Part shown: in pieces, positions 1 through 63,860 of the stretch
Layout: the number at the start of each line of letters is the position of its first letter
Numbering within the stretch: position 1 is the stretch's first letter
IMG/VR virus record: IMGVR_UViG_3300046366_000135
Location: 1 to 63,860 of that record
Source: a virus
Lineage: Duplodnaviria > Caudoviricetes
Strand: one strand, 5' to 3'
Length of the DNA: 63,860 bases
Made by a program: the position numbers and the translations under genes
Notes under the pieces: generated by a model
Database searches by the model: none
What the model was told of the DNA's origin: nothing
The model's input: only the letters and a program-made list of their open reading frames with translations

Positions 1-515
1 GTTGTAAGTCCCATAGCCGAGGCGGTGGCATTAATAGCCTCAGAGAACTTACCCAAAGCTTCAGTAGCCTCTTGCATACTTAATGGTAAAGCACCCATAT
101 CAGCAGACTCAACAAGATCAGACACAAGCTGTGAGTAGTCCTTGTCGGTTTCAACATAGGGTTGTTCAAAAACCTCAGTAGCAATCTCCTCAACTTTCTT
201 AGCCAAGCGAAGAATATTTCCACTTACAGGTTTATTCTGTTGAACTGGTACTGAACTTCCCTTCCCACAAGTAGGGCAAGATGTAGACTGACTACCCTGA
301 ATCCCTGAGTTGCCAAGAGACTTAATCTGAACAGGGTTTTTTATTACCCGTGGCATTGCCGCTTGAGGCAGTAATGGCTGAAAATCAGCAGCACGTCCTT
401 TAAAAGTTTGGGATAGTGTTAATACAATACCCTGAAAAGCTCTGTCTTGTCCTAGAGCAGTAAACTCAGCCTTTACATCTTCTAAGGCTTTAATCAATGT
501 CGTTATATTGTCCAT
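1..515 (-). CDS. hypothetical protein, partial (runs off window start)
   Basis: Manual translation from ATG at 515: MDNITTLIKALEDVKAEF...TSCPTCGKG..., open to position 1; overlaps the stop of the upstream gene. Confidence 0.7.
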   Translation of the reverse strand, partial: MDNITTLIKALEDVKAEFTALGQDRAFQGIVLTLSQTFKGRAADFQPLLPQAAMPRVIKNPVQIKSLGNSGIQGSQSTSCPTCGKGSSVPVQQNKPVSGNILRLAKKVEEIATEVFEQPYVETDKDYSQLVSDLVESADMGALPLSMQEATEALGKFSEAINATASAMGLT

Positions 516-963
516 GTTGGTATTTAAATTTGTCTTTGTTCATAATTCGGACATCGTATCCTTCAATATTCTGGGTAAAAGTGAAACCTTTGTAATCAAC
601 CCCAGCATTAAGAATATCACCCGGTCTTACAATCATCCAAAACTCCCGACTTGTAGGGATAGTAAAATCAACTGCATCAGCCTCACCAGAACGAGTTTTC
701 ATGTTAACATTGACTTTCTGCGCCCTAACATGTAGTACATAGATGTAATGACCACCTGCAAGGGTTGAATCAAGATCAGCCAACTGCATTTCAAGATCAG
801 CCTTTCGGAACTCGGCCTGAGCAATAGCATCAGCCAACTTCTTACCATCTTCTAGGGTAAGTTGTGGTTTTTTAACAGGCTCAACCTTTGGACGGGAGCA
901 CATATAACCAACGCCTAGAAACAAAATGAACGCTGATAAAGCGTAAGCTACAAATTTATTCAT
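490..963 (-). CDS. membrane-anchored hypothetical protein
   Basis: N-terminal hydrophobic helix followed by a coiled coil; sits in operon after terminase. Confidence 0.65.
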   Translation of the reverse strand: MNKFVAYALSAFILFLGVGYMCSRPKVEPVKKPQLTLEDGKKLADAIAQAEFRKADLEMQLADLDSTLAGGHYIYVLHVRAQKVNVNMKTRSGEADAVDFTIPTSREFWMIVRPGDILNAGVDYKGFTFTQNIEGYDVRIMNKDKFKYQHGQYNDID

Positions 964-979
964 TGCTTTTTTATTGTTT

Positions 980-2203
980 TTATCCTACTACCTCCTCGTC
1001 GAAATCTCCCAACTCAGCCTCGGCAAGTACCTCAAGAGCCATATAACGAGTCGCGTCCCAACAATGGTTCCACTTATTTGTTGGTACTTTTTCATAGATA
1101 CCCCCTTTGGTTTTCACCCAAACGTACTTCTCTTGCTCTTCCATCCAAGCATTATGAATTACAATGTATAATTCATAATCCTCAAGTAGTGCAATACCCC
1201 TACGAATAGAACCTCCTGACCTATTGGCAGACTTTATGTTAAAACCATCCTCCTCTCTAAGTAACTCAGCAATTTCTTGAGCCACTGCATCGTCCATAGA
1301 GATTAATTCATCAGTAATCCCTAGCTTATGAAGATTCTCAGCTATCTGAGTTCTCCTCATACCATTACCGTACATCAAGCACCTAAGGTACAAACGATTG
1401 GGATATTCAGTATCTAAACCACCCTCAATAAAGGCCAGGGGGTCTTTATTGAAACCATAATCCAAACCAAATCCCCGCTTTGTCAATGTTCTGGATTCAA
1501 ATTCTCTATTGGTTATCCAATTTACATTAGGAAAAATGGCATCCTCAGTAATACCTGTTAAACCCAAGCCATAAACCCGCCATCTGTTTGGTTTATTCTC
1601 CTTCCAAGACAAGATTTTCCGCAACATCCGTTCTGGAATGAACTTATTGTTGGTGAAATTGCTTATCATCAGGACAGATTTTGGGTCTTTTGCCAAAACC
1701 TCTGTATGTACCCAAAACTTAGCGTTAGGGTTGTAGTCGATGATAGTTTTTAAACGAGTACGAACGTCAATCTGCTCAAAAATGTCAAACTCGATACCGT
1801 TTGCTTCATTCACAAAGGTAATATCTCGTTTACCTGATTTTGCATCCTGAGCATCATCCAAGGCTGAGAACTGTAACTCAGCACCGGATTTGAAATAATA
1901 AATGTTGTTGGTTTTATCGTGTTTAGTTATGTGTTCCTGAAGTAAAGGAGTTGTTTTTAAAATCTCCTTGAAATCAGCCATTGGGCCTTTACGAAGGTTG
2001 GGAAAATCCTGACCAACCACCAGCATTTGATAGGGATGAACCATCCCCTGCAAGCCCAGAACTTGCATTACACTATACGTTTTCGAGCTAGAAGTTCCCC
2101 CCTGTAGGACAAGTGTATCATACTTGTCCCAAACTGATAACACCTGCCAGAATACATCCGTGGTGTTTGTTTCGTTAAAAGGGGAACCTACGCTCTCAGC
2201 CAT
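980..2203 (-). CDS. terL: terminase large subunit (PBSX-type)
   Basis: Walker A-like QGGTSSSKT, Walker B FVNEA, DYNP motif, nuclease GLDYGFNKDP, C-terminal NHCWDATRY. Confidence 0.93.
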   Translation of the reverse strand: MAESVGSPFNETNTTDVFWQVLSVWDKYDTLVLQGGTSSSKTYSVMQVLGLQGMVHPYQMLVVGQDFPNLRKGPMADFKEILKTTPLLQEHITKHDKTNNIYYFKSGAELQFSALDDAQDAKSGKRDITFVNEANGIEFDIFEQIDVRTRLKTIIDYNPNAKFWVHTEVLAKDPKSVLMISNFTNNKFIPERMLRKILSWKENKPNRWRVYGLGLTGITEDAIFPNVNWITNREFESRTLTKRGFGLDYGFNKDPLAFIEGGLDTEYPNRLYLRCLMYGNGMRRTQIAENLHKLGITDELISMDDAVAQEIAELLREEDGFNIKSANRSGGSIRRGIALLEDYELYIVIHNAWMEEQEKYVWVKTKGGIYEKVPTNKWNHCWDATRYMALEVLAEAELGDFDEEVVG

Positions 2204-2753
2204 TTAATTTCTTTATATTGTCTTCAGCTACTTTAGCCAAATCCACTTCAAATTGAACAAGGAGATCAGACCAAGCTAGAAAAGAATCAGCTAAATACTC
2301 CATCAAACGAATTTTCTTTTCGGTAGTCAAGTTCCCTGCATCGTCACGTTGAATTTTCTTTACAATATTAGCTGTTAAGTTGGCTGTATACATCATCTTA
2401 TTAGCTGTGCTCTTTACGTTATCCCAAGTAGCAACATTGGGGAATAGCTTTTGAAGTCCTTGGAAAGAGTCGATGTAAAAAGATCGAAAGGAGGGAAGGT
2501 CAGCTAACTTATGACCTAACTCATGGCAGCAGGTAGCATAATACCAAAGAACATCGCCATACTCAAGAAGATTGTCTCCTTTAAATGAGTCGGTGAGTCC
2601 TTGAGTTGCCCAAAGCTCTGCAACTTCGCCCACTTCACCAATAAGACCCAGAATAGGGTAAGTCAAATTTTTACCAACATTAGGGTATCTAGCTGTTTTC
2701 AGTGCTAGTTCCTGATAGTGGTTCAAAGTCAAGATATTCTGCATATTTTTCAA
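2196..2753 (-). CDS. MazG-like nucleotide pyrophosphohydrolase
   Basis: YQELALKTA..LGLIGEVGEVAE..EYGDVLWY, with a degenerate second repeat ending NIKKL. Confidence 0.85.
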   Translation of the reverse strand: MKNMQNILTLNHYQELALKTARYPNVGKNLTYPILGLIGEVGEVAELWATQGLTDSFKGDNLLEYGDVLWYYATCCHELGHKLADLPSFRSFYIDSFQGLQKLFPNVATWDNVKSTANKMMYTANLTANIVKKIQRDDAGNLTTEKKIRLMEYLADSFLAWSDLLVQFEVDLAKVAEDNIKKLNG

Positions 2754-3249
2754 GAATTTGCTGCTCTAAATTCAATGCGTCTTGTTCTGTGGAAATTAAT
2801 TGAACCCCGGATAGTTGAGGCATTTCCAGACGAATAGCATTGATTGTTAATGTGTTTATCGGTTTAACTGGGATAGTTGAGTTCCAATGTTTCTTCACAT
2901 CCCAGTGATTTCCAAGCATTTGAAGTCTTTTTGAGACTTCCGGCATTGATTTAGCTGCCTCAAGCTTCAATTGAATTTCAAACTTACTACTATGTAGCTT
3001 TTCAAAAAAAGCATCAATAAAATCTAAATAGTGAGGATTGTCTGAGATCATCTCAAAATCCAAACCCTCAGTATCATAACCCTCAAGTAAACCATTTAAC
3101 CATCTATGATCTATTCTTATAGAATCCCCCTTAGATTTAGCATAAACCCTAAAATAGACACACATATCTTTTATGGACATGGTAAAAAACTCAAAGCCAT
3201 CTAAAGAATCCAGAGCCTCTATGATAATATCAAGATGGGTTTTAGTCAT
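2689..3249 (-). CDS. hypothetical protein (possible terminase small subunit by position only)
   Basis: 186 aa ORF coupled in the operon two genes upstream of terL; no diagnostic motif. Confidence 0.5.
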   Translation of the reverse strand: MTKTHLDIIIEALDSLDGFEFFTMSIKDMCVYFRVYAKSKGDSIRIDHRWLNGLLEGYDTEGLDFEMISDNPHYLDFIDAFFEKLHSSKFEIQLKLEAAKSMPEVSKRLQMLGNHWDVKKHWNSTIPVKPINTLTINAIRLEMPQLSGVQLISTEQDALNLEQQILEKYAEYLDFEPLSGTSTENS

Positions 3250-4075
3250 TTGCGGTTACTTTTTTACGATCCCTATATCTTTGAGTCTTTTTTCTATTGG
3301 ATGAACGCTCACACTCAATAGAACCACATCGTTTGCTTTTTGCCAAAGCATTTGTAGAGAACTGTTTTGAGCACTCCTCACAAATCACTAATCTAAACTC
3401 CCTATTCTTCACCCTTTCTGAGGCTCTCTTTTTAAATTCCTCACATTGGGAGGGGTGCCTACCCTCTGATGCCAATTGCTTATTCCTTTGACGAGTTTTC
3501 TCTATCCCATCAGCGGTCTGAAAGAATAAACTCCCTTCCTCCGCCCTCCTCTTACTCGCTCTACTAGCTCTTTTAGACTGAGCTTCTTTAAACTCTGTTG
3601 TCTGTGAGGGGTGTAGTCCCTGAGAGGCTAGTAATTTACCCCTTATACTAGAAGAGTGTCTTGCTTCTGGGCTTTGAAGATAATGATTACCCTCAGCAAC
3701 TAAATTCTTCTGAACCTCACTTATTAGAGCTTTTTGTGAGGGTCTTTTTGATGGATTGTTATCCCCAGACATTAACTGAAACCCCAAAGTACCCTCTTCA
3801 GCCCTTTTACTTGAATGTAATGATATGTGATCAAAACAATCCAAACAAGCTAAATTAGAGATTTCGTTATTTTTGTTGTTACCATCAATATGATGAATAT
3901 GAAAGCCTTTTGGTACTTTGACATTATGAAATTCCCATACCAGTACATGAACTTTACCAAAGTACCCTTTATCTATTTCAGGGTAGTACTTACCCCTCCA
4001 CACTTGACATAATCTACCCTTACCATCTGTGAAAATAGTAAAATCGGGAAGATCAGTTTTCAATTTTGCTGGCAT
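3242..4075 (-). CDS. HNH homing endonuclease with internal repeats and C-terminal Zn ribbon
   Basis: HVLVWE..HIHHIDGNNKNNEISNL..H; five (E/Q)G-x-H/L-x-x-Q repeats; CEEC...C..C. Confidence 0.9.
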   Translation of the reverse strand: MPAKLKTDLPDFTIFTDGKGRLCQVWRGKYYPEIDKGYFGKVHVLVWEFHNVKVPKGFHIHHIDGNNKNNEISNLACLDCFDHISLHSSKRAEEGTLGFQLMSGDNNPSKRPSQKALISEVQKNLVAEGNHYLQSPEARHSSSIRGKLLASQGLHPSQTTEFKEAQSKRASRASKRRAEEGSLFFQTADGIEKTRQRNKQLASEGRHPSQCEEFKKRASERVKNREFRLVICEECSKQFSTNALAKSKRCGSIECERSSNRKKTQRYRDRKKVTAND

Positions 4076-4102
4076 AGATTATTTTTTAAATTAAAAAGTG
4101 AA

Positions 4103-4155
4103 ATCCATCCAAAGACTTTGGGGGTAAGAATTAACTCCTAAGCCTTTGGATGGAT
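4103..4155. promoter_or_regulatory. long stem-loop upstream of HNH gene
   Basis: ATCCATCCAAAG (4103-4114) / CTTTGGATGGAT (4144-4155) perfect inverted repeat with further internal pairing. Confidence 0.6.
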
Positions 4156-4223
4156 AATGACCCAAAACTCCAAGTTATCTAGCGATTGGAGGGATTCACA
4201 TAGAATATCTATTTCGTCTTTGG

Positions 4224-4778
4224 TCATATTTTCACATCTGGGTTTTTAACAGGTTGAGTCAAACCATCTGCATAGTAAAGTTTATACTGTTCAATCAGCC
4301 TGATCAGCTTTTGAGGGTAATTTTTGTCCTCAGCATAACCCCTAATTTTGAGCTGATAGGCGGCACTTTTGTAGTTCAATCCGTACTTAGTCCAAATAGA
4401 ACCATAACGTTCATTTTTAAGCAACTTGCTATGATGACGTATTGACCACCAAGCAGATTTGTAAGTACAAAAATACCCCTCAGAATAAAGCTTCTTACCC
4501 GTAGCATAAGTCCTAGTCAATTCATTCCCCCAAGCCTTAATGCCAAAATGGTTATTGGAAGTCTGGGCCATGTAAGAAGTACCAGCGTCACTCTCTAAAA
4601 TGGCCTGAGCCATAGAAATTGCTGCTGGGACTCCGTGAATTACCCGCTCAGCTACAAAAGTCTCCCAATACTTTTTAATAAACTTAGCATGTTTTTCAGG
4701 AACACCCCTCAAATCAGGAGCTAAAGCTTTACCATGCAAATTTAAACTCAAAAACAAAAGTACAATAATTAATCTCAT
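4224..4778 (-). CDS. GH73 glucosaminidase/FlgJ-like peptidoglycan hydrolase with signal peptide
   Basis: AQAILES, NNHFGIK and GYAEDKNY..KL motifs; N-terminal MRLIIVLLFLSLNLHG. Confidence 0.9.
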   Translation of the reverse strand: MRLIIVLLFLSLNLHGKALAPDLRGVPEKHAKFIKKYWETFVAERVIHGVPAAISMAQAILESDAGTSYMAQTSNNHFGIKAWGNELTRTYATGKKLYSEGYFCTYKSAWWSIRHHSKLLKNERYGSIWTKYGLNYKSAAYQLKIRGYAEDKNYPQKLIRLIEQYKLYYADGLTQPVKNPDVKI

Positions 4779-4802
4779 ATCCCAACTTTTTATTTAAAAA
4801 TT

Positions 4803-5048
4803 TTACAGTTGTCTAATCATTCTTATAGAATCAGTCCTATTAACCTTAATATCTACATTGCGTAACAAAGTATCGTAATCTGGTTGATTTTCAATTTCTT
4901 CAGCACGTTGTTGCTCATATTCTGGCAACAAAGTTGGAAACCACTTAGCTAAATAAAATTTAATAGCATTTGGTATCCAAGCCCCATTCTGAAAAAAATC
5001 GTAATCGTCAACCTTGATGACTTCCCCATTCTTGCGTTTCCATTCCAT
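4803..5048 (-). CDS. hypothetical protein
   Basis: ORF fills operon gap. Confidence 0.6.
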   Translation of the reverse strand: MEWKRKNGEVIKVDDYDFFQNGAWIPNAIKFYLAKWFPTLLPEYEQQRAEEIENQPDYDTLLRNVDIKVNRTDSIRMIRQL

Positions 5049-5058
5049 TTAACAGTGT

Positions 5059-6369
5059 TTAAACAATGATATAAACATTTTTACTAGCCCTAGTTACTGC
5101 TGTATACATCCATCTCCGTTTTGTGTCGTAATCCCAAGGACGGACACTGAGAAGATTGTTTGCTAAAACTACTACATTTTCAACAGTTGCGCCCTGAAGT
5201 TTGTGGGTTGACAAGGCATAAGCATAATCAACCTGAGCGAAGTAAGCTAAGAAACTCTTCCATTGCCGTGCAAGTTCCATATAAGCTTGGCTTTTTGTCG
5301 GATACATTTTCTTAGCTTTGTCAAACTTCTCTACTACCCGGTCGTAATTACTCTGGCTTTGCTCATGTAAAATACGAATCTGAGCAGTTCCTTCTTTAGA
5401 CGTATAAGCTATTTCACAAAGGTAATAAAAGAATGGGAGATTGTCAATAGTTTCCATCTCAGTCTGGTAACTTTTTACAACAAATTCGTCGTTGTTTACC
5501 AAAACTACCCTATCATCGACTAAATGACGACCTCCATTAGCTATCATTTTCTCCCCAAAAAGGATTTTATTCTCCTTAGCCTCATAACCATAAATAGCCT
5601 GACGGACAAAACTGTTCATCTCAGCTACCATTTTATTGGTAGCACATGCGATTTTTGCATAACTCGGATTGGCTGCATATTCACTACTAGAGAACAATTC
5701 GTTGATCTTATCCTTGATGAATTGTCGATCACCTTCCTCTTTAGAGCTGGCTATGTAAGTACCCCCAGATTCATTAACATTGTAAACAAACTCTTCTGGA
5801 AAATCCAAAGTAGTCAAAAAATGAGTTGCAAGATCAATTATTGGGGAACCATTTGCCTGACGTTCAATTTTTGTAAGTCTAACACCTTGAGCATCAGCAC
5901 TATCAACAAAGATGTCTGGCTGACCTCCCTCAACAGGAGCTAATTGCTCAACATCCCCAATAAAGATCAGTTTTGTATCTCCCTTATATGCGATCAAAGC
6001 GTCAAATAAGTCATGGTTCAACATGGATGACTCATCAATGAAGATAATGTCATATTGTTGAATAGCTACCTGAGCTTGTTGAATAAAATTCAAATCAAAA
6101 CTGTTTTCATCATCCCTTAGACCTAGCAGAGAATGGACAGTCCTTGCCCCATCAGTAGCAGGGGATTTTTTCTTGAGTTCTGCTACTGCTCTTTGTGTGG
6201 GGGCTGAGATACAAATAGAATAACCTCTAAGTTTATTCATCGTATCTCCTACAAGGTAAGTTTTCCCGGTTCCTGCTGCTCCGGTAACGTAGACATATTT
6301 GAAATCATCTTGACCTTTTACATGATCAAGGATTATGTCTTGTGCTTTTTGTTGCTGCTCATTCAACAT
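5059..6369 (-). CDS. Dda/RecD-like SF1B helicase
   Basis: GAAGTGKT, IDESSM, GDVEQLAPV, HKLQG, YTAVTRA. Confidence 0.93.
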   Translation of the reverse strand: MLNEQQQKAQDIILDHVKGQDDFKYVYVTGAAGTGKTYLVGDTMNKLRGYSICISAPTQRAVAELKKKSPATDGARTVHSLLGLRDDENSFDLNFIQQAQVAIQQYDIIFIDESSMLNHDLFDALIAYKGDTKLIFIGDVEQLAPVEGGQPDIFVDSADAQGVRLTKIERQANGSPIIDLATHFLTTLDFPEEFVYNVNESGGTYIASSKEEGDRQFIKDKINELFSSSEYAANPSYAKIACATNKMVAEMNSFVRQAIYGYEAKENKILFGEKMIANGGRHLVDDRVVLVNNDEFVVKSYQTEMETIDNLPFFYYLCEIAYTSKEGTAQIRILHEQSQSNYDRVVEKFDKAKKMYPTKSQAYMELARQWKSFLAYFAQVDYAYALSTHKLQGATVENVVVLANNLLSVRPWDYDTKRRWMYTAVTRASKNVYIIV

Positions 6370-6373
6370 TAGT

Positions 6374-6658
6374 CTATCTTTTTTCTAGTTCTTGAATTTT
6401 GTTTCTCAAAGCAATACGACTAATTTTGCCGTATTTTTCAAAATTATCTTGAAGATGACTTATAAACTTAGAAACATCCTCAAAAAATCCTTTAGGTAAT
6501 GGGTGGGGTTTATCATAGATAATGACCTCTGACTTATACTGGTTTTGAAGAATTTTACCATTAGTGGCAAAAATACCAGCTTCCCATTTTCTGACAAACT
6601 TCCAAATAAGGATAGTGCCTTTAGGTTTTACTGAGTAGTAAATTTTAGTATTAGCCAT
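6374..6658 (-). CDS. hypothetical protein (paralogue of adjacent gene)
   Basis: Shares YSxKP, WxFV and NQY..EVI motifs with 6658..6906. Confidence 0.65.
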   Translation of the reverse strand: MANTKIYYSVKPKGTILIWKFVRKWEAGIFATNGKILQNQYKSEVIIYDKPHPLPKGFFEDVSKFISHLQDNFEKYGKISRIALRNKIQELEKR

Positions 6659-6906
6659 TAGTCTCTTTGTTTTTCTAAATAATCAATCCGTTTCTGAAGT
6701 TTGGCTTGAAGCTCATCAATCACCTCATTTTTGGTTAATTTGAGGGCACTCCACGGTAACCTAACCACATCAGTATGAATAACCTCATGGTATTGGTTCT
6801 TGTACTCAGCAATAGTACCAGATACTTGTTTAACAAATTCCCAGACCTTAATCTTTGAGGCTGCGTCCGGCTTTGCTGAGTAGATATATTTTGGAAATTC
6901 CATCAC
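6658..6906 (-). CDS. hypothetical protein (paralogue of adjacent gene)
   Basis: Same shared motifs; start/stop overlaps with neighbours. Confidence 0.65.
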   Translation of the reverse strand: MMEFPKYIYSAKPDAASKIKVWEFVKQVSGTIAEYKNQYHEVIHTDVVRLPWSALKLTKNEVIDELQAKLQKRIDYLEKQRD

Positions 6907-7271
6907 ACTTCAAATTTATAAGTTTCTAAAGTTCCTTGCTTGAATTTCTCAGTCATTTCTTGCAGTGTCAACCAAGCAATATCCTCATTAATAGGAGTGC
7001 AATTCTCATTTGCAAAATCAATGTGGATAGTTATCTGAGCATTATCATCTATAAAACCAGCTTCACAAGCATCATGGTGATCCCGGCAAAGAGCCATAAG
7101 CTTTTCTGGTCGATCAAGTAACTTTGAACCTCCCTGACCCCTTCCACCAATGTGATGAACATCCACTGATCTAGTATGATCTCCATGCATTACCTTGCAA
7201 ATCTCACAACAAATATCAGTTGAATCACCTCCATAGAAGTGGTCTATGTAGACTTTAGTATGTTTTTTCAT
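6903..7271 (-). CDS. small HNH-fold nuclease
   Basis: CEIC..DVHHIGGRG..LMALCRDHH. Confidence 0.75.
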   Translation of the reverse strand: MKKHTKVYIDHFYGGDSTDICCEICKVMHGDHTRSVDVHHIGGRGQGGSKLLDRPEKLMALCRDHHDACEAGFIDDNAQITIHIDFANENCTPINEDIAWLTLQEMTEKFKQGTLETYKFEV

Positions 7272-9046
7272 CGAATTATTTTTGATCCGTCCTCAGTCTT
7301 TACGACCTCAATTGTGTTTGTGTATAAGTGACTTTCGTTCAAATGACTGATAAAGTAAACTGCTTTATCCTTGGAAATCTGTGTGAAGATTTCCCGGATA
7401 GAATCAAGACCATCTTGGTCTAGTCCTATCATGGATTCATCAAAGATTATCAAAGAAGCTTTTGGAGCAATCAATTTAGCTAAGGCAAGTTGGAGGGCAA
7501 GTTCAACCCTAGCTTTTTCTCCCCCTGAAAGATTGCCATAAGGTACACTATCTCCGGTTAATCGCCAAATTTCCAGCTCACTTTTTGTCAACTTTTTCGA
7601 CAAATCCATCGAAAATCTCAAACCAAAGCCAAAAAGTTGACCATAATAACTGATGTATTGATTGAGTTTTTGGAAATAAGACTGAGTAATGTGGGATTTA
7701 AGAGCATTCACCCCTAAAGACTTTACCCAATAATCAGCTTTTACTTTTTCAGTTTCGATTTCCAAAATATCATTTTGGCATTCTTCAATAGCAACCTGAG
7801 CAGAGTATAATTTTTCAGCTAGGTCTGCAAGCCATTGTACAAAATTAGGTTTTGGGGCGTTTTTATGTCTATCTACAGCTTGTTCAGCAGCTACGGTTTT
7901 TGCTTCTAACTTAGCAGTTTCTAAAGCCCAGCGATTATGTTTCTGATCAAACTCTTGTCTAAGCCTGTCAACATTAATAATGTAGCCTTGATACTCATTA
8001 ATCAAATACTCAAGCTTACTTCTTTTCTCAGAGAATTGATTGATTATATCTCCACTAGGCCAATCAGACATAATAGATTCCCCTACTAGTCTCCAAGTGG
8101 CGTATTCGCGTAAGTATTTTTCGTTCAAATCAGCCCAAACCTGCTCATCAACTGTACTTTGCCCACACTTAGGACAAGTAGTTTCAGGTTCTTTCGGCAC
8201 ATTCCTATGATGATTAGCTAATTCCTGCTCCTTTAACTTGACTTTAGTGCCTAATTGATTAACTTCAGACTTTACTAGCTCAAGTTCTTTTTTCGCCTGT
8301 TCTAAAGTTTCCTCGTACTCTGAAGTATCAATAGTCTCATGCTGAGGTTCAGAATTTACATGATTCCTCAACTCAGCCAAACAAAGACGATGCTCAGTTT
8401 CCAAACGCACCAAGATGTCAGCTTGCTCTGCCTCAAAAACTTCTTTGCGTTGCTGGACTGTACCCCCCTCAAGTCTTAAATTCTCTAGTTCCCGATTTAG
8501 GGACTCTAGTTTGGATTTTTGAACTGCTAGAGCCGTATTGAGTTCTTGAGACTTTTGTTTTACTTTTTCACCCAACTGATCAACCCAATCCAACTCAAAC
8601 AAAGTCTCGAAAAATTCACGTCTTTCCTTCTCAGAATAATCAGCTATTCTGACCCCACGTTGAGCCATCAGCACCGAGTTTAGAAACTGCATAGGAGTAA
8701 GTCCCAACACATCAATAATTCGCTGCTGAGTGTCCTTTTTGTACAGCCCTTGGTTTACTCTATTCTCAAGTAAAAGTAACTCTTTTGAATTTCTAGTAAC
8801 TTGGTAGGAGTTATCATTCAATACAAAATGTAAAGAAACTTCAATGGGTTCACCAGATTGACTTTCAACCACTGAACCAGTCTTCAAGGACTCTCCATAA
8901 AGACACCAAAACATTGCTTCAAACAATGAAGTCTTGCCAGCACCATTTTTACCAATAACTTGATGGATACCTGTATCATCCAGATCAAAAACCACTTTGT
9001 TCTTGAATGAACGAAATCCTTTTATTGAAACGTAAGTGAAAATCAT
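7268..9046 (-). CDS. SbcC/Rad50/gp46-like recombination ATPase
   Basis: GKNGAGKT, coiled coils with central CPKC zinc hook, LSGGE signature, IFDE, ISH. Confidence 0.93.
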   Translation of the reverse strand: MIFTYVSIKGFRSFKNKVVFDLDDTGIHQVIGKNGAGKTSLFEAMFWCLYGESLKTGSVVESQSGEPIEVSLHFVLNDNSYQVTRNSKELLLLENRVNQGLYKKDTQQRIIDVLGLTPMQFLNSVLMAQRGVRIADYSEKERREFFETLFELDWVDQLGEKVKQKSQELNTALAVQKSKLESLNRELENLRLEGGTVQQRKEVFEAEQADILVRLETEHRLCLAELRNHVNSEPQHETIDTSEYEETLEQAKKELELVKSEVNQLGTKVKLKEQELANHHRNVPKEPETTCPKCGQSTVDEQVWADLNEKYLREYATWRLVGESIMSDWPSGDIINQFSEKRSKLEYLINEYQGYIINVDRLRQEFDQKHNRWALETAKLEAKTVAAEQAVDRHKNAPKPNFVQWLADLAEKLYSAQVAIEECQNDILEIETEKVKADYWVKSLGVNALKSHITQSYFQKLNQYISYYGQLFGFGLRFSMDLSKKLTKSELEIWRLTGDSVPYGNLSGGEKARVELALQLALAKLIAPKASLIIFDESMIGLDQDGLDSIREIFTQISKDKAVYFISHLNESHLYTNTIEVVKTEDGSKIIR

Positions 9047-9951
9047 TGTAGGTATGATTTGATGTATTCAAGAAGAGAGTTATCACCACAGTATTCACCA
9101 AGTATTTGTACCTTATCGTTTGTTTGATAAACTTCAGTCAATTCTTCAGTATTTTCAGTAAGAACTACAACCCCTTGTAAAGAAGCTACAGACTGAGCAA
9201 CTTCTGGATAATTCAACTTAATAGGTTCCCAACTGTCATCTTGAGTATCGTAGAGGTAAATGAACTTATCCTGACCAAAGTCCCCAGCGTCATGTTGATA
9301 AGGATTACCCATTACGATGAGGTTACTGTCTTGACTAGGCTTATGGATATGCCCACACATCACCCAATCAAACTTATACCCATCCAAATCTACATCAGGC
9401 GGGAGGTTAAGGGCATTACCTTGAGGGGTTTGATGCATGACTAAGATATTTCTAGTCATATCACGGCTCTGATACCTATGTAAAATATAATCCAAATAGT
9501 CATTAAAGTCCTGCCCAGAGTTGAAATAAGGCACAAACCACAAAGTAGTACCAAAATTCATGGCAAACTTTTGATTGTCCATTAGATTAAAGTTATGACA
9601 GGCTTGATCAAGACTCCATAAAGAAGTTTTAGGGTAAAGATAATCACCCTCGTCATCAGGATTAAATAGAGCTTTTGTGGCTAAATCATGGTTCCCAGAA
9701 ATCGCAAAAATCTCAACATCTGGAAATTCATTTAAACGCTCAATTGACCAATTCAAAGCATCAATATTCACATTCAAAGGTTGATCAAACCAATCACCGC
9801 CAAAAATGACTTTAGCCCTATGTGTTCTTGCTGTCTCTAGGACTTGGTAAAGTATAGCCAAACCTAAATACAGCATATCTTTACGAGTACCATCTTGAGC
9901 TTTGAGTACGCCAGTTCCTAAATGAAGATCAGAGAAAAATATTAGTTTCAT
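9043..9951 (-). CDS. SbcD/Mre11/gp47-like nuclease
   Basis: SDLH, GGDWF, GNHD, GHIH metallophosphoesterase motifs; coupled to the SbcC-like gene. Confidence 0.92.
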   Translation of the reverse strand: MKLIFFSDLHLGTGVLKAQDGTRKDMLYLGLAILYQVLETARTHRAKVIFGGDWFDQPLNVNIDALNWSIERLNEFPDVEIFAISGNHDLATKALFNPDDEGDYLYPKTSLWSLDQACHNFNLMDNQKFAMNFGTTLWFVPYFNSGQDFNDYLDYILHRYQSRDMTRNILVMHQTPQGNALNLPPDVDLDGYKFDWVMCGHIHKPSQDSNLIVMGNPYQHDAGDFGQDKFIYLYDTQDDSWEPIKLNYPEVAQSVASLQGVVVLTENTEELTEVYQTNDKVQILGEYCGDNSLLEYIKSYLQ

Positions 9952-9963
9952 TGCTGCTTAGTT

Positions 9964-10419
9964 TTAGATTAAAGTCTTTTTGTACTCTACCAAACTCACC
10001 CCACTAACTTTGGCTAATACCTCTTTTTGTTGCTTTCTAAGTGCTTGTATTTCTAGCTCCAACATAGCCGCCATTTCTCGGTGAATATCACATTCTGGTG
10101 CTCTTAGGATATATTTCTTATCATCGTGGTGGCTCAGTTGTTTCTTGTTGCCTTTGGCATCCTGCACCATGAAATTACCATCCTTTCTAATACCTATCAC
10201 AGTTAAGATACCATCACCATACATATTGGGCAAAGCCTCAATCACAAATGGTTTGAATGTCTGATTTTCTTTAATGAAATCATCAATCCACTTCTTTACA
10301 GAGGTAAAGCTTTTTCTGGTTTTGTCAACATCATAATGATCCGACACACAGTAGAAACTCTCTGAATCAGTATCAAAGTAAATTTCCCAACCACAATATG
10401 TTTCAATTAGTACTCTCAT
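9964..10419 (-). CDS. hypothetical protein
   Basis: 151 aa ORF coupled in operon. Confidence 0.65.
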   Translation of the reverse strand: MRVLIETYCGWEIYFDTDSESFYCVSDHYDVDKTRKSFTSVKKWIDDFIKENQTFKPFVIEALPNMYGDGILTVIGIRKDGNFMVQDAKGNKKQLSHHDDKKYILRAPECDIHREMAAMLELEIQALRKQQKEVLAKVSGVSLVEYKKTLI

Positions 10420-10901
10420 AACTCAATTTTTGTTTGAAACCTGACTACAATCTTGTGATTATGTAAGTCAGGTCGAATGTAAAATCTTTTTTTCCCTCGG
10501 TAAGAACCAATCTCAATCACAACCCCAGTGTAGAATTGACCAGTCCCGGATTTTAAATCCCATTTACTAGCCATTACCCTTACTCGATCTCCTATCTTTG
10601 GGGAGATTGTGTAACACTCATTCTTAGCTACCCAGTACTTTGTAGGATCAAATATTACCTCACCTTTGTCATTAAGGACTTTTTTTGGGTGCCAGAGTGG
10701 GCTTCTGTTTTTCCTAGAGAATCCGTAATGATTCAGTAATTTTTTGGGGAGCTTACATTCAGGGAACTCTTTTTGCAGATCGAATATCAATTTCCTAGCT
10801 TCTTTTTCTGGAAGTTCTAATGCAAAAAGCTTTTCGTACTCAGATTTAAGCTGCATCCTCATCAAATTTTTTACCAAAAAACTCTGAAAACTTTTCAACA
10901 A
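10416..10901 (-). CDS. hypothetical basic protein (KOW/SH3-like C-terminus); true start possibly slightly downstream
   Basis: KIGDRVRV..GQFYTGVVIEI motif. Confidence 0.55.
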   Translation of the reverse strand: MLKSFQSFLVKNLMRMQLKSEYEKLFALELPEKEARKLIFDLQKEFPECKLPKKLLNHYGFSRKNRSPLWHPKKVLNDKGEVIFDPTKYWVAKNECYTISPKIGDRVRVMASKWDLKSGTGQFYTGVVIEIGSYRGKKRFYIRPDLHNHKIVVRFQTKIEL

Positions 10902-11706
10902 ATTCTTCTAAAGCTTCACCTCTAACATAATCAATGTAATTACCCCAACTGTAGAAAGTCAAACGCCAATTTCTATCGGCCCTATCGTACAACTCATCAA
11001 GTAGTTCTTCTTGCGCTAATTGCTTCTCAGATAAAGCACGATCAAAAAACCATTGGTAGTTAATAGATTCACCTGTAACAATCTCATCAGCCACAACATC
11101 TAACAATTCAAACCAATCAATCTTTTTAAATTGTGATGGCTTAATTACTGAGGGGATTTTATCTGATTTACATCCCAACAAAATCTTTTCCATTATCGGC
11201 TCAACCAATTCCCTACGATCTAGGCTAGTTAGTTGAAACCAACCTACTGGATTTGTGTATTTGTAGAATCGTTGAGCTGGATGACGCAAAATCGTTTTCC
11301 AGTCATTATCATTAGAGACAAACCAGCAATCTGATAATTGGGTAGACATCAAATAGGCCAGATCATCAGCCTCAAGACCGTCTACCCCAAAATTAATAAT
11401 AGTGGACTTCTCACCAATCAAGCGAATAGCATCCATCTTGATTGACTTGTAGTGCTCATGGTCAGGACGACCTGCCTTGTATTCTGGAAATAGCCGATAA
11501 CGAAAAGACTTACCAATATCGTGAACTAAAACTACCTTGACATTGCTAATTCCAATCAGTCTGGCCTGTAGATTTTGTACAGCTCGTATTGTTAGATCAG
11601 CTAAAAACTCAGCAGTAAGTTGTTCCTCAGAAACATACTTTCTCTGAACGTAGTAATTAGCCATTAACAAACAGGATGAATCAACGACCAAGTATTCTGG
11701 CAGCAT
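10846..11706 (-). CDS. 5'-3' exonuclease / flap endonuclease (T4 RNase H / T5 D15-like)
   Basis: VVD, SFRYRLFPEYKAGR, EADDL, SNDND, GCKSDKIP. Confidence 0.9.
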   Translation of the reverse strand: MLPEYLVVDSSCLLMANYYVQRKYVSEEQLTAEFLADLTIRAVQNLQARLIGISNVKVVLVHDIGKSFRYRLFPEYKAGRPDHEHYKSIKMDAIRLIGEKSTIINFGVDGLEADDLAYLMSTQLSDCWFVSNDNDWKTILRHPAQRFYKYTNPVGWFQLTSLDRRELVEPIMEKILLGCKSDKIPSVIKPSQFKKIDWFELLDVVADEIVTGESINYQWFFDRALSEKQLAQEELLDELYDRADRNWRLTFYSWGNYIDYVRGEALEEFVEKFSEFFGKKFDEDAA

Positions 11707-12022
11707 GTTCTTTGAAATTTAATGAGTTAATGAATGAAGACGCTATAAAGAAAGCCTGATCTTCTGCTTTATGTATGAATAACATCCCAGAGTGAGGACT
11801 AGCATCTACATAGTTTTTGACAAAATATTTATTTAAGCAGGGTACAGCTAATCCTGAGAATATAGCAGCACCTAATAGAGCCTCAATAACTGTTTCAATT
11901 TTACCTAAATCTAAGTTCATTGATGCAGCAGCGTTGGCTGACTCTATAGCTATTTTTAAAGCCTCAACTAGATTTTTTGGAAATTCTGAGTTGATTTGGG
12001 TCAACCCTTGTGGCTGTCTCAT
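11681..12022 (-). CDS. hypothetical protein
   Basis: ORF fills operon gap; start uncertain. Confidence 0.45.
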   Translation of the reverse strand: MRQPQGLTQINSEFPKNLVEALKIAIESANAAASMNLDLGKIETVIEALLGAAIFSGLAVPCLNKYFVKNYVDASPHSGMLFIHKAEDQAFFIASSFINSLNFKEHAARILGR

Positions 12023-12530
12023 CTACTTTTAATTTAAGTTCGTAACCAAATACCTCAGCGTAATGCTGAATACACATCTCAACAAGAAGGGAAAACCAAA
12101 TAGTGTCAAATTGAGAACTCCTTGGCTTAACATTTGCCAAGATGCTGGGGTCATGCCCCTGTTCTTTCATTTTAAGTTTAAGAAATTCAACACTAGGCTG
12201 AAGGGTTTCAAAAACAATAGAACCCTTCACCACTAATGTAGGACGTATACCGAATATCTTATATAAATTGTATTCGTGAATTTCGCCCTCTGTCCAAATT
12301 TCACCGTTTTCCTTATGGTATTTCATTACTTGACGAACAATAGCTCCCCAGTATAATCTGTTCTGCTCATTAGAACGAAGTGAAAAAGCTTTCTTAGTTG
12401 CTAGTCCTTGGGTGCCTTTTCCGATCTGATCTTCTAACTCAAGTGCTGCGTATGTTGGAGAATCAACAACAAAGCAAATCTTGTTGTCAATTTTTTCCCA
12501 ATGCCCATTAAATTGAGTACCATCTTTCAT
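11964..12530 (-). CDS. NinB/Orf-like recombination protein (start reassigned to ATG at 12530, downstream of the hairpin)
   Basis: RSNEQNRLYW and ..EIHE..K..F motifs resembling lambda NinB. Confidence 0.6.
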   Translation of the reverse strand: MKDGTQFNGHWEKIDNKICFVVDSPTYAALELEDQIGKGTQGLATKKAFSLRSNEQNRLYWGAIVRQVMKYHKENGEIWTEGEIHEYNLYKIFGIRPTLVVKGSIVFETLQPSVEFLKLKMKEQGHDPSILANVKPRSSQFDTIWFSLLVEMCIQHYAEVFGYELKLKVDETATRVDPNQLRISKKSS

Positions 12531-12542
12531 AATAAAAATGTT

Positions 12543-12569
12543 CAGGGGCAAGTTTACTCCCTGCCCCTG
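12543..12569 (-). terminator. terminator-like hairpin after SSB gene
   Basis: CAGGGGCA/TGCCCCTG stem followed on the minus strand by AACATTTTT. Confidence 0.6.
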
Positions 12570-12592
12570 TGTTGACGTAATCAAACGGTTAA

Positions 12593-13366
12593 TTAGGATT
12601 TCTTTGCGAGGGCAGCAGCCAGAGAGGATTTAGGCTTAGCAATTTCTTGCTTAGGAGTTTCACCAGCTTTCACAGGTTTGTCAGCACCTTCAAATTTCCA
12701 ACGAAGCATAGCCTCACAGTACTCAGAAGTATCCATCCGATCTTTCACACTCTTCACCATGTCAACCTCAGCCAGAGCAGCCAATTCAACCTCAGTGAGA
12801 GTGTAAGTTTTCTTACTCTGTTCAAAGAAATAGTTACGACCGTTCTGATTACCGGGTTTTGGCTCGCTATAACAGCGAATGATGTACTTAGTCCAATCCT
12901 CTGGATCAGCCATTGGGCTTTGAATCATACCATTAATCTGGATGATCATTGAGGGAGTTGCAACAGCAAATTTCAATCCCTTGGAAAGGAAAGCTTTCCC
13001 GTCCCATTCCAGTTCAATCACAGGAAAGACATAGGATTCAGAAAAATTGAAAGATTTGAAATCTTTCAAAATCTCTTTAATTTGTGGGTTTGAACGAAGT
13101 TGCTGAATTTCATCCCAAAGATCACGACCAGCACAAGGCAAACCAACGGAGCTTGGGGACAGGACACGCTCCCCATCAAAAAACCAGCTATATTCAGGCT
13201 GACAAAATAAACCGTCATGCTTTTCTGTTACGTCAAGCATCAAAAAATACACCTCTTTTTGTTTTCCATCCTTACCAATTTGGTTAAGGTAAATAACCGA
13301 GGAGTCACTTTGTTTTTCCTCAATTTGTTGCTTCAATTGAGTCAATTTACTCAGATCAAGTGCCAT
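12593..13366 (-). CDS. putative single-stranded DNA-binding protein (gp32-like)
   Basis: MALDLSKL-type N-terminus, position next to polymerase, own promoter and terminator; lacks a strongly acidic tail. Confidence 0.6.
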   Translation of the reverse strand: MALDLSKLTQLKQQIEEKQSDSSVIYLNQIGKDGKQKEVYFLMLDVTEKHDGLFCQPEYSWFFDGERVLSPSSVGLPCAGRDLWDEIQQLRSNPQIKEILKDFKSFNFSESYVFPVIELEWDGKAFLSKGLKFAVATPSMIIQINGMIQSPMADPEDWTKYIIRCYSEPKPGNQNGRNYFFEQSKKTYTLTEVELAALAEVDMVKSVKDRMDTSEYCEAMLRWKFEGADKPVKAGETPKQEIAKPKSSLAAALAKKS

Positions 13367-13398
13367 TTGTTTTTGTTTTTAAGTTATTAATGATGAAA

Positions 13399-13429
13399 CA
13401 AAAGTATAAAATAAATCCCAGAAAGTCAA
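13399..13429 (-). promoter_or_regulatory. Bacteroidota housekeeping-sigma promoter
   Basis: TTG-N20-TACTTTTG on the minus strand, 33 bp upstream of the SSB start. Confidence 0.8.
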
Positions 13430-14484
13430 GATAAAATTGAAAATTTTGAGATTATCTCTTCAACAGAACTTTCTTCCATGTCTGCCCATGACTTTTCAGT
13501 AAAACTCCAATCTACTTTCATAGGCACAACACATTTCTCTTTATCCATGTCAATGTACAACTCAGCCATTGGGTCAATCATAACATCGTTATAAATTGGC
13601 AACAAAGTTTTCACCCAATCCTTACGAATGTATGGATAAACTGCATCATGGATTGTATTGCTGAATCTTCCAAGATGACGTGGAATTAGTTTTGTTAGCA
13701 CAGACATCCCAAATACAGTCCATTCCCCAGCAGACCCCTGAATTGGGGAGTTAATTGCAGCCCTTTTTGCAGCAGACCTTTCGCTTGAAACATATGAATC
13801 AATCATTGGAAGTCTACGTTTCCTACCATAAAGAGTACGAACGTATTTGTATGTCTGGGCTTTTAACTCATACTCACTATGCCAAAATGGGAGCCTAGCG
13901 TAAGTACCAAAGATAGCTTTTTTGTGTTCTCTAGCTATTTCTATAGGCAATAATTTACCGTTTGTAGCTTGCCGATAATATTCTTGATACCCCTCATCTG
14001 AAATATCGTAGACAATACCAAAATTGGCAGTTTTTCCATCCTGACGGTTCTGCTTAAATTTATCTGGATTGCTAGTTTTCAACTCAAGAAATTCTTCAAT
14101 AGTAAGTCCTGCAATAGAAGCCCCAGTGATTGTGTGAAGGTCTAGCCCACTCAGATATGCCTCTTGCATATTTGGATCACTGCTAAAATTAGCAATCATA
14201 CGAAGTTCTGCTTGCGAATAGTCAGCCTGTAAGAAAGCCCATTCACCCTGTGTATCCATAGGAGGAGTAACAAAACATTTCTTAGGTGCTTTGATAGCCC
14301 AGTTTAGCATGTCTGAGTCCTTGATAGGACTACGTGCAATTACGTTCTGTAGGTTTGGATTACCTGAGCTATTATGGCTGACAATCCCATTACCTACATA
14401 AGAATGATCAACAGCTACAGTTATATCTGCTACTGTTTTCATCCCTATTGAAGTAATCCTTTTGATTTTAGATTTTGTAAACAT
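13426..14484 (-). CDS. polA: DNA polymerase A C-terminal half preceded by 38-aa split-intein C fragment (IntC 14371-14484)
   Basis: IntC ends ..GNGIVSHN, then +1 Ser: SSGNPNLQN; motif A DYSQAELR, motif B RQDGKTANFGIVY, motif C IHDA. Confidence 0.95.
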   Translation of the reverse strand: MFTKSKIKRITSIGMKTVADITVAVDHSYVGNGIVSHNSSGNPNLQNVIARSPIKDSDMLNWAIKAPKKCFVTPPMDTQGEWAFLQADYSQAELRMIANFSSDPNMQEAYLSGLDLHTITGASIAGLTIEEFLELKTSNPDKFKQNRQDGKTANFGIVYDISDEGYQEYYRQATNGKLLPIEIAREHKKAIFGTYARLPFWHSEYELKAQTYKYVRTLYGRKRRLPMIDSYVSSERSAAKRAAINSPIQGSAGEWTVFGMSVLTKLIPRHLGRFSNTIHDAVYPYIRKDWVKTLLPIYNDVMIDPMAELYIDMDKEKCVVPMKVDWSFTEKSWADMEESSVEEIISKFSILS

Positions 14485-15410
14485 TGATTTACTTGTTTTC
14501 TTATGGTGGACAATTTCTCAGCGGGGGAAGTTATTCTATAAACAACGAAGTTATACTTTTTAGCTAGATTATCTTTGTGTTGATCATTAAGCCTAGAAGA
14601 TTCAGTATTATGATATATTTGAGGGTCTATCTCAATAAGAATATTAGTGCCCTCTAGCAAAATGTCATAATACTTATCCTCAATCCTATGCTCAAAAATA
14701 CAAATATAACCTAACTCAGAAAAAGCAGCACCAAACCTAAAATTCAACCTACTACCAGCAGGTCTACTATTAGGTAAGTCAATGCCTTTGTCCTTTGCAT
14801 ACGAATAATTATTCTTAGTCACATGCTTTAGAGTATCCCTTAGCGATAATAAATGATCATCCAATAGTAACAAAGTGTTATGTATTTCTACAGGATTCCT
14901 TTCACCTAATGTGGAATGCATACCAACTAAGTCCGTACCAAATACAGAGTCTAATTTCTTTAAGTTTAGAATAGTTGCATTGGATAGGAAATGTACATGT
15001 TTACCGTTTATAGGTAAGTCTATCCCATAATAATTTATGTTAGCTTCTACTGTCTGAGGAGCTACTTTAAGGTGCTTCGCAATTGAAAAAACAGTATAAT
15101 CCTTTAAAATTAACTCCTCTAATACTTGTTTATCCAATAAACATCTAGGAATTCCAGCATTTTTAGCATTAGAATTCTTTCTCTTTTGAGAGAACGAAAT
15201 CTTATCGCCAGCGAGTTTAGCTCTCTCATCTCTGGTATAGTGATGCCAGTAACTATAATTAAACATCCTAGCAGATACTCCTAACAATTCCCTAAACTTT
15301 TCTCTAGTGTAAAGCTCAGTAATGAAATAATGATCAAAGCATTCCTTAGTAAGTATCTTAACCGGGGTACTTATACCTGAAACAGTGATATGTTTAAACT
15401 CAATAACCAT
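14445..15410 (-). CDS. free-standing Vsr/DUF559 (EDxHD-type) homing endonuclease between the split-intein halves
   Basis: C-terminal YDILL..ILIEIDPQIYH...D..KD..AKK.NFVVYRI; central HTH (VFSIAKHLKVAPQTV); overlaps both polA halves. Confidence 0.8.
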   Translation of the reverse strand: MVIEFKHITVSGISTPVKILTKECFDHYFITELYTREKFRELLGVSARMFNYSYWHHYTRDERAKLAGDKISFSQKRKNSNAKNAGIPRCLLDKQVLEELILKDYTVFSIAKHLKVAPQTVEANINYYGIDLPINGKHVHFLSNATILNLKKLDSVFGTDLVGMHSTLGERNPVEIHNTLLLLDDHLLSLRDTLKHVTKNNYSYAKDKGIDLPNSRPAGSRLNFRFGAAFSELGYICIFEHRIEDKYYDILLEGTNILIEIDPQIYHNTESSRLNDQHKDNLAKKYNFVVYRITSPAEKLSTIRKQVNQCLQNLKSKGLLQ

Positions 15411-17433
15411 AATCAGAAGTTATTATGTGTATTTCTGAATTAGAATTGAGTATATCTTTTAAAGATAACCAACCCAGATCAGTTAAAAATATATGGTTAA
15501 GGGTACATTCAATAAGCTTGCCATTTTCAAGCTCCACTTCAAACATCTCCTCCTGCCCTTTATTTATTGCATGGGTTATTGGATGGAATTCCCCTGTGTG
15601 AGTCATAGCTTTGATAGATTGATCTAATTCAGATACTCCCTCACTTGCGGGGATTAAATCACCGATCCGTATTATACCATTATCAGTTACTATATTAGTG
15701 TCTACCCCTACACACAGACGACCTGTTGTAGTACCTGCCACATGGAAATTAGTGTGGATGTAACCTGAACCATCAGCCAACAACTTAAAGTTAGACAAAT
15801 AGGTACTCAAAACCTTCATTGTAATCTTCAGAGTACAAAATAGCTTTAGAACAGGCTTATCATAAATGTTAGCCAACTCAACCACATAGTCCTGTTTCCC
15901 AGTTCTCTCCGATTGCCCATATGAATCTACACGCTCAGGTAATTTCAAATAATCAAACAACCATTCCTGTACTTGTTTCGGAGCATTCAAACTAAACTCA
16001 GACTCAATTTCTTTTTGACCGTCTAGGATTAAAACTATTTGCTCGTTCCACTTTTTAATCCAATGGTGAGATGGCTTTTCTTTAGCCATAGAGGTTCTTA
16101 TCTTATCTCGTAACTCCTGAACAGCAGCATTTATACCATCCTGCTTTTTCTTTGCCACAAATCCAGCTACATCAGGATGATTAAAGAATTCTTGGTTTAG
16201 CTGTTTAATGTTTTCCTCAGCTTGTTTGATGTTCTCTTCAACCACAAACATATCAACAAAAGCTCCTTGATAAGATGCCCAAAACGTAGCAAACATTGCT
16301 GGAATTACATAACTACGATAATGGCGGTATAAACGACCATCACATATATCAGGAAACCCTCCGATCCATTCCTGAGTATCAGTAAGACTAGAACCACTCA
16401 GCAGTTCTTCAGTAAATCGCATGTAAAGACGAAGAGTAACGTCTGTATCTATGGCACAATACTTAGCCAACGTCTCAAGATCAATCTCAGCCCAGGTTTT
16501 ATCCTTCGGCAACTCGAACTGATACCCGGCAAATTCCGGGAAATAAATATCAGTAAGAGGCTTCAAACCTTTAGGACGATTCTCATCAAGTTCATGGGCC
16601 ATCAACATTGTATCATGCCACTCCCCAATGTGTTTATCTACGCCATGTTTTACAAGGTATCCTAATTCAAATTGAGTGTTGTGGGCTATCTTGACTACAT
16701 CAGGATTCTCAAAGATGTTGATCTTCAATAGCTCAAATATTGTCCTAACCTGACTATTAATCAAATACTCCTGATAGGACATAGCCTTACCCCAAACCTC
16801 AGTCTCAAAATGAAACAAAGGAACAATGTAAGAGTATCCCGGTTGAATACTAAAACCAATAATCGTAGGCTTGTTTAACCACCATTCAATTCCAGTAGTC
16901 TCAAAGTCGAAAGAAAAAAGACCAGTTTGTTTGGCCATCTCAATAACTTCCATCAAACGATCATAGGATGTAATTACTTCGTATGGAGTGGACTTTCGCT
17001 CAACTTTATTACTAACACCCTCAAAAGCAAGTTGTAATCCTTGATGAATCCTAGAAGCGATTGTAGCAGCATATCCGGGATTGTATTTCAAAGAGCTAGG
17101 AGAGTAACAAGGTAGAACTGTAAGGTTTTTGTACTTGAACTCTTTGTCAACTACTTCCCCCAACTTACCCTTAATTCCAAAAGCCTCAGTAGCCTTTGTT
17201 CCAAGGGTGATTACATGAGTACAATCACCAAAATAAATGCCTGAAACTACATCACGAAACTCTGCTGGTTTAAGATCAGTATTGGACAAGTAGCCCATGT
17301 AAATCTCGTCTTTTGGATAATCAATTACACCATCCTCAAACAGTTGTTGGATGAACTGGTTAGAACCAGCAGAAAAGTTACCTTGCTTATCATCAAAAGG
17401 CGGAATGTCTGCAATTATAGCTACTTTGTACAT
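15400..17433 (-). CDS. polA: DNA polymerase A N-terminal half (UDG-like domain + 3'-5' exonuclease + thumb) ending in 104-aa split-intein N fragment (IntN 15403-15714)
   Basis: Exo motifs FDFETTG, AHN, YCAID; GTTTGRL|CVGVDTNI block A; block B ECTLNHIFLT..GW. Confidence 0.95.
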   Translation of the reverse strand: MYKVAIIADIPPFDDKQGNFSAGSNQFIQQLFEDGVIDYPKDEIYMGYLSNTDLKPAEFRDVVSGIYFGDCTHVITLGTKATEAFGIKGKLGEVVDKEFKYKNLTVLPCYSPSSLKYNPGYAATIASRIHQGLQLAFEGVSNKVERKSTPYEVITSYDRLMEVIEMAKQTGLFSFDFETTGIEWWLNKPTIIGFSIQPGYSYIVPLFHFETEVWGKAMSYQEYLINSQVRTIFELLKINIFENPDVVKIAHNTQFELGYLVKHGVDKHIGEWHDTMLMAHELDENRPKGLKPLTDIYFPEFAGYQFELPKDKTWAEIDLETLAKYCAIDTDVTLRLYMRFTEELLSGSSLTDTQEWIGGFPDICDGRLYRHYRSYVIPAMFATFWASYQGAFVDMFVVEENIKQAEENIKQLNQEFFNHPDVAGFVAKKKQDGINAAVQELRDKIRTSMAKEKPSHHWIKKWNEQIVLILDGQKEIESEFSLNAPKQVQEWLFDYLKLPERVDSYGQSERTGKQDYVVELANIYDKPVLKLFCTLKITMKVLSTYLSNFKLLADGSGYIHTNFHVAGTTTGRLCVGVDTNIVTDNGIIRIGDLIPASEGVSELDQSIKAMTHTGEFHPITHAINKGQEEMFEVELENGKLIECTLNHIFLTDLGWLSLKDILNSNSEIHIITSDYGY

Positions 17434-17822
17434 AATCCATCTTCTTGAACTGTGATAGAATATTCCTGACAGAAAATATCAAACCAATACTCACAAAGTC
17501 TTTTATCTGCCTTTGTTTCTGCCATTAAAACCTCAATGATTTGAAACTTGTAGTATGTACACGACTCAATCTCTGAAGCCCATTCCTCTCTATTAATCAC
17601 GTCAAAGTTAACCAGATCAAAAAATGGCTGCTGTTCTTCCATCTTTTTTACTCGTTGTTTACTTGTTTGGTGTTTTATTGTTTGGCAAAATGCTTTTGCA
17701 GCACATACCTGACACTCGAAAGCGTGAGTGTCAAATTCTTTACCAAAACAATCTGACTCTGGTATTGACATATTTTGATAAAGTGTTGCTGAATCAAACC
17801 CAGTCTCAATTGATTTTTTCAT
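17421..17822 (-). CDS. Cys-motif hypothetical protein
   Basis: CFGKEFD...ECQVC...C putative metal site. Confidence 0.6.
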   Translation of the reverse strand: MKKSIETGFDSATLYQNMSIPESDCFGKEFDTHAFECQVCAAKAFCQTIKHQTSKQRVKKMEEQQPFFDLVNFDVINREEWASEIESCTYYKFQIIEVLMAETKADKRLCEYWFDIFCQEYSITVQEDGLCTK

Positions 17823-18049
17823 AGTTCAATATAATGAGTTACGTTAGGAATTTCAATTCTCATTTCAATTGGAGCTAAAGAATCTCTAACTCCTATTTGG
17901 TTTCCAAAGATATGGGTAAATAATTTACCGATCAACCTCTCACCAAAATAAATTAATTTAGTATCAAAATTGGCTGCAAGTACTTCACCTTCTGGTAATT
18001 TATCTGGGTCAATCTTTGTCCAGATCAACCCAGCAATCAACTCTTCCAT
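17819..18049 (-). CDS. hypothetical protein
   Basis: Coupled small ORF. Confidence 0.6.
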   Translation of the reverse strand: MEELIAGLIWTKIDPDKLPEGEVLAANFDTKLIYFGERLIGKLFTHIFGNQIGVRDSLAPIEMRIEIPNVTHYIEL

Positions 18050-18051
18050 AG

Positions 18052-19236
18052 CTATTTCTTTGAATCGTATTCGTTGTTCATCACCTTGGCACTCAGCTTA
18101 CTAAGTGGGTCACGAACAACAATACCTTCGATCACATTATTTGAAAAATAATTATTACAAGCTTTCTTTAAATCTTCTAAAGAATCAAAACTTTGATTGA
18201 AGACAATTCTTGGGTGCTCGAAACCAAACCCAACGATATTCCCAATGTATTCTAAGTGTGGCATCTTTTGAGCAACCCCATTATAAAAAAAGTCAGCACC
18301 ATAAAAATAAATTGTAGGTTCGACCTGAGAATGTGGGTTGTTTTTATTCCCTGACCCAGCACTTGCACCATACCCAACTAACTCACCACGTAAAGCCATA
18401 TCAATACCTTGTTTGGTACAATATTCCACAAGTTTATTTAGATATGGCAGACCAACAACCACAAATGGGTTCTCGCTTGGGAAAGTGTCATAGATGTTAA
18501 TGTCTTTACCAAAGAAAGCAAGAATACGACTCCACCAATCATTCTTACGATCAATTACCTTTTCTTCAGTCAAAGACAAATTAACATTTCGCGAACAAAT
18601 ACCAAACTCACCCTGACGAAAAAATAGGGTAATAGAACTTCCATCAAGTTTCTCAGAACCAATAAGTTGTAATGGGAAATGCCAATTACAGTTCTCAATT
18701 CTCGGCTCATCAGTCCTATACAGGAAAGACGGAAAAGACTTAGCTGCTTTCCGGCCTTTAGGACTACTTGAATTTGGCTCAGGTTCTTGGTATTTATAAA
18801 TTCCTAACACACTAGCCAAATCACCAAGATTATCCAAATCCACAAGAGCGTAACCTTCAACCTCCTCAATAGTCAATAAGATGCCATTACTATAAACTGG
18901 CTGACCATCACCCTTATGCAAGTTGAACTTTACAGCACGAACTCGTAAATTTTTACCCAACTTTGATTTTTTTGAGTCACCTCCTGGCCTAATCCAATCA
19001 TCGAAAATATCAAACTTCTCACTCAGATTATAATCAGGCTCAACAAGAAAAGCCTTATCACCTACATTAAATCTACCCTTTGCAGAAACCACCTCAAAGC
19101 CTGTCTCCAATAGCTGAAGGACTTCGATAGAATTAGCTGGTTCTTCTCCCTTAAAAAGGGCTACTTTATTTTTGATTGTAACAAGTGAAATCATCTTTTT
19201 GAATTTAATTTTAAACAAAGATAAACTATCTATCAT
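18052..19236 (-). CDS. RNA ligase (DRB0094/Rnl2-like); start probably near 19194
   Basis: Motif I EKLDGSS, CSRN, RGE, EGIVVR, SAKV; N-terminal OB-like domain. Confidence 0.9.
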   Translation of the reverse strand: MIDSLSLFKIKFKKMISLVTIKNKVALFKGEEPANSIEVLQLLETGFEVVSAKGRFNVGDKAFLVEPDYNLSEKFDIFDDWIRPGGDSKKSKLGKNLRVRAVKFNLHKGDGQPVYSNGILLTIEEVEGYALVDLDNLGDLASVLGIYKYQEPEPNSSSPKGRKAAKSFPSFLYRTDEPRIENCNWHFPLQLIGSEKLDGSSITLFFRQGEFGICSRNVNLSLTEEKVIDRKNDWWSRILAFFGKDINIYDTFPSENPFVVVGLPYLNKLVEYCTKQGIDMALRGELVGYGASAGSGNKNNPHSQVEPTIYFYGADFFYNGVAQKMPHLEYIGNIVGFGFEHPRIVFNQSFDSLEDLKKACNNYFSNNVIEGIVVRDPLSKLSAKVMNNEYDSKK

Positions 19237-20674
19237 TCGGAGTCAATAGCTGAGGTACAAAATTTTTAGATTTTGTAGGATAATGAGCTTTTATTTCATA
19301 CCCCTCATCTTGATAAATCTTGATTCTTGCTCTTGAATGCTGTCGAACACCATCAGTCATGTCAAAGAAATCAACTACCCATTTAATCCCACCCCCAGCT
19401 TTTCTTAAAATCCTGCCTATGTATTGCTTGAGCTGGATTTTTGATTTACCTCCTTGGGCATAGATCAAACCATGTATAATTAAATTTCCACCCTCCTGAA
19501 GAACTGTAGTAAATAAAACTCTACTAAATCCATCGGGGTTATCAGAGTACTCTTGTTTTACTTGATCCGAGTTTTCCCCTCCCTTCAGTTTGTAAAACTT
19601 TATATGTTGTAAATCAGCCAAAGGATATAGCCAATTGTACATGTAATCCATTTGCTCTGTCCTATCTACAGTTATGATGATATTTTCATTCATTGACTGC
19701 TTTAGAACCTCTTTGATGATACTTAACCTACCTAAGCCAAACATGACTGCCTTTTTGTAGATAGCTGGGTATTTATCAAAGATAACTGATAGAGGATCGC
19801 ATTTATACAGATTGACTGTAATGTTAGCCACCCAATCAGCCACACTCAGATCAGCCACACTAACTGAGTCCAGAACCTTTCCTCCAATAGCACGAACTCG
19901 CATTCTGGCTTTGTCATTTGGAAGATCATATGGAGTCCCTGAGAAGAGAAACTTCGAGTAGATTGGTAACTGAGATAAGAAAGTGAAATACTCATTCCCG
20001 GCTACCTTGTGACACTCATCCACGAATACACACTTACATTCTCGTAGCCAATCAATTACATCAACATCCCCCTCATCAGTGCGATTTACAAGGGATTTGT
20101 ATTTTGCTACGACCACCCTTCCCGGCTTAAATTTCTTACCATCAACCCACCCAGTTTCCCAATACTTACTGAAGAACTCAACGTGTTGTTTGAAAAGGAA
20201 TTGATCATGAACTAGCACCAAAACTCTTGGATCGTTTATCATTGAATCTATCATAGCAGCCATGATAAAGGTTTTGCCGGACGCTGTAGCATGATCAAAA
20301 GTACCAACTGAATTTGAGCAAACTGCTGTTGTTGCTCTGAGCTGGTGATCAGCCAACTCGAAATCCAAATGATTCCTTTGCTGTAATTTCCCACAGTCAA
20401 AGTGAACAAAACGAGTTCTATAATCAATCATTTCACATTCAAAGCCATTCGAGTCAAGATATTCAACAACATCACCAAAGAATCCGGCTTGAAACTCACC
20501 CTTCTTTGTGATGAAGTACGTATCACCCTTCCATCCTTTAATTCCTGAGTATCGGGCAGCAGCACTATCATGTATTGAGAGATATTCCCTGAGTAAGGTT
20601 ATAGCTTGGGCAGCATATAAACCACTTACTTTCACCCTATCGTTATGGACGTGCAATTCTACGATGCGCTTCAT
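19226..20674 (-). CDS. SF2 DExH helicase (UvsW-like)
   Basis: HATASGKT, VDECH, SGTP, QYIGRILR. Confidence 0.9.
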   Translation of the reverse strand: MKRIVELHVHNDRVKVSGLYAAQAITLLREYLSIHDSAAARYSGIKGWKGDTYFITKKGEFQAGFFGDVVEYLDSNGFECEMIDYRTRFVHFDCGKLQQRNHLDFELADHQLRATTAVCSNSVGTFDHATASGKTFIMAAMIDSMINDPRVLVLVHDQFLFKQHVEFFSKYWETGWVDGKKFKPGRVVVAKYKSLVNRTDEGDVDVIDWLRECKCVFVDECHKVAGNEYFTFLSQLPIYSKFLFSGTPYDLPNDKARMRVRAIGGKVLDSVSVADLSVADWVANITVNLYKCDPLSVIFDKYPAIYKKAVMFGLGRLSIIKEVLKQSMNENIIITVDRTEQMDYMYNWLYPLADLQHIKFYKLKGGENSDQVKQEYSDNPDGFSRVLFTTVLQEGGNLIIHGLIYAQGGKSKIQLKQYIGRILRKAGGGIKWVVDFFDMTDGVRQHSRARIKIYQDEGYEIKAHYPTKSKNFVPQLLTPNDR

Positions 20675-21399
20675 TTTCTGGATTTATAACTCACGTATCT
20701 CTCCCAAGACTTTTCCCCATAAAGGGCATTAGGTTTTGGTAATGTGTTGAATACAGCAAAAGCATCAAATTGTGCCTGAATCCAATCAGCCGGATCAGCT
20801 TCGTAGTGAACAATGTCCTCAACCATCCTGAAAAAAGGAACAATATCTTGAGCTGCATCGTAAAGAGTTTTGTTATCAACCCTCCTAACAGCATCAAGAT
20901 ATATCCTTTGGAGATCAAGGACTAGTTGCTTATGCTCATATTCTTCAACTTGAATCTTGATAGACTCATTTTCATAGTACTCCAAAGCCCTAGTTGGAAG
21001 GTCTTTACTCTTAATACCTTTAACAAGAATCGCTTCAACTAGACTTTTAATTATTTGATCAGTTGATTTTTGTAACTGATAAAGCTCAAATAAATCTACA
21101 ACAATTTGATCCAACTTTTCAATAACCCACCAGTTTGGACTACTAGGTTTCATTGTTGGGAGCTTGATATGCTTAATGTCAGCAGTAAATTTCAGAATAG
21201 CAGCAAGCTTAGATAAAGAGGTAGTATTAGTCAACCGCTGAACTTGCTTGTCCTTCATTTGGATTGTTCGCCAGTTACAGGACTTTCTTGATAAGTCCTT
21301 CAACAAAGTTTTGAACTGATCATCAGTCAAACAAATCTGATTGTCTCTAAGTACAAATCTCAAAACATCAGCAGTCACATTTATGCTTGGATTTCTCAT
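20671..21399 (-). CDS. hypothetical replication-module protein
   Basis: 242 aa, coupled between primase and helicase. Confidence 0.65.
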   Translation of the reverse strand: MRNPSINVTADVLRFVLRDNQICLTDDQFKTLLKDLSRKSCNWRTIQMKDKQVQRLTNTTSLSKLAAILKFTADIKHIKLPTMKPSSPNWWVIEKLDQIVVDLFELYQLQKSTDQIIKSLVEAILVKGIKSKDLPTRALEYYENESIKIQVEEYEHKQLVLDLQRIYLDAVRRVDNKTLYDAAQDIVPFFRMVEDIVHYEADPADWIQAQFDAFAVFNTLPKPNALYGEKSWERYVSYKSRK

Positions 21400-22304
21400 A
21401 CAAAAAACATTTGTCTCAATGTGAAATAATCAGTTTGTTTCTCAATTTCTTGTACCAACTCAAATCCCCAGTCGTTTACATCCTTTCCTGGAAATTCTTG
21501 AAGATCAAGCAATTTAACTCTTTTTCCCATCTTTGTCAAGTCCACAGCAGTAGTAATTGCTTGTTTTTTGAATCCCCTATCAAAAGGTATGATTATATCA
21601 GCCTTAGTTAAGTTAAGTATTCTAAATTGATTGGCTGATATTTTCCATTTGTAGGTAGCTATTCCGAAAGGCCAACATGTCAAAGCGTCTACAACTCCCT
21701 CGCATAAATAGACTTTATCAAAAAGCAATAAGGCATCTGAGTTATAGACTAGATCACCTGACCCTATGTTATACTTTTCAGAAGAAACGTTTACGTGTTT
21801 CTTGCTTATTGGCAAGAAAGACCTAGCAGAGAAATAAATAATTTCCCCTTTTGACAAAGAAGGGAAGATAATACATCCATAAAACTCACTTTCTGGGTCA
21901 TCATCGTAACCTACAAAGGCTTCTTGGCATACCTCAAAAGGAATTTTCCGCTCACCAATCGCTGAACCAGTCATGTATTTCAAAGCTCTTGTTCCAAACA
22001 ATGTAGACTCATCACCAAGAAGTTTGAAACCTGATGGAAGTTTTACCTTTAGCCTGCCCGGTTTTAAACTTCTACGAACCTTTCCTGCCCATACTTCAGA
22101 ATAGTCTACTTTGAATACTCTCTCAATAAGATATGAGTAAATGGATTTTGAGTAGCCTGTTCTGAAGTCATTGACGTACATGGACTCAAAGTTAAAACAC
22201 AAAGTTTTATCTCTGTGCTCCGAGTCCCCGTTACATCTCCACCAACCATTACTGGATTCGGTCAAATCTGGGTGTAAGTTGCGTATAATTTGAAATACGT
22301 CCAT
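21396..22304 (-). CDS. DNA primase (TOPRIM)
   Basis: IIFP..YFSAR, LCEGVVDA, PFD, KDVND. Confidence 0.88.
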   Translation of the reverse strand: MDVFQIIRNLHPDLTESSNGWWRCNGDSEHRDKTLCFNFESMYVNDFRTGYSKSIYSYLIERVFKVDYSEVWAGKVRRSLKPGRLKVKLPSGFKLLGDESTLFGTRALKYMTGSAIGERKIPFEVCQEAFVGYDDDPESEFYGCIIFPSLSKGEIIYFSARSFLPISKKHVNVSSEKYNIGSGDLVYNSDALLLFDKVYLCEGVVDALTCWPFGIATYKWKISANQFRILNLTKADIIIPFDRGFKKQAITTAVDLTKMGKRVKLLDLQEFPGKDVNDWGFELVQEIEKQTDYFTLRQMFFV

Positions 22305-22305
22305 A

Positions 22306-22545
22306 TCAATTTATGCAAACGCAATTAGCAGTAATCGGGTCTTCATCTTCGTATTCAGAGAAGTTATCCTCAGCTACAAATTCCTTAAAGTACTCATCAC
22401 TACAATGACCTATTGTTGGGGAATTGGTGACTGATTGAAAAGAATTACCTTCATCATCAGAAGCAAAAATAACTTCAAAATCTCTAGCTTCTGGCCTAGC
22501 CTCAATCACTTCTTTTAGAAGCTCGATGTATTGTCCAAGTGTCAT
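22306..22545 (-). CDS. small acidic hypothetical protein
   Basis: SDDEGNSF motif, common in phage small proteins. Confidence 0.65.
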   Translation of the reverse strand: MTLGQYIELLKEVIEARPEARDFEVIFASDDEGNSFQSVTNSPTIGHCSDEYFKEFVAEDNFSEYEDEDPITANCVCIN

Positions 22546-22546
22546 T

Positions 22547-22861
22547 TCAAAATTTTTTGAAAGATGTTACAAATTGTTTTGGAGTTTCGACAAAAAAAGC
22601 GGTATCAATATAAGTCCGAGTTTCAGTATTTGTCTGAGTAATTGTGATCCGATAATAAATATCGTTACTCTTAGCACCTAGCATTGTAAACTTGTCAAGA
22701 GCTAGGTGCTCAACAGTAATCAACCCATAAACTGTGTCGGATTGTATCATTGTTCTACGTGGAACATCTTGATTTTTGTATTCTTTTTCACAGGAGAATG
22801 ATAGGTAGGCTATGATGATAGCCCAAATAATTGCAGGAATAAGTTTCTTAAAACGTTTCAT
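22547..22861 (-). CDS. putative lipoprotein
   Basis: MKRFKK + hydrophobic core + LSFS|C lipobox; start taken at the internal Met. Confidence 0.6.
   Translation of the reverse strand: MKRFKKLIPAIIWAIIIAYLSFSCEKEYKNQDVPRRTMIQSDTVYGLITVEHLALDKFTMLGAKSNDIYYRITITQTNTETRTYIDTAFFVETPKQFVTSFKKF
22751..22766. promoter_or_regulatory. parS-like site (1 mismatch)
   Basis: TGTTCTACGTGGAACA. Confidence 0.7.
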
Positions 22862-22862
22862 C

Positions 22863-25175
22863 TCAATGTTTTTTAGGTTTAACAACAAAGTTCAATGTTT
22901 CCTTCGCTCTGGTATAAGCTACATACTCCAAGTTAGTGGCTTGTTCATGCTGCCAATCTTTATCCTTGGGCCTGCGCTTAGTTAAAAGGCTAGGTTCAAT
23001 GATGTAAACGTTAGGCCACTCCAAACCCTTTGCCCGGTGAACTGTAGAGAATAGAATTTCAGGGTTCTTGTCGTCTGAAAAAATTCGACGAATATAAGTT
23101 GTGAGATTGTCAACGGAGGCAATTGTGCCAACTTTGAATATAAGAACTGTAATACAATCCATTTGCTCACTAAACTTGGTGTACAAAGGATTTGAGTAAG
23201 CGTCTTCAGAAGGAAACTTGTCCTCAAGTCGATCAATCAACTGCTGACGTTTTTCATTCATCCTGCGCTGAAGATCACTAAGGCTATTTGACTTGAAGCT
23301 GACAATAAAATTGATTAGGCTCTCACCAATATCTCGGCCCATGATTGTAGCCTTTTTACCTTTTGCGATCATGTCATAACACCCCTCAATCAGTGGAGCA
23401 TTATTCCGGCAAAGTACAGCATCACCAGCTTTGATATTGTCCAAAGTAGTCCCACCACGAACAAGACCTTCTTTGGCATTCTCCCATGCCTTAATGTCTG
23501 GGTCAATCTTATTTACGTACTTAATAACTTCTTTGGGACAACGGAAACAAGTGTTTAGAGACATTACTTTGCATTGAGCTGAGAATGTGTCAAAACTCTC
23601 AGAGTCACTACCAGCGAAGCCGTAGATAGCTTGGCAATTATGGGTAACTATACTATCAGCAACATAGGTCTGATATTTACTAACCGATAAGCTGTACACA
23701 AACCCATCGTAAAATTCCTTAGATATAGTTGCAGGACACCAATCCTGCTTCAACTCATGACGCTTACCCTCAAAATGAGGCAGTACCAAACAACCATTAA
23801 ATAAATTACAAGCACGAACTTCCATTGGTCGTTTCATGGACAAACACTTCTTACTACCATCATTCAAAAATAACGGGTATTGGATGTCCTTACCAAAAAA
23901 GTCTAAACAATCTAAGGCCCGTCCAGTGTTATCACCAATGAACTTCCAAACCCTATCTACATTTAGCTGTATTTTAGAACCACTAAATAAAGTTTGGGGT
24001 AGGCCAAATTTACCAGATATGGCTTGTTCCATTTCATAAGATTCTGCCCTACTATCATAAAGACCCAAAATCCAACAGCAATCAGCAACCTCATCCCGCA
24101 TTCTCTTAATCAGACCAGATACTTTAGTTTTAGGGTAATCCACACAGCAAGTCCCAATCCTAAAATTATCCCCTCTACGCATCATGTAAACACAAAACTT
24201 ATCCCGTAAAGCAGAAAAAGATGCTATACATATATGGTTAGGGGTATATTTAGAAGTAGCTCCACTAGGCGTACTGCACACAATAAGATCACCTTTATAA
24301 GGTCTTTTTGTTATTCCATCTACCTTCTGCGAGTTGTAGAAAGAGCTATCATTGACACTATAAGCTACCACAGAGTCACCTACTGATAAAGATTCTATAG
24401 GTACTTTCTTGTATACTGAGGGTATCGAACCTCTTAAGCCTTTTTTATAGTTAGACTGACTAAAGTCCTTAACAGTTACCATAGTACCAGCAGGTTGACA
24501 CCTATCCCCAACAGCAAAAAGACGGCCCATAGGCTTTAAAAATTTAAAAACGAGTTCTCTTTGTGCTTTACTAACGTCCTGGCACTCATCCAAGTATATA
24601 TAATCATATTTAAAAATAGGATTCAAATTCCTTACAATTGGCTGACGAATTTGATCAACAAAATCAATATTCTTAATATCACCATCAGCCAATTCAATAG
24701 CTCTTTTTACCACCCGTAACTCATCGTTGGTAAATCGGTATCCGTATTTATCCTGACAGTTTGTAAAATCTTCAGCAGTTTCTACCAAATTTAACCGACA
24801 AAGATCAGTGAACTTTTTCATGTCCCAAAGAAGTTCCCCAAACCCTTCTTGAGATTTCAGCCAAGAAGCCTCTTCTTTGAGAAGGAAATTGTAGATTTCG
24901 GCCATTTTCTTCGTGTTCATCTGAGAACCACGAAGTAAGGAAAATCCAAGCCCATGACAAGTCTTTATGTCAATCCCAGACATTCGCTGGGTAAGTTCGT
25001 CTTTGATGCTGACGTTGAATGCACAGGCTAGTGTAGACTTATTTTTTGGGATAAGTTTAACTGCCTCTACAAGAGTTGAAGTCTTTCCTGATCCGGCTTT
25101 TGCTGATAGTAACACATTACCAGAACCAGAAGTCACTTCGTCAAAAAAGTTCTGCTGCTCAATTGTTGGATTCAT
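22863..25175 (-). CDS. UvrD/Rep-like SF1A helicase containing an intein
   Basis: AKAGSGKT, LDECQD, VGDR|..|CQAIYGFAG, FRCP, HRAKGLEW, YVAYTRA. Confidence 0.93.
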   Translation of the reverse strand: MNPTIEQQNFFDEVTSGSGNVLLSAKAGSGKTSTLVEAVKLIPKNKSTLACAFNVSIKDELTQRMSGIDIKTCHGLGFSLLRGSQMNTKKMAEIYNFLLKEEASWLKSQEGFGELLWDMKKFTDLCRLNLVETAEDFTNCQDKYGYRFTNDELRVVKRAIELADGDIKNIDFVDQIRQPIVRNLNPIFKYDYIYLDECQDVSKAQRELVFKFLKPMGRLFAVGDRCQPAGTMVTVKDFSQSNYKKGLRGSIPSVYKKVPIESLSVGDSVVAYSVNDSSFYNSQKVDGITKRPYKGDLIVCSTPSGATSKYTPNHICIASFSALRDKFCVYMMRRGDNFRIGTCCVDYPKTKVSGLIKRMRDEVADCCWILGLYDSRAESYEMEQAISGKFGLPQTLFSGSKIQLNVDRVWKFIGDNTGRALDCLDFFGKDIQYPLFLNDGSKKCLSMKRPMEVRACNLFNGCLVLPHFEGKRHELKQDWCPATISKEFYDGFVYSLSVSKYQTYVADSIVTHNCQAIYGFAGSDSESFDTFSAQCKVMSLNTCFRCPKEVIKYVNKIDPDIKAWENAKEGLVRGGTTLDNIKAGDAVLCRNNAPLIEGCYDMIAKGKKATIMGRDIGESLINFIVSFKSNSLSDLQRRMNEKRQQLIDRLEDKFPSEDAYSNPLYTKFSEQMDCITVLIFKVGTIASVDNLTTYIRRIFSDDKNPEILFSTVHRAKGLEWPNVYIIEPSLLTKRRPKDKDWQHEQATNLEYVAYTRAKETLNFVVKPKKH
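23637..24500 (-). mobile_element. 288-aa cis intein in helicase motif III
   Basis: Starts CQPAGTMV, block B YTPNH, ends YVADSIVTHN followed by Cys; removal restores VGDRCQAIYGF. Confidence 0.92.
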
Positions 25176-25192
25176 CTTTTTAAATTATAAAA

Positions 25193-25223
25193 CAAAGTTA
25201 CAATTTTAAATCTAAAAAGTCAA
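25193..25223 (-). promoter_or_regulatory. Bacteroidota promoter
   Basis: TTG-N20-TAACTTTG, 18 bp upstream of the UvrD start. Confidence 0.8.
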
Positions 25224-25225
25224 CC

Positions 25226-25729
25226 CTAATTTTTATTTTCTTGAATTTTCTTTACCAAAGCCTCTAGGGCTTGATGGTAGAATGAATTATAAATGTGACG
25301 GTAATCCTTGGCTCCTAGGCCGATTGTTTTGGATTGTTTAGCTGTTAGTCCTAGAGACTTAGATTCTTCGCGCCAGAGGCGTTTCTGAGCCTTTACAGCG
25401 ATTTTAGACAAAGATATGAGATTGTGTAGGAGAAAGTCTAAAGATGTCGCTAACTGCAAAGAATCAGCCATAGGAACGGAAATTTCACAGATACCTTTAG
25501 TACCTACGTCAGAAATTACTGCTTCAGGATTTACAAGTTGAACCATCAATCTAATGCAACCCATAAAGTAAGCTGAGGTATAAGAAATGTATTTAGTCTT
25601 CATCCTTGTTGGGTAAAAAGAAGTAGTCTCAACAGTAGACATTAATTTAACTGCTGCTTCTGCCCATTCATCAAATGTTGTAATTTCATTTGAATGATAA
25701 TAACCTAGAATCTTATCAAACTGTGTCAT
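25226..25729 (-). CDS. hypothetical protein
   Basis: 167 aa ORF. Confidence 0.65.
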   Translation of the reverse strand: MTQFDKILGYYHSNEITTFDEWAEAAVKLMSTVETTSFYPTRMKTKYISYTSAYFMGCIRLMVQLVNPEAVISDVGTKGICEISVPMADSLQLATSLDFLLHNLISLSKIAVKAQKRLWREESKSLGLTAKQSKTIGLGAKDYRHIYNSFYHQALEALVKKIQENKN

Positions 25730-25817
25730 AAGTTAATTTTTTGAAATAGTTAGCCCATAAAGGCAAAAATTACCAGTTCATGTAGTAGTGCATTTTACTT
25801 AACTACAATTACAAAAA

Positions 25818-27233
25818 TTATGATTTTGGGTTACTTTTAGTAACCATGCCCTGAGAATTCAAAGAATACAAAGTACCTTCAAATTCCCATTTCAGTAACT
25901 CTACAAAGCTGTAATTCTTTGGTAGTTTCTCCTTAGCTTTAGAGTCAGGAGCTATACAGTTGAGTTCAAGACGAATTTTCTTTACAAACTTAGCTTTTGT
26001 TTTGTTAAGTTCTTTTAGTAAATTCAATCCTTGAATAGCAACTTGTTGAGAATACCAAGAAGTACCTTTAGATAGCATACACAAAGCTTGATCTAAGCTA
26101 TAATCCTTTCCAGTAAAAACTTTTTTAGGATCAAAATAAGGAGCAAATTGAGTGTATAGGAGATTTGGTTTAGGTTCAGCACCAATACTCTGCAAAAACG
26201 TAGAGGAAAGCTTTGCTTTTCTCGGAGTAGTTGCAGAGTATTGCACCAGTGTAGGCGAAGCCGGAACGGTTAACCTTTTATGTACTGCCCCTTCGCTAAA
26301 GCTCCGGGGCTGAGTAATGTAAGTAAGTTCTCCGACTACGGCTGCGCCTTCGTCTCCACGCTTACTTACATTACTTAGTGAACGTACAAAGTTCTCTTTA
26401 GCTATCTTTCTTCTAAGAGATTTACTTGAATAGCATTTTGTGGGTTTAAAATTCTTGATAATCAAAAGCTTTTCCATTCTCATGGAATAATAACCTTGAT
26501 CGTTAAGTACAAATCTTTGTGGATGATACTTTTCTGGATTTCTTTGTGTATTACCAAATGCTAAACACTCTTGTATGGATTCGACTTTTTTAGACTCGAA
26601 TGTTGGACAAAAATAGCTTTGGTCTTCCATCAAAAAAATGTCAATAGCCTTTTTCCGTTGATTGTGTATTTCAACATGACTTAGGTTAAGGTTTCTGCCT
26701 TGACTTCTTAAAGGATAAAACCCTTGATCACTTGTCATCATAAAGCTAGACTTATTCCCTTGTGTATCTGAGTATAGTCTAGGATCATTCTTATCAGTGA
26801 TCTCAATATTTTTAGCTGTCAGAAGTTTATACTTCTGTTTAGCTTCTTTAGATTTTTCTGTTAAAACAGATTTACCATCAACGATAATTACCCACCTCAT
26901 AAACTCATCAAAGTTTGTAACAAGTCCAAAGTAGTAAGGCATAGCCTTGTAGCTTTTAGCCTTTCCTTCAATTGCCTCAGTTACTTTTATAATGGAGGTA
27001 AGTTTGTATTTGTGGTTGGATTCAGATAGAAGACCTAATTCAATCAAGGTATTTATCCTCTTGTTGATGGTTCTTTTATCTTTATTGATTTTGTTGAGTA
27101 AATTCTTAGCTTGGGATTTGTAGATGTATCCTCCCTTAGCTTGTTGGAATAGCTGGATGTAATAAAATAATTCTTTACCTGCTTTATAGCGGACGAAATG
27201 ATTTACAATTGATATGGGTATATTTTTAACCAT
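25818..27233 (-). CDS. basic DNA-binding protein with winged-HTH-like N-terminus (possible replication initiator)
   Basis: KRTINKRINTLIELGLL wHTH-like segment, very Lys-rich; has own promoter and structured leader. Confidence 0.55.
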   Translation of the reverse strand: MVKNIPISIVNHFVRYKAGKELFYYIQLFQQAKGGYIYKSQAKNLLNKINKDKRTINKRINTLIELGLLSESNHKYKLTSIIKVTEAIEGKAKSYKAMPYYFGLVTNFDEFMRWVIIVDGKSVLTEKSKEAKQKYKLLTAKNIEITDKNDPRLYSDTQGNKSSFMMTSDQGFYPLRSQGRNLNLSHVEIHNQRKKAIDIFLMEDQSYFCPTFESKKVESIQECLAFGNTQRNPEKYHPQRFVLNDQGYYSMRMEKLLIIKNFKPTKCYSSKSLRRKIAKENFVRSLSNVSKRGDEGAAVVGELTYITQPRSFSEGAVHKRLTVPASPTLVQYSATTPRKAKLSSTFLQSIGAEPKPNLLYTQFAPYFDPKKVFTGKDYSLDQALCMLSKGTSWYSQQVAIQGLNLLKELNKTKAKFVKKIRLELNCIAPDSKAKEKLPKNYSFVELLKWEFEGTLYSLNSQGMVTKSNPKS

Positions 27234-27255
27234 TTGCCTTGAGTGTTAAATGGTT

Positions 27256-27298
27256 AAAAAAAAGAATAGGCATCCAAGCCGAATGCTCAGTGCCTATT
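27256..27298 (-). terminator. intrinsic terminator/attenuator in the 5' leader
   Basis: AATAGGCA/TGCCTATT stem followed on the minus strand by C and T8. Confidence 0.65.
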
Positions 27299-27412
27299 GC
27301 TGTTAATGCTCTCAAATAATATATATCAACCTTAAATACGTTACCGTATTTAGTATTAATAGTCGTTAATTTTTTGTAGTTATTTGAGTGCATTAATACA
27401 ATTATTATGCCT

Positions 27413-27443
27413 CAAACCTACGACTATTTGTATTATTATGCAA
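27413..27443 (-). promoter_or_regulatory. Bacteroidota promoter
   Basis: TTG-N20-TAGGTTTG. Confidence 0.75.
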
Positions 27444-27461
27444 GTTTTTAAACAAAAATCT

Positions 27462-27669
27462 TCAAACTTTTTTTAAGTCTTCTCTAATTCTCATAATCAG
27501 CTTACCTAATTCATTTTTTCCTTCTTTAGTTCTCAGGCAAACCCCCCAAAACTTATCTCCCCAATGATTCCCCTCCTCGATAATTGCATCTCCTGTCGCT
27601 TTGAGCTGACTTCTAAAAGGTTCTTTGTTGAACTTCTGTCTCAAACAATCCTCCATAACTTGGAGCTTT
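27462..27669 (-). pseudogene. NADAR (YbiA) family, C-terminal fragment
   Basis: KLQVMEDCLRQKF..LKATGD..EEGNHWGDKFWG..GKNELGKLIMRIR; N-terminal half absent. Confidence 0.85.
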
Positions 27670-27970
27670 TCATAGGCATCTTTCGTGCATTCAGATTACC
27701 TGTTTTTAGGTTTTTTCTCCATATCATGTTATACTTATAATAACTCATTCCATGTGTTATCATCGTAGTCACAAACGGCTGATTACCAAAAAGTACTATT
27801 ATAGCTCCCTGCTCAATAAATTTTGAGTATTCTTTCCATAGCTTTTGGGGGTCTATAATAGAGTCCCACTTATTTTGTGTAGTGCCATAAGGTAAATCAC
27901 ATAGGACTAAATCTACATCCTTTATGTTTTTTAATTCACTAAGGCAATCACCTAGGATTAATTTCATCAT
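27641..27970 (-). pseudogene. N6/N4 DNA methyltransferase, N-terminal fragment
   Basis: GDCL, DLVLCDLPYGTT..WD, IWRK; lacks the SAM-binding FxGxG half. Confidence 0.85.
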
Positions 27971-28256
27971 TAACGCTTTTGTATTTATTCAAATAGTTTT
28001 GATAGCACTGTTCACAAAAGTAATGGTTGTTGCAATCTTCTCGTCTCAATGCAGGTTCAGGGCAGTATTTGTTTTCTTCTGGTGAGAAAGTTTCACAAAC
28101 CCCTTTTACATCTGGTTCTTTGTAGTGTGGTATGATCCCCATAGATGAATACTCATAGGATACTTTTGAAAGTCCTTGAGTAAATCGTTTGATTTTTTCT
28201 TGAGTAATGTCACTACCTTGGTGTATGTTAATTCTAAAATCCCTAGTATCACTCAT
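27948..28256 (-). CDS. hypothetical protein with Cys cluster
   Basis: C...C..C..CEQC; coupled ORF. Confidence 0.55.
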   Translation of the reverse strand: MSDTRDFRINIHQGSDITQEKIKRFTQGLSKVSYEYSSMGIIPHYKEPDVKGVCETFSPEENKYCPEPALRREDCNNHYFCEQCYQNYLNKYKSVNDEINPR

Positions 28257-28429
28257 CGTAGTTCAGCTAGAAGGTGATCAAACATACCATACATCAATTT
28301 GTAATTATGTATGGCTAGAACCAAAAGAACAGCAATCAGCATAAGATTACCATTGCTAATCTTCAAAAAACTTCCCATAATCAACAGGTAGAAGATTATG
28401 AGAATTACATGTGTTGATTTATTTTTCAT
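28253..28429 (-). CDS. 58-aa two-TM membrane protein (not in ORF track)
   Basis: MKNKSTHVILIIFYLLIMGSFLKISNGNLMLIAVLLVLAIHNYK...; ATGA overlaps on both sides. Confidence 0.6.
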   Translation of the reverse strand: MKNKSTHVILIIFYLLIMGSFLKISNGNLMLIAVLLVLAIHNYKLMYGMFDHLLAELR

Positions 28430-28869
28430 TGTTGTTTTTTAGTTCCACGGTAAAGTCCGTACCCAAATACAGCTACAATGACAGCAATCCACCAAGGTAA
28501 CTTAACATCTGGTTTTGACTCAGACTTTTGAAGTTGGGTTTCCAGTTCATCAATTTTATCCTGAAGTACTTTCTCCTTTGCAGTATCTCTGACCTTTACG
28601 ATTTTTTCTACTCTTTCCTTAGTTCCAGCTTTCCATTTGATTACAGGTACATAGGAAATAGAGTCTTTCCAAATTACAGAGTCTTTTCTGTGTATTTCAG
28701 GATACGGAACTTTTACAAACTCAATATAAGGAGTTGAGTCTGGAATACCTATGCCAACATAAGTAGTTGAATCCTTGCAAGGGTAGGTCTCAGCACATTT
28801 TTGGGCTAATTTGTTATTGCATGAGGCCAATAACAAGGTTATTGATAAGATGCCAATAAGTCGAACCAT
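28426..28869 (-). CDS. lipoprotein with C-terminal TM helix (unimolecular spanin-like)
   Basis: LLAS|C lipobox; C-terminal PWWIAVIVAVFGYGLY followed by a basic tail. Confidence 0.7.
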   Translation of the reverse strand: MVRLIGILSITLLLASCNNKLAQKCAETYPCKDSTTYVGIGIPDSTPYIEFVKVPYPEIHRKDSVIWKDSISYVPVIKWKAGTKERVEKIVKVRDTAKEKVLQDKIDELETQLQKSESKPDVKLPWWIAVIVAVFGYGLYRGTKKQQ

Positions 28870-29147
28870 GTCTCGGTGATTTTGAGTTTGTCTTTTGATT
28901 TTTCCAAGTACCCTTTCTTGATAAGTCCTCTAGCAGCATTATGTGCATTGATATACTTTAGATTATACACCCGGCACAGATCAGCTAAGTTGAGAATACA
29001 AAAAGGTTTTCCTTCAATAATGAAGCTAATTTTTTCACAGGTCAGTCTGATAGCTTCCATTAACATTGCCTGATTTGCAGTTACATGCCCATCCATCAAC
29101 ATAGCTGTGTCAATTTCGATGGGGTGAATGAAGTCGTTTTTAATCAT
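28839..29147 (-). CDS. winged-HTH DNA-binding protein
   Basis: LADLCRVYNL...AARGLIKKGYLEK. Confidence 0.6.
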   Translation of the reverse strand: MIKNDFIHPIEIDTAMLMDGHVTANQAMLMEAIRLTCEKISFIIEGKPFCILNLADLCRVYNLKYINAHNAARGLIKKGYLEKSKDKLKITETWFDLLASYQ

Positions 29148-29172
29148 AGTATTTTGATTGTAAAAGTACGAA

Positions 29173-30189
29173 TTAAAATTGATTTTGCAAATTTGATTTC
29201 AAAAAATTTAGAATGTGAGTTATAACATCAATCGTCCACCCGTTTCCGATCATTTTGGTTCGCGCAGTTTTTGGAGCAACTGAAGTGTACCCGTCTGGCA
29301 TTGTTTGAAGACGTTCGCACTCCGTAATTGTGAGGTTGCGGTAGTGCAATAAGTCCTCAGTAATCAATCCTGTCCCATTTGCTGTTCCACCCATCTGAGC
29401 CGAGAGTGTAGGGTTCTTACCGTTGACTACAAAAATACGTTCACCTTGACGGTAAGCACGAACAGTATTTCCGTTAGTTCTTTTTGACTTTCCAGTATGC
29501 CCCACGAAAACCAAGTTGTCTTTGCTTACAGTCGTTAATGTGTTTGATTTTCCATCAAGACGATTTTCGATGCACTGAACGATCTTTGGTCGCGCAACGT
29601 CATCCCGAGTCCCATCTTCGTTTAAGTACCGGCCACGCATTCCGGCCACTGTGTCGCCGTCCTCCAAAATGTCCTTTAAAAGGATACCTCTATCCGCTGG
29701 CTGTGAGATATAAAAATTCGCCCAGTATAGTCTCTTGCGGTTTTGGGCAGAAACTAGCGCAGAATTGATTTCTACGGGTTCTACGCCTAAAATTTCAGAG
29801 ATCACTGCAACCCATTCTTTTTTCATCTTCACGTTTTCGAGCAAGAACTTGATGTCAGGGTTGATTTCGCGTAGTTCTTTGAGGATGCGAACGTATTCAA
29901 AGAAAAGAGCAGAGCGAGGATCATCAAAGTTGAGCCTTTTTCCAGATGAACTGAATCCTTGACAAGGCGACCCCCCAATAAGAAGATCAATCTTTGGTAG
30001 ATCGGATGCTTTCACATTCCGTACATCCCCAATTTGGAGCGTATTGGGGAAGTTTTTCATAGTGACTGCAATGGCATGCTTGTCAAGCTCAGAGGCATAA
30101 TAGTTACTAACCGGAATTTCGGCGCGTTGGAGCGCTAATTGGCCGCAACTACAACCGTCAAAAAGTGATAACACATTTACTGGATTCAT
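29173..30189 (-). CDS. C5 cytosine DNA methyltransferase
   Basis: LSLFDG, GGSPCQ, LENV, QNRKR, ECERLQ, GNGW. Confidence 0.95.
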   Translation of the reverse strand: MNPVNVLSLFDGCSCGQLALQRAEIPVSNYYASELDKHAIAVTMKNFPNTLQIGDVRNVKASDLPKIDLLIGGSPCQGFSSSGKRLNFDDPRSALFFEYVRILKELREINPDIKFLLENVKMKKEWVAVISEILGVEPVEINSALVSAQNRKRLYWANFYISQPADRGILLKDILEDGDTVAGMRGRYLNEDGTRDDVARPKIVQCIENRLDGKSNTLTTVSKDNLVFVGHTGKSKRTNGNTVRAYRQGERIFVVNGKNPTLSAQMGGTANGTGLITEDLLHYRNLTITECERLQTMPDGYTSVAPKTARTKMIGNGWTIDVITHILNFLKSNLQNQF

Positions 30190-31559
30190 CGGTCTGATAA
30201 GTTGATTTTAAAGTTAGACAAATTTACTTTCGGAGCAACTAGTTCCTTTCCATTAGATGCAAGAAGATTCATAATCTCCTCATCATTTTCATCAATTTCA
30301 CAGATTATCTGAGTTTCTGGATTGACCTTAAGCCACATGTGATGATCCGGGTGAGGTCTCTTACCCTCACGTTGGGCTTTGATTACTAACTTGAACAACC
30401 CAGCAGCCAGCTCCTCCTCAGTTCCCTCAATCGCATAGATACCACCAGCTAGGGCAATCTTACCAATCGACCGGGAGATACCTGTAGTTTTCTTATTCTT
30501 CTGCTCAATACCCTCCCTATTTAACTGAGAGGCAGTAAAAGAAAACATATTTCTCCTAGTATTCAAGGCGATGGCTTCAACATAAACTTGATCAATGTTT
30601 TCGTGACTACTTTTCTTGTAGTCACTGGGCTTTAGATGATCAATGTCATCATAGATAACAAAGTCGGGAATAAATCCATGCTCAGCTTCAAGTTCATCAA
30701 GGATGTCCTCAACGTCCTCAATAGTACTTCCCGGTTTAAGGTACTGAAGATAGATGTCAGCATTCTCATAAAAAACTAAGCAACGCTCGGCAGCATTATT
30801 CGCTTTTTCCAAATCAAAGTCTTTGAACGATTGGAACGATATATTTTGAAGCCCTCGCTGAGCAAGGTTAGACATACCATTCTCTGTGTCTATGTAGATA
30901 CCTTTAGCTTTGTCTTTACGAACAAAGCCAAGTGCTAGGTTGATAAGATTTGTAGTCTTGAATGATTTCATTTCAGCCATAATGATATACATCTCTGGGC
31001 AATAGAACCCTCCTTTGTTTCTCCAACTGTTCAAAGTGTCCCACTCTGATCTGAAGACTTTGGCCTTGAACTCCTCAACTTTCAACGCATCCTTGAACAA
31101 AAACATGCCTGAAGAATCTTGCTCAGTAAGGCGAGTAATTTTCTTGGCCTGTTTCATAAAGTTGTCATAATCGAACTTAAAAGACAGGTCTTGCACATTC
31201 ATTGCAAACTCACCCATCAGATTAACCAGAGACAATCTTTTAGCTATGTCAATACAATTTGTTTTAACATAATTTAAATCAAACTTTAATGGTTCAAAAC
31301 TTTGATTTATCAATACTTTAACGTAAGTTTGTAAGTCCTCTGTGTCTACACCAAGCTCAAGGGCATGAATATCAAAGTAGTTGATTAGAGTCTCCTTGCT
31401 TTCTGGCAAGGAGTCAAACTGCTTATAGTATTCCTGATAAATTGAGAAAAGAACATTAAGATCAGTATTGAACACATCTGGAACAAACTTCTTAAAAATT
31501 TTCTTTTTAGTCCTGACGTATCGAATTACGTCCATCTGCAAGTTCTCATTTATTTCCAT
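30186..31559 (-). CDS. DnaB-like (SF4) replicative helicase
   Basis: Atypical Walker A AEMKSFKT, YIDTE, YDDID, TASQLNR. Confidence 0.8.
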   Translation of the reverse strand: MEINENLQMDVIRYVRTKKKIFKKFVPDVFNTDLNVLFSIYQEYYKQFDSLPESKETLINYFDIHALELGVDTEDLQTYVKVLINQSFEPLKFDLNYVKTNCIDIAKRLSLVNLMGEFAMNVQDLSFKFDYDNFMKQAKKITRLTEQDSSGMFLFKDALKVEEFKAKVFRSEWDTLNSWRNKGGFYCPEMYIIMAEMKSFKTTNLINLALGFVRKDKAKGIYIDTENGMSNLAQRGLQNISFQSFKDFDLEKANNAAERCLVFYENADIYLQYLKPGSTIEDVEDILDELEAEHGFIPDFVIYDDIDHLKPSDYKKSSHENIDQVYVEAIALNTRRNMFSFTASQLNREGIEQKNKKTTGISRSIGKIALAGGIYAIEGTEEELAAGLFKLVIKAQREGKRPHPDHHMWLKVNPETQIICEIDENDEEIMNLLASNGKELVAPKVNLSNFKINLSDR

Positions 31560-31574
31560 AAATTAGATTTTGCA

Positions 31575-31605
31575 GCAAGGTACAATTTAAAATCTAAACA
31601 TGCAA
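31575..31605 (-). promoter_or_regulatory. Bacteroidota-type promoter variant
   Basis: TTG-N20-TACCTTGC; spacer is close to that of the UvrD promoter. Confidence 0.65.
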
Positions 31606-31613
31606 TTTTAATT

Positions 31614-32075
31614 ATGTCACTTTCACAAGAATTATGGCCAAAGAAAAAAATGGTCAACGGTAATAAGAAAGGAAAACAAAATGAGTGGTTATTAGCTAGA
31701 ACTTTAACTGCATGGTCAGGTGTTTTATTTACGAGGGTTCCCGGCAGTGGTTCATTCTCAAAGAGAATTGATAATCTTAGGTGTGATATTATAGCTGATG
31801 GGTTCGATTTTGGAATTGAAACCAAGCATTACGCTACTATTACTATGACCAAGATTTTCCAGATTTGGGAAAAGGCTAAAACAGAACATCCTAACCCTTT
31901 GTTGTTTATTAGAACTAATGGAACAAAAAGTTGGTTAATATACTCTGAGATCGATTTCAAAATTCCAAATGTTCCACGTGGAACATTATTTGAATACACT
32001 TCAGAAGAGTGGTTAAAAATGGATTATAAAACCGTATGTAGTTATGTCGAAAATGCTTCCATCAGGCCGTCCTAA
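31614..32075 (+). CDS. Holliday junction resolvase (Hjc-like PD-(D/E)xK)
   Basis: KKGKQNE, RVPGSG, CDII, IETK. Confidence 0.85.
   Translation: MSLSQELWPKKKMVNGNKKGKQNEWLLARTLTAWSGVLFTRVPGSGSFSKRIDNLRCDIIADGFDFGIETKHYATITMTKIFQIWEKAKTEHPNPLLFIRTNGTKSWLIYSEIDFKIPNVPRGTLFEYTSEEWLKMDYKTVCSYVENASIRPS
31970..31985. promoter_or_regulatory. parS site (perfect palindrome)
   Basis: TGTTCCACGTGGAACA, extended to a 20-bp palindrome at 31968-31987. Confidence 0.85.
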
Positions 32076-32604
32076 TCTAAATAGGCAACAGGCTTTAGAA
32101 CTTTTAGGTGAGTGGGATTTTGATGTCCATCCCATTGCAATTCTAGGTATCCGAGGTTACTATGAAAATAGTATGGGAAAACCTAATCAAAATGACATTG
32201 GTATTTATGACGATGCCTGCTGTGTGATCACTAAAGAAAAATTCCGAACATTCAATTTCAATACTGATCCTTCCAGCATGGGTGAGGGTAGGGCAATGTT
32301 GGACTTAGGCACTTGGCACTCATATAAACTTGGAAAACACAAGAATCAATACCTAGCTGTTGTTCAAAGAATGGCTAAGGTACGAGTTATCAGAAAGGAT
32401 AGTTCAGCTCCAAAAGGATTTAGATATGCTACTGGTTGGTTTGGAATAAACATTCATAAGGGTGGGGTAAACACAACCGGGTCTTTAGGTTGTCAGACAA
32501 TCCCACCATCTCAATGGGAAGAGTTCATCCATCTTGTAGAATCTTCTCAGAAAAATCTTGGCCGCAAAGACGGCTTAATCTCTTACAAGCTAATTCAGAA
32601 CTAA
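32044..32604 (+). CDS. YkuD/L,D-transpeptidase-like peptidoglycan enzyme, probable endolysin
   Basis: GINIH-x7-SLGCQ catalytic motif; close to holin-like genes. Confidence 0.7.
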   Translation: MSKMLPSGRPNLNRQQALELLGEWDFDVHPIAILGIRGYYENSMGKPNQNDIGIYDDACCVITKEKFRTFNFNTDPSSMGEGRAMLDLGTWHSYKLGKHKNQYLAVVQRMAKVRVIRKDSSAPKGFRYATGWFGINIHKGGVNTTGSLGCQTIPPSQWEEFIHLVESSQKNLGRKDGLISYKLIQN

Positions 32605-32738
32605 TGGAATGGTTGTATATCGCACTAGGTAGCCTAGCAGCTACGATTGGTCTATTTGCTCTATTACTGAAGCTTATTGCCCACTCTTTGACTAACGTAA
32701 TAGAATACATAATTGCTACCTTATTCAGATTATTCTAA
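32604..32738 (+). CDS. small membrane protein
   Basis: MEWLYIALGSLAATIGLFALLLKL..., start overlaps the upstream stop. Confidence 0.5.
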   Translation: MEWLYIALGSLAATIGLFALLLKLIAHSLTNVIEYIIATLFRLF

Positions 32739-32753
32739 ACAAGGTAGCAATTA
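32710..32753. terminator. hairpin between convergent operons
   Basis: TAATTGCTACCTT / AAGGTAGCAATTA 13-bp inverted repeat. Confidence 0.65.
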
Positions 32754-33053
32754 TTACTTAGTTTCAGTATCAACAGTCAGTGTAACTTGCTTAGGAGCAG
32801 TGAACCCAGCAATGATGCTAGAGGTACGTGGGGAAATCAAAATCATCAAAGCGTAGTTAATCCAAGTAGCAACGGTTTTGAAGATAGGTGCAAGGCACCA
32901 TCCCAATTCCTCACAATTCAGCAAGAATCCTGCAATGGTCAAAAGACCTAACTGCACTGCAATGAAGATTTTTGGGTTTTTAATTTTTAGTTTATCCAGC
33001 AACCCAGCCAGAATTACCTGAATCAGATCAGGCTCTTTTTTTACAACAGACAT
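32754..33053 (-). CDS. holin-like membrane protein
   Basis: Two TM segments; last gene of the late operon. Confidence 0.55.
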   Translation of the reverse strand: MSVVKKEPDLIQVILAGLLDKLKIKNPKIFIAVQLGLLTIAGFLLNCEELGWCLAPIFKTVATWINYALMILISPRTSSIIAGFTAPKQVTLTVDTETK

Positions 33054-33058
33054 AGTTT

Positions 33059-33286
33059 TTATTTTTGTTGATCAACAATTTTTTCTAATTCTCTTACCCG
33101 GCTCAAGAGACGGTCAGAAAATTCTTGTTCAGCTTTCAGCATTCTTTTGAGGGCTTCTTTTTCCTGAACATGCTCGTCCTCCTGAGCTTTGTACTTAGCC
33201 ACTACGTGCGATGTGTAGGCAGTAGCGACAGCAGTAATTACGGTTGCTAACCCACCACATATGGCAGATAGTACGGCAATAGACAT
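33059..33286 (-). CDS. TM + coiled-coil protein (holin/antiholin-like)
   Basis: N-terminal TM followed by a charged coiled coil. Confidence 0.5.
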   Translation of the reverse strand: MSIAVLSAICGGLATVITAVATAYTSHVVAKYKAQEDEHVQEKEALKRMLKAEQEFSDRLLSRVRELEKIVDQQK

Positions 33287-33288
33287 TT

Positions 33289-34215
33289 TTACAAGATAAT
33301 TTCATTATGGACTTTGAATGAGTCTTGGAAAACCTCAACACGTGCAAAGCCATGATTCCACTTACTTTTTCCAGCGTACTTAGGGTCTAGCTTACATAGA
33401 CAACCAGTAGCCCAGGCCCCAACATACTCATCGTTCAATTTACGGTCAATGTCTGTTTGAGTCCGGTGGAAGTGGCCAAGTACCACATTTGTCCCAGCTT
33501 TCAAACGAGTCGATCTTGCATGGTAAATTCCTCCTCCAAACATGGATTTATATTCGTGTCCATGAACAATGTGTAGATGACTTACTTTAGCAATTTGGTT
33601 TTCCTCAACATGAATAATTCCCAAATTCTCTAAATCAAGTTTTTCACTCAAACTCAAAGTAATGTCAGACATCTCAGGCGCATTGTTAACCATGTAATCA
33701 ACAAAACGTTTTTCATGGTTCCCCTCTTTGTAGTAAATTGAGGCTTGAGGGAAAAGCTCTCTGACTTTTACAAGAAACTCTTTGGTGATTTTTATTTCAT
33801 CAGACATGGATGGAACATGCTTCCCGTTTTGAAATCTGGAAATCCTCTCGCAGTCCATAATATCACCATTAAGATAAACAGCATTTACTCGGTGATTGAT
33901 TCCATACCTTAGAGAATACAGTAATGCGTCCTTATGATGACGTGGGAAGTGAATGTCTGATAGGACTAAGATATTGTCCCCTTGAATTTCAATAGGAGCA
34001 ATAGCTTCATCAAACCCGTCATCAAAGTCACTAAAAACTGTATCAACCACAAGATCATCATTCAAGTCAAGTTCGTTATTTTCTAACGCTCTGACATAGA
34101 TAGTTGCTGCTCTGGCTTCTTGTTCGGAAATACCTAATTGTTCTGCAATTTTAGTCCTCCCAAAGCCTTGCTTAGCTAATTCAATAGCATTTTGAAATTT
34201 CTCATTCATACTCAA
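33289..34215 (-). CDS. metallophosphoesterase with N-terminal HTH
   Basis: GRTKIAEQLGISE; SDIH, NGDIMD, GNHE, HGH, GHFH. Confidence 0.88.
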   Translation of the reverse strand: MSMNEKFQNAIELAKQGFGRTKIAEQLGISEQEARAATIYVRALENNELDLNDDLVVDTVFSDFDDGFDEAIAPIEIQGDNILVLSDIHFPRHHKDALLYSLRYGINHRVNAVYLNGDIMDCERISRFQNGKHVPSMSDEIKITKEFLVKVRELFPQASIYYKEGNHEKRFVDYMVNNAPEMSDITLSLSEKLDLENLGIIHVEENQIAKVSHLHIVHGHEYKSMFGGGIYHARSTRLKAGTNVVLGHFHRTQTDIDRKLNDEYVGAWATGCLCKLDPKYAGKSKWNHGFARVEVFQDSFKVHNEIIL

Positions 34216-35530
34216 CGGTATAAGTTTCTGTTTTATATCCGCAAGTTAGTGATTTCAGTTTGAAAGTATCAGAAATTTTAGAAATATTTTCAGCAATTTC
34301 TTGGAAATTGTCGTAGAAATACTTACTTTTAAAAGTTGGTGTATATTGTTTTATTTTGAACAAAACATCTTCATAGTGTTCTTTAGCTGAGTCGCCTTGG
34401 CCTGAATAGATACCTGTAATGTCTCCAACAATAGTCATTGATAGTTCATGTGTTCCCAACTTAATTGAGTGCATAAACAAAGCTCCTTTGTAGACTTCAA
34501 CAGTCTTTTCCAAAAGCTCAGTCAATAAAGGCAGCCCATAACCGTATTGCTCATCCCGACCTTTTACTCCAAGATCAACCGACTTCTCAGAAAGCAGTTT
34601 TATGATCTCTTTATTTGTCAATTTAGGACGACATGAAGCTATGATAGCACAGACTGCCCCAGCGTGTGGAGTACTCATACTAGTTCCAGAAATAGTTTCA
34701 AATCCACCATCTAACCAAGTGGAGTAAATAGATTCTCCCGGAGTTGAGATATAAACCTGAGCACCAAAAGTAGAGTAACTTGATCTAGTTAAGGTTTTTC
34801 CTTTTTGCGTCAAAGAGCCAATACCCAAAGTCCATTGAGAACTCCCCGGATAATTAACCCCAGCTTTTCCAGTATTACCAGCAGCAGCAACAGTTAAAAC
34901 TCCCATATCATAGGCTTGTTTCAACAATTTATCTGTACTGTTCCACGTGGAACTTCCACCACCTAAAGAGAAATTGTAAATAACGAAATAGCCTTTAGAG
35001 ATAAATTCCTGGGCTTTTTCATTTGCCCATTTGATGCCTTGGTCAATAACAAATATTGTTCCATTGCCTTTTTCAAGAACTTTTACAGGTACAAGTTCAA
35101 TCAAATCTCGTTCTATCAAAGGCTTACAAAGACCAATATCCATTCCTTCTTTTACCGCTACATAAGAACCAGCTACATGTGTACCGTGACCTCCGTCATC
35201 CTTTTTATTGACAAATGATGAGAATGAAAGTCCTTTATTTGCTGCTTGATTAGCCGGGTGATTGTTATTTCCAGAAGTATCAAATACAAACACAACAACC
35301 TTACGACTTGCTGAAGTTTTGATGTAGTCATAGTTATCCTCAACACCTAAAGCTTTATAAGCCCAGTTCTCAGCAGACAAAGCCCCAATTTGTGGAACCG
35401 TTTCGATAGGCTCCAAAACTACGTCAAAGTTCTTTTGATCTTTGTCTGCCTTTAGTTTTGCAGCAATGATGTGAGCAAGTTGGCCAGAGCCATGAGGGGC
35501 ATTGAGGCCATAACGAATAGCATTAAGCAT
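34202..35530 (-). CDS. subtilisin-family (S8) serine protease
   Basis: Triad FDT, GHGTHVAG, GTSMSTPH; oxyanion AAAGN. Confidence 0.93.
   Translation of the reverse strand: MLNAIRYGLNAPHGSGQLAHIIAAKLKADKDQKNFDVVLEPIETVPQIGALSAENWAYKALGVEDNYDYIKTSASRKVVVFVFDTSGNNNHPANQAANKGLSFSSFVNKKDDGGHGTHVAGSYVAVKEGMDIGLCKPLIERDLIELVPVKVLEKGNGTIFVIDQGIKWANEKAQEFISKGYFVIYNFSLGGGSSTWNSTDKLLKQAYDMGVLTVAAAGNTGKAGVNYPGSSQWTLGIGSLTQKGKTLTRSSYSTFGAQVYISTPGESIYSTWLDGGFETISGTSMSTPHAGAVCAIIASCRPKLTNKEIIKLLSEKSVDLGVKGRDEQYGYGLPLLTELLEKTVEVYKGALFMHSIKLGTHELSMTIVGDITGIYSGQGDSAKEHYEDVLFKIKQYTPTFKSKYFYDNFQEIAENISKISDTFKLKSLTCGYKTETYTVEYE
34939..34954. promoter_or_regulatory. parS-like site (1 mismatch)
   Basis: TGTTCCACGTGGAACT. 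Confidence 0.75.
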
Positions 35531-35627
35531 ATATGCGTATTTTAGTGTTTGGGTTTGGTTTTTTAGATTCTAAAGCTAAGGCCCTTCTCTTTTTGGCTTC
35601 AGCTACTTTTTCTTTGATAGACTTCAT
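35523..35627 (-). CDS. 34-aa basic peptide (not in ORF track)
   Basis: MKSIKEKVAEAKKRRALALESKKPNPNTKIRIYA; exactly fills the gap and overlaps both neighbours. Confidence 0.45.
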   Translation of the reverse strand: MKSIKEKVAEAKKRRALALESKKPNPNTKIRIYA

Positions 35628-36277
35628 CACTTTATTTTATATCCGTAAATAGTTGTTTTCTGAGAAGTCACTCCACCAAAGTTACCATCATCATCTTTTC
35701 CTCCAAACCACAACCAGATTTCTTTGGAAGGAGCCCATTTGTAATCAACCTCATCGGCTTCAATGTACCAAAGCAATTGTCCAGTAGTGTTGTAAGCTGA
35801 AACACAGGGAAGTAACTTGTTTTTATTGAATTTCTTGAACTCAAGATACAACCCATAAACTTCAGTTACGTTAAAAACTTTCAAAGACTGGTAAGCAAAA
35901 GCAAAATCCTTGTTTTGATAAAGGCAAAGCTCCATCATTAAAGAATCAGCCGTGGGCCTAGCAGCGAACATTACTCCGTTTTTGTTGTGCTGTTCAAGTA
36001 AAGGACTCACACCAAAAATCTTGTAATTCCAGTCATACACATCACTGTCTACTTCACCATTTGGAAGCTTCCAACTGAACCAAGTATTTGGATCAAAACG
36101 AACACACGATGTAGGTGTACTTCTACCACCAAGCAGCCAGTATAGTCTAGGCTTAATTGTGGAAGGACGGAAATCATGCTCACCCTTTTCCGCTGTGTAT
36201 TCTCTTAAGTAATTTTCATACTTTTGAGAAAAGCCAAGGATGGGTAATAAAAGCAACAGCAGGATTCGAGTTATCAT
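35627..36277 (-). CDS. exported hypothetical protein
   Basis: Signal peptide MITRILLLLLLPILGFS|Q; Trp-rich, beta-type sequence. Confidence 0.7.
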   Translation of the reverse strand: MITRILLLLLLPILGFSQKYENYLREYTAEKGEHDFRPSTIKPRLYWLLGGRSTPTSCVRFDPNTWFSWKLPNGEVDSDVYDWNYKIFGVSPLLEQHNKNGVMFAARPTADSLMMELCLYQNKDFAFAYQSLKVFNVTEVYGLYLEFKKFNKNKLLPCVSAYNTTGQLLWYIEADEVDYKWAPSKEIWLWFGGKDDDGNFGGVTSQKTTIYGYKIK

Positions 36278-36714
36278 TCTTTTTTATTTAGTCGTTGCAG
36301 AATGGTTTCATAAGTTTCTTCGGGTACTATAGGCACAACTGGTTTAGGATTTGGGTCTTCATCCTGTTCAACAATATGCCGATAGCATTTACTACAAATA
36401 CTCTTACGAGTTTGTATAGTCCATGAGCATCGAATACCCGGAGCGTGCATTACAGCACAGCTAATTGAGAAACCAGCGCCGAAACCATTGGAATAAGAGC
36501 CAGGTTCACTGCTATACCATTTGTGAGCACAACTATCAACACCGACTTCCAGAGTATCAATAGGATACCAGATAGTTTCTGGTACATAAAGATTGCGTAG
36601 AAATGGCATTTCAGCAGTTGTAAGTAGGCTATTGCTACCTGAGATGATGTAGCCGGTTTGGCCACTTAGAGTAAGCGACAACAAACCAGCTACAAGTATT
36701 AGAATGTTTTTCAT
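36274..36714 (-). CDS. exported Cys-containing hypothetical protein
   Basis: Signal peptide MKNILILVAGLLSLTLSG|Q; CAHKW and CSKC. Confidence 0.65.
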   Translation of the reverse strand: MKNILILVAGLLSLTLSGQTGYIISGSNSLLTTAEMPFLRNLYVPETIWYPIDTLEVGVDSCAHKWYSSEPGSYSNGFGAGFSISCAVMHAPGIRCSWTIQTRKSICSKCYRHIVEQDEDPNPKPVVPIVPEETYETILQRLNKKE

Positions 36715-36717
36715 TGG

Positions 36718-39700
36718 TTATTTGATGATCCAGTCGAAAGTTACGCCTGTAGAAGTTATTGCAGCTTTGGTACTAGTATCGTAAGCTCTTACGGTGAAAG
36801 TAGTAGCGGTCTTCGCGGTAATAGTGTAGCCAACTCCTAAAGTAGTTCCAGTCCCCTGAATATCCACCACATAGTTAGTGTGGTTTTTATTGTGGGTAAT
36901 TACAACATCCCCAGAGCCATCGGTAGAAGCACTTGAGCTACCTTTATCATTAGTAGCGTTATCCACTACTACCCAACGATATGTAGTAGGCCCAGTTCCT
37001 ACAATATTGCACACAAACTCGGTAGGTTTAGTGAGATGCATAGTAGCTGTAGAAGCTCCATCCAGCTCGATTGAACCTGTGGCATTGATATTGTAGCTAG
37101 TATTTAAATCGCGTGGGGAAAGCAAAATAGATTTACCAAACGCTCCAGCATTTGCAGTAGGTAAAGGAATATCTGTATCCGCAGAAGCACCACTAGTAAG
37201 CTCTACAACAGCCGAGTATCTTTGATAGTTACTTGTACCAAAAGCAGACAAAGAAGGAGTTCCTGTGGTGAACTGACCGTCTACAAGCGTAGTAGATCGA
37301 GATACCCAGCCTGTATTCCCCGTACCCGTTTCCTTAAAGTAAATAGTAGTTCCGGCCCCACCTAATGTATTTATGTAGATAGAGCCGGGTGGGGCTGTCA
37401 CTACTGTTTCTGGTGATCCTGACCCACGATAAGTTAAAGTTACATCTAAGACGACCCCTGATGTAGGCGTGTACAGTAGGCGGGTTCCATCTGTGCTAGG
37501 TTCTAGTAATCCTTCCTCTGTGATTGTTTTTTGAGTATGTCCAGATAGAGTAAATTTTAATGGGCCTGTGTTGGCTGCTGCTGAACCTGCTGGCAAATGT
37601 AGTCTTGCAGTGGGGTTTTGGCTATTCACCCCGCCTATTCCTACTCTACCTGTATTTGTTACTAAAAAATGGTTCGTTCCACTTGATGGGTCGGAAGCGT
37701 TTGAATTGAGTTTTACACGCCCATCACTTGCGTCAAGTCCAAAAGACCAATATTCGACTGAAGTGTTGCCGAAAAACAACGACGCATCTGCATTACTACC
37801 CGTTGCGAGTACTGTCATTGTGGCTTTTGCATTTGTCGCTGAACTTGTGTTGTATAGTAAGCCCTGTAGGCCTGTTGAACTAGATACAGAAATATCTAAA
37901 GGAGTGGACGAACCCGTTACTGTTCCAGTTATATTCAACGCGTTTGATCCTGTAAAGTTAGATAGGATGTTTAGACCTGTTCCGGTTATTCCTGTTTCAA
38001 CAAACACAGGTTTCTGAAAAACAAATTTACTCCCAGTCGTTGCGTTAAATGAATTTGTTCCATCTGCTCCAATAGTCCAATTTATTTCTTTTGTTGCTTC
38101 TGAGTTTAAAAACCTCCATACGGCTGAACTGGTAGCAGTTGCGGTACTTTTAAATCCTCCTGCTCTTGAGAAAGATAAAAGGTCCGTATCGTCTGAAGCC
38201 AACAAATTATAACTATCTGCGCGATATGTCCAAACCCCTGATTTTATATCTTTTCGACCTTCCCATGATGCAGGTCTAAATACAGTGCCATCAGTAAGCC
38301 TAACTTCAGGTGCGTGGAACTCTTGCCAGTAATACCCAGCACCCGGAAAGGGCATGTAGTGTCTTTCGATACCTAGTCTGATATTACTATTGTCTCCCGT
38401 AGAGCTATTATCCCAATTAAAACCTAGTGAAATTACTTCATTTGGCCGTGACTGCCTATCAGGTAGCCTTGTTTTATCATACCACAACCCCGCGTTTCCT
38501 GTTCCTGCATCAAGCGAACTGAAAATTATCTTCTTGTTGTCAGTGGAATCGAGTTTCACGTTCAACGCCCGAACCGAAACGGTTGAACCATCGTAGGTCG
38601 CGTTGCCATTGCCAGCAAATGCGCCGGAACTGTTGTATTGCAATTGAGTATTAGAACCTCCAGGTGTTCCGCTCCCCCCACTCGCATCCCGTCCAGCCCA
38701 TTTACTCCCCGTCCAAGTAAGCACCTGATTAGTTGAAGCCCCCGCGCCCACAAGGTCGTTTGGCGAAAGGTTTGCTGCTTTGGTGCTGTCTACGGCGTTT
38801 GATGCCAGTTTTGCCGTAGAGATTGCACCGTTGTCTACCGTCCATGTTGAACCAGAGCCAGAAACAGTAATATCCCCTTTGTCGCCGTCTGAGATTCCAC
38901 CACCGCCTGATGGGGTTGAAATCCAGACAGGTACACCTGATTGCCACTCAATCATTTTGTTTCCTGATCCTGGAGAGGAGTTGGGAAAGACGTATTTGTT
39001 GTTGTAAAAGCTTATTCGGTTGCTCGTTGTGTCTGTGTCTAGGTTGTCGACTCGCAACCAGTCGAATTTAGTGCTAGAGTTGTAGAAGTTGGTTTGAAGC
39101 AACCAGGATTTAGTAGGTGCAATTATTGTACTTTGTCCTGATGTTTGCGATTTGTAGGCAAACCCAGAAATATGTGCTCTCCCGCCACCAGATATAGAAT
39201 CTGACTTAAATTGAAGGTAATTATACATCCTGCTACTTGAATCTATTTGTACTCTGTGTCGTAAAATAAAGTCACCAGAAGCCCTTCTTAAATCTAGGTC
39301 ATAAAAAACGCCCGTATTTACAGTAGCGTTTCTTTCCGCTAGAGCATTAAAATTAATTGAATAAGTTCTATTTGAAGGTCCATAAATATAATGCCCCCAG
39401 GTCAAGTTACTATAATTATTTTTCGTGTCTGTTTTAGATGTTTGAAATGTAAAAAACCCGTCATTATTGTACTGCCCATCTGCCGAGAAATACAAACCCA
39501 GTTTTTTATTATTTTGGGTTCCATTTATATTTACATAATCACCATTTGCCCCACCTAAATTTATTGTTCGTGAACTTGAAATTGTCCCGTCTTGGTTATA
39601 AATACTATTATCTGTAGCATACCCCGTCGTTCCTGTCGACGAATTGTATTTCAAGACCTGTTGATCTGTTGCACCGGACACACCTAATTTAACGGGTGAA

Positions 39701-40674
39701 ATTGCACGGTTTTTGACCTTGTTGCTGTCTATGGTTTGGCTTGCGAGATCGGCATTAACTAACGTCCCGTCGAGCACATTAGCAGAAATCACAACCCCGG
39801 TGCCTAATGCCGGGTTTGGATAGGTTCCGGTTAGGTCTCCCCCGGCTGCTCCCGTTGGTGCGCCACTGCCAGAAATAACAGTATTGTCCCAAAGCAAATT
39901 AACTGCCCATTTATACGCACCTGCCTGCCGCTGATCACGTAACGCACGAACCTGAGCCATTTCTCCTGGCTTAAGTAAATATGAAGTCTTGGTATTTGAA
40001 AGATGAGCATCCGACAGAATCCGAGTCTCAACCAATCCTGAGTCATTTTTCACATTATACACCACACCATAATGATCGGAGTTGGGAGCTGCAAGGAATG
40101 CCACAACAGAAGTATCTGTATTTCCCTTACAAGAAATATAGATGTTGTTATAAAATCGAGAAGGAGTTGCGATAACAAGGTTGGGAATATAGTTGGTTGA
40201 ATGAGCTACTGTGATAGACGTATCCTTCTTAACTATAATCTCGTTGAGCAACGAAACCAAGTATTCGTTATATACTTGCTGATCGGCATTACTAAGCCCG
40301 GACACAAAAGGAAAATAGCCTTTAGACGTAGGATGAAAAATAGCTTTCATCCCTGAGCCTACAGAGCTGATTTGTGTGATACCTACTTTAGAGACTTTCA
40401 CCGATAATGTTGGATGCATTGCACTCACAATTTCAGTTATAGGCAAAAAGAAGGTATAAGCACCATCAGAGAAGAATACAACATCTCCTACCTGAACACC
40501 AGAGGCATCATAGACACCAGAAGCGTCGTTAAATACTCCCGTCAAAGTCCATGTGGTAAGATCACCCATAGATTGAGAAGCGTTAAAAGTACCACTTAAA
40601 TTAGGCTGACGCTCTGCCTGTCCATAGAGTACTACGGACAGGCAGGTTAATATGATTAAAAGAACGTTCTTCAT
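36718..40674 (-). CDS. long tail fibre / receptor-binding protein with N-terminal signal peptide
   Basis: Fibre modules GAAGGDLTGTYPNP, DGDKGDITVSG, GGSNTQLQYN, GRVGIG..PTARLH, GSGSPE.VVTAPPGSIY...GNTGW; leader MKNVLLIILTCLSVVLYG|Q. Confidence 0.85.
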   Translation of the reverse strand: MKNVLLIILTCLSVVLYGQAERQPNLSGTFNASQSMGDLTTWTLTGVFNDASGVYDASGVQVGDVVFFSDGAYTFFLPITEIVSAMHPTLSVKVSKVGITQISSVGSGMKAIFHPTSKGYFPFVSGLSNADQQVYNEYLVSLLNEIIVKKDTSITVAHSTNYIPNLVIATPSRFYNNIYISCKGNTDTSVVAFLAAPNSDHYGVVYNVKNDSGLVETRILSDAHLSNTKTSYLLKPGEMAQVRALRDQRQAGAYKWAVNLLWDNTVISGSGAPTGAAGGDLTGTYPNPALGTGVVISANVLDGTLVNADLASQTIDSNKVKNRAISPVKLGVSGATDQQVLKYNSSTGTTGYATDNSIYNQDGTISSSRTINLGGANGDYVNINGTQNNKKLGLYFSADGQYNNDGFFTFQTSKTDTKNNYSNLTWGHYIYGPSNRTYSINFNALAERNATVNTGVFYDLDLRRASGDFILRHRVQIDSSSRMYNYLQFKSDSISGGGRAHISGFAYKSQTSGQSTIIAPTKSWLLQTNFYNSSTKFDWLRVDNLDTDTTSNRISFYNNKYVFPNSSPGSGNKMIEWQSGVPVWISTPSGGGGISDGDKGDITVSGSGSTWTVDNGAISTAKLASNAVDSTKAANLSPNDLVGAGASTNQVLTWTGSKWAGRDASGGSGTPGGSNTQLQYNSSGAFAGNGNATYDGSTVSVRALNVKLDSTDNKKIIFSSLDAGTGNAGLWYDKTRLPDRQSRPNEVISLGFNWDNSSTGDNSNIRLGIERHYMPFPGAGYYWQEFHAPEVRLTDGTVFRPASWEGRKDIKSGVWTYRADSYNLLASDDTDLLSFSRAGGFKSTATATSSAVWRFLNSEATKEINWTIGADGTNSFNATTGSKFVFQKPVFVETGITGTGLNILSNFTGSNALNITGTVTGSSTPLDISVSSSTGLQGLLYNTSSATNAKATMTVLATGSNADASLFFGNTSVEYWSFGLDASDGRVKLNSNASDPSSGTNHFLVTNTGRVGIGGVNSQNPTARLHLPAGSAAANTGPLKFTLSGHTQKTITEEGLLEPSTDGTRLLYTPTSGVVLDVTLTYRGSGSPETVVTAPPGSIYINTLGGAGTTIYFKETGTGNTGWVSRSTTLVDGQFTTGTPSLSAFGTSNYQRYSAVVELTSGASADTDIPLPTANAGAFGKSILLSPRDLNTSYNINATGSIELDGASTATMHLTKPTEFVCNIVGTGPTTYRWVVVDNATNDKGSSSASTDGSGDVVITHNKNHTNYVVDIQGTGTTLGVGYTITAKTATTFTVRAYDTSTKAAITSTGVTFDWIIK

Positions 40675-40677
40675 AGA

Positions 40678-42303
40678 TTAGATATTTGTAAATTTAGCAT
40701 GGAACCCTTGGCTGCCTACAGATAAGCCACCAATACGCAAAGTAATATTGCCAGAACCTACCCCTACAACAGACAGAGCAGGGTTATTGTCAAGATCAAG
40801 GGTGGCTGCGTTAGTAACTGATAGAGCACCAGAAGCAGGAATAGCTGTTTTTTGCATAACTGGTACATTGAGATCAGCAATACCTGTGTTACCCCCGGTT
40901 CCTTGAAATTCAACCGTAACCCAGTTTGTAACCCCACCAGCATCAGCACTAGCCTGTACATCAGCACTAACTAAACGCCAATCAGCAGACATGACCTGTA
41001 CTCCACTAGGAATTACAATAGTCAATTTGTTAGATGCAAAACTTGCGGAAACCCCCGCACCATAAGATACAATAGTCAAAGTAGAACCAGAGTTTGCACC
41101 AGTGATACCCACACTGTATTTAGTTAATGCTTGTGGGGCATTAGTATAAGTTTGCCCTGTACTTTGTTTATGATATACAGTAGGATCGTTATTTAATTTA
41201 TACAGAGCATTATTCGTAACCCCTGCCCAAGCTAAAGCATGTGTAGAGAAGCGTTGAATATCTGTATAAATAAATTCTTTTCTGGTCTGGGTGTAAATAG
41301 TCAAATCAGAACCTTCCGAACCATCAATCACATCGATTGTGTATACAGGCTGCCCAGCACTTGCTTGAGTTTGTGCTCTTGCCCATGACCCACTTGATTC
41401 TAGGATTGTTTGTACAGTAGTTCCATTCCCAGCTACACTAATATCAGAGATATTTGTAGTACTACGTGATCCAATATAAGTACCATAACTTGAGGCACTA
41501 CCCCCATTAAAATGAACCCTACCACCTAAAGAACCTGATGCCCAAGTACCTTGATTAATCATAAAAGGATACGTAGCTGTAGTTATCGTAGTACTTTCCC
41601 CTAGTGTTCCACCTAATTTAAAATTACTTGTAGCTAGTGTAAGACCATTACTAGCAGTATAACTACCACCACCACCAGAGTTAAGGTTATTCAAAACAGT
41701 TTGTAGTGAAGTAGCATCAGAACCACCCACAGTAGGATCATCTACAATACCTGTTGCAAAAGTACGCCAGTTTGTATTTGTGCCATTGTAGTAAGGAATA
41801 GAATGAGCACTAGCCCCTGTGACATCCCAATCGAGTGTAAGAGTAGAACCTACAAGAGTAGATTTCAATACATTACCTGTCAAGATAGAAAGTTCTCCAC
41901 TAATACTATCCTCTCCTACATCAGCCACAAGATTAAAGGAACCTACCCCACCACCTCCACCAGAAGCAGGACAGTTACAGTCAGTAAGTTCAGCAACAAC
42001 TGCTGGAACATTACCATAGATTGTTTCAGTAGCCTTAAAAGAAATAGACTTTCCAGTATAGTCAGTTAAGGTAAAAACTTGACCTGACACAAACCAAGAA
42101 AATGGCTTTTTAATAAATACCCGGTTAGATGGCCCACGATCTACTACGATACCAGAAGTGTATTCTGTACCTGTTAAACCTGTAGCACAGGGAGCACAAT
42201 AAGCTTTAGGAATTGCTTCGCAATTATAGCAGGTAAGTTTAGTTGTTTGAGAAAACCCTAAGACTGAAATAAGTAAGCTAAGGGTTAAAATAATATGTTT
42301 CAT
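40678..42303 (-). CDS. fibre-like structural protein with N-terminal signal peptide
   Basis: Gly/Ser/Thr-rich, YTASNGLT..FKLGGTL fibre motif; leader MKHIILTLSLLISVLGFS|Q. Confidence 0.7.
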   Translation of the reverse strand: MKHIILTLSLLISVLGFSQTTKLTCYNCEAIPKAYCAPCATGLTGTEYTSGIVVDRGPSNRVFIKKPFSWFVSGQVFTLTDYTGKSISFKATETIYGNVPAVVAELTDCNCPASGGGGGVGSFNLVADVGEDSISGELSILTGNVLKSTLVGSTLTLDWDVTGASAHSIPYYNGTNTNWRTFATGIVDDPTVGGSDATSLQTVLNNLNSGGGGSYTASNGLTLATSNFKLGGTLGESTTITTATYPFMINQGTWASGSLGGRVHFNGGSASSYGTYIGSRSTTNISDISVAGNGTTVQTILESSGSWARAQTQASAGQPVYTIDVIDGSEGSDLTIYTQTRKEFIYTDIQRFSTHALAWAGVTNNALYKLNNDPTVYHKQSTGQTYTNAPQALTKYSVGITGANSGSTLTIVSYGAGVSASFASNKLTIVIPSGVQVMSADWRLVSADVQASADAGGVTNWVTVEFQGTGGNTGIADLNVPVMQKTAIPASGALSVTNAATLDLDNNPALSVVGVGSGNITLRIGGLSVGSQGFHAKFTNI

Positions 42304-42321
42304 TTTTTGAATTAGTTTTGG

Positions 42322-42348
42322 TTAAGGGTGAGTATAACCCACCCTTAA
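42322..42348. promoter_or_regulatory. intergenic hairpin
   Basis: TTAAGGGTG / CACCCTTAA; no clear U-tract. Confidence 0.45.
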
Positions 42349-42365
42349 ATGATGCTCGTTAATGT

Positions 42366-43184
42366 TTAATCGCAAAGGAAACGTTCGGTCATCTCGCAGA
42401 ATGCAAATTGACCGTCAGAACCAACCAATACAGGTTCATCCTCCAAAGTGTAAATTTTAATGGTGTAACCACCCTCAGCATTGTTCACGCTTACTTCTAC
42501 ATCAATATAACTGTAACCATTAGCGGATACCAAAGTATCTAATGTATCAATAACATCAGCTTTCAGAGTGGCAGCAGTTACAAGGTCAGTTGATGTACCA
42601 GTGTAATTATAAGGGTTGTTAGCAAGGGCAGCAGGAGTACCACCATTGAAAACAAAGTTTCCAATTTGATCAACCCCAACATACTTCCACACCCGAACTG
42701 GTACGATCTCACAACAAGGAGTCGGAGTAGACATTGTACTTGCATTGTCGAAAGTAATTGCAGACAACACAGCACGACCCCGATGAGTGATGGTCAACGC
42801 GCCTCCGGCATAAGAAACTCGCAGGTAAATGTCATACTCATACAGTTCCAATACTTTAGTCAACCACTCCTCTACTTTAGCCGCATCAGTTACAGCAATC
42901 TGACCATAGGCAGGAGCAATAACTTTCCCATTTGCTTGGGTAATAGGCATGGTAGTCAAGGCAGTAATGCTAGAGCCGTCAGGGTGAGTGATAGTTACAC
43001 TTGCCAATTTCCGGGTGTTAGCCACAGTATTGGTGAAAATACGCTGACAATTGTCAGGAGCATTTTCAGTACAGCAACCATATACCCCACCGAGTTTGAA
43101 CAGATTCTCAGGGTCAGCATGATAGTTTCCACGCAATTTCCCAAATTCGATCAGCTTCATTCGCTTCAAAATTAAATTGCCCAT
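42366..43184 (-). CDS. probable virion structural protein
   Basis: Position in the morphogenesis operon; two CC motifs. Confidence 0.55.
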   Translation of the reverse strand: MGNLILKRMKLIEFGKLRGNYHADPENLFKLGGVYGCCTENAPDNCQRIFTNTVANTRKLASVTITHPDGSSITALTTMPITQANGKVIAPAYGQIAVTDAAKVEEWLTKVLELYEYDIYLRVSYAGGALTITHRGRAVLSAITFDNASTMSTPTPCCEIVPVRVWKYVGVDQIGNFVFNGGTPAALANNPYNYTGTSTDLVTAATLKADVIDTLDTLVSANGYSYIDVEVSVNNAEGGYTIKIYTLEDEPVLVGSDGQFAFCEMTERFLCD

Positions 43185-43525
43185 TTATCCCCATCAGGGT
43201 GAGGGCAGGTTATTAAAACTAATTCAAAGTCACCAACTCCCAAAGCCTTTTGTCCTAGCTCCGAGGCACTTAAAGGTTGATCTTCATGGCCTTTAAGTCG
43301 TTTAATTGTTTTCAGTCTTCCCTTCGTAGCCAAGGGACAGCCACATTTAGTGCATCCTGGCATTTTAAAAGAAGTAACAGGAGTAGTAATTGTAACTTCA
43401 CCGAACAAAGGACAACCAGCACAGACTGATTTTCTATGTTCAAAAGTTTTTTGATCTACTGCCTCACCCCCCTCAGAGATAAGAGAAGACAAATTATCAA
43501 ACACAAATTGTTGTAAGATATTCAT
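43172..43525 (-). CDS. Cys-rich small protein (DUF6171-like pattern)
   Basis: R..VCAGCP..CTKCGCPL..K...CP...KW. Confidence 0.65.
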   Translation of the reverse strand: MNILQQFVFDNLSSLISEGGEAVDQKTFEHRKSVCAGCPLFGEVTITTPVTSFKMPGCTKCGCPLATKGRLKTIKRLKGHEDQPLSASELGQKALGVGDFELVLITCPHPDGDKWAI

Positions 43526-44181
43526 GCGAAAAGGTATTCGTGTCCTTGGTGTTCTTTATTGCAGTCACAGTTTTGTTTTCCACAATCAGAGCAGCCAAAT
43601 CCAATATAGTTTTCGTAACAAGTATTCGTTTTGTTCTTTTTCAAAAAGCGCAGCATATTTGCCTGAGCTATTTGAATTTGTCGAAGGATTGCAGCATCAA
43701 GACTTTCATAATCCTTACGATCAGAGGTTTTAAAGTCCTGTCCCTCATATTGAATTGTGCCTCTACCTTCAATCTTAGTTCTGATAAAGGGCAACCTCAA
43801 TCGAAGGATAATGTGTGCTAGATAGTACACTAGATATTTACAGAAAAAGTCCTCATAACAATCACTTTCAAATCGTCTTCCCGGTTTCCAGTAATCTTTA
43901 TTTGGAGGTTCAATTCCTTCAACTACTGCAATAGCTTCGTAAGCTTCACCATCAAAGAAAACAGTATTTCCAATAATATAAGAAGTTAAAGGACTATACT
44001 CTTCAGTATCAGAATAGTCTACAAGATCATCAATCATATCTTGATAAAAATCCTCACCAAGACATTCAATCATCTCATACTCCTCATTCATTGCGAGCAC
44101 ATTAAAATCACACACGGGGAAATTTAAAGAAATTCCACTATGCCGGATTACTAGGCTTGGGGTCATTATTGTTTTTCGCAT
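43522..44181 (-). CDS. putative head-tail adaptor with inserted CBM5/12-like module
   Basis: Follows portal; CLGEDFYQ motif; insert YSPLTSYIIGNTVFFDGEAYEA..GIEPPNKDYW. Confidence 0.6.
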   Translation of the reverse strand: MRKTIMTPSLVIRHSGISLNFPVCDFNVLAMNEEYEMIECLGEDFYQDMIDDLVDYSDTEEYSPLTSYIIGNTVFFDGEAYEAIAVVEGIEPPNKDYWKPGRRFESDCYEDFFCKYLVYYLAHIILRLRLPFIRTKIEGRGTIQYEGQDFKTSDRKDYESLDAAILRQIQIAQANMLRFLKKNKTNTCYENYIGFGCSDCGKQNCDCNKEHQGHEYLFA

Positions 44182-45451
44182 TGCTACTACCTTTTTGTTG
44201 TAATTTGTTACGCTCTTCCAAAGTTTTACTTAGGATAGGATCAAGCATTGTGTGTAATGGCAATCCCATACCATAAACTTTCCAAATCTCGTCCAAACAA
44301 TAATTTAAAACCCACTCCCAACGATTCTGAGTAGGCTTAATAACAGACATGTTTTTGGTCTCAAGTAAAGACCAATAGACATCCCCTCCGTTATTTGCAC
44401 CTACAGTATTTAGTCCTCCTAATTGCTTATCCCAGTGATGGGCAGCATAAATTTGGGCAGCAGCAGTTTCCATGATCAATCTCTTGTACTCCGAGTCTCG
44501 ATTGTAAGTCAAGTCAATTGCAGTTGGGGCTTTACCTCCTACTGGGTATTTTACTCCCGCCAAAACTTTGGCATCTTCACCTTCAACTGTAACTATCTGT
44601 CTTAAAGCATCAACTTTAGCTTTGAATCCAGTTTCTTTATTATCCCTACCTCCCTTAACTCGTTCAGTAGGAACCTCTTCAAAGGCTAGAATTTTCTGCC
44701 CAACATAATCAGTCCTGCCAATTTTTACTGCTTGATGAGAGGCCATTACCTCTACGTACATCCAAAAAAGGGAATTGATAATTCGAGGTCTTCCATAAAA
44801 CTTAGAGCCTTTAGGAACTCTTAAATGGAGCATAGTTTCAACTCCATCAGTGCATTTCTGCCAGTTAAATGGCTGACCTATATATGAAGCCTTAATCAAC
44901 AAAGGCTTTTTCTCTCTCCAATAATTTTCATCCCATTTCTCAGTTTGAACTAGGACTTTATCTCTCTTACTTGTACCTTTTAGGTAAGCTACTTCAGGAT
45001 ACCACACAGGCTGCATGATTACCTTTTTAGCCCGGTTTAGTTTTAGTACTTTGATATGAAGATAAGCATTGCCAGATTCTTGCTCATAACCATACAGAGT
45101 TTCCAGAATGTCCTTTAAAGGAATAGGAGCAAGTCCCATATCCAATAACTGAGACTCAAACGCTTCTTTTTGGGAGATAGAAATCTCCCCAGTTTTTTTA
45201 TAGGCAACTCCCGGAGTCTGCCTTACAGTAAAGTCTAAGCCCCCACCAAAGGCATAACCACCTTTATCATCGACACAAGACCCATGCGAAGGACTAAGTT
45301 CACATAGGTCTTTTAGGACGCTTAGCATCTCATGGCTGCTACTCTCCCAATTCCCGTAATATGGAATTATCCCATACTTTTTGAACGTTTCCGTGACTTG
45401 TTTTTCGTCGTTTACGCTTTCTAGTATCGGATTTTGTACTTGCAACAGCAT
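44138..45451 (-). CDS. portal protein
   Basis: SPSHGSCVD.K..YAFG.G, GNAYLHI, FYGRP, IKPTQ; 437 aa. Confidence 0.8.
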   Translation of the reverse strand: MLLQVQNPILESVNDEKQVTETFKKYGIIPYYGNWESSSHEMLSVLKDLCELSPSHGSCVDDKGGYAFGGGLDFTVRQTPGVAYKKTGEISISQKEAFESQLLDMGLAPIPLKDILETLYGYEQESGNAYLHIKVLKLNRAKKVIMQPVWYPEVAYLKGTSKRDKVLVQTEKWDENYWREKKPLLIKASYIGQPFNWQKCTDGVETMLHLRVPKGSKFYGRPRIINSLFWMYVEVMASHQAVKIGRTDYVGQKILAFEEVPTERVKGGRDNKETGFKAKVDALRQIVTVEGEDAKVLAGVKYPVGGKAPTAIDLTYNRDSEYKRLIMETAAAQIYAAHHWDKQLGGLNTVGANNGGDVYWSLLETKNMSVIKPTQNRWEWVLNYCLDEIWKVYGMGLPLHTMLDPILSKTLEERNKLQQKGSSNAKNNNDPKPSNPA

Positions 45452-45647
45452 CTATCAAATCGGTTAAACCTATGTTATAAAAATATTCGTATTGCTCCTG
45501 AGTACATTCAGGGATTACGATTATCAAAGGTAGTTTGGGTGGGGTATTTGTAATGTGAATTTCACCTCCAATCCCAACGAACCCAAACCCCTTTAAGAAA
45601 GCCCTACGTGGTTTGAGTAAGGCTTTCTCAGTGGGTTTATAAATCAT
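45339..45647 (-). CDS. hypothetical protein
   Basis: Coupled between tail tube and portal. Confidence 0.5.
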   Translation of the reverse strand: MIYKPTEKALLKPRRAFLKGFGFVGIGGEIHITNTPPKLPLIIVIPECTQEQYEYFYNIGLTDLIDAVASTKSDTRKRKRRKTSHGNVQKVWDNSILRELGE

Positions 45648-46354
45648 GCAAGGACTAGTTCAGTTAGGTCTACATTACAATAGATTGGTGCAACCAAAGA
45701 TTCACCTACCAAAGTAATGTCATTACCTGCTTTAGAAGTACCAAGCTCACCAGAACGGTCAACGTGAGTACCAAAACGCAAGGTCTTAACCTGTTTGATG
45801 AATGCAGTACCATTCCATTCAACCCCTACAAGACGTTGATTACAGTTATTGTCTACAATCAACAAAACAAGGTTACAGCACTTAAAGGAGTTTTTGATCT
45901 TCAAACGGAATGCAGCAGAACCACCCTCAAAGTTGATTACAATTTCTTGTTCGTAGACAGCAGTGTCTTCACCAAAAGTAAAGGTATACTGAGAAGTTTT
46001 ACGTTCAGGGCTGATTTTTTTCCATACAGCAGCCCCTTCCATGATAAAACCAGTTAGTACTTCAGTAGTCGGGTTAAACAGTTGGTCAGGAGCGACTGCC
46101 GCTACAGTTGCAGCCCAGTCAATATCTCCATACTGACACCAGTAGGCTTCTTGGATACCTCCTGAAGTATTACAAGAATCATCAGTTTCCAAATCATCCA
46201 AGGTACAAGCGTAGGCACAAGCAAAAAGTACCTTATTGTGAATGCCAGTCATCAACGCCCCAAAAGAGCTGGACAAAATGAAATTTGTCCAGTCGCCTTG
46301 AGCAGCGAAGAAAAGACTAAGCCCCATATTGAAAATGCTTAGAATCTTTTTCAT
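45644..46354 (-). CDS. probable major tail tube protein with hydrophobic N-terminal leader
   Basis: ACTL..C.TSGGI..Y, VDNN..RLVG pattern recalled from Bacteroidota siphophage tail tubes; follows the capsid gene. Confidence 0.65.
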   Translation of the reverse strand: MKKILSIFNMGLSLFFAAQGDWTNFILSSSFGALMTGIHNKVLFACAYACTLDDLETDDSCNTSGGIQEAYWCQYGDIDWAATVAAVAPDQLFNPTTEVLTGFIMEGAAVWKKISPERKTSQYTFTFGEDTAVYEQEIVINFEGGSAAFRLKIKNSFKCCNLVLLIVDNNCNQRLVGVEWNGTAFIKQVKTLRFGTHVDRSGELGTSKAGNDITLVGESLVAPIYCNVDLTELVLA

Positions 46355-47559
46355 TATTCAGCATAGATTTGTGAGCCTACAACATAGTTCACATCCGCAA
46401 TTGCGTTTGCAAACATAGCCTCAGACAAAATGAAGTATTTACCACGTTCAACATTGCTAGTACCACGTTCAATACGGATACCAATGTTGTTGGTCTCAAT
46501 GTCAGGGATTTCACCAAAACTACCACCAAGACCAATGTTACGACCCATTGTGAGGTAGCTGAAATGGTATCCACCTTCCAAGTACTGATCATACTCAGCA
46601 GTAGCGTCAATTGGAATCAATGGAACATTGTCTACAAAATAAACATAAATTGTAGCACCTCCATTTTGATATTCCCGGCGAGTCAGACGAGGTTGGATCA
46701 GAACATTATTGATGTTGTATACAGCCTGTTCGTTGTACTGAGCAGCAGCGCGGTTGTTGATAGAATCGCTAACCAACCATACAGCAGAAGGTACAATACC
46801 ATTAATTGCCCGGCCATTTACACCACCTACGTTCAATTGTTTAACCATTGGGCCTTTAGCCTTAGCTACCAATTCATCCTTCAACGCGATCACATCACCA
46901 ATGAACTGCTTACCGTCGAACATACTTGCAGTGAAGTAGTTAGGCAGGTTCAGGTGTGTGAATGCAGAACCTTGATCAGCAGTCTCTTTCAACAAAGGCA
47001 GCCATCCCCGACAAGCGGAGTTAGTCTTCTTCATCAAAGAACGAAGATCGTTAGATACATCATCCCGGAAAGTTTGATCGGTAAAGTTGAACAGACCCCC
47101 AGCAGTCAAGGTGAGATAAGCACCATAAGTGTAGTTCTCAATCAAGATTTCTGTGAATTGATTGATCAAAGCTTCAGCAGTAGCGTCCAATGTTTTGTAG
47201 CCATTCGCAGACCAAGTAAACAGGTGCTTGAAGCATTCATCCATCAATTCATCCCAGCAATGCTGCTCATTGATCTTGGCATCACATGGAGTGATTTCCT
47301 GACGATCCATACGCAAGCTACCAGTAGGTTCCCAAGAACAAGACTGGTTTTTCTGCCAAACAAAGGGGGTAGCCTTAGCGCTGTGAATAATATATTTCAA
47401 CTTCTGGTTCATAGGCATCCATTGGAAAATGCCGAATATACGCTGATAAAAAGAGAAGTTGTCATAAATATGCTCACGCGCAAAGGAGTTGGTCTCAGCA
47501 ACAGGAAAGACCAATGTCTGTTCCCGACGATTAAAAGTGGGTTTTACTCTCAGGGCCAT
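46354..47559 (-). CDS. major capsid protein
   Basis: 401 aa directly after prohead protease; SCSWEPTG..KINEQHCWDEL pattern; strongly biased codon usage. Confidence 0.75.
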   Translation of the reverse strand: MALRVKPTFNRREQTLVFPVAETNSFAREHIYDNFSFYQRIFGIFQWMPMNQKLKYIIHSAKATPFVWQKNQSCSWEPTGSLRMDRQEITPCDAKINEQHCWDELMDECFKHLFTWSANGYKTLDATAEALINQFTEILIENYTYGAYLTLTAGGLFNFTDQTFRDDVSNDLRSLMKKTNSACRGWLPLLKETADQGSAFTHLNLPNYFTASMFDGKQFIGDVIALKDELVAKAKGPMVKQLNVGGVNGRAINGIVPSAVWLVSDSINNRAAAQYNEQAVYNINNVLIQPRLTRREYQNGGATIYVYFVDNVPLIPIDATAEYDQYLEGGYHFSYLTMGRNIGLGGSFGEIPDIETNNIGIRIERGTSNVERGKYFILSEAMFANAIADVNYVVGSQIYAE

Positions 47560-48905
47560 TATTGTACAGTTACAAAGCCATCATAGAGGGCTTCAAATTT
47601 TTGAATCGAATTAAGTTTATCGTTGGCCGAGTTATCACCAGAACCTTCTGCCTCATAACCAAGAACTCGCTCACTGAGGGTTTTATTCTCAGCACTAAGT
47701 TCAGTCATTTTAGTTTCAAGTTCAGTGATCTTAGAAGCCATAGAAGCACTAGCTACATTTGCGGTAGATAGTCCATTCAGAGCCTCAGTCAATCGACCTT
47801 CCAAATTTGCTACCTTAGCCGTAAGGTCAGCAGTTACAGCAGAGATTTGAGTGGCTACGGGTTCCATAGCCTCAAGCTGGTTGGCTGCCTGCTCCATACC
47901 AGCTTCAGTTGAAGTTACGCTGATACCCAAAACTCGGAGGAATTGGTTGGCCAGCTTGTCAAATACAGTCATATTTTCAGTTGTTTTAAGCACAGTCATT
48001 TCCTCTTCAGAATCTACTTGATCTTCTAAGGATTTTTCTTGAGATGTGGAAAGGTTTAATTCATCACCAATTTCTTGAACCAGCTCACTCAAAGATCGAA
48101 TACCATCTACAAGACCCGTTTCAATAGCCTTAGATGCTTTAACCATATCCCCTTTCAGCATTTCTTTGCTTACTTGAGGTCTATGCAAAAGCACTTTAGA
48201 ATGAAATAGATCAGCGGTTTCGTTCAACTCCTGAGTGATAGGTTTATAATTACCCTTCAAAATTTCCCTCCATTCGAGGTTTTTATTGGGTGATTTTTCA
48301 GAATAAATGTCAATCACATTCTCCCGATACCAAGTTACAAACTCTTTATCCAAGGAGAGCATTACACCAATAGACCCTGCCTCAGCAAAGTCTGATTTAA
48401 GGTAGATTTTTTTAGCTGGGGCAGCAGTCATATAAGCAGCAGAGCCAATAAAATTACCAAGTACATAGACAGGTTTTTTGAGACTTTTCATAGTCTCATA
48501 CATCATAGCTCCGGCTGAAACAGCCCCACCACCAGAATCAATATCCACAATATGAGCTACAACATCAGATTTGGCATCAGCAGTAGTAAGGAAATTTGAC
48601 CAATCATCAGCACCATAAGAGCACATTCCCCCATAAGGCTGCATCACTCCAATTATTTGGACATAGTTGATGAATTGGTTTGATTTACCCTCTCTTCGTT
48701 CGTAATTTTGTTCCCAACGATCTGCTAGAACAATCTCAGAAGCAGCTCTTTTCGTAGCTTCATAACCTAATTCTTTGATCGACACACCTTTCTCAAGAAG
48801 CTCAATTTCACCAAGATATTTGGATAGCTGTCGCATACCCCAATTGATGTCAATTAGCCATTCAGAACTTGTAATTAGATTGTCAATAATTTTATTACTT
48901 GGCAT
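47559..48905 (-). CDS. S49 (SppA/ClpP-like) prohead protease fused to coiled-coil scaffold
   Basis: DIDSGGG, GSAAY, GSIGV, GLVDG; C-terminal coiled coil. Confidence 0.9.
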   Translation of the reverse strand: MPSNKIIDNLITSSEWLIDINWGMRQLSKYLGEIELLEKGVSIKELGYEATKRAASEIVLADRWEQNYERREGKSNQFINYVQIIGVMQPYGGMCSYGADDWSNFLTTADAKSDVVAHIVDIDSGGGAVSAGAMMYETMKSLKKPVYVLGNFIGSAAYMTAAPAKKIYLKSDFAEAGSIGVMLSLDKEFVTWYRENVIDIYSEKSPNKNLEWREILKGNYKPITQELNETADLFHSKVLLHRPQVSKEMLKGDMVKASKAIETGLVDGIRSLSELVQEIGDELNLSTSQEKSLEDQVDSEEEMTVLKTTENMTVFDKLANQFLRVLGISVTSTEAGMEQAANQLEAMEPVATQISAVTADLTAKVANLEGRLTEALNGLSTANVASASMASKITELETKMTELSAENKTLSERVLGYEAEGSGDNSANDKLNSIQKFEALYDGFVTVQ

Positions 48906-48922
48906 ATTTTCTAAAATTCGAT

Positions 48923-48930
48923 CAAACTTA
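48923..48930 (-). promoter_or_regulatory. -7 promoter element for the head operon
   Basis: TAAGTTTG; no canonical TTG at -33. Confidence 0.5.
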
Positions 48931-48981
48931 TATAGTTTAAATCGAAAAACCTAGACTTTAGTTTCTTCTGGTAGTATCCAC

Positions 48982-49272
48982 TCATAACCTTTTAATAAAT
49001 TTACTAGGAATTAGCCTATCAACCAGTCTCATACCCCATTTAATATAGAGATCATTCACCAGCACAAGTTTAAACCCAGTAATTTGGGCTACTTTACGAG
49101 CTGACTTCTTAGACTGTAGTAAAGATAGAATCCAATATCTTTTAATATCCGCCTCTCTAACAGAATTGAAAAAGTCTACCCATTCTTGAGGTAACTCACT
49201 GACTGTCTCTATACTCGATTTTGTCAGTTTGTTGTACGTGTACAAATACTTCTTGATAGAATCTTCTCGCAT
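48982..49272 (-). CDS. small HTH-like protein
   Basis: KSARKVAQITGF segment. Confidence 0.5.
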   Translation of the reverse strand: MREDSIKKYLYTYNKLTKSSIETVSELPQEWVDFFNSVREADIKRYWILSLLQSKKSARKVAQITGFKLVLVNDLYIKWGMRLVDRLIPSKFIKRL

Positions 49273-49459
49273 TTTCGTTTGTTTCGATTAACCAATTCAT
49301 CCATTGTACATAAACATTTGTAGCGATACAAGTTGTACATTGGACAGCTTTATGAGTCTGCAAAAGTGCCTTACCTTCCTGAAGTCTGCCATTAGCATAA
49401 TGTCCCATTAACTCTTTTAAGGCAGACTCATTTAATATAATTAGAGATAAATCCATCAC
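49196..49459 (-). CDS. hypothetical protein
   Basis: CTTC motif; coupled ORF. Confidence 0.5.
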   Translation of the reverse strand: MMDLSLIILNESALKELMGHYANGRLQEGKALLQTHKAVQCTTCIATNVYVQWMNWLIETNENARRFYQEVFVHVQQTDKIEYRDSQ

Positions 49460-52203
49460 ACAAATTTTGATTTAATTACTGCTGGACAGCCGTCACTGAA
49501 TGTTACTTCTCTCCTCACTTCAAGTGGATAGTAGATAAGTTGATTTGTACGGTCAGAATCAATAAATACCAAAATACTTGAGCAAGAACTTCCAAAAGCA
49601 ATAACTTTTATGGCTTTGCTCAGAGTTCCTATAGGCGTAGCCCGTGTAGCTACGATGTAGCTGGTTCCCAAAGAAACTAGAGTACTTACTGGGATTACAA
49701 GAGAACTAGTCACAACCCCCCAAAAATCTACTGCTTGATTCAGTGAATTATAGAGAGTTACTGATCCAAGGTAATCTGTACAATCACTATTGTCAGTAAT
49801 TGTAAAATCAGAGCCAGAACATAAATAAGTAAAGTCTAAATACTCTCGTACATCACACCCACAAACCGGAGCTGAGTAAACAGTCCAAGAACCTCCAACA
49901 CGTCTCCAAGATACTACATCAGTGCTGATTTGAGAAGTAATTCCAGCTAATCTTTCTACAATAAGACAACTATCATTTAATGTAGCTTCAAAGTTAGGGT
50001 CATTGTTGCAATTATATACAACATCACAGGCATCTGTATTTAAAGGAACAGGCCGGAAAGTGACATCAGCTTTTGTGCCAGTGTAATCAGTAATCTCAGT
50101 TAACCTACCTACGTAATGTTTGTTACCAATTAATACATTCAACCAGCGACGAAAATTCAACTGATCAAATTCAATAGGATTGATAATCAATTGGAAATCA
50201 ATTTCTAAGTTGGCTATAAGCTCTAGTATGAATAATTCCCAGAATTGAGAAGTAACATCATTAGTTCGATCCCCATAAATTAAATGGATTTCTGGGACTT
50301 CAGCAGTCTCATCAGTTCCTATACTTTCATTACTTACTTGATAAGCATAAGGTATAAGAGTCTCAGTGATACCTTTAAATTTCCAGTTAGCTACTACATC
50401 AACCCCACCACTAGTTTTTCCCCTGTATTGAGAAACATACCCTAAAGCATACAAAATTCTAGGAGTGAGTTTAGTGCTTTCTTTGTGATCAGAATTATCC
50501 CAACAAGCCGGGATATTTACAGCACATTCAATGTTTGGTGTGTATACTGCCTGAAGGTCTTTTGACAAATAATTGTCAGACGCTTCAAAGAAAGGATTGT
50601 AATTGTTACTTGTGGCCTCTTCGTACTTATCCCCAAAGTCCAGCTTTTTAGCAAAGATTGGATTATCTCCATCGTAATTTTGACTTTTAACCCAGTCATC
50701 GTCAGGAGCTTTAAACCCGATTTGTAGATAGCGGTTCTCAACAAGTCTACGATAAGTTTCTTTTGTTGAGGTACAATCATACTCAGCGTTAGCTGTCTGC
50801 CCATTAAAAAATGGTTCAGGCTGTTCCCCTGATTGTAATGTAAGCTTATCTGGGTGCAATAACCATACAGTTCTAGTAGATTCATCAGAAATCAACCTAC
50901 CTTGAATAAGATGTATAACCCCAGATAGTAATTTATCAAATTGATATTCACAATTAACCCAGGCTTTTAGGATTAATTGCATATCTGGTTGAAATTTTAC
51001 AGTTTTAGGCTTCACTTTAATACCCCCATTACTAATGGTGTGTTCTCCATCACCCGTATAGTTATCAAAGAATAGATTAAAACTAATTGCGTAGTTAGGC
51101 TGAGTTATGTTTAATACCCTAGTTTTCCATCTTATAGTTTTCTTTTCACCGACTGCTATAAAATTGGGGGAAATATCGACAACCCCTCCCGGCAGAAATC
51201 CAGTAGAGTCTGTGGCAGAACAGAATATCCTGAATAATACAGTATCTCCACTACCTGAAGTGTCTATGTCAAACTCAACCTCAAACTCATATTCCCCGGA
51301 CATTCCTTTAAAATAATAAAATACATAGGAACCATTGGGAAAGGGAACTCCTAATGTGTTTATGTAATAAAATCCATTGTCAAAGCCTCTAAATGAATTG
51401 TCAATGAATTGCAACTCATGTTTGAATGTATCTACAACCCAAGGGGGGTTAGGGTAAGCAGTAGGGTCAGCGAATGCGCTATCTCTATAAGTTTCAGTTT
51501 GATAAACATTTACTTTAAATCCATCAAGGCTATTATCCCCAGCTAAATCTACCAGAATATAGGTGATCAATCTACGTCCCCAATCAGTTTCTAAAATTGG
51601 CGAACGAAATTTATAACCAATAGAGCAAAATCCTTTCTGTAGGATGTAAAGAATATGAAACCAAGGCCGAAAATCGGCTTCATGTGCCCCTCCCGGAGTA
51701 GTTAATACATCCCCGTCCCATACAGCAGAAGTACCAGACCAATTTCCATAGTTTATAAGAGGAAAATAGAGTCCAGAATCTCCATCATTATATTTGGGTT
51801 TAACCCAGTTATTCCTTAAATTTGTCTCAGTGAGGTGGAAATTACCCAAGGCAATTTGACACAACTTGACTTTACGAATTTGGATAGCCCAAAAGCTTGC
51901 ATCCATCACAAGCTCTACTTCCATACCTCTTTTAGTTCTATTGTAAACTCTTAAATAAGTTTGAGGTAAAGGAACTCCATCCTGCCAAGCTTGCACAAAA
52001 GCAAAGTTATCTTTTAATGCCCATTCGTTTTTCTCTGTGTTTATCAAGAAAAATCCCAACACACCTTCAGCAGATACTCGATCTAGCTCAGCCTGATCAG
52101 CTTTCTTGCTCCTTTTGAAATCAGGGCAAAAATCCAGAATTAGCCTACCATCAGTGAGATAGTGATCTGGGGTATTTACCGGAACGTATTGAAGTATAAT
52201 CAT
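49456..52203 (-). CDS. tail tip / baseplate hub protein
   Basis: Second gene after tape measure; YFPLINYG motif; 915 aa. Confidence 0.7.
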   Translation of the reverse strand: MIILQYVPVNTPDHYLTDGRLILDFCPDFKRSKKADQAELDRVSAEGVLGFFLINTEKNEWALKDNFAFVQAWQDGVPLPQTYLRVYNRTKRGMEVELVMDASFWAIQIRKVKLCQIALGNFHLTETNLRNNWVKPKYNDGDSGLYFPLINYGNWSGTSAVWDGDVLTTPGGAHEADFRPWFHILYILQKGFCSIGYKFRSPILETDWGRRLITYILVDLAGDNSLDGFKVNVYQTETYRDSAFADPTAYPNPPWVVDTFKHELQFIDNSFRGFDNGFYYINTLGVPFPNGSYVFYYFKGMSGEYEFEVEFDIDTSGSGDTVLFRIFCSATDSTGFLPGGVVDISPNFIAVGEKKTIRWKTRVLNITQPNYAISFNLFFDNYTGDGEHTISNGGIKVKPKTVKFQPDMQLILKAWVNCEYQFDKLLSGVIHLIQGRLISDESTRTVWLLHPDKLTLQSGEQPEPFFNGQTANAEYDCTSTKETYRRLVENRYLQIGFKAPDDDWVKSQNYDGDNPIFAKKLDFGDKYEEATSNNYNPFFEASDNYLSKDLQAVYTPNIECAVNIPACWDNSDHKESTKLTPRILYALGYVSQYRGKTSGGVDVVANWKFKGITETLIPYAYQVSNESIGTDETAEVPEIHLIYGDRTNDVTSQFWELFILELIANLEIDFQLIINPIEFDQLNFRRWLNVLIGNKHYVGRLTEITDYTGTKADVTFRPVPLNTDACDVVYNCNNDPNFEATLNDSCLIVERLAGITSQISTDVVSWRRVGGSWTVYSAPVCGCDVREYLDFTYLCSGSDFTITDNSDCTDYLGSVTLYNSLNQAVDFWGVVTSSLVIPVSTLVSLGTSYIVATRATPIGTLSKAIKVIAFGSSCSSILVFIDSDRTNQLIYYPLEVRREVTFSDGCPAVIKSKFV

Positions 52204-53588
52204 TTGTCGAAACGTAGATTAATTCTATAAAGTCTATCTTTTACATAGAAGTTTGTTGAGCCAGGTCGTAGGAATACCTCTTTGAATTGGCCGTACTCAT
52301 AAATATAGTGTTTTGGTGAGTTCAGAAAAACTCCCATACTACGTTTAAATTCTTCTAGGTTATTTCCAGTAGTTGATACAATGAAATTTTCTTTAAGCTC
52401 AAGCCTAGCTTTACGATTTTTACAAGTATCGCATTCAACAGCTACTTCAAGAGTTTCATGTTCATCTACCCACTCAGCCTCATCCAAAGCCTCAAAAATC
52501 ATTTGACTCCATCCACCATCCATGTACCAAATAGGAAAGCATTTACAACCAACACAATTCTTAATAACTGGGAAAGTTTCACTCAATACCTCATCGTTTC
52601 CGTCAATATTTCCAATTACTTGTACTTCCATTCTCACAGCGTCAGATGGCCAGAGTATAGTTTTACCAATAGGTATTTGATAAACACCTGTATTGGATAA
52701 GGTAAAAGGTCTTACTTGTGCTGTAAATCCTCCCCCGGCATCGTAAAAAGTGTATTGAACAAACAAGTCAGTTACTTCAGTAGCCCCAAAATCCAATATG
52801 ATCCATAAAGACTCATAAGTGTCATCACAAATCTTAATAGGTCTTTCCCTTCTAGTTAAAAACTCCACATTCTCAGTCCCCCAATCAACAAAAGAGCCTT
52901 GTACGATACTGAAGATGTCGGTATTTTCAAATCTGTTAAAAGCAGTACCACAAGGAATAGCTTTTTGACTGTCACCATACCGCATAAACGATGGTAGAAA
53001 AGAAGCCTGATCAAACACAGCAGTATTCCCGGTTACTGGGAGCGATGGCACTAGGTCAAGCTTTAGCTCAAAGCATTGATTCTGAGCTATACCCCCATTG
53101 TACAACATTGGAATATTGTACAACGATCCATAAGGGAGGTTGCTCGTAAAAAACTGATAGTGAAATCTATACCCATCAGGAGCATCAGAATCACTACCTG
53201 CATTTGAGCTTACAGTAGGAGGAAATGACAAATCAGATACATCGAATAGCCAATTAGAGTCAAAACCTACATTGTAAGCTTCCAGAAGTACTTGGGTTGT
53301 TGCTATAACTCTAGCATTTGCTCTAGTAAAGAATTCAGGGTTACTATTTAATGCTTCTGCTAAGCTTTGTGCATTAGTAGCTGCTAAATTTGAAGTTAAA
53401 TCACAGTCAGCCCCAACTTCCAGTTTAACACCAGCAATAGTCAACATCTCCCCAAAGACATTAGGCTCTAAGTTCTCGAATATAATTAACGCTGAAGGTC
53501 TTACAGCACTAAAATCATAAGCAAAACAAACTTTAGGGCATGTCTTAGACCCTACATATAGATCAGGTTGGCTGATTAATTCGATCAT
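52200..53588 (-). CDS. distal tail-like protein
   Basis: Directly follows the tape measure gene once the IS is removed; GGWSQMIF and FLNSP motifs. Confidence 0.6.
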   Translation of the reverse strand: MIELISQPDLYVGSKTCPKVCFAYDFSAVRPSALIIFENLEPNVFGEMLTIAGVKLEVGADCDLTSNLAATNAQSLAEALNSNPEFFTRANARVIATTQVLLEAYNVGFDSNWLFDVSDLSFPPTVSSNAGSDSDAPDGYRFHYQFFTSNLPYGSLYNIPMLYNGGIAQNQCFELKLDLVPSLPVTGNTAVFDQASFLPSFMRYGDSQKAIPCGTAFNRFENTDIFSIVQGSFVDWGTENVEFLTRRERPIKICDDTYESLWIILDFGATEVTDLFVQYTFYDAGGGFTAQVRPFTLSNTGVYQIPIGKTILWPSDAVRMEVQVIGNIDGNDEVLSETFPVIKNCVGCKCFPIWYMDGGWSQMIFEALDEAEWVDEHETLEVAVECDTCKNRKARLELKENFIVSTTGNNLEEFKRSMGVFLNSPKHYIYEYGQFKEVFLRPGSTNFYVKDRLYRINLRFDK

Positions 53589-54786
53589 ATTAGAGTTACT
53601 TTTGGTAAAATTAACAAATTTATTAAAAACGAAACAAAAAGTTTTGCTATTTTAAATTTATTTGTTAATTTTACAAGATGAAATTGATTTTGAAAATAAA
53701 ACTTAATCCAACCACTGATCAAAGTAAGTTGCTCTATAGCACAATTATAGAGACGAACTTGGCATGCAATGCTATTTCTCAAGACGGATGGGATAATGAA
53801 ATATTCAAACAATTCAAGTTGCATCATCTTTGTTATTATAAGATCAAAAAATCTTTTAATCTCACAAGCCAGATAGTTGTGAGGGCAATTAGTAAAGTTT
53901 CTGACGCTTATAAAGTAAATAAAACTAAACTTGCAAAATTTAAGGAGTTGGGAAGCATTTGCTATGATAGTAGAGTGCTTAAATACAAAAGTGATGCTAT
54001 TGTAGATATTTGGACTGTAGGTGGCAGACAAAAAATAAGGTTTAGTTACCATAATAAAGGGTACTTCCCTTACATAAAGGGGGAGGCTGATTTGGTCTAT
54101 AAAAAAGGAAAGTTTTATCTTTTTCAAACTATTGAGTTTCCCGAACCACCCATTGAATCTGTACAAGAATTTATAGGGGTTGATCTTGGACTTACAGACA
54201 TTGCAGTAACTTCTGATGGAATTAAACATTCCGCAGATCGGATCAACAACTACAGAGAAAAAAGGCAAAATATTCGTAGTTCTATTCAACGCAAAGGCAC
54301 AAAAGGAGCTAAAAAACTCTTGAAACGGCTTTCTGGCAGAGAAAGCACTACTGCAACAATAATTAACCATACTATTTCTAAATCCATTGTGGAATCTGCT
54401 AAAAATCAAAACAAGGGAATCTCTATTGAGGACTTGACCAACATTAGAACTACTTCCAAGCGTAGGAATAGAAAATTTAGAACTAAGCTTGGGCGTTGGT
54501 CTTTCTATCAGTTGCGTTCCTTCTTGGAGTACAAATCCAGACTTAGTGGAGTTAGGTTTGTGGTTGTAAATCCTGCTTATACTTCTCAAACTTGTTCTTC
54601 TTGCTATTATATTGGGACAAGAACTAATAAATCTTTTAAGTGCAAAAATTGTGGAAACAATATGGATGCGGATGCTAACGCATCGCTCAATATTGCTACA
54701 CTTGGGGCTGTTATAAACCAGCCTGAAAAATCGGAAATTTATAGCTGTGCTGTTCATTTCTAGGTTAAAGTCTTTAGACAGTTTAT
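53589..54786 (+). mobile_element. IS200/IS605-family tnpB-only element (IS1341-like)
   Basis: tnpB opposite to the operon; left-end 15-bp IR at 53605-53619 / 53660-53674; right end GTC-TTTA-GAC-AGTTTAT; excision restores an ATGA overlap. Confidence 0.85.
53678..54763 (+). CDS. tnpB: TnpB RNA-guided endonuclease
   Basis: RuvC I GVDLG, II IEDL, III DADANAS; PAYTSQTCSSC..CKNC zinc finger. Confidence 0.96.
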   Translation: MKLILKIKLNPTTDQSKLLYSTIIETNLACNAISQDGWDNEIFKQFKLHHLCYYKIKKSFNLTSQIVVRAISKVSDAYKVNKTKLAKFKELGSICYDSRVLKYKSDAIVDIWTVGGRQKIRFSYHNKGYFPYIKGEADLVYKKGKFYLFQTIEFPEPPIESVQEFIGVDLGLTDIAVTSDGIKHSADRINNYREKRQNIRSSIQRKGTKGAKKLLKRLSGRESTTATIINHTISKSIVESAKNQNKGISIEDLTNIRTTSKRRNRKFRTKLGRWSFYQLRSFLEYKSRLSGVRFVVVNPAYTSQTCSSCYYIGTRTNKSFKCKNCGNNMDADANASLNIATLGAVINQPEKSEIYSCAVHF

Positions 54787-57700
54787 CCGGTTATAGTTTG
54801 TAAGTTTTTACGTCTCGCAGCCTCTAAAGCAGCCTCTCTATATCCTTCAACGATGGCATCAGATACAGAAGAACTTACTTCATCAGCTACAATCGTAGCA
54901 AATCTATCAATTTGGCTGTCCTCTAAGGTCAGTTTATATACTGTAGTTCTAGCAGAACCAATACTATCATTCTGAGATGCTGGAAGAACAAAACCTCCTA
55001 CAGCATAGGCAGCGTAATTAGGTGATCCTTTTTTAGTTCTCAAAGACTCTGCCTGAGCAGCCAAAGAAGCCCCAGCAGGAGTATCCAAAACATGTTTAGG
55101 GATTACATACTCATCTTCATGCACAACTCCGGCTACTCTAAAACCAGTATGATCACGTTGACCTGTAGCAGTAGTATAACCACCGACAGCATATGATCTA
55201 GCCCGGATAGCTGAGGTTTGCAAAGCATACTGACCTGTTAAGAAAGCAAGTTGGATGCCTTTGTAGATGGCATCGAATGGTTGCTTAATCACAGAAGCAG
55301 CAGTCAGGATGTTAATGATACCTTGAGCGTAGCTAATGGCAGCCTGGGCTAATTCAATTTTCTTGTTCTTCTCAAATTGCTCTCTTTTCAGAGCATCAAT
55401 CTTACTAGCTTTCTCTTTTTCCAACCGCTCTACAACTTCTTTGTTGCCTCTAGCGGCTTCAATCTCTTTGTCGTAGTATTTCTCAAGGCTCTTAATCCTT
55501 TCATCGAACTGAACGTTGATTAACTCATTGAGAGAATCACCTAGCCCACTAATTTGAGATAGGGTCAGATCGACAAACGTCAGAATATTCTGAGTCTTAG
55601 CATCCAAAGCAAAAACGTCATTATCAGCCTCAAGTTGGCCTAACTGTTGTAGTTTATCATAGTATTGCCTCTGTAAAATTAACCGTTGTTCTAAGGACAG
55701 CTTGGTATTAGATAGTTGAGTTTCAAGGATTTTTATCTCACCCTCAAGCTCTAACCTTTCTACATTTTTTTGATACTCTTCGTAAGATTTACTTTTAGTC
55801 TGAAGTACCTTTCTATCAGTATCAATTTGAATTTTAGCAATTGCCTCAGCTTCGGTAATTGCTGAGCTAATTCCCCCCAACTTAGCCCTTTCTGACTGAA
55901 GTTGTTTGTCAATATCCAAAAACTCCTTACTACCCTCTTTATAGAGTTGCTTTCTAGCTTCAAGGGTTTGGATTTCAGCAGTAATAGCAATAGCTTTCTT
56001 AGTCTCAGCTAAGACGCGCTCATTAGTTATGGTATCCTCAGCATTTTGATCAGCTAAATCTTTAGCAGTTTTGATACTGTCAATCAAAGGCTGTACGTCA
56101 GTTTCTAATAACGCAGTAAACGAACTATTAGAAGCAGCTCTTTGGAGACGCTTGATAGCATCCTCAGCTAACTTCAAATCCTTCTCGGCCTTATCTAAAT
56201 TACCAACAATTTTATTGATTGCTTCAGGCTTCGCTGACTCAAGTTCTTTTTTAAGACTGGATACTTTTTGTTGATAAAACTCAACACTACCAGCAGCCCC
56301 TCGTACAGCCAAGTCCAAAGAATCTAATGTATCTTGCCATTCTTTTTCAGCAGCATTTATTTTGAAAGTAATATCATAGTACTCAGCAAGAAGGTCTGCA
56401 TAAGGTTTACCTTTTACAATTGATTCTTGGATAGCATTTTTTAGTTCAGTCTGTCTTTTAGTTAGTTTCTCTAACTCACTAGCAGCATCCTTATCTCCTT
56501 TAGTTCCATACTGGAACGAAGCTCTCCTACGAAGGTTATCCAAGTCAAATTTGTCAAAAGACAAGACATCTTTGGGAGCTAGTTTTTTCTCCAAAGATTT
56601 TCTAGCCTCTTCAGCAGATTTTTCCAGAGCTTTATTGTCAAGCTTTAGGTTTTTGTTTATAGTTTTACCGACTCCGGCACTAAAAATACCTAGACCATCA
56701 AGCTGTTTTTTGTTTTTTTCAAGATACTGATCATTCTGAATATTACGTTTGGCAATTTCAGTAGCATTATCCTTTGTGATGTTTTGCTGAGTCTTTTTGT
56801 TAAATTGTTCCATTAATTTCTCCCCAAGTACAAAGTTAGCAACATAAGCTACTGGGTTAAATATAGCTAGTAATTTTTTACCTAGATCAGCAGCAAACTC
56901 AAAGACCTTACGAAGTAATTTTGCAAATTCAGAAGTTGAAGTATAGGCATAGTAAATTGCAGATACTAAAGCCCCAACTGCTACAATAGCTATTCCAATA
57001 GGGTTAGCAGTAATGGCTGCATTCCAAGCCCATTGAACAGCAGTTATAAGTCTAGTAATTCCAGTCAATTTAGAAATATTAGCAATCCATTTACCAATAG
57101 CTACACCTGCATTATAAGCGGTTGCTTTAGAATTAAAAACGATAGCCACAGTAAAAGCAGCAATAATCGGGATTAATGCACCCACGATGGCTTTTACTTC
57201 ATTAAACTTAGCAACAGCCTCTTCCTCGCCTTGAACTAAACGAGCAAAAAACTGAACAATGTCAGCTATTCCTTTAACAAAAGCAGCTATTGGCCCGCTC
57301 TGGGTACTAAATATTGCAATTCCCAGAGTTTCAGTAGCCCCCGTCAATTCGTCAAAGGCACCTTTAAGGTCTTTGCGCATTGCTTCAGCAGTAGCTTTGG
57401 AACTGCCCTCAGCATTATCTAACTCAGCGATTAAGTCAACGAGTTTATCTTCTTGTTTAGCCAGAGCGATAGCAACAACAGAAGCATCTTTTCCAAACAA
57501 GGCGTTAGCAACTGCTAGTTTATTCTCAGCATTATTGATAAGATCAAAGGCTTCTTGCAAACTTCTGCCAGAGTTAGCAGTTTCAATAAAGATGTTGCGT
57601 AATGAAGTTCCAGCAGTAGACGCATCAATACTTTCATCTTTAAGAATAGACAACAAACCCGCAGTTGTTTTTAAATCAACACCCACAGCACTGGCTGCTG

Positions 57701-58790
57701 GCCCAACTATACCAATAGCTGTGCCAAAACTTTGTACATCCAGAGCCCCTGAATTAAATGCTTTAGCTAAAATATCTCCGGCTAAAGCAGCATCTTCAGC
57801 TTTCAATTGGAAGATATTCAAAACACCCCCAATAGTTTCTGCTACTTTAGCTAAATCCTCCCCAGAAGTTGTGGCAATATCTGTACTTACGGCTAAAAGA
57901 CTAGTAATCTCTGTTGCAGTTAAGCCTAATTTACCATAAGCAATGGCTAATGCACCAATTTCTTGTGAAGTAAACTCAGAACTAGCCCCAACTTTAAGAA
58001 TTTCATCCTTCAGAATAGTAAATTCCTCTGGGGTAGCTTGAGTGACGGCCCTAATTGTAGACAACTGACGACTAAAATTGATCGTATTATTCAAAGCAGT
58101 CTTGATTGCTGTATCTAGTAGGCCCACAGCAGCGGTAATACCACCAGTGGCAATACCAAAAGTTAGAATATCGGCCACAGAACCAATAGCCGATCTGTAA
58201 TTACCCACATTTCGTTGGTAAAGCCCTAACTTTTTGTCTAAATCTTGTAGTCTTGTAGCTAAAACATTAGCCTGAGAGGCAATTTGAGTACCTACAGGGC
58301 TATTCCTTACATCCTCACTAAGATTTTTGTACTCATTACGTAGTTTGACTAACTCAGCAGACATAGCCCGGTAAGAGCCAATAGGGAATTGTTGTTTTTG
58401 GAGAGTTCCTTTTAATTCCCCATCAATTTTTGTAAGTTCTTGACGAAGTTTTGATATATTTTTGAGTAAATTTGCACCTACATCAGAATCTCGATCTTCT
58501 TTAACTAGTGTTTGGTACTGTTCTATTAGGTTTTTTAATTCTTGTTTTATAGTATTATAACTTTTCTTTATTGTGTCAGTAGCATCAACATTTTCTCTTT
58601 TAAATTGGGAGGTTAGCCCAATAAGAAAATTAAGGGTTTGTTTTAACGGCTCTAGCCCTTCTTTAGAATCACCCAAAGCAGCTATAGCACTACGAGTATC
58701 TATCAGTGCTTCGTTTAAACTTTGAAGGGTATTTAGAACTACTTTACCATTTGGTAAAGTTATCTCTAAACTAATTACTTTTGCGGCCAT
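54783..58790 (-). CDS. tail tape measure protein
   Basis: 1335 aa helical; RNVGNY, TP901-like core (STAGTSLRN), ANPIG, C-terminal YAVGGYT..GVVHEDEYVIP. Confidence 0.93.
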   Translation of the reverse strand: MAAKVISLEITLPNGKVVLNTLQSLNEALIDTRSAIAALGDSKEGLEPLKQTLNFLIGLTSQFKRENVDATDTIKKSYNTIKQELKNLIEQYQTLVKEDRDSDVGANLLKNISKLRQELTKIDGELKGTLQKQQFPIGSYRAMSAELVKLRNEYKNLSEDVRNSPVGTQIASQANVLATRLQDLDKKLGLYQRNVGNYRSAIGSVADILTFGIATGGITAAVGLLDTAIKTALNNTINFSRQLSTIRAVTQATPEEFTILKDEILKVGASSEFTSQEIGALAIAYGKLGLTATEITSLLAVSTDIATTSGEDLAKVAETIGGVLNIFQLKAEDAALAGDILAKAFNSGALDVQSFGTAIGIVGPAASAVGVDLKTTAGLLSILKDESIDASTAGTSLRNIFIETANSGRSLQEAFDLINNAENKLAVANALFGKDASVVAIALAKQEDKLVDLIAELDNAEGSSKATAEAMRKDLKGAFDELTGATETLGIAIFSTQSGPIAAFVKGIADIVQFFARLVQGEEEAVAKFNEVKAIVGALIPIIAAFTVAIVFNSKATAYNAGVAIGKWIANISKLTGITRLITAVQWAWNAAITANPIGIAIVAVGALVSAIYYAYTSTSEFAKLLRKVFEFAADLGKKLLAIFNPVAYVANFVLGEKLMEQFNKKTQQNITKDNATEIAKRNIQNDQYLEKNKKQLDGLGIFSAGVGKTINKNLKLDNKALEKSAEEARKSLEKKLAPKDVLSFDKFDLDNLRRRASFQYGTKGDKDAASELEKLTKRQTELKNAIQESIVKGKPYADLLAEYYDITFKINAAEKEWQDTLDSLDLAVRGAAGSVEFYQQKVSSLKKELESAKPEAINKIVGNLDKAEKDLKLAEDAIKRLQRAASNSSFTALLETDVQPLIDSIKTAKDLADQNAEDTITNERVLAETKKAIAITAEIQTLEARKQLYKEGSKEFLDIDKQLQSERAKLGGISSAITEAEAIAKIQIDTDRKVLQTKSKSYEEYQKNVERLELEGEIKILETQLSNTKLSLEQRLILQRQYYDKLQQLGQLEADNDVFALDAKTQNILTFVDLTLSQISGLGDSLNELINVQFDERIKSLEKYYDKEIEAARGNKEVVERLEKEKASKIDALKREQFEKNKKIELAQAAISYAQGIINILTAASVIKQPFDAIYKGIQLAFLTGQYALQTSAIRARSYAVGGYTTATGQRDHTGFRVAGVVHEDEYVIPKHVLDTPAGASLAAQAESLRTKKGSPNYAAYAVGGFVLPASQNDSIGSARTTVYKLTLEDSQIDRFATIVADEVSSSVSDAIVEGYREAALEAARRKNLQTITG

Positions 58791-58897
58791 AATTCAAACA
58801 ATTCATAGCAAATGTAATGATAAAAGCAAGTAATTTAAACTTTTTGTTTTAATAATCAAGGAAATTCATCAATTTTGAACTTTTGTAGAAATAAAAT

Positions 58898-58928
58898 TTG
58901 CATCTTAAATTTTAAATCTATACCTTTG
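58898..58928 (+). promoter_or_regulatory. Bacteroidota promoter of the rightward early-type operon
   Basis: TTG-N20-TACCTTTG. Confidence 0.8.
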
Positions 58929-58944
58929 AGGAAAATTCAAAGCA

Positions 58945-59253
58945 ATGGAAAAGAAAGTTTATTTTGCAGATAGCCAGTACGAAGGTGAGGCTGCGATTTT
59001 AGCGGATAATTCAAGTTGGTTAGTAGGCTTGGAATTTTCAGTCTATAAAAATCAGAAACGGTTTACCAAATTATTGGATGAAATTATCAAAGGCTACGAG
59101 TCCAGTCCTTTAGCAATTAAATTAAAGGACTTGTCAAATGACGTATTGCTTTATGAGAATTATTATGAAGAAAGGGGAGAACATGGTTTTGTTGAGTTTG
59201 ATATTTATGAGTATAACCATGCTATTGTAAAAGTAGCAAGACGTAAAGACTAA
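58945..59253 (+). CDS. hypothetical protein
   Basis: First ORF after the promoter. Confidence 0.65.
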   Translation: MEKKVYFADSQYEGEAAILADNSSWLVGLEFSVYKNQKRFTKLLDEIIKGYESSPLAIKLKDLSNDVLLYENYYEERGEHGFVEFDIYEYNHAIVKVARRKD

Positions 59254-59265
59254 AAATCCACAGTA

Positions 59266-59511
59266 ATGAAGGAAAAGTGGAATCTTTGGGTTGAGTTTAA
59301 ATCTGAGATACAATTCAGAAAATTCTTAACCAAAGTCAGAACAACTTCTGCATTGAGGGGGTTTCTATCCTCTAATGATGCCTCAACAAAAATCATGGAG
59401 TTTAGATTTGAACTGAACCCAGAACCATTCGCAAAAACATTCCCAAAATCAGCATGTAATTCTGTAATTTATGCAAAAGAAGGAACAACAGAAAGATTTG
59501 TCATCATATAA
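59266..59511 (+). CDS. hypothetical protein
   Basis: Small-gene array. Confidence 0.6.
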   Translation: MKEKWNLWVEFKSEIQFRKFLTKVRTTSALRGFLSSNDASTKIMEFRFELNPEPFAKTFPKSACNSVIYAKEGTTERFVII

Positions 59512-59523
59512 AAGCTATCATCG

Positions 59524-59829
59524 ATGGAATACAATGAAGAAACTGGGGAAGTGGAATCTATGAAAGTTCATTTCTTAGATTTAGACCCAAATTATGAATA
59601 TCATGTGCAATGGTGTGATGTCATGGTGTGGAGATTTAAAAATGCTCCTTATTGGGCAAAATACCTTTCTATTAATGGTGGAGATGAGGATTGGTTAGCT
59701 ATCTGCACAGTTAAATTCTGGAACCAACAAAATCATTACATCCCTTGGATTGACCGTATGGGAGTTTGTGATGTAGATGTGTTTGAAGTTGATGAAAAAT
59801 TCATGGTCTTTATTGGCTCACACGCTTAA
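59524..59829 (+). CDS. hypothetical protein
   Basis: Small-gene array. Confidence 0.65.
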   Translation: MEYNEETGEVESMKVHFLDLDPNYEYHVQWCDVMVWRFKNAPYWAKYLSINGGDEDWLAICTVKFWNQQNHYIPWIDRMGVCDVDVFEVDEKFMVFIGSHA

Positions 59830-60001
59830 AACCTTGACAATAATGAGGACTTTATTAATATCTGTAATCTACATTATTCTACTCAACCTATGTTACTACA
59901 TACCTGATGAGTTTTGGTTCCATTTTGCTTTGGCACTAATTACCCTTACCTTTATGTCAATAACTCATAGAAATTTTAAAACCAAACCTTGACAATAATG
60001 A
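59829..60001 (+). repeat. 18-bp direct repeat flanking one small gene
   Basis: AAACCTTGACAATAATGA at 59829-59846 and 59984-60001. Confidence 0.85.
59843..59992 (+). CDS. 49-aa two-TM protein
   Basis: MRTLLISVIYIILLNLCYY..FALALITLTF; start lies within the repeat. Confidence 0.55.
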   Translation: MRTLLISVIYIILLNLCYYIPDEFWFHFALALITLTFMSITHRNFKTKP

Positions 60002-60108
60002 AAAAGTTACTTATCTTTGTCTTGATTTTACTTACTTCATGTGGCACTATTCGCAGACCTGATGGCTATCAAGCTAAAGCTCGTTGTGGATACCATAAAC
60101 CTAACTAA
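59998..60108 (+). CDS. 36-aa lipoprotein (not in ORF track)
   Basis: MKKLLIFVLILLTS|CGTIRRPDGYQAKARCGYHKPN. Confidence 0.65.
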   Translation: MKKLLIFVLILLTSCGTIRRPDGYQAKARCGYHKPN

Positions 60109-60111
60109 CAA

Positions 60112-60372
60112 ATGATCACTCAAGAAAATGTCAAAACCGGGAAGGTTCAAACACTAAAAACACTACCTCTGGGCCTTAGTTTTGAAAACTACTCTCTTTT
60201 AGATGTACTAACAGGTACAGTAGAATGGAGACATGGTAGTTTCTATACAACAGCTCCTATCTCAATGGTAGAAAAAGCTAAAGGAGAACCAGTTAATTGG
60301 TGCAAGTTTTGCGAAAAATACGTTGTTAATAAATGTATTTGGCAGTCACAGAAAAAACATTGTAAAGAATAA
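60112..60372 (+). CDS. hypothetical protein
   Basis: Small-gene array; CKFC. Confidence 0.55.
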   Translation: MITQENVKTGKVQTLKTLPLGLSFENYSLLDVLTGTVEWRHGSFYTTAPISMVEKAKGEPVNWCKFCEKYVVNKCIWQSQKKHCKE

Positions 60373-60503
60373 TGTCAGAAATTAAAGGAATACTTGAACT
60401 AACTGCACTATTTAGTACAGGGTGTAAAAGGACTCAAGCAGAAGTTGAATTTCTTGCTGTGGAGGATTTGAAAAATAATTCTGAACTTTATAATAGAATG
60501 TAA

Positions 60504-60800
60504 ATGGCTTTAGGAATCAGACATTTGGAAATTATGGGACATTCTCTTGGGATTAATGTCTATCATGCCATTAATTCTAAACAGAAGAGAGACAAAAAGC
60601 TTCCCGAAGAATACTACCAGAATCGTTTCTGTGCTGGTGAAAACCATGATGATTATGTTGACCTTTTCTATCTTGAGAAATTAGGTTACATGGCCAGAGG
60701 CCGGACTATCAATGAAGGTCAAGATATTCTGTGGTATGTTACTGAGGACGGTAAGGATAGGTTCGAGATTTTATTTCATCAATATGTAAATGCTAGGTGA
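60504..60800 (+). CDS. hypothetical protein (wHTH-like)
   Basis: HSLG..YQNRF..LEKLGYM..YVTEDG pattern. Confidence 0.65.
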   Translation: MALGIRHLEIMGHSLGINVYHAINSKQKRDKKLPEEYYQNRFCAGENHDDYVDLFYLEKLGYMARGRTINEGQDILWYVTEDGKDRFEILFHQYVNAR

Positions 60801-61033
60801 TGAAACAGTGGAAATTAATCAATCCCAGGAAAAATATTAGGTTTGCCGTTATTGAGTTTCAGTGGAATAGATACTATTTGAGATTTGGTTCTAGTCCTTT
60901 CAATAGGGATGGACAAGATTTCAAAACCCTACTCGCAGCGAAGATGTGGTATGGTCGGGAAGTTCAAAGCCCTAAACACTACGAAAGGGCAAAATGGGTA
61001 GAAGTAATTGAAGAATCAAAATCACAAAAATAA
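60797..61033 (+). CDS. hypothetical protein
   Basis: Coupled ORF. Confidence 0.6.
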   Translation: MMKQWKLINPRKNIRFAVIEFQWNRYYLRFGSSPFNRDGQDFKTLLAAKMWYGREVQSPKHYERAKWVEVIEESKSQK

Positions 61034-61209
61034 TGAATAACACACATCAACCTTTAACTTTCCTAGAGGCACTGTTTCTACTTCTAGTTTACATGAAAGT
61101 CACCCATGCAATTGACGCTAATTGGTGGCTAGTAGCTTTACCTCTTTTCGCTCCCTCCGTCGCTAGGGCAATTTATAAAACTTATCAAAAATACAAAAAC
61201 CATGAATGA
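61033..61209 (+). CDS. 58-aa membrane protein (not in ORF track)
   Basis: LFLLLVYMKVTHAIDANWWLVALPLF, resembling the common phage LKL.G.I.WSW..V..PL pattern. Confidence 0.6.
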   Translation: MNNTHQPLTFLEALFLLLVYMKVTHAIDANWWLVALPLFAPSVARAIYKTYQKYKNHE

Positions 61210-61453
61210 TAAAATAAAATTGCCAGCAACGTGGATTTATCCACAAGTTATTAAGGGATGGGTTATTATGACTGATTGCCATCCTAACTCAGGGAATCCC
61301 TATGTTCATTGGAGTTCTTTTTCTGAAAAAAGAAAAGAGGCAATTGAGATATTCTTAGCAGGCACTACAACAGAATGGCAGTGGTGGAGAAAAAAATACG
61401 GCTTTAAAGCTGTAAAAGCAGAATCAACAATTTCAATAAATCAAACATTGTGA
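61202..61453 (+). CDS. hypothetical protein
   Basis: Coupled ORF. Confidence 0.6.
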   Translation: MNDKIKLPATWIYPQVIKGWVIMTDCHPNSGNPYVHWSSFSEKRKEAIEIFLAGTTTEWQWWRKKYGFKAVKAESTISINQTL

Positions 61454-61454
61454 T

Positions 61455-61721
61455 ATGGCAACTATTTATTATGGTACTATCAAAACCGTTAGTCCATTTA
61501 TTGCGTTACCCACCTCAGAAATCAAGAAAATTATTTTTCTCGCTCTTGAGAACTATAAACACCCAGCCTCAGGGTTCAGGTTAGAATCAACTGAGGTTCA
61601 TGTCCAAATAGAAGAACCAGAAAGCGAACTGAAACAGGGCATCCTAACCGGACTCCTGATGGCTAGAGAGCTTTTGAAAAGAGGGGGTGATCTGGATGAA
61701 TTAATCAGTTTAAACCGATAA
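61455..61721 (+). CDS. hypothetical protein
   Basis: Coupled ORF. Confidence 0.6.
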   Translation: MATIYYGTIKTVSPFIALPTSEIKKIIFLALENYKHPASGFRLESTEVHVQIEEPESELKQGILTGLLMARELLKRGGDLDELISLNR

Positions 61722-61723
61722 TC

Positions 61724-62698
61724 ATGGAAAAGATACCAATAGAAATCAACAAAGACCCAAGAATATCCTTAGGCTATCCTCATAGGCCAGACGATATGCC
61801 AGAACAGGCACATAATGTTTTTAAATTAAGTCAAATGAGTAATAAAGACCATTTAGATTTTGGGGTTCACCCAAAACTGTCAAAGTATATTATATTAGAG
61901 GATGGAACAATTTTGTACCCTGTAGTAAAAACCAAGAATTCGTTCATGTACCGAGGTAAACAATACGGGATTTGTAATCAAAAAATTAAGGCTGGTACAT
62001 TTAGGGCTAATCTAAGCTTTGATGTGGGTAGGGTGAACCTAGCTTCAGTGTATAGGTTAGTATACCAAACATTTATAGATTCTACTTTAGATAAAAATTA
62101 CCCTATAATTTTCAAAGATGGTAATAGCTTAAACCACCATCGAGATAACCTTGATTTACCAGAGATAAAGCAGATTGACCCTAAATTAGAATATAGGTTA
62201 TTGGATAAATTCCCTGATTATGTTTTCTTTGAGAATGGATTTATTCTACAGAGGGGCTTTGGTAGCTCAGATTTATATAATTTCAATGGTGAGTTATATC
62301 GATCTGCTTCTATAGCTGTAAATCAGGGAGGGTATAAACAGGCCAGTCTAAGAACTAAGAATAACAAATGGATTTGGAAGCCGACTCATTATTTTACGGC
62401 AGTGGCTTTTTTAGGCGAACCTGATAGTTACGATGTAGTTCGGCACTTAGATGGATATAAAAGAAACAATCATTATACTAATCTAGCTTTTGGGAGTTAT
62501 AAAGATAATGCAGAAGACACTATTAGGAATAATTCAGTAACTCATCCTAATGAGAGATTATTACTACCAGAAGAGTGGCAATTATTTAAACATGCCAAGC
62601 TCAGCGGTTTAAGTGATAGCGAGTTAATGCAGAAGTTCCAGTTGTGTAGATATGATTTTAGGCAGATTTTGAAATATCCTAGTCAAACTTTGGCTTGA
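61724..62698 (+). CDS. HNH endonuclease with tandem HNH domains
   Basis: Degenerate RLVYQTF..FKDGNSLNHHRDNL and intact HYFTAVAF..VRHLDGYKRNNHYTNL..N. Confidence 0.85.
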   Translation: MEKIPIEINKDPRISLGYPHRPDDMPEQAHNVFKLSQMSNKDHLDFGVHPKLSKYIILEDGTILYPVVKTKNSFMYRGKQYGICNQKIKAGTFRANLSFDVGRVNLASVYRLVYQTFIDSTLDKNYPIIFKDGNSLNHHRDNLDLPEIKQIDPKLEYRLLDKFPDYVFFENGFILQRGFGSSDLYNFNGELYRSASIAVNQGGYKQASLRTKNNKWIWKPTHYFTAVAFLGEPDSYDVVRHLDGYKRNNHYTNLAFGSYKDNAEDTIRNNSVTHPNERLLLPEEWQLFKHAKLSGLSDSELMQKFQLCRYDFRQILKYPSQTLA

Positions 62699-62842
62699 CC
62701 ACAGTCACTTATTATTTTCGCGTGTGGTGACTAACCACAGGGGTATGCCCTCAGGGCGCGAGAGTGTCCACAAACTCTATCAACTTAATAGACTTTTAAA
62801 AATAAAAAATCCGAACTCAGTAATTAAACCAAGTCCGGTCAT

Positions 62843-62858
62843 TGTTCCACGTGGAACA
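62843..62858. promoter_or_regulatory. parS site (perfect palindrome, intergenic)
   Basis: TGTTCCACGTGGAACA. Confidence 0.85.
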
Positions 62859-62885
62859 TTTAAACTCTACTATTTCTATCTAGTT

Positions 62886-63407
62886 TTATGAATTAAAATA
62901 ATAACCGTTAATTTCTGTTACGTCATGACAATAGTCTGCCCAAACCGCATCCCAATCAATATAAGGTCGTATATTATCAGGACATTCAAACACCTCCTCA
63001 CAATAATCTTTAGCAGATTTGTAGTAGCCAATGTGCGCTTGCTCAGCATCTTCTAAACTACCTCCATTGGCATATTCAATACAAGCCTCTGCAAAGTCCT
63101 CGTCATGGTTGTTAATAAGCTCGTTCAATACATCCCATTCATCACTAATAACTTTGTCTAAAGCTTTCCTAACGTGGTCTTCAGTAGCTTGGTTTAGCTT
63201 TAATCCTTCACCTTGTACTATATTCAATAACTCAGTATCGAATTTAGATAGATCAATGATATTCTTAGGTAGCTCAGTATTACCTTGTGTTAGGTCATAC
63301 CCCGCCTGCCATACGTCAAACAACTCATCAATTAACTCATCTTTAGTATAAGTTGCTACATCATAGCAAGTACCTGCGGCATAAGGGAAATAAATAGATA
63401 GATTCAT
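62886..63407 (-). CDS. ardA: ArdA-like antirestriction DNA mimic
   Basis: Highly acidic; HIGYYKS.KDYCEE..PDNIRPYIDWDAVWAD..INGYYF C-terminal signature. Confidence 0.85.
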   Translation of the reverse strand: MNLSIYFPYAAGTCYDVATYTKDELIDELFDVWQAGYDLTQGNTELPKNIIDLSKFDTELLNIVQGEGLKLNQATEDHVRKALDKVISDEWDVLNELINNHDEDFAEACIEYANGGSLEDAEQAHIGYYKSAKDYCEEVFECPDNIRPYIDWDAVWADYCHDVTEINGYYFNS

Positions 63408-63466
63408 TGTTTTAGATTTTGTTAGTTATGAAAAATTATCTTAAAGGGTTGTACAAGTAAATGGGC

Positions 63467-63727
63467 TTAAACCCTTGATTTTAGCCATTTTTGAAAATCA
63501 TCCTCAGTTAACTCTTTTTCCTCTACATCCATAAACTTAGATTGTGCATCAACTAAGCTTATACCGTAGATAACATGTTTATCATTTGCAGAGGAGTTAA
63601 ACAAACTCCAGTACAGATTATTTCTTCCATCGCCATACTCCACATGCATGTATTTAACAACCTGCATAAAATTAGGGTTGTCAGGGTGTTTATGGCTAGT
63701 CCACTTTGTTATTGTCTCGTTATGCAT
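63467..63727 (-). CDS. hypothetical early protein
   Basis: ORF downstream of a promoter. Confidence 0.6.
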   Translation of the reverse strand: MHNETITKWTSHKHPDNPNFMQVVKYMHVEYGDGRNNLYWSLFNSSANDKHVIYGISLVDAQSKFMDVEEKELTEDDFQKWLKSRV

Positions 63728-63771
63728 TATGTTAAATTTTGCGGCTTGTAGCCCTTGTTACCAATTATGAT

Positions 63772-63802
63772 GCAATATACAATGGTTTTAGTTATTTGTC
63801 AA
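63772..63802 (-). promoter_or_regulatory. Bacteroidota-type promoter for the ardA unit
   Basis: TTG-N20-TATATTGC. Confidence 0.65.
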
Positions 63803-63860
63803 GTCTTTTATTAATTTATTTTCAGAAAAAACAAAAAAAAATTCCCAACCCTAACTAAAG

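Follow-up and report, generated by a model that had tools for sequence, protein, structure and literature searches.

To our knowledge, the Bacillus phage phi29 has no ParB of its own. The parS sites of phi29 and of Nf, another Bacillus phage, are bound by the ParB of the host (Spo0J), and the phage genome becomes entrapped in the spore. For phi29, five parS sites have been described, and Spo0J helps to segregate the genome into the prespore (PMC2731898). Co-option of a host protein through cis-acting sites alone is also described for the Spo0A boxes of phi29, the CtrA boxes of phages of Alphaproteobacteria, and LexA sites (PMC9437464). With the P1 ParAB-parS, N15 SopAB and KorB cassettes, too, an extrachromosomal viral genome carries a centromere-like site, and these elements encode both ParA and ParB themselves. 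Plasmid and phage par systems of this kind each have a private centromere, so that cross-talk with the system of the host is avoided. Beyond phi29 and Nf, we found no description in the literature of ParB-less phages bearing host parS sites.

The DNA that we analysed (the window) is the whole virus record IMGVR_UViG_3300046366_000135, a linear stretch of 63,860 nt for which CheckV estimates a completeness of 85%. It belongs to a tailed phage of virulent appearance, which occurs in freshwater metagenomes and encodes its own polymerase and helicases. It also encodes a DNA_methylase C5 enzyme and three HNH endonucleases, and the window holds no specific sign of a carrier state. Many ORFs lack a family, including ten early ones at 58945-61721 and several large ones; the candidate major capsid protein gene (MCP, 46354-47559) gave no tblastn match, and neither tRNA genes nor Rfam families were found in the window. 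Relatives of the phage's proteins are known at 58-92% identity. At the level of loci, a Megablast search with 20 kb against a phage collection returned no match, and searches for related loci found none either in viral contigs (S8 protease, DnaB alignment and S8 alignment) or in metagenome contigs (DnaB alignment and P0014).

The host is probably a member of the Bacteroidota from fresh water, an assignment made from similarity to cultured phages only. The head protease matched 133 phage records, 129 of which are phages of Flavobacterium, Porphyromonas, Cellulophaga or Polaribacter, and the best named matches of the large terminase (TerL) were Phocaeicola and Bacteroides phages, at approximately 33% identity. 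No CRISPR or tRNA link to a host was found.

The initial annotation had reported four copies of a 16-bp palindrome, TGTTCCACGTGGAACA, two of them perfect and two with one mismatch. A scan allowing up to two mismatches returned exactly these four, against a mean of 0.01 in 100 dinucleotide-preserving shuffles, none of which reached four. The sites are palindromes fitting the consensus of chromosomal-type parS, TGTTNCACGTGNAACA; when up to three mismatches to this consensus were allowed, we obtained 11 matches (3.13 expected), the good ones being the same four only. The 8-mer core CCACGTGG occurs three times, against 0.16-0.19 expected. Unlike the full 16-mer, the 6-mer CACGTG is neither enriched nor avoided (4 observed vs 3.3-4.4 expected), which rules out avoidance or enrichment of this sequence as a restriction site. 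Outside the 16-mer the flanks of the sites do not align with each other, so that the sites are not a dispersed mobile repeat, and an origin of this type was discarded. They are spread over 40 kb without clustering, three of them falling within different genes, read in two frames in all, and the fourth between genes (Table 1), in agreement with the gene contexts first proposed, including the different frame in which site 3 is read.

Table 1. Positions of the parS and parS-like sites and of the features that surround them.
Feature	Position	Strand	Description
Small lipoprotein ORF carrying site 1	22547..22888	-	Signal peptide and LSFSC lipobox; no Pfam or PHROG family
parS-like site 1, TGTTCTACGTGGAACA	22751..22766		One mismatch; within the lipoprotein ORF, reads VPRRT
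PDDEXK_15 / RusA-like Holliday-junction resolvase gene carrying site 2	31614..32075	+	PF24608, E 1.1e-10; phrog_244
parS site 2	31970..31985		Perfect palindrome; in the PDDEXK_15/RusA-like gene, residues 120-124, VPRGT
Subtilase (Peptidase_S8) gene carrying site 3	34202..35530	-	PF00082, E 4.7e-35; phrog_3677
parS-like site 3, TGTTCCACGTGGAACT	34939..34954		One mismatch, at the last base; in the S8 protease gene, residues 193-197, SSTWN
Terminator-like hairpin and T run	62811..62838	-	4 nt beyond site 4; 11 pairs, 5 of them G-C
parS site 4	62843..62858		Perfect palindrome; intergenic, 27 nt past the stop (62886) of a minus-strand gene

We then compared the intragenic sites with the corresponding positions in related proteins. 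Three of the four homologues of the lipoprotein (at 81, 52 and 38% identity) carry VPRGT, the peptide of a perfect site, within a linker that is otherwise variable. For site 2, VPRGT is found in four of five relatives, down to 58% identity, and VLRGT in the remaining one. The peptide of site 3 is retained in four relatives of at least 75% identity and altered in those at 70% and 64%; its codons are rare (TCC, 0.09 of Ser; ACG, 0.06 of Thr), with a codon-frequency product of 1e-4. The initial annotation had proposed that selection acts on the DNA, and the rare codons of site 3, together with the peptides that diverged relatives retain at sites 1 and 2, make this likely for sites 1-3; conservation was read here from the peptides of relatives only, which protein function could likewise conserve. 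Contigs from four runs covering positions 22001-36000 were near-identical, with three single-letter differences, none of them within the sites, a variation too low for testing constraint. A scan for terminator-like hairpins found one, against 0.2 expected (Table 1).

The proposed match to chromosomal parS proved exact: the phage 16-mer does not differ in any letter from the chromosomal parS of Bacteroidota, and one-mismatch variants are likewise present on their chromosomes. Flavobacterium soli, for instance, has both the perfect palindrome and, in its parS cluster, the exact variant of site 3. At least one perfect TGTTNCACGTGNAACA was present in 73 of 101 sampled Bacteroidota genomes of 2-8 Mb, with a range of 0-5 per genome. 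In the five genomes that we mapped there are two to five such sites, gathered in a single cluster of at most 4 kb per genome. Four of these five palindrome-bearing members of the probable host phylum encode a TIGR00180 ParB.

The phage itself seems to lack the proteins that would read these sites. Searches of the six frames of the window with five models (ParB_N, HTH_ParB, TIGR00180, KorB and AAA_31/CbiA ParA) gave no match at E values up to 10, and neither a tyrosine integrase nor a serine recombinase was found in the same six frames, in line with the original report of no parAB and no integrase in the window. Within the record, estimated to cover 85% of the genome, the phage thus shows no ParB, ParA or integration module of its own, as expected of a phi29-type hijack, and no parA and parB beside the centromere of the kind that makes up the self-contained cassettes of P1 and N15.

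The same 16-mer is found in at least 120 viral contigs, whereas two control palindromes of equal composition are found in 3 and 12, an excess of at least 10- to 40-fold. We surveyed 50 parS-bearing viral records of at least 30 kb. ParB_N was absent from 47 of them and present in three; it was also absent from 26 of the 28 records with a completeness of 90% or more, and from all 16 with terminal repeats. No tyrosine integrase was detected in any of the 50, as judged against a tiny integrase control set (2/12 records). Most records have one site (41/50), some have two (8/50), and a single one has three. These data suggest that the marker is common in viral genomes without ParB or integrase. In a second phage family, picked independently of the site, canonical parS was present in 61 of the 61 loci covering the spot, and the motif was invariant except for a C/T change at the N position of the consensus. 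The protein encoded there matched no PHROG family, and tblastn found no counterpart of it in phages. In a synonymous-site test on this family the motif did not stand out: 20 of 127 windows, each spanning five conserved codons, were just as invariant, and the test is hence not significant. From the excess over control palindromes, the rarity of ParB and absence of tyrosine integrases in the survey, and the constancy of the motif in the second family, one could propose that non-integrating phages in many bacterial phyla have been selected to carry a centromere only, without par genes, and that by loading host ParB their genomes travel as passengers of the host ParABS machinery and are inherited through divisions while lysis is deferred; at this breadth we consider the proposal unlikely.

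For the phage under study, we think there are good grounds to regard the 16-mers as selected host-ParB sites. Since the phage seems to encode no ParB, the reader of the sites would be the chromosomal ParB of the host, and by analogy with phi29 this is probably the best reading of them. That their purpose is the inheritance or positioning of phage DNA is possible, yet doubtful on balance. Our favoured explanation as a whole, in which all four 16-mers function as parS sites under DNA selection, read by host ParB and serving inheritance or positioning while lysis is delayed, is a tentative one to which we give slightly less than even confidence. We infer binding, clamp loading and a benefit to the phage as follows. 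From established ParB biology, ParB dimers would bind to the palindrome, form closed clamps with CTP and then slide away from the site along the adjoining phage DNA, and phage genomes would then bear partition complexes resembling those at the host origin. A non-integrating phage could in this way attach its genome to the ParABS system of the host, and under delayed lysis (slow growth, carrier state or pseudolysogeny) its DNA, which would otherwise be lost, would be positioned and handed on at cell division, a non-sporulating counterpart of the Spo0J-dependent spore entrapment of phi29. The interpretation offered by the initial annotation is partly supported: it stands as regards the identity of the sites, the lack of par genes and integrase in the window and likely selection on the DNA, while its use of host ParB rests on analogy and could lead to any of the outcomes that it lists (carrier state, SMC loading or titration).

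Binding by host ParB could also have been selected for takeover: by sequestering ParB, replicating phage genomes would break up the partition complexes of the host and release ParA, and the phage would gain from disturbed segregation, replication control or division. The phage has four sites in 64 kb, against 0-5 in the 2-8 Mb genomes of the host phylum, so that any replication would be expected to outnumber the host sites, and its virulent appearance, its own polymerase and helicases and the lack of a detected integrase fit this scenario too. Nevertheless, the single site of most parS-bearing records would be a weak titration dose before replication, and the role described for the phi29 sites, in PMC2731898, is segregation and not titration. 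Takeover as the selected effect is thus rather improbable, and it is compatible with our favoured explanation: if ParB binds, replication of the phage would unavoidably titrate it off the few sites of the host.

The sites could instead be read by a phage-encoded protein, making the phage self-contained as P1 and N15 are. Around 15% of the genome is missing according to CheckV, and a ParB-like protein or another binder could lie there; alternatively, an unrecognised fold could be hidden among the many family-less ORFs of the window, such as the ten early ones, and three of the 50 surveyed records do have ParB_N. This is at odds with the five ParB, KorB and ParA models finding nothing even at permissive E values, with the 26 of 28 near-complete parS-bearing records that lack ParB_N, and with the sites being the exact consensus of host chromosomes and not a private centromere, so we hold a reader of this kind to be quite improbable.

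Host ParB might also be recruited mainly for loading SMC, so that phage genomes are compacted and individualised or concatemers are resolved before packaging. In bacteria, SMC-ScpAB is described as being loaded at ParB-parS (PMC10197239), and the phage sites extend over 40 kb without clustering; nothing in the content of the window bears on SMC, however, and we consider this very improbable. Finally, that the sites are unrelated to ParB and arose as a by-product of coding constraint, from restriction-modification pressure on the palindrome or by chance is hardly credible: the methylase and the HNH endonucleases of the phage and the conservation of VPRGT as a peptide could be invoked for it, but the shuffles never reached four sites, CACGTG is unenriched, the copies lie in three unrelated genes, two frames and an intergenic spot with rare codons at site 3, and the palindrome equals chromosomal parS letter for letter and outnumbers control palindromes in viral contigs at least 10- to 40-fold.

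If host ParB does load on the phage genome, as we favour, a virulent-looking phage would be using host segregation with four 16-bp sites alone, in a phylum in which we know of no endospore formation. The purpose served in phi29 would therefore not apply as such to this phage, and what phi29 does in sporulation would become one instance of a general means of persistence, positioning or disturbance in dividing cells. The 16-mer would also be a simple sequence marker of such phages in metagenomes. Were the strategy as widespread as proposed above, pseudolysogeny and carrier states would gain a molecular basis that can be recognised in sequence, of which spore entrapment would be one special case. 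There is also a practical side to this, as parS that is added to phage DNA as a label assumed to be neutral may be non-neutral in hosts with a matching ParB.

Among known systems, the chromosomal ParABS centromere (TGTTNCACGTGAAACA type) is identical in sequence to the phage sites and differs in arrangement: chromosomal sites form one tight cluster, while those of the phage are dispersed and mostly intragenic, with no parAB genes found in the window. P1, N15 and KorB elements differ in encoding their own ParA and ParB, of which none was found here, and the site of this phage is that of the host. The Spo0A, CtrA and LexA cases follow the same logic, in which the phage has the cis site and the host protein acts; those sites are associated with promoters and bound by transcription factors, whereas here three of the four are intragenic and the protein would be a segregation clamp. 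The closest likeness is to phi29, from which the idea of a phage carrying host parS without a ParB of its own is already known, so that the novelty implied by the initial annotation was overstated; what is new is host-type parS in a phage of a phylum that, as far as we know, does not form spores. The two phages differ in architecture, and no protein-primed replication genes were noted in this genome of at least 64 kb. Both are classed as lytic or virulent and both have several copies of the host consensus: four here and, in the phi29 record that we scanned as a control, four perfect TGTTTCACGTGGAACA sites in 19.3 kb. Their layout is similar too, with three intragenic sites and one placed after the stop of a gene and ahead of a terminator, in phi29 in the order gene 16 stop, parS (17243-17258) and terminators (17262-17301), and in this phage next to a terminator-like hairpin.

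A motif scan recovered the same four copies of the 16-bp palindrome that the initial annotation had reported, two perfect and two with a single mismatch, and at up to two mismatches to TGTTCCACGTGGAACA the window contained exactly these four matches. Dinucleotide-preserving shuffles (n=100) gave a mean of 0.01 matches, and none of the 100 held four. The core 8-mer CCACGTGG was found three times vs 0.16-0.19 expected, while CACGTG alone was close to expectation (4 vs 3.3-4.4); at three mismatches, TGTTNCACGTGNAACA gave 11 matches vs 3.13 expected, the seven beyond sites 1-4 being poor. When 116 nt around each copy were aligned, the shared part was the 16-mer plus one or two adjoining bases, ruling out copies of a mobile repeat. 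Because the flanks lack similarity, the sites represent four independent occurrences of one DNA motif.

Position of the four sites and of other features of the window
Feature	Position	Remarks
Site 1	22751-22766	one mismatch, begins TGTTCTAC; in a lipoprotein ORF
Site 2	31970-31985	perfect TGTTCCACGTGGAACA; in a PDDEXK_15/RusA-like gene
Site 3	34939-34954	one mismatch, ends GGAACT; in a Peptidase_S8 gene
Site 4	62843-62858	perfect TGTTCCACGTGGAACA; intergenic, 27 nt past the stop codon of minus-strand gene 62886-63407
Terminator-like hairpin	62838-62811	4 nt from site 4, site first
Large terminase	980-2203	
HNH endonuclease	3242-4075	free-standing gene
HNH endonuclease	6903-7271	free-standing gene
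HNH endonuclease	61724-62698	free-standing gene; site 4 lies 145 nt downstream
UvrD-like helicase	22863-25175 (-)	insert at residues 257-513
Helicases, several		one with an intein-like insert
DnaB-like helicase		
DNA polymerase, family-A-like		
SbcC and SbcD		
C5 DNA methylase		
Tape measure protein		
Head maturation protease		
Endolysin		

The exact 16-mer was present in at least 120 genomic stretches from many phyla in a scan of one genome per species, with many Bacteroidota among the matches listed and, among the stretches listed, often 2-5 copies within a few kb. Whole-genome searches of five Bacteroidota gave 2-5 matches each, confined in every case to a single cluster (70 bp to 3.6 kb), and a canonical ParB (TIGR00180) is encoded by four of the five. 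In Flavobacterium soli the perfect palindrome is accompanied by TGTTCCACGTGGAACT, the exact variant found at site 3. At least one perfect TGTTNCACGTGNAACA occurs in 73 of 101 sampled Bacteroidota genomes and more than five in none, and its N was always C or T among the 150 listed of 260 matches; in copy number, the 64-kb phage equals a whole chromosome of 2-8 Mb. Given these clusters, the identity of the letters and the presence of ParB genes, the motif is, as judged from sequence, identical in every letter to the chromosomal centromere of the phylum to which the host probably belongs, which upholds the proposed match to bacterial chromosomal parS.

The assignment of the host comes from three observations. 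Of the 133 phage records matched by the head protease, 129 are from phages of four Bacteroidota genera (Flavobacterium 93, Porphyromonas 18, Cellulophaga 16, Polaribacter 2); the terminase has its best named matches in phages of Phocaeicola and Bacteroides (about 33%); and near-identical DNA occurs in at least 24 runs, those listed being 23 freshwater metagenomes and 1 wastewater metagenome. This points to one of the freshwater Bacteroidota as the probable host. A search of 50,697 phage records revealed no close relative. In the same freshwater runs, the palindrome is all that some other contigs share with the window (at 31958-31989 and 22767), and in one run (X11) two such records seem to carry two palindrome copies, 18 and 30 nt apart; these contigs may come from parS clusters of host chromosomes or from other phages. 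Separately, the ~40 nt at 27863-27903, a short piece of the ORF 27641-27970 common to other DNA of the same metagenomes, is the sole match of many contigs in three runs, which diverge on either side.

Selection acting on the DNA itself had also been claimed, and it is likely here, short of proof at the DNA level. On the coding strand site 3 reads AGT TCC ACG TGG AAC, using codons that are rare in the phage (TCC, 9% of Ser; ACG, 6% of Thr), and the chance of these codons given the peptide is ~1e-4. Relatives were compared at sites 1-3 at the peptide level, where protein function could also account for conservation. At site 2, VPRGT is shared by the window and four of five relatives (identity down to 58%), and the remaining one has VLRGT. 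In a small lipoprotein, site 1 occupies the variable linker that directly follows the lipobox cysteine; among four homologues of the protein (81, 52, 48 and 38% identity) the flanks vary and three have VPRGT, as encoded by the perfect palindrome, with VPRRT in the window itself. Rare codons at site 3 and the retention of VPRGT at sites 1 and 2 thus speak for the claim; the loss of SSTWN at 70% identity and below speaks against it. This peptide is kept in all four relatives at ≥75% identity, is altered to TSTWQ and TSTWE in those at 70% and 64%, and diverges further in more distant ones, which argues that site 3 is younger or dispensable. Population data showed 3 differences in 14 kb and none in any site, and are too uniform to gauge constraint.

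No match to ParB_N, HTH_ParB, TIGR00180, KorB, AAA_31 or CbiA was found in six frames of the window at E up to 10, and the controls gave matches in known genomes. The reported absence of parAB is hence confirmed for the window, which is an entire virus record (63,860 bp, linear by classification) with a CheckV completeness estimate of 85%. Ten small early ORFs (58945-61721) matched no Pfam family at the curated level. Neither a tyrosine integrase nor a serine recombinase was detected in six frames of the window; likewise, neither a portal nor a major capsid protein could be identified there, nor any tRNA or Rfam family. The modules (46354-58790 and 980-2203) stand in an unusual order, with the tape measure gene transcribed before that of the head maturation protease and the terminase ~45 kb from this module, at the far end of the window. 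The insert of the UvrD-like helicase matches Intein_splicing at 24.6 bits (curated cut-off 35.8) and is probably an intein.

The exact 16-mer was found in at least 120 viral contigs, vs 3 and 12 for control palindromes of the same composition (the motif read backwards and with its halves swapped, respectively). In the 120 loci listed all three frames are in use and flanking peptides are mostly unrelated; 98 sites fall inside ORFs of ≥75 aa, as VPRGT (46), FHVE (32) or CSTWN (20). From these contigs we surveyed 50 records of ≥30 kb, allowing ≤1 mismatch to the consensus: 41 had one site, eight had two and one had three, and the backwards control was absent from the same 50. With four sites, the window is the richest among the records examined. 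A ParB_N domain was present in 3 of the 50, and was lacking in 26 of 28 records ≥90% complete and in all 16 with terminal repeats. None of the 50 had a tyrosine integrase (Phage_integrase) or was classed as a provirus. Among 12 records with the swapped-halves control (3 more not covered) there were two integrase matches and three proviruses, a contrast in integrases that is only a hint, the control set being too small. One linear contig of 46928 bp (L025, record G009) has perfect parS at 50 and 46725, near both ends, which may reflect terminal redundancy uncalled as a repeat.

In a second family, of large phages with contigs reaching ~108 kb, parS lies at nt 172-187 of a gene for an unannotated ~308-aa protein, where it reads LFHVEQ. 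Collected through N-terminal peptides outside the site, the family comprises 63 loci (L244-L306; 58-100% identity). Canonical parS is kept in all 61 loci covering the spot, as the perfect palindrome in 59 and as TGTTTCACGTGGAACA in the remaining two, a synonymous Phe change at the consensus C/T position. In this family, a window test of synonymous sites failed to reach significance: 20 of 127 windows were as invariant. The protein fell into no PHROG family, and tblastn gave no match to it among cultured phages.

On the best reading of these data, host ParB would bind all four sites and clamp the phage DNA. From established ParB biology, ParB would load as sliding clamps, and the phage genome would carry partition complexes coupling it to host ParABS. 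The selected benefit would be that unintegrated phage DNA is inherited, or positioned, in cells with deferred lysis; we favour this benefit because of the parallel with phi29, the lack of an integration module and the parS-bearing records without integrases. Titration of ParB would be unavoidable once a phage whose sites bind it replicates, and may itself be the selected effect. Loading of SMC through host ParB is a third option. It is also possible that the reader is encoded by the phage, in the ~15% of the genome estimated to be missing. That the sites are unrelated to ParB is very unlikely, their letters being those of the Bacteroidota clusters.

Binding of host ParB by a phage has a precedent in phi29, whose genome has five parS sites for the host protein Spo0J according to PMC2731898, with the same account in PMC9437464. 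In the phi29 record we found four perfect TGTTTCACGTGGAACA, and 10 matches at ≤3 mismatches vs 1.13 expected. Three of the perfect sites are within genes 10, 15 and 17, and the fourth (17243-17258) sits between the gene 16 stop and annotated terminators (17262-17301). Site 4 of the window is placed in the same way: gene stop, parS, terminator-like hairpin. The principle of a ParB-less phage with host parS is thus already published for phi29 and Nf; full-text searches, with few subscription journals covered, listed no report of natural chromosomal-type parS in other phages. Bacteroidota are not known to sporulate, so the spore-related purpose of the phi29 sites would not apply to the window phage. 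What is new with respect to phi29 is the phylum, together with signs that orphan parS of the host type is common among viral genomes that lack both ParB and integrase.

Follow-up and report, generated by a model that had tools for sequence, protein, structure and literature searches.

Four consecutive genes on the minus strand of an uncultured phage genome (IMGVR_UViG_3300046366_000135; the window, meaning the whole stretch of DNA analysed, is 63,860 nt long) encode proteins of 541, 1318, 146 and 216 aa, each of which bears an N-terminal leader. Judged by their sequences, the four leaders look like real, selected signals for Sec and signal peptidase I (SPI) that obey the Bacteroidota Q-rule. 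By the textbook, tailed-phage morphogenesis is wholly cytoplasmic. In most exported Bacteroidota proteins, the Gln at position +1 of the mature chain is turned into pyroglutamate. Our favoured explanation, which we hold in even balance between right and wrong, is that the four proteins are exported fibres whose maturation takes place in the periplasm and which become part of virions at lysis. The findings suggest an export route for tail fibres, which is not described for tailed phages. The positions of the features discussed below are collected in Table 1.

Table 1. Positions in the window of the four leader-bearing genes, their parts and other genes discussed
Feature	Position	Strand	Description
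541-aa ORF	42303..40678	-	Fibre-like; leader MKHIILTLSLLISVLGFS then Q
541-aa leader	42250..42303	-	Codons 1-18; Q19 invariant in 9/9 (alignment A6)
Cys cluster C-x2-C-x7-C-x2-C (541 aa)	42187..42231	-	Residues 25-39, just past the predicted cleavage site
C-terminal tip domain (541 aa)	40681..41187	-	Residues 373-541
1318-aa ORF	40674..36718	-	Modular, fibre-like; leader MKNVLLIILTCLSVVLYG then Q
1318-aa leader	40621..40674	-	Codons 1-18; Q19 invariant in 11/11 (A1) and 18/18 (A2)
Domain D1 (1318 aa)	40330..40602	-	Leader-proximal, residues ~25-115; conserved, predicted small beta-barrel
Shared fibre module (1318 aa)	37282..37719	-	Residues ~986-1131
146-aa ORF	36714..36274	-	Cys/His-rich; leader MKNILILVAGLLSLTLSG then Q
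146-aa leader	36661..36714	-	Codons 1-18; Q19 kept in at least 90% of 16 (A3)
216-aa ORF	36277..35627	-	Predicted ConA-like beta-jelly-roll; leader MITRILLLLLLPILGFS then Q
216-aa leader	36227..36277	-	Codons 1-17
272-aa protein	42366..43184	-	Leaderless; directly upstream of the 541-aa gene, adjacency conserved
S8 subtilase	34202..35530	-	Leaderless; directly downstream of the cluster; Pfam PF00082, E 4.7e-35
Endolysin	4224..4778	-	N-terminal leader MRLIIVLLFLSLNLHG then K, no Gln at +1; PHROG endolysin, E 1.5e-26

Leaders were called with an in-house heuristic rule, in a strict and a looser version, together with reading by eye. In each of the four leaders, a K or R lies close to the N-terminal end and a stretch of 13 to 16 residues is hydrophobic and uncharged; the residue at -1 is G or S, and the one at +1 is Gln, which accounts for 3.8% of the proteome. 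All four fit the Sec/SPI pattern of a positive n-region, an h-region of about 7-15 uncharged hydrophobic residues, a small -1 residue and an acceptable one at -3. The strict leader-plus-Gln rule flagged 4 of the 78 ORFs in the window, and these were exactly the four adjacent genes; if 4 of 78 ORFs were random carriers, the probability that all four would be adjacent is 5e-5. The looser rule flagged 5 of the 78, the fifth being a lipobox protein that the rule had mis-cut, and 1 of 147 non-gene ORFs from all six frames used as a control. The sequence-only reading had quoted the same four N-termini, and their coordinates and sequences were confirmed. Neither a Cys at +1 (lipobox) nor a twin arginine was present in any of the four proteins. 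A separate lipobox ORF lies in the window at 28426-28869.

Three of the families (those of the 541-, 1318- and 146-aa proteins) keep the leader and its Gln even where homologues are divergent, and the 216-aa family is mixed. Neighbouring leader residues drift across homologues while the +1 Gln holds: it is invariant in three alignments and nearly so in the fourth, of 16 sequences (Table 1), so that the earlier claim of Q-rule leaders stands. Among the search matches, the strict rule flagged 57/90 for the 1318-aa protein, 29/40 for the 541-aa protein and 11/16 for the 146-aa protein; by eye, leader and Gln were seen in about 70/90, 32/40 and 16/16, respectively. All 22 homologues of the 1318-aa protein that were fetched carried both.

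Start codons in Bacteroidota are uncertain, there being no Shine-Dalgarno sites, and this general uncertainty is all that favours reading the leaders as an annotation artefact, with the true starts 3' of them, or as a chance likeness. We find this barely credible. According to the coordinates, the genes are separated by 3 nt, 3 nt and then a 4-nt ATGA overlap, a spacing that fixes the start codons at the leaders, and the next in-frame Met lies far 3' of the leader start. In addition, dozens of divergent homologues have kept these segments as leaders, and the two chance controls given above argue the same way. The very tight packing also makes co-translation of the four genes from a single late transcript almost certain.

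Hydrophobic N-termini could also lack an export role, with cytoplasmic proteins joining the tail in that compartment; the N-terminal segment would then be a transient membrane tether, a pro-peptide cut by the S8 protease, or simply retained. Under this alternative the topological problem disappears, an S8 subtilase gene is conserved beside the cluster, and domains homologous to the tip of the 541-aa protein and to the jelly roll of the 216-aa protein are leaderless in other phages. We nevertheless consider it improbable. All features of a cleavable SPI leader are present, 13 to 16 uncharged residues do not suffice to span a membrane stably, and a conserved +1 Gln is sensible only if a periplasm-facing cyclase meets the new N-terminus. 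Moreover, by the positive-inside rule, the positive charge at the N-terminus would place that end inside and the C-terminus outside, and most of the protein would then cross the membrane.

After Sec, the proteins might be transferred to the surface of the infected cell, through the type IX system (T9SS) or otherwise, to act there as adhesins or receptor blockers, as the sequence-only reading had proposed for one of its two outcomes. The leaders are the same as in the favoured reading, Bacteroidota export very large surface proteins, and a nearly identical, beta-rich C-terminal domain of about 85 aa, shared by many homologues of the 1318-aa protein, might in principle act as a signal for sorting. 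However, this domain is absent from the window's own 541- and 1318-aa proteins. NCBIfam models of the T9SS C-terminal domain (CTD), applied at E<=0.1, matched 0/4 window proteins and 0/9 further leader-bearing relatives, although a divergent CTD might escape them; no T9SS sorting family occurred among the precomputed Pfam lists for homologues, and the lipobox is absent. Surface display thus appears highly improbable, and that part of the earlier proposal was not borne out.

By sequence comparison, each of the two large proteins resembles a fibre built of modules, with conserved proximal and exchangeable distal domains. Homologues of the 1318-aa protein have near-identical N-termini with C-termini swapped among GDSL/SGNH esterase, SASA, BNR sialidase and GH28 domains, and two more remote matches carry a Pectate_lyase_3 domain. 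The leader precedes domain D1 in every homologue seen. In an AF2 monomer model of residues 19-345, pLDDT reached about 70 to 88 in the D1 stretch only, and a fold search with D1 was uninformative, unrelated beta-barrels sharing the best Z of 7.0 (rmsd 2.7, 81 aligned). Using tblastn, the module at residues ~986-1131 was found in 19 phage records, the named ones of which are a tail fibre, tailspike or tail protein. The 541-aa family (alignment A6, n=9) is conserved over about 215 aa at the N-terminus and again at the C-terminal tip, with variable sequence in between; C25, C28, C36 and C39 are invariant in 9/9. The tip is 74% identical to that of the homologue in a related uncultured phage, L003, and also occurs in leaderless fibres (722 aa in L002/L005; P0118, P0119, P0121 and P0134). 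A tblastn search of the 541-aa protein against cultured phages gave no match. The swapped C-terminal domains, the module found in cultured phages and the tip shared with leaderless fibres uphold the earlier statement that the two large proteins contain fibre modules.

The two smaller proteins differ in kind. In the 146-aa family (n=16), C62, H64, C86, H90, C96, C107, C110 and H113 are invariant. The AF2 model of the 216-aa protein (pLDDT 88.9, pTM 0.88) is a beta-jelly-roll, and the protein is predicted to be of the Concanavalin-A-like lectin/glucanase fold. Its best match as listed by VIA was 5joz_B (Z 11.7, rmsd 3.1, 150 aligned); PL7 lyases followed at Z of about 10 to 11, GH16 and GH43 beta-sandwiches were also among the matches, and Foldseek returned an ulvan lyase at E 2e-4. 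Phage receptor-binding domains scored almost as well (8zdo, Z 10.0; 4qnl, 9.2; 9n6a, 8.9). Within the 216-aa family, 9 of the 18 members fetched (of 22 matches) are leaderless and begin at the conserved domain, about 5 residues past the predicted cut; one leaderless member, in L007, stands beside leader-bearing fibres. The S8 subtilase, leaderless here, has a leader followed by Gln in its L004 homologue (550 aa). With about half of the 216-aa family leaderless as well, the module as a whole does not share one compartment.

The cluster makes up roughly 10% of the genome and ends the string of late structural genes. It is placed after a head protease, a putative capsid protein and more late genes and before small membrane proteins, and the gene order is syntenic in L003. 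The 272-aa protein encoded upstream is 45% identical to a 267-aa protein of L003, and in P0101 a protein like it reads through into the 541-like gene. Leaderless proteins of 390, 462 and 915 aa are encoded after the tape-measure gene, and none of the three had a family match. No leaderless paralogue of any of the four proteins that could be the matching virion fibre was found within the window, the contig being about 85% complete. The closest cultured relatives by TerL are Phocaeicola, Bacteroides and Flavobacterium phages (23 to 34% identity), and remote homologues carry the names Flavisolibacter and Chitinophagaceae; a search for a matching host genome found none.

Runs of 2 to 6 leader-plus-Gln genes recur within the structural modules of related uncultured phages: 6 in a row in L003, 5 in L005, 3 plus 1 in L007, and 2 adjacent plus 1 nearby in L004, where they lie between the capsid gene and further late genes. 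We found no published description of such runs on phage fibre genes. In L002/L005, an ordinary leaderless fibre is encoded just upstream of the leader-bearing run, and the exported proteins could therefore be extras.

The pattern is also present in cultured phages. In Cellulophaga phage phi18:3 (NC_021794.1), the consecutive gp085 to gp087 all have leader and Gln, and they are 3 of the 12 proteins, among 123 annotated, that are noted "experimental MS/MS proteomics analysis". In phi10:1 (NC_021802.1), gp091 to gp095 directly follow the tail genes, leader and Gln are present in 5/5, and 4/5 have the MS/MS note. Together, 7/8 leader-plus-Gln tail proteins of these two phages have a virion MS/MS note, as stated in the GenBank records. 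Ingeline_1 (NC_062749.1) encodes four in succession, gp31 to gp34, named as virion structural protein, pectate lyase and tail fiber protein, with gp34 hypothetical. The gp085 family spans 40 Cellulophaga phage records, in which the match begins at residue 1. BLASTP of the four window proteins against the MS-supported Cellulophaga proteins gave nothing at E<0.01, and hhalign between the two sets aligned leaders only, bar one alignment at a probability of 2.6%. The Cellulophaga proteins are analogous to the window proteins, with no homology detectable beyond the leader. They resemble them in forming runs of consecutive late genes (5 in phi10:1, 3 in phi18:3 and 4 in Ingeline_1), in having fibre-, tailspike- or pectate-lyase-like products and, for the gp085 family, in a conserved N-terminus with a swapped C-terminus. 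They differ in the virion MS/MS notes on 7/8 of those in phi10:1 and phi18:3, whereas the window phage is uncultured; the records leave their leaders unannotated.

The main alternative, unlikely but serious, accepts export and denies a place in the virion. The proteins would be Sec-exported, pyroglutamate-capped glycan binders or cutters acting alone. In the periplasm, their target would be surface polysaccharide still being made, with the receptor masked or destroyed as a result; or else, once set free by lysis, they would serve as unattached depolymerases or lectins, removing capsule or matrix or keeping progeny from adhering to debris. The evidence from the leaders is identical under both readings. 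The C-terminal modules of homologues are enzymes for surface glycans, the 216-aa protein has a lectin- or lyase-type jelly roll, and the normal leaderless fibre of L002/L005 stands next to an exported set; the leaderless 390-, 462- and 915-aa proteins of the window could provide receptor binding alone. Leader-bearing DUF5907/Peptidase_S74 proteins on contigs of 229-450 kb, possibly cellular, also fit this alternative. In Porphyromonas gingivalis phages, five prophage genes of unknown function are predicted to follow the Q-rule and are read by the authors, in the available text, as host-envelope modifiers (Matrishin et al. 2023, PMC10367356). MS/MS on purified lysate can include co-purifying proteins, and under this alternative the proteins of the analogous phages would have been detected because they co-purified or were loosely bound. 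Conversely, the genes lie within structural operons (between capsid and late genes in L004, after the tail genes in phi10:1), unlike the sporadic boundary placing of accessory genes. The 7/8 analogues are among the few proteins called virion components by MS/MS, conserved leader-proximal with swapped distal domains is the usual layout of a virion anchor, and the window lacks a leaderless paralogue to serve as the virion fibre.

According to the favoured explanation, the four genes would be an exported tail-fibre module of a tailed Bacteroidota phage. Unfolded chains would leave the cytoplasm by way of the Sec translocon in the host's inner membrane, SPI would cut ahead of the Gln, and a host periplasmic glutaminyl cyclase would convert it to pyroglutamate. 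The endolysin of this phage has a leader as well, so that Sec probably still operates at a late stage of infection. The two large proteins would form fibres in the periplasm, and the Cys/His protein and the jelly-roll protein may be fibre accessories or distal glycan-binding subunits. Since capsids and tails are assembled in the cytoplasm, the fibres could reach the particles only once lysis breaks the inner membrane. Docking after lysis through the conserved leader-proximal domains is the most speculative step, and we know of no precedent for post-lysis attachment of fibres. The phage could plausibly benefit in that modules for binding and cutting glycans, similar to those exported by the host itself, would fold in the compartment native to them and acquire a pyroglutamate end that resists proteases. 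In its wider form, the proposal is that a group of tailed Bacteroidota phages, including the Cellulophaga phages, builds virions in two compartments, with Sec-exported, pyroglutamate-capped fibres or tailspikes docking at lysis; this could equally prove right or wrong. The sequence-only reading is thus supported on the leaders and the fibre modules and, indirectly, through the Cellulophaga MS/MS notes on analogous proteins, on placement in the virion; for display on the infected cell, no T9SS sorting domain was found.

If true, periplasm-matured fibres would be a new final assembly step in tailed-phage morphogenesis and would make host range depend on the Sec, signal peptidase and glutaminyl cyclase machinery of the host. 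This could explain the reuse by phages of the host's secreted glycan-degrading modules. The prediction, expression and engineering of receptor-binding proteins of Bacteroidota phages would change, and recombinant fibres might need export and a pyroglutamate end to fold. Even if the proteins are exported and act outside the virion, a conserved late module of exported fibre-like proteins would amount to a phage strategy not described before. Since cultured Cellulophaga phages show the same pattern and their hosts can be grown, direct tests are within reach.

Sec-dependent phage proteins include signal-peptide and SAR endolysins, o-spanin lipoproteins and superinfection-exclusion lipoproteins such as T5 Llp and Cor. 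Like the four window proteins, these lysis and exclusion proteins are late or accessory and use host Sec, and the endolysin of this phage is one of them. To our knowledge, the known examples are small and act on the envelope, and none is a large modular fibre or virion component. An identity as exclusion lipoproteins of the Llp or Cor type does not fit, as all four proteins lack a lipobox. Modular fibres and tailspikes, such as G7C gp63.1 (PDB 4qnl), are alike in their N-terminal anchor, their exchangeable esterase-, sialidase- or pectate-lyase-like end and a shared module of about 120 aa; classical tail fibres are leaderless and assemble in the cytoplasm. The tail-fibre-like DUF5907/Peptidase_S74 proteins (for example P0031, P0050, P0057 and P0065) have leader, Gln and fibre repeats in common with the 1318-aa protein. 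They differ in that only short repeats match, over 3-7% of the query, and the size of their contigs means that they may be cellular or prophage genes. The P. gingivalis genes are likewise phage-encoded and predicted to follow the Q-rule, and the available text does not report them as fibre-like, clustered in a tail module or virion proteins (PMC10367356). In Bacteroidota, a leader immediately before Gln is the phylum-specific signature of exported SPI substrates and predicts a periplasmic pyroglutamate (Bochtler et al. 2018, PMC5837995; Szczesniak et al. 2023, PMC10653852). The substrates in the available text of those two papers are cellular proteins, whereas those described here are late phage proteins of tail-fibre modules.

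The sequence-only reading had described four adjoining minus-strand open reading frames (ORFs), for proteins of 541, 1318, 146 and 216 aa, each with a Sec-type leader followed by Gln at position +1 (hereafter leader+Gln). The four ORFs and their N-termini were exactly as described. Each N-terminus combines a basic residue with a stretch of 13 to 16 uncharged hydrophobic residues, and the predicted cut lies between a Gly or Ser (-1) and a Gln (+1); neither a lipobox nor a twin arginine was found in any of the four proteins. The first three ORFs are separated by gaps of 3 nt each and the last two share an ATGA overlap, too tight a packing for other start codons; that the leaders are an annotation artefact is hardly credible. 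Leaders were called by a heuristic of our own and inspection by eye. The strict rule flagged 4 of the 78 ORFs in the window, exactly these four. A looser rule added a single ORF, a lipobox protein that it mis-cut, and flagged 1 of 147 non-gene ORFs used as a control. The chance of full adjacency for four hits among 78 ORFs is 5e-5. Searches of the four proteins against Pfam, PHROG and NCBIfam returned nothing except phrog_19265, a family of unknown function, for the 541-aa protein (E 2e-4).

The leaders were compared among homologues. The 1318-aa protein had 90 matches among 5.8 billion proteins searched. Leader+Gln was present in 22/22 of the homologues fetched, with varying leader sequences, and the +1 Gln was invariant in two alignments of the family (11/11 and 18/18). 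The strict rule passed 57 of the 90 matches, and 13 of the 33 misses had leader+Gln by eye, together with either a long n-region or a charge close to the cut. For the 541-aa family, 29/40 passed the strict rule, and homologues P0103 and P0104 had leader+Gln by eye; in P0101 the leader is internal because the upstream gene reads through, four members are clearly leaderless (P0118, P0119, P0121 and P0134), and four more are fragments or uncertain. All members of the 146-aa family had leader+Gln by eye (16/16; 11/16 by the strict rule). The 216-aa family was mixed: among 18 homologues fetched from 22 matches, 5 had leader+Gln, 3 a leader without Gln and 1 a lipobox, and 9 were leaderless, starting at the conserved domain about 5 residues past the cut predicted here. 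The leaders are apparently under selection. Two papers describe the Q-rule as specific to Bacteroidota signal-peptidase-I (SPI) substrates (PMC5837995; PMC10653852). Conservation of the +1 Gln would be puzzling unless a periplasmic cyclase meets the new N-terminus, which argues that the four proteins are very probably real Sec/SPI substrates; that their N-termini do not drive export is improbable.

The earlier interpretation is supported in part, including its appeal to the Q-rule. Its suggestion that the proteins are displayed on the surface of the infected cell fared worse, since a type IX secretion (T9SS) C-terminal sorting domain was detected in none of the four window proteins and none of nine related leader-bearing proteins; we regard surface display as very improbable.

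The two large proteins have conserved and variable parts. In the 1318-aa family, the leader-proximal region is conserved, and its first domain (residues ~25-115) stood behind a leader in every homologue seen. An AF2 model of residues 19-345 showed this domain as a small beta-barrel, with the remainder at low confidence (mean pLDDT 47.7), and fold searches with the model gave nothing standing out (best Z 7.0 with VIA; BFVD TM-scores <=0.35). Closely related N-termini were joined to different C-terminal parts, namely GDSL/SGNH esterase, SASA, BNR sialidase and GH28, and two more remote matches carried Pectate_lyase_3. In 19 records of cultured phages, a tail fibre, tailspike or tail protein matched residues ~986-1131. 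A PDB sequence search with the whole protein and a genome-contig profile scan with the 11-member alignment found nothing. Many homologues with differing central enzymes (P0002-P0025) end in a near-identical, beta-rich domain of ~85 aa (…LKGSATLDF…FKVTVTK), so that both ends are conserved and the middle is swapped. This domain is missing from the window's 1318-aa protein, and T9SS models did not match it.

In the 541-aa family, the N-terminal ~215 residues, which include an invariant C-x2-C-x7-C-x2-C cluster, and a C-terminal tip of ~150-170 residues are conserved around a variable centre. The same tip also ends leaderless fibre-like proteins and is fused to the leader-proximal domain of the 1318-aa family in P0114 and P0126-P0128. 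A PDB sequence search gave rows with E>0.1 only, and single-protein IMG/VR scans with the 541-aa and 216-aa proteins found no relatives.

The 146-aa family is well conserved, with invariant C62, H64, C86, H90, C96, C107, C110 and H113 as well as a block, RCSWTIQTRKSIC, that is nearly invariant; the pattern suggests a small protein that binds metal or is rich in disulfides. No Pfam or PHROG family model or fold matched it, the ESM Atlas gave no usable match, and an IMG/VR scan with the family found a single weak match, at an unrelated high-GC locus (L009). The 216-aa protein was modeled confidently (pLDDT 88.9) as a concanavalin-A-like jelly roll. With VIA, the model scored Z 11.7 (rmsd 3.1, 150 aligned) against a GH43 C-terminal sandwich, ~10-11 against PL7 alginate lyases and 8.9-10.0 against phage receptor-binding domains. 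In the ESM Atlas, its only matches were unnamed viral clusters; a PL7 cluster (0.89) offers a lead. The modeled fold fits a glycan-binding and a glycan-cutting role alike. A disulfide argument was dropped because leaderless late proteins of 915, 462 and 390 aa carry 17, 11 and 14 Cys, and the Bacteroidota O-glycosylation sequon D[ST][AILMTV] showed no consistent enrichment in leader-bearing proteins from locus to locus (z -2.0 to +3.1).

The window is a complete, linear IMG/VR virus record of 63,860 bases (CheckV completeness estimate, 85%), and its minus strand holds nearly all of its genes. It also encodes a large terminase (TerL) fragment, an HNH endonuclease, a replication module and an endolysin; no tRNA genes were found in it. 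Among cultured phages, the best matches of TerL were in phages of Phocaeicola, Parabacteroides and Bacteroides (30-34% identity) and of Flavobacterium (23-27%). A near-identity DNA search of cultured phages with positions 35000-45000 gave no match, nor did tblastn with the 541-aa, 216-aa, P0171, 915-aa and 401-aa proteins; by such searches, the structural proteins lack relatives among cultured phages. PDB sequence searches with the neighboring 915-, 437- and 272-aa proteins gave no useful match.

Positions of the features discussed, in the window and in related or cultured phages
Record	Feature	Positions	Strand	Remarks
Window	Tape-measure-like protein	58790..54783	-	PHROG tail length tape measure, E 6.5e-55
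Window	S49-type head maturation protease	48905..47559	-	
Window	236-aa ORF	45644-46354	-	after putative capsid gene
Window	Inverted repeat	42324-42346		AAGGGTG … CACCCTT, 7 bp, 9-nt loop
Window	Four leader+Gln ORFs	35627-42303	-	
Window	146-aa protein	36274-36714	-	
Window	S8 subtilase	34202-35530	-	directly after the leader-bearing cluster
Window	Small membrane protein genes	32754-33286		
Window	147-aa lipobox ORF (…LLLASC)	28426-28869	-	early/replication region
Window	58-aa membrane ORF	28253-28429	-	
Window	DNA polymerase	13426-17433	-	apparently split
Window	321-aa ORF without match	14445-15410		between the two polymerase ORFs
Window	Endolysin	4224-4778	-	PHROG endolysin, E 1.5e-26
Window	Region of the 407-aa TerL ORF	980-4075	-	phrog_2 275-589 of 807
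Window	HNH endonuclease ORF	3242-4075		
L004	S8 subtilase homologue	14314-15966		leader+Gln
phi18:3 (L012)	gp085, gp086, gp087 (547, 785, ~560 aa)	32891-38583		consecutive leader+Gln; MS/MS note on 3/3
phi10:1 (L014)	gp091-gp095	5760-12791		after major tail protein and further tail genes; MS/MS note on gp091-094
Ingeline_1 (L015)	gp31-gp34	6001-12409		consecutive leader+Gln; virion structural protein, pectate lyase, tail fiber protein; gp34 hypothetical

Several further features of the window were recorded. The inverted repeat falls within the 62 nt that separate the 272-aa gene from the first leader gene, with an A-rich stretch between it and the ATG. The S8 subtilase, whose position after the cluster is conserved, is leaderless in the window and in the related contig L003. 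The 236-aa ORF begins with a weakly hydrophobic, leader-like N-terminus, MKKILSIFNMGLSLFFAA, followed by Gln; its L003 homologue has a different hydrophobic N-terminus, and the segment may be a leader or lie in the membrane, or the start may have been mis-called. The endolysin begins with a leader, MRLIIVLLFLSLNLHG, after which comes Lys, not Gln, and may be of the signal-peptide or signal-anchor-release type; its gene is distant from the small membrane protein genes. The 147-aa lipobox ORF and the 58-aa membrane ORF that follows it could represent spanin-like proteins or a superinfection-exclusion lipoprotein. The two polymerase ORFs, of 677 and 352 aa, cover positions 570-975 and 976-1236 of the PHROG_17 profile. 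For the TerL ORF, the match is confined to the C-terminal part of the long TerL profile, and the HNH ORF and two ORFs without a match lie just upstream, which suggests that the terminase region is interrupted or rearranged.

The run of leader+Gln genes proved real and general, recurring in related uncultured phages. L003, a 52.6-kb contig, shares its gene order with the window from the head protease on and has six leader+Gln genes in a row, followed by an S8 protease homologue and two small membrane protein genes. L002/L005 encodes TerL, portal, scaffold, capsid and an ordinary leaderless 722-aa fibre with the 541-type tip, then five consecutive leader+Gln genes. In L004, the capsid gene is followed by two adjoining leader+Gln genes, with a third, the S8 protease homologue, two genes on. 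L007 has three large leader+Gln genes, a leaderless jelly-roll homologue and one more leader+Gln gene; the idea that the jelly-roll protein has a leader exactly when its neighbor fibres do failed on this locus. The main rival explanation, which we consider rather unlikely, has the exported proteins acting on their own or in the envelope, so that their presence in virion preparations would reflect co-purification. It is favored by the leaderless fibre adjoining the exported set in L002/L005 and by the jelly-roll and S8 families, in which some members have a leader and others do not. It also draws on P0031, P0050, P0057, P0065, P0067 and P0083. These leader+Gln proteins contain DUF5907 repeats and are encoded on contigs of 229-450 kb that may be cellular; two carry a Peptidase_S74 chaperone domain, and several start QVGIGT… after the leader. 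Given these contigs, exported tail-fibre-like proteins may also be cellular or prophage genes in Bacteroidota.

Cultured Bacteroidota phages provided runs of their own. Consecutive leader+Gln genes were present in the Cellulophaga phages phi18:3, phi10:1 and Ingeline_1, which represent three phage families (runs of 3, 5 and 4), and the leaders are unmentioned in the records. The phi10:1 products include 'pectate lyase' and 'tail fiber protein'. The gp085 family occurs in 40 Cellulophaga phage records, matching from residue 1 with the C-terminus swapped. GenBank marks certain proteins with 'annotation based on experimental MS/MS proteomics analysis'; in phi18:3, gp085-gp087 are 3 of the 12 proteins so noted among 123 annotated features. 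By these notes, 7/8 of the leader+Gln tail proteins in phi18:3 and phi10:1 were reported from purified virions. The trait is not universal among Bacteroidota phages: it was found in 0/52 ORFs of Phocaeicola phage BV741P1 and in no tail or structural protein of Cellulophaga phi38:1, where one 97-aa early ORF was flagged, and the sole flag in Flavobacterium phage sniff9-1 and Polaribacter phage Danklef_2 was a 65-aa ORF of sniff9-1 matching no annotated gene.

The primary Cellulophaga phage proteomics paper, Holmfeldt et al. 2013 (PNAS), may mention the leaders; in the literature searched, we found no account of Bacteroidota phages whose tail fibres or virion proteins bear leaders. Nothing relevant to the subject came from term searches within PMC6199706, PMC5723332 and PMC12923769, and 'signal peptide' has 0 occurrences in Bartlau et al. 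(PMC8776804). Matrishin et al. 2023 (PMC10367356) describe five genes of unknown function that follow the Q-rule in P. gingivalis phages.

The cultured-phage records, the position of the genes in structural modules and the anchor-plus-swappable-tip architecture together favor the reading that the four proteins are true virion components, which they probably are. The best single explanation, which we judge about equally apt to prove right or wrong, is a two-compartment route: the fibres would be exported out of the cytoplasm, mature in the periplasm and dock on particles once lysis merges the compartments. When the 18-member alignment of the 1318-aa family and that of the 541-aa family were compared by hhalign with Cellulophaga gp091, gp085 and gp092, the leaders alone aligned, apart from one weak stretch (probability 2.6%). 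The Cellulophaga leader+Gln proteins are analogues of the window's four, without detectable homology, and in these cultivable phages the question is directly testable.

Follow-up and report, generated by a model that had tools for sequence, protein, structure and literature searches.

Results

A tnpB-only element at a tail-gene junction

The window, by which we mean the whole 63,860-nucleotide stretch of viral DNA analysed here, holds at positions 53589-54786 (plus strand) a 1198-bp IS200/IS605-type element whose sole gene is tnpB. The element is flanked by TCAT on the left and by CCGGTTATAG, beginning at 54787, on the right, and it lies between a tape-measure gene and the next gene of the tail region, both on the minus strand. 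The features of the locus, with LE and RE denoting the left and right ends, are as follows.

52200..53588, minus strand: next tail-region gene, 462 aa, starting at the ATG within the TAM
53585..53588, plus strand: TCAT, the transposon-adjacent motif (TAM), from the sequence itself, the family TAM and the empty sites of relatives
53585..54757, minus strand: antisense ORF of 390 codons, codon-aligned with tnpB and open over the entire tnpB and LE
53589..54786, plus strand: tnpB-only IS200/IS605-type element, its LE and RE compared with relatives
53589..53677, plus strand: LE, from alignment to relatives, fold and a self inverted match
53678..54763, plus strand: tnpB, 361 aa, from Pfam and NCBIfam matches and alignment to solved chains
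54612..54786, plus strand: predicted omega-RNA scaffold region (3' part), from structure conserved in relatives
54706-54710 (GGCTG) with 54719-54723 (CAGCC), plus strand: omega-RNA helix 1, from covariation
54728-54732 (AAATC) with 54763-54767 (GGTTA), plus strand: omega-RNA helix 2, four of five pairs kept in the window
Right end, plus strand: omega-RNA helix 3, the RE hairpin, reduced to GTC/GAC in the window
54780-54786, plus strand: RE terminus AGTTTAT
54783..58790, minus strand: tape-measure gene, 1335 aa, whose TAA stop (54783-54785) is made of the element's last bases
54787..54802, plus strand: predicted guide-matching flank CCGGTTATAGTTTGTA, from the published TnpB model

The 1335-aa ORF matches PhageMin_Tail (6e-26) as well as tape-measure families of PHROG (best 6.5e-55), and the 462-aa ORF has no family match in Pfam and PHROG profile searches. 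On the minus strand the occupied junction reads ACC GGA TAA at the end of the 1335-aa ORF, and in silico removal of 53589-54786 yields ACC GGA TGA overlapping ATG ATC GAA, with which the 462-aa ORF begins, so that the element sits exactly in an ATGA overlap, as a sequence-only reading of this DNA had proposed. The minus strand of TCAT is ATGA, which provides the ATG of the 462-aa tail gene together with the TGA that closes the antisense ORF, the same TGA being the tape-measure stop in the reconstructed empty site. Because the TAM retains the downstream ATG and the element's terminal TTAT (54783-54786) gives a TAA at the same codon, both tail proteins are unaltered by the insertion; reading both ORFs through the junction bears out the earlier claim of a replacement stop. 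The boundary can slide by 2 nt with the same joined product, since AT stands at both 53587-53588 and 54785-54786. A mechanical ORF list gives 58 pairs of consecutive ORFs on the minus strand, of which 12 share a 4-nt overlap (10 ATGA, 2 GTGA).

The 361-aa protein matches Pfam Cas12f1-like_TNB (PF07282) at 3e-23 and NCBIfam guided_TnpB (NF040570) with 182.7 bits at a cut-off of 100. Its RuvC motifs are intact (GVDLG with D169, IEDL with E251, DADANAS with D332) and align, as does its CxxC..CxxC zinc finger (C306, C309, C322, C325), to solved Cas12f and TnpB chains, in agreement with the statement that all three acidic residues had been kept. The closest solved structures are Cas12f 9nzq (6e-23), TnpB 9nzp (2e-22) and ISDra2 TnpB 8exa (9e-10). 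With Cas12f it shares a RuvC and zinc-finger core alignable over residues 130-340, but it is smaller, transposon-borne and without a CRISPR array. The phage-carried, nuclease-dead TnpB-derived repressors called TldR (10.1101/2023.11.30.569447) are likewise phage-borne TnpB relatives with a guide RNA; because D169, E251 and D332 are all kept, the window's TnpB is not of this nuclease-dead kind. The clade was not found in cultured phages, where the best tblastn match, at 38% identity, was to Rhodothermus phage RM378.

Self-comparison finds the element once in the record. Y1 transposase (PF01797) has no match anywhere in the 63.9-kb record, which is estimated to be 85% complete, consistent with the earlier report that tnpA is absent, and a partner tnpA with matching ends was not found in the five MAGs holding relatives: Y1 genes above cut-off occur in three of these, with the family RE motif at none of the seven loci inspected. 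The element is therefore regarded as non-autonomous. Terminator-like sites show no excess within it.

Termini, predicted omega-RNA and predicted guide

About 100 related loci back the element boundaries, with (T)TCAT on the left and AGTTTAY on the right. Of the relatives' 67 distinct left contexts, 48 have TCAT adjoining the LE, preceded by T in 38 of these; together with empty and occupied pairs at two sites, this sustains the proposal that the TAM includes TCAT. A stands in that place in 4 of the 48, which makes the window's own ATCAT a minority form and TTCAT the common one. The terminus AGTTTAY is common to nearly all relatives, and the window's GACAGTTTAT, followed by CCGG, conforms to it. 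At the other end, the window LE begins ATTAGAG (family consensus AAnATTGGAGC) and is without the family hairpin CCCA..TGGG, having a 15-bp imperfect palindrome of its own at 53605-53674 and a fold of -15.4 kcal/mol (z -3.9); TAATTTTA at 53666-53673 occupies the position of the relatives' TAnnTTTG, directly before the tnpB ATG.

In the family alignment the conserved 3' RNA has three helices with 18 pairs, 15 of which show compensatory changes. The subterminal hairpins, including the RE hairpin that covaries in the family, are absent from the window copy, from L005 and from the L019 copy at site A (below); the window RE folds at -0.9 kcal/mol (z +0.7), compared with -9.5 kcal/mol (z -4.4) for that of L014. 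Since the losses in the window copy take in the last omega-RNA helix, its activity is uncertain. Rfam searches over 53000-55400 matched no family at E up to 1, save for a chance lncRNA match. The published TnpB model (10.1101/2023.03.14.532601) reads the guide from the RE flank, and the guide would therefore be CCGGTTATAGTTTGTA, which is unique within the window at up to three mismatches. This sequence, placed after TCAT in an IS-free genome, is the predicted TnpB target.

Empty and occupied sites

The sequence-only reading had called for IS-free relatives carrying the restored junction. For the window's own phage none came to light: blastn in distant mode with 51600-56800 against 50,697 phage records returned none, an exact-pattern search with the 26-nt right flank gave none in viral and metagenome contig collections, and the 462-aa protein gave none in viral contigs and 57 pattern matches, 0 of them confirmed, in metagenome contigs. 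All or part of the stretch is contained in 24 freshwater or wastewater metagenome runs, none of them on record as RNA, of which we examined four, chosen because they held 46-63% of words and so possibly lacked the element. All four contain the occupied form only in their Logan contigs, with 0 joints that skip the element, a result that says nothing on the absence of the empty form because contigs drop rare variants. Contigs bridge the right junction in runs X11, X12 and X13; at the left junction those of X11 and X13 reach 12 and 27 nt into the element, the bridging threshold being 31.

In related phage contigs the call was answered: among L019, L021, L023 and L024, two sites, each of them an ATGA overlap, are present in true empty and in occupied form. 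The insertion in these pairs lies exactly 3' of TTCAT, without target duplication and with an RE ending TTTAT. Site A is empty in L023 and L024 (TTTCAT followed directly by AAGGCTC) and occupied in L019 and L021 (TTCAT, then the insertion running to TAGTTTAT, then AAAGCTC); at site B, L019 is empty and L023 and L021 carry the insertion, which gives a pattern of A+B- in L019, A-B+ in L023/L024 and A+B+ in L021 between flanks that are 96-99.8% identical. The ORF pairs at the two sites measure 267 and 533+ codons and 256 and 257 codons, and the upstream ORF of the occupied forms closes on the TAA of the RE. From end sequences like those of its relatives, we infer that the window's element also inserted 3' of TCAT without duplication.

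We tallied the 46 distinct insertions with both ends assignable, the window included, counting ORFs of at least 50 codons; RE ends were reset for L019, L021, L023 and L024, and those of L031 and L070 stand misplaced at the last motif match. The CAT of the TAM starts such an ORF in 27 of the 46 and an upstream ORF closes on the TAA of the RE in 18, the two coinciding in 13, among them the window. In 40 of 60 contexts tnpB is antisense to both of its flanks, and in six it is co-oriented with both. The lineage lives mainly in phage genomes, these being probably of Bacteroidota.

An antisense frame open through the whole of tnpB

The antisense ORF of the window starts at an ATG at 54757, the complement of the conserved His360 codon, 25 nt past the tape-measure TAA, and stops on the TGA inside the TCAT/ATGA of the TAM; from stop to stop its frame is open from 54790. 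tnpB uses TTA or CTA for 0 of its 26 Leu codons and TCA for 0 of its 34 Ser codons, in a phage whose own ORFs use TTA/CTA for 38.7% of Leu and TCA for 21.5% of Ser, and by arithmetic from that codon usage the chance of finding none is about 8e-10. An uninterrupted, codon-aligned reverse ORF thus covers nearly all of a tnpB that is without TTA, CTA and TCA, as in ambigrammatic genes. Its product has no Pfam, PHROG or NCBIfam match and a composition (S+F+I+L 42%, C 3.6%) typical of an antisense read-out.

Across relatives, we scored the frame over 1050 nt in 48 representatives with no more than 90% aa identity to each other and 42-68% to the window. Antisense stops number 0 in 41 of them, 1-3 in six and 28 in L071, which stands at 54% aa identity; the four other frames of the representatives carry 7-59 stops. 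The frame is thus open in most of these diverged relatives and closed in two archaeal outgroups, with 19 and 23 antisense stops. The GC-rich relatives L098 and RM378 are uninformative for this test. The antisense ATG of most relatives follows a stable hairpin, at 45-55 nt from the RE end, a placement that weighs against the translation of the frame proposed below.

In 33 of the 67 left contexts, across many LE lengths, the antisense frame closes precisely on the TCA of the TCAT that abuts the LE, and in 40 of the 48 TCAT-bearing contexts its stop is in frame with TCAT. In the other 19 of the 67 TCAT is absent near the antisense stop, so that the frame ends within the LE or continues beyond it, and in nine of the 33 exact-stop contexts the CAT starts no long ORF. 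The frame is open also in the six co-oriented contexts, which is expected of a mobile lineage and lends no positive support. These comparisons show, at the level of sequence, a lineage that keeps the antisense frame of tnpB and LE stop-free from the codon for the conserved C-terminal His, usually to the TGA of the TAM. The encoded protein is another matter: antisense aa identity is 0.343 where the null gives 0.320 (97 pairs) and the same-codon fraction is 0.465 against the 0.449 expected at 55% identity, by which measure the antisense protein sequence is conserved no further than the sense protein forces.

Discussion

We propose, with a probability of roughly 60%, that this is an ambigrammatic tnpB-only transposon with ATGA overlaps as its targets, which brings back translational coupling over its own length, the coupling being deduced from the placement of the frame and its ends. 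The lineage inserts directly 3' of (T)TCAT, on the other strand the ATGA(A) of oppositely transcribed genes, at a stop/start overlap or a start codon, and the RE terminus TTTAY, read as RTAAA on the other strand, supplies a TAA at the codon where the upstream gene stops. When the tail operon is transcribed late, ribosomes would translate the antisense frame across the 1.2-kb insert, which would prevent polarity, unfold LE structure and rebuild ATGA termination-reinitiation coupling onto the downstream tail gene; the transit of the ribosome would be what counts and the antisense protein irrelevant. Following the published model, a TnpB whose omega-RNA ends at 54786 would cleave IS-free genomes at TCAT+CCGGTTATAGTTTGTA, and the element would be copied in by recombination. 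Several results weigh against such homing: the searches above gave no IS-free relative of this phage, the window copy has lost the family hairpins at both ends, its TAM is the minority ATCAT, and the five MAGs yielded no partner tnpA with matching ends. The structural part of the sequence-only account of this junction stands; it overlooked the full-length antisense ORF, which changes how the junction would keep working.

More tentatively, and at somewhat less than even odds, we suggest a 'translationally transparent' transposon whose TAM evolved as the reverse complement of ATGA(A) and whose ends mimic the overlap, so that ribosomes would read through and restart, and whose hairpin-less copies, such as that of the window, would no longer transpose and would have RNA-guided homing between co-infecting phages as their one means of spread, here at an essential tail-gene junction. 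Less probable than our main reading, though to be taken seriously, is that the window copy is an immobile relic whose TnpB and omega-RNA cut nothing and which persists only as harmless at its junction. The RE without a stable hairpin, the LE without the family hairpin, the record without tnpA and the four runs whose contigs hold the occupied form only all fit such a relic; against it, tnpB is full length and retains its catalytic and zinc residues, helices 1-2 of the omega-RNA are kept, and the hairpin-poor L019/L021 copy at site A is polymorphic among contigs with nearly identical flanks.

The evidence for an open frame would be identical if translation served only to shield the operon transcript from Rho termination or decay, with no specific role for reinitiation, and the contexts in which the frame does not end at a gene start (19/67 and 9/33) would be natural to such a purpose. 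We consider this improbable, at perhaps one chance in a handful, given that a stop placed exactly on the TCA of the TAM, or in frame with TCAT, at varied LE lengths is not needed for it. Still further from likely is a functional antisense protein, which would make tnpB a genuine case of gene overlap. Relatives at 42-68% TnpB identity do keep the frame, with its start facing the conserved His and its usual end, but the antisense aa identity corresponds to nearly random synonymous choice, codon identity at conserved residues drops to expectation with divergence, and neither the profile searches nor the composition sets the product apart from an antisense read-out. That the open frame is an artefact of codon usage or composition we regard as next to impossible: GC is 32-46% in most members, the four other frames carry 7-59 stops, L071 carries 28 in the antisense frame, and the phage's own genes use the avoided codons freely.

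IS200/IS605 tnpB elements with omega-RNA include ISDra2, IS608 and the G. stearothermophilus ISGst (Karvelis 2021, PMC8612924; Meers 2023, 10.1101/2023.03.14.532601), and the window's element shares their RuvC triad and zinc finger, insertion on the 3' side of a short AT-rich motif with no duplication of the target, a TAM-like RE terminus, a structured RNA over the tnpB 3' end and RE, and a donor joint made of TAM and RE flank. It differs in having no tnpA; its lineage sits mostly in phage operons, antisense, at ATGA overlaps or start codons, and has the whole of tnpB readable on the opposite strand, the window copy having shed both subterminal hairpins as well.

A parallel for the reverse frame is offered by the ambigrammatic narnaviruses, in which, according to DeRisi 2019 (PMC6884476), a codon-aligned reverse ORF extends over almost all of the forward gene through avoidance of UUA, CUA and UCA, that reverse frame being the only one that synonymous changes can clear. 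Two later papers hold that the reverse product is apparently not a conserved protein and that translation of the frame is what matters (Retallack 2021, PMC8316113; Wilkinson 2021, PMC8155312). The reverse ORF of tnpB likewise results from absent TTA, CTA and TCA, and its protein is not conserved. Narnaviruses are eukaryotic RNA viruses whose reverse ORF has an unexplained purpose, whereas this is a DNA transposon in bacteriophages whose reverse frame has ends tied to its neighbours, beginning after the upstream stop and running onto the downstream ATG. A search of the full-text literature found no ambigrammatic gene among transposons or phages, and we know of none outside RNA viruses; supplements of the papers cited here may list TAMs or elements overlapping this clade.

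Phage homing endonuclease genes, group I introns and inteins are selfish elements that survive in essential genes through phenotypic silence and propagate by cutting the empty allele during co-infection. The element proposed here would differ from them in being silent through end mimicry and ribosome read-through rather than splicing, and in being targeted by RNA.

In practical terms, gene callers may label the antisense frame a hypothetical protein, the clade may offer compact TnpBs of about 360 aa with a (T)TCAT TAM, and the design suggests a route to non-polar insertion cassettes. If our reading is true, tnpB would extend ambigrammatic genes beyond RNA viruses, as the first instance we are aware of, and a testable purpose for its reverse frame could inform the unexplained narnavirus case. 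It would also mean that selfish DNA can reside, nearly cost-free and without splicing, in essential phage operons whose genes are tightly packed and coupled in translation.

The element lies in a stop-start overlap between phage genes

In the window (63,860 bp, 38% GC, estimated completeness 85%), the tnpB element separates two genes on the opposite strand, and its parts and neighbors are arranged as follows:

53585-53588, plus strand: TCAT, the transposon-adjacent motif (TAM), from sequence read-out
53589-54786, plus strand: the element, with terminal bases ..AGTTTAT at 54786
from 54787, plus strand: right flank CCGGTTATAG, from sequence read-out
53678..54763, plus strand: tnpB, 361 aa, guided_TnpB family (182.7 bits against a cut-off of 100)
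54783..58790, minus strand: tape-measure ORF, 1335 aa, terminal codons ACC GGA TAA
52200..53588, minus strand: 462-aa ORF, starting ATG ATC GAA at the CAT of TCAT
53585..54757, minus strand: antisense ORF of 390 codons, codon-aligned with tnpB (ORF list)

Deleting 53589-54786 in silico yields ACC GGA TGA overlapping ATG ATC GAA, and because AT stands on both sides of the cut, the element boundary may slide by 2 nt with the same joined product. By the mechanical ORF list of the window, 4-nt overlaps join 12 of the 58 consecutive minus-strand ORF pairs (10 ATGA, 2 GTGA). The 1335-aa ORF is assigned as the tape-measure gene on its matches to Pfam PhageMin_Tail (6e-26) and to 15 tape-measure families of PHROG, the best at 6.5e-55; the 462-aa ORF, with no matches in Pfam or PHROG, is called a tail gene from its position only. 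Downstream of the tape-measure gene, positions 49456-53588 hold two large ORFs, of 462 and 915 aa, for neither of which Pfam or PHROG gave a match up to an E-value of 0.001.

The GVDLG (D169), IEDL (E251) and DADANAS (D332) motifs of TnpB, like both of its CxxC pairs, can be aligned with Cas12f and TnpB chains of solved structure. The 63,860-bp record contains no Y1 transposase and no second copy of the element. The sequence-only reading had described this position, these ends, the ATGA overlap, the RuvC residues and the lack of tnpA, all correctly on read-out. Among the assembled Logan contigs of sequencing run X11, one has its first base exactly where the element does, at 53589, and another stops at 53600; this assembly-graph break at the left boundary could represent a second context for one side, and no joint was reported there among the X11 contigs.

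Relatives share ends, motif and insertion context

A single-protein search returned two viral relatives, and a three-protein alignment then used as query returned 94 viral loci (80 kept) and 23 genome loci; record titles place 13 of the genome loci in Bacteroidota MAGs. Identity to the window's TnpB is 55-68% for most relatives. At the right end (RE), nearly all terminate in ..GGTAGTTTAY followed by unrelated sequence, a terminus that the window's GACAGTTTAT/CCGG matches (a slash marks the element end). Their left ends (LE) start AAnATTGGAGC.., the window counterpart being ATTAGAG.., and TCAT directly precedes the LE in 48 of 67 distinct left contexts. In 38 of these 48 a T precedes TCAT, and in 4 an A, as in the window; the family TAM is therefore approximately TTCAT. 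Most relatives (for example L006, L014, L017 and L019) also carry a TAnnTTTG-like motif, such as TATATTTG, 5-10 nt before the tnpB start, where the window has TAATTTTA at 53666-53673. The motif resembles the -7 promoter element of the Bacteroides type, and a Bacteroidota host would be in keeping with it. At the LE boundary of one relative (L006:190-240), tandem copies of the unit TTATGGTCAT duplicate the TCAT motif; repeated insertion or excision may have left this trace.

All-against-all comparison of the relatives' flanks revealed three related phage contig types, with 96-99.8% flank identity, whose occupancy varies at two sites separated by about 780 bp: the element is at site A only in L019, at site B only in L023 and L024, and at both in L021. 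Site A reads ..TTTCAT/AAGGCTCTGAG when empty and ..CCTTCAT/AATAAATAA..element..GATAGTTTAT/AAAGCTCTCAA when occupied; site B reads ACGTTCAT/ATGGCGTTATCC when empty and ACGTTCAT/AAATATTGG..element..AGTCATTTTAT/ATGGCGTTATCC when occupied. The element, which terminates in TTTAT, has therefore inserted exactly 3' of TTCAT without duplicating its target. Read on the strand opposite tnpB, each site is an ATGA overlap, joining ORFs of 267 and 533+ codons at site A and ORFs of 256 and 257 codons at site B, and when occupied the upstream ORF stops at an unchanged codon on a TAA from the RE. The empty site reconstructed in the sequence-only reading is thus matched by real ones, albeit in other phages, and its further structural proposals, a TAM including TCAT and a replacement TAA from the element end (seen in the window and at both occupied sites), gain independent comparative backing from the relatives.

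The copies at sites A and B (L019:2376-2437, 3620-3656 and L023:2371-2432, 3620-3649) are about 96% identical over the tnpB core; their terminal sequences, about 55 nt (LE) and about 30-35 nt (RE), are unrelated, and hairpins are kept in copy B and not in copy A. This suggests that gene conversion homogenizes the core in genomes with both copies, such as L021.

The family prefers ATGA overlaps and start codons of opposite-strand genes. At 46 distinct insertions with both ends assignable, ORFs of 50 codons or more were scored: the CAT of the TAM begins one in 27 cases, the TAA of the RE terminates an upstream one in 18, and 13 insertions, among them the window's, combine the two. Of 60 contexts, outgroups counted in, 40 have both flanks antisense to tnpB and 6 have both co-oriented with it. 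In one relative (L003:2879-2915, on a contig shared with L013), a 9-codon mini-ORF (ATG AAT GTG .. ATA TGA) begins after the ATG of the TAM and meets the real downstream gene in another ATGA overlap, so that two stop/start overlaps form a relay.

The codon-aligned reverse frame of tnpB is open across the lineage

The antisense ORF begins 25 nt past the tape-measure TAA, with an ATG complementary to the His360 codon, and covers the whole of tnpB and the 89-nt LE. It ends within the TAM, whose TCA is read as its TGA stop and overlaps the start codon of the 462-aa gene. The tnpB gene uses TTA or CTA for none of its 26 Leu codons and TCA for none of its 34 Ser codons, against 38.7% and 21.5% in the phage's other ORFs; calculated from that usage, the chance of such absence is about 8e-10.

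We surveyed the first 1050 nt of 50 representatives (at most 90% amino-acid identity to each other) drawn from 89 genes. Antisense stops were absent from 41 of 48 bacterial or viral representatives, while each of the other four alternative frames held 7-59; six (L018, L040, L052, L083, L093 and L097) had 1-3, and the two archaeal outgroups had 19 and 23. L071, on a 675-kb contig of 26% GC (IMGVR_UViG_3300035208_009193; 54% identity), had 28; its RE terminus is that of the clade (GCGGTAGTTTAT), its flanks are oriented (-,+) rather than both antisense, and L071 may represent a lineage that abandoned the operon-antisense niche and, with it, the trait.

The frame's limits recur as well. Its stop is exactly the TCA of TCAT/LE in 33 of 67 left contexts, and it is in register with that TCA in 40 of the 48 TCAT contexts, across varied LE lengths. 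In most representatives the first antisense ATG, at 45-55 nt from the RE end, lies opposite a C-terminal His codon that is conserved; a CAC codon at this place gives GTG in the antisense frame. In L044/L045 the frame does not stop at the LE and stays open for 572 codons, about 600 nt past the tnpB start into the flank. Codon-sharing at identical TnpB residues drops with divergence from 0.726 (90% identity) to 0.465 (55%), the value predicted from pooled codon usage being 0.449. This two-way-readable nuclease gene, overlooked in the sequence-only reading, is on these comparisons lineage-wide and the more surprising result.

The 3' RNA and terminal hairpins

Alignment of the last 175 nt of 38 of the 50 representatives, excluding outgroups and those with no assignable RE end, gave three helices by RNAalifold, with compensatory changes in 15 of 18 pairs. 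The window keeps helix 1 (GGCTG/CAGCC) and four of the five pairs of helix 2; of helix 3, which doubles as the RE hairpin, only GTC/GAC is left. Folded as DNA, the window's RE reaches -0.9 kcal/mol (z +0.7) against -9.5 (z -4.4) in the relative L014. In its LE, the family hairpin is replaced by a 15-bp palindrome peculiar to the window, at 53605-53674 (-15.4 kcal/mol, z -3.9). L005 and the site-A copy of L019/L021 are likewise hairpin-poor, and the latter is nonetheless polymorphic among near-identical phages.

Discussion

The element's ends mimic the junction: TCAT retains the ATG, and TTTAY reads RTAAA to supply a TAA at the unchanged codon. Insertion between coupled genes would cut the downstream ATG off from ribosomes that formerly reached it and would put 1.2 kb of untranslated RNA into the operon. 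With a reverse frame running from just past the upstream stop to a terminal ATGA, ribosomes would again be delivered to the downstream gene and polarity would be avoided; we assign this dual role a probability of about 50-60%. A purely anti-polarity role, in which translation of the insert would matter and delivery to the next start would not, is an unlikely alternative by comparison. That the frame encodes a functional protein is more doubtful still: in 97 pairs with less than 60% identity in the sense protein, the antisense amino-acid sequences reach an identity of 0.343, close to the 0.320 of random synonymous redraws, and the product has no match in Pfam, PHROG or NCBIfam. The frame is thus apparently not a protein; to judge from the alignments, what is conserved is its openness together with the positions of its start and end.

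In the published model, as outlined in a preprint, the donor joint, made up of TAM and RE flank, is cut by TnpB and regains the element through recombination (Meers preprint 10.1101/2023.03.14.532601). Under that model the window's donor joint, TCAT followed by CCGGTTATAGTTTGTA, would be the TnpB target; this sequence is unique in the window, and self would escape cutting by carrying TTTAT in place of the TAM. Homing or competition by the window's copy, as the sequence-only reading had proposed, is plausible, although the loss of helix 3 may have cost this copy its activity.

The window's element belongs with the IS200/IS605 tnpB elements by its protein and insertion rule, and probably by its RNA; it is non-autonomous, and its ends lack the hairpins expected of that group. 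The closest known parallel of its reverse frame is found in ambigrammatic narnaviruses, for which it is described that a codon-aligned reverse ORF arises via avoidance of UUA, CUA and UCA (DeRisi 2019, PMC6884476), that the reverse product seems not to be a functional protein (Wilkinson 2021, PMC8155312), and that persistence requires reverse-frame translation (Retallack 2021, PMC8316113). Full-text searches of main articles turned up no description of such a frame for tnpB, for transposons or for phages, and among the listed papers that use the term 'ambigrammatic' none deals with transposons or phages. Across the lineage, this is a transposon with a nuclease gene readable in both directions, whose ends and target mimic an ATGA overlap.
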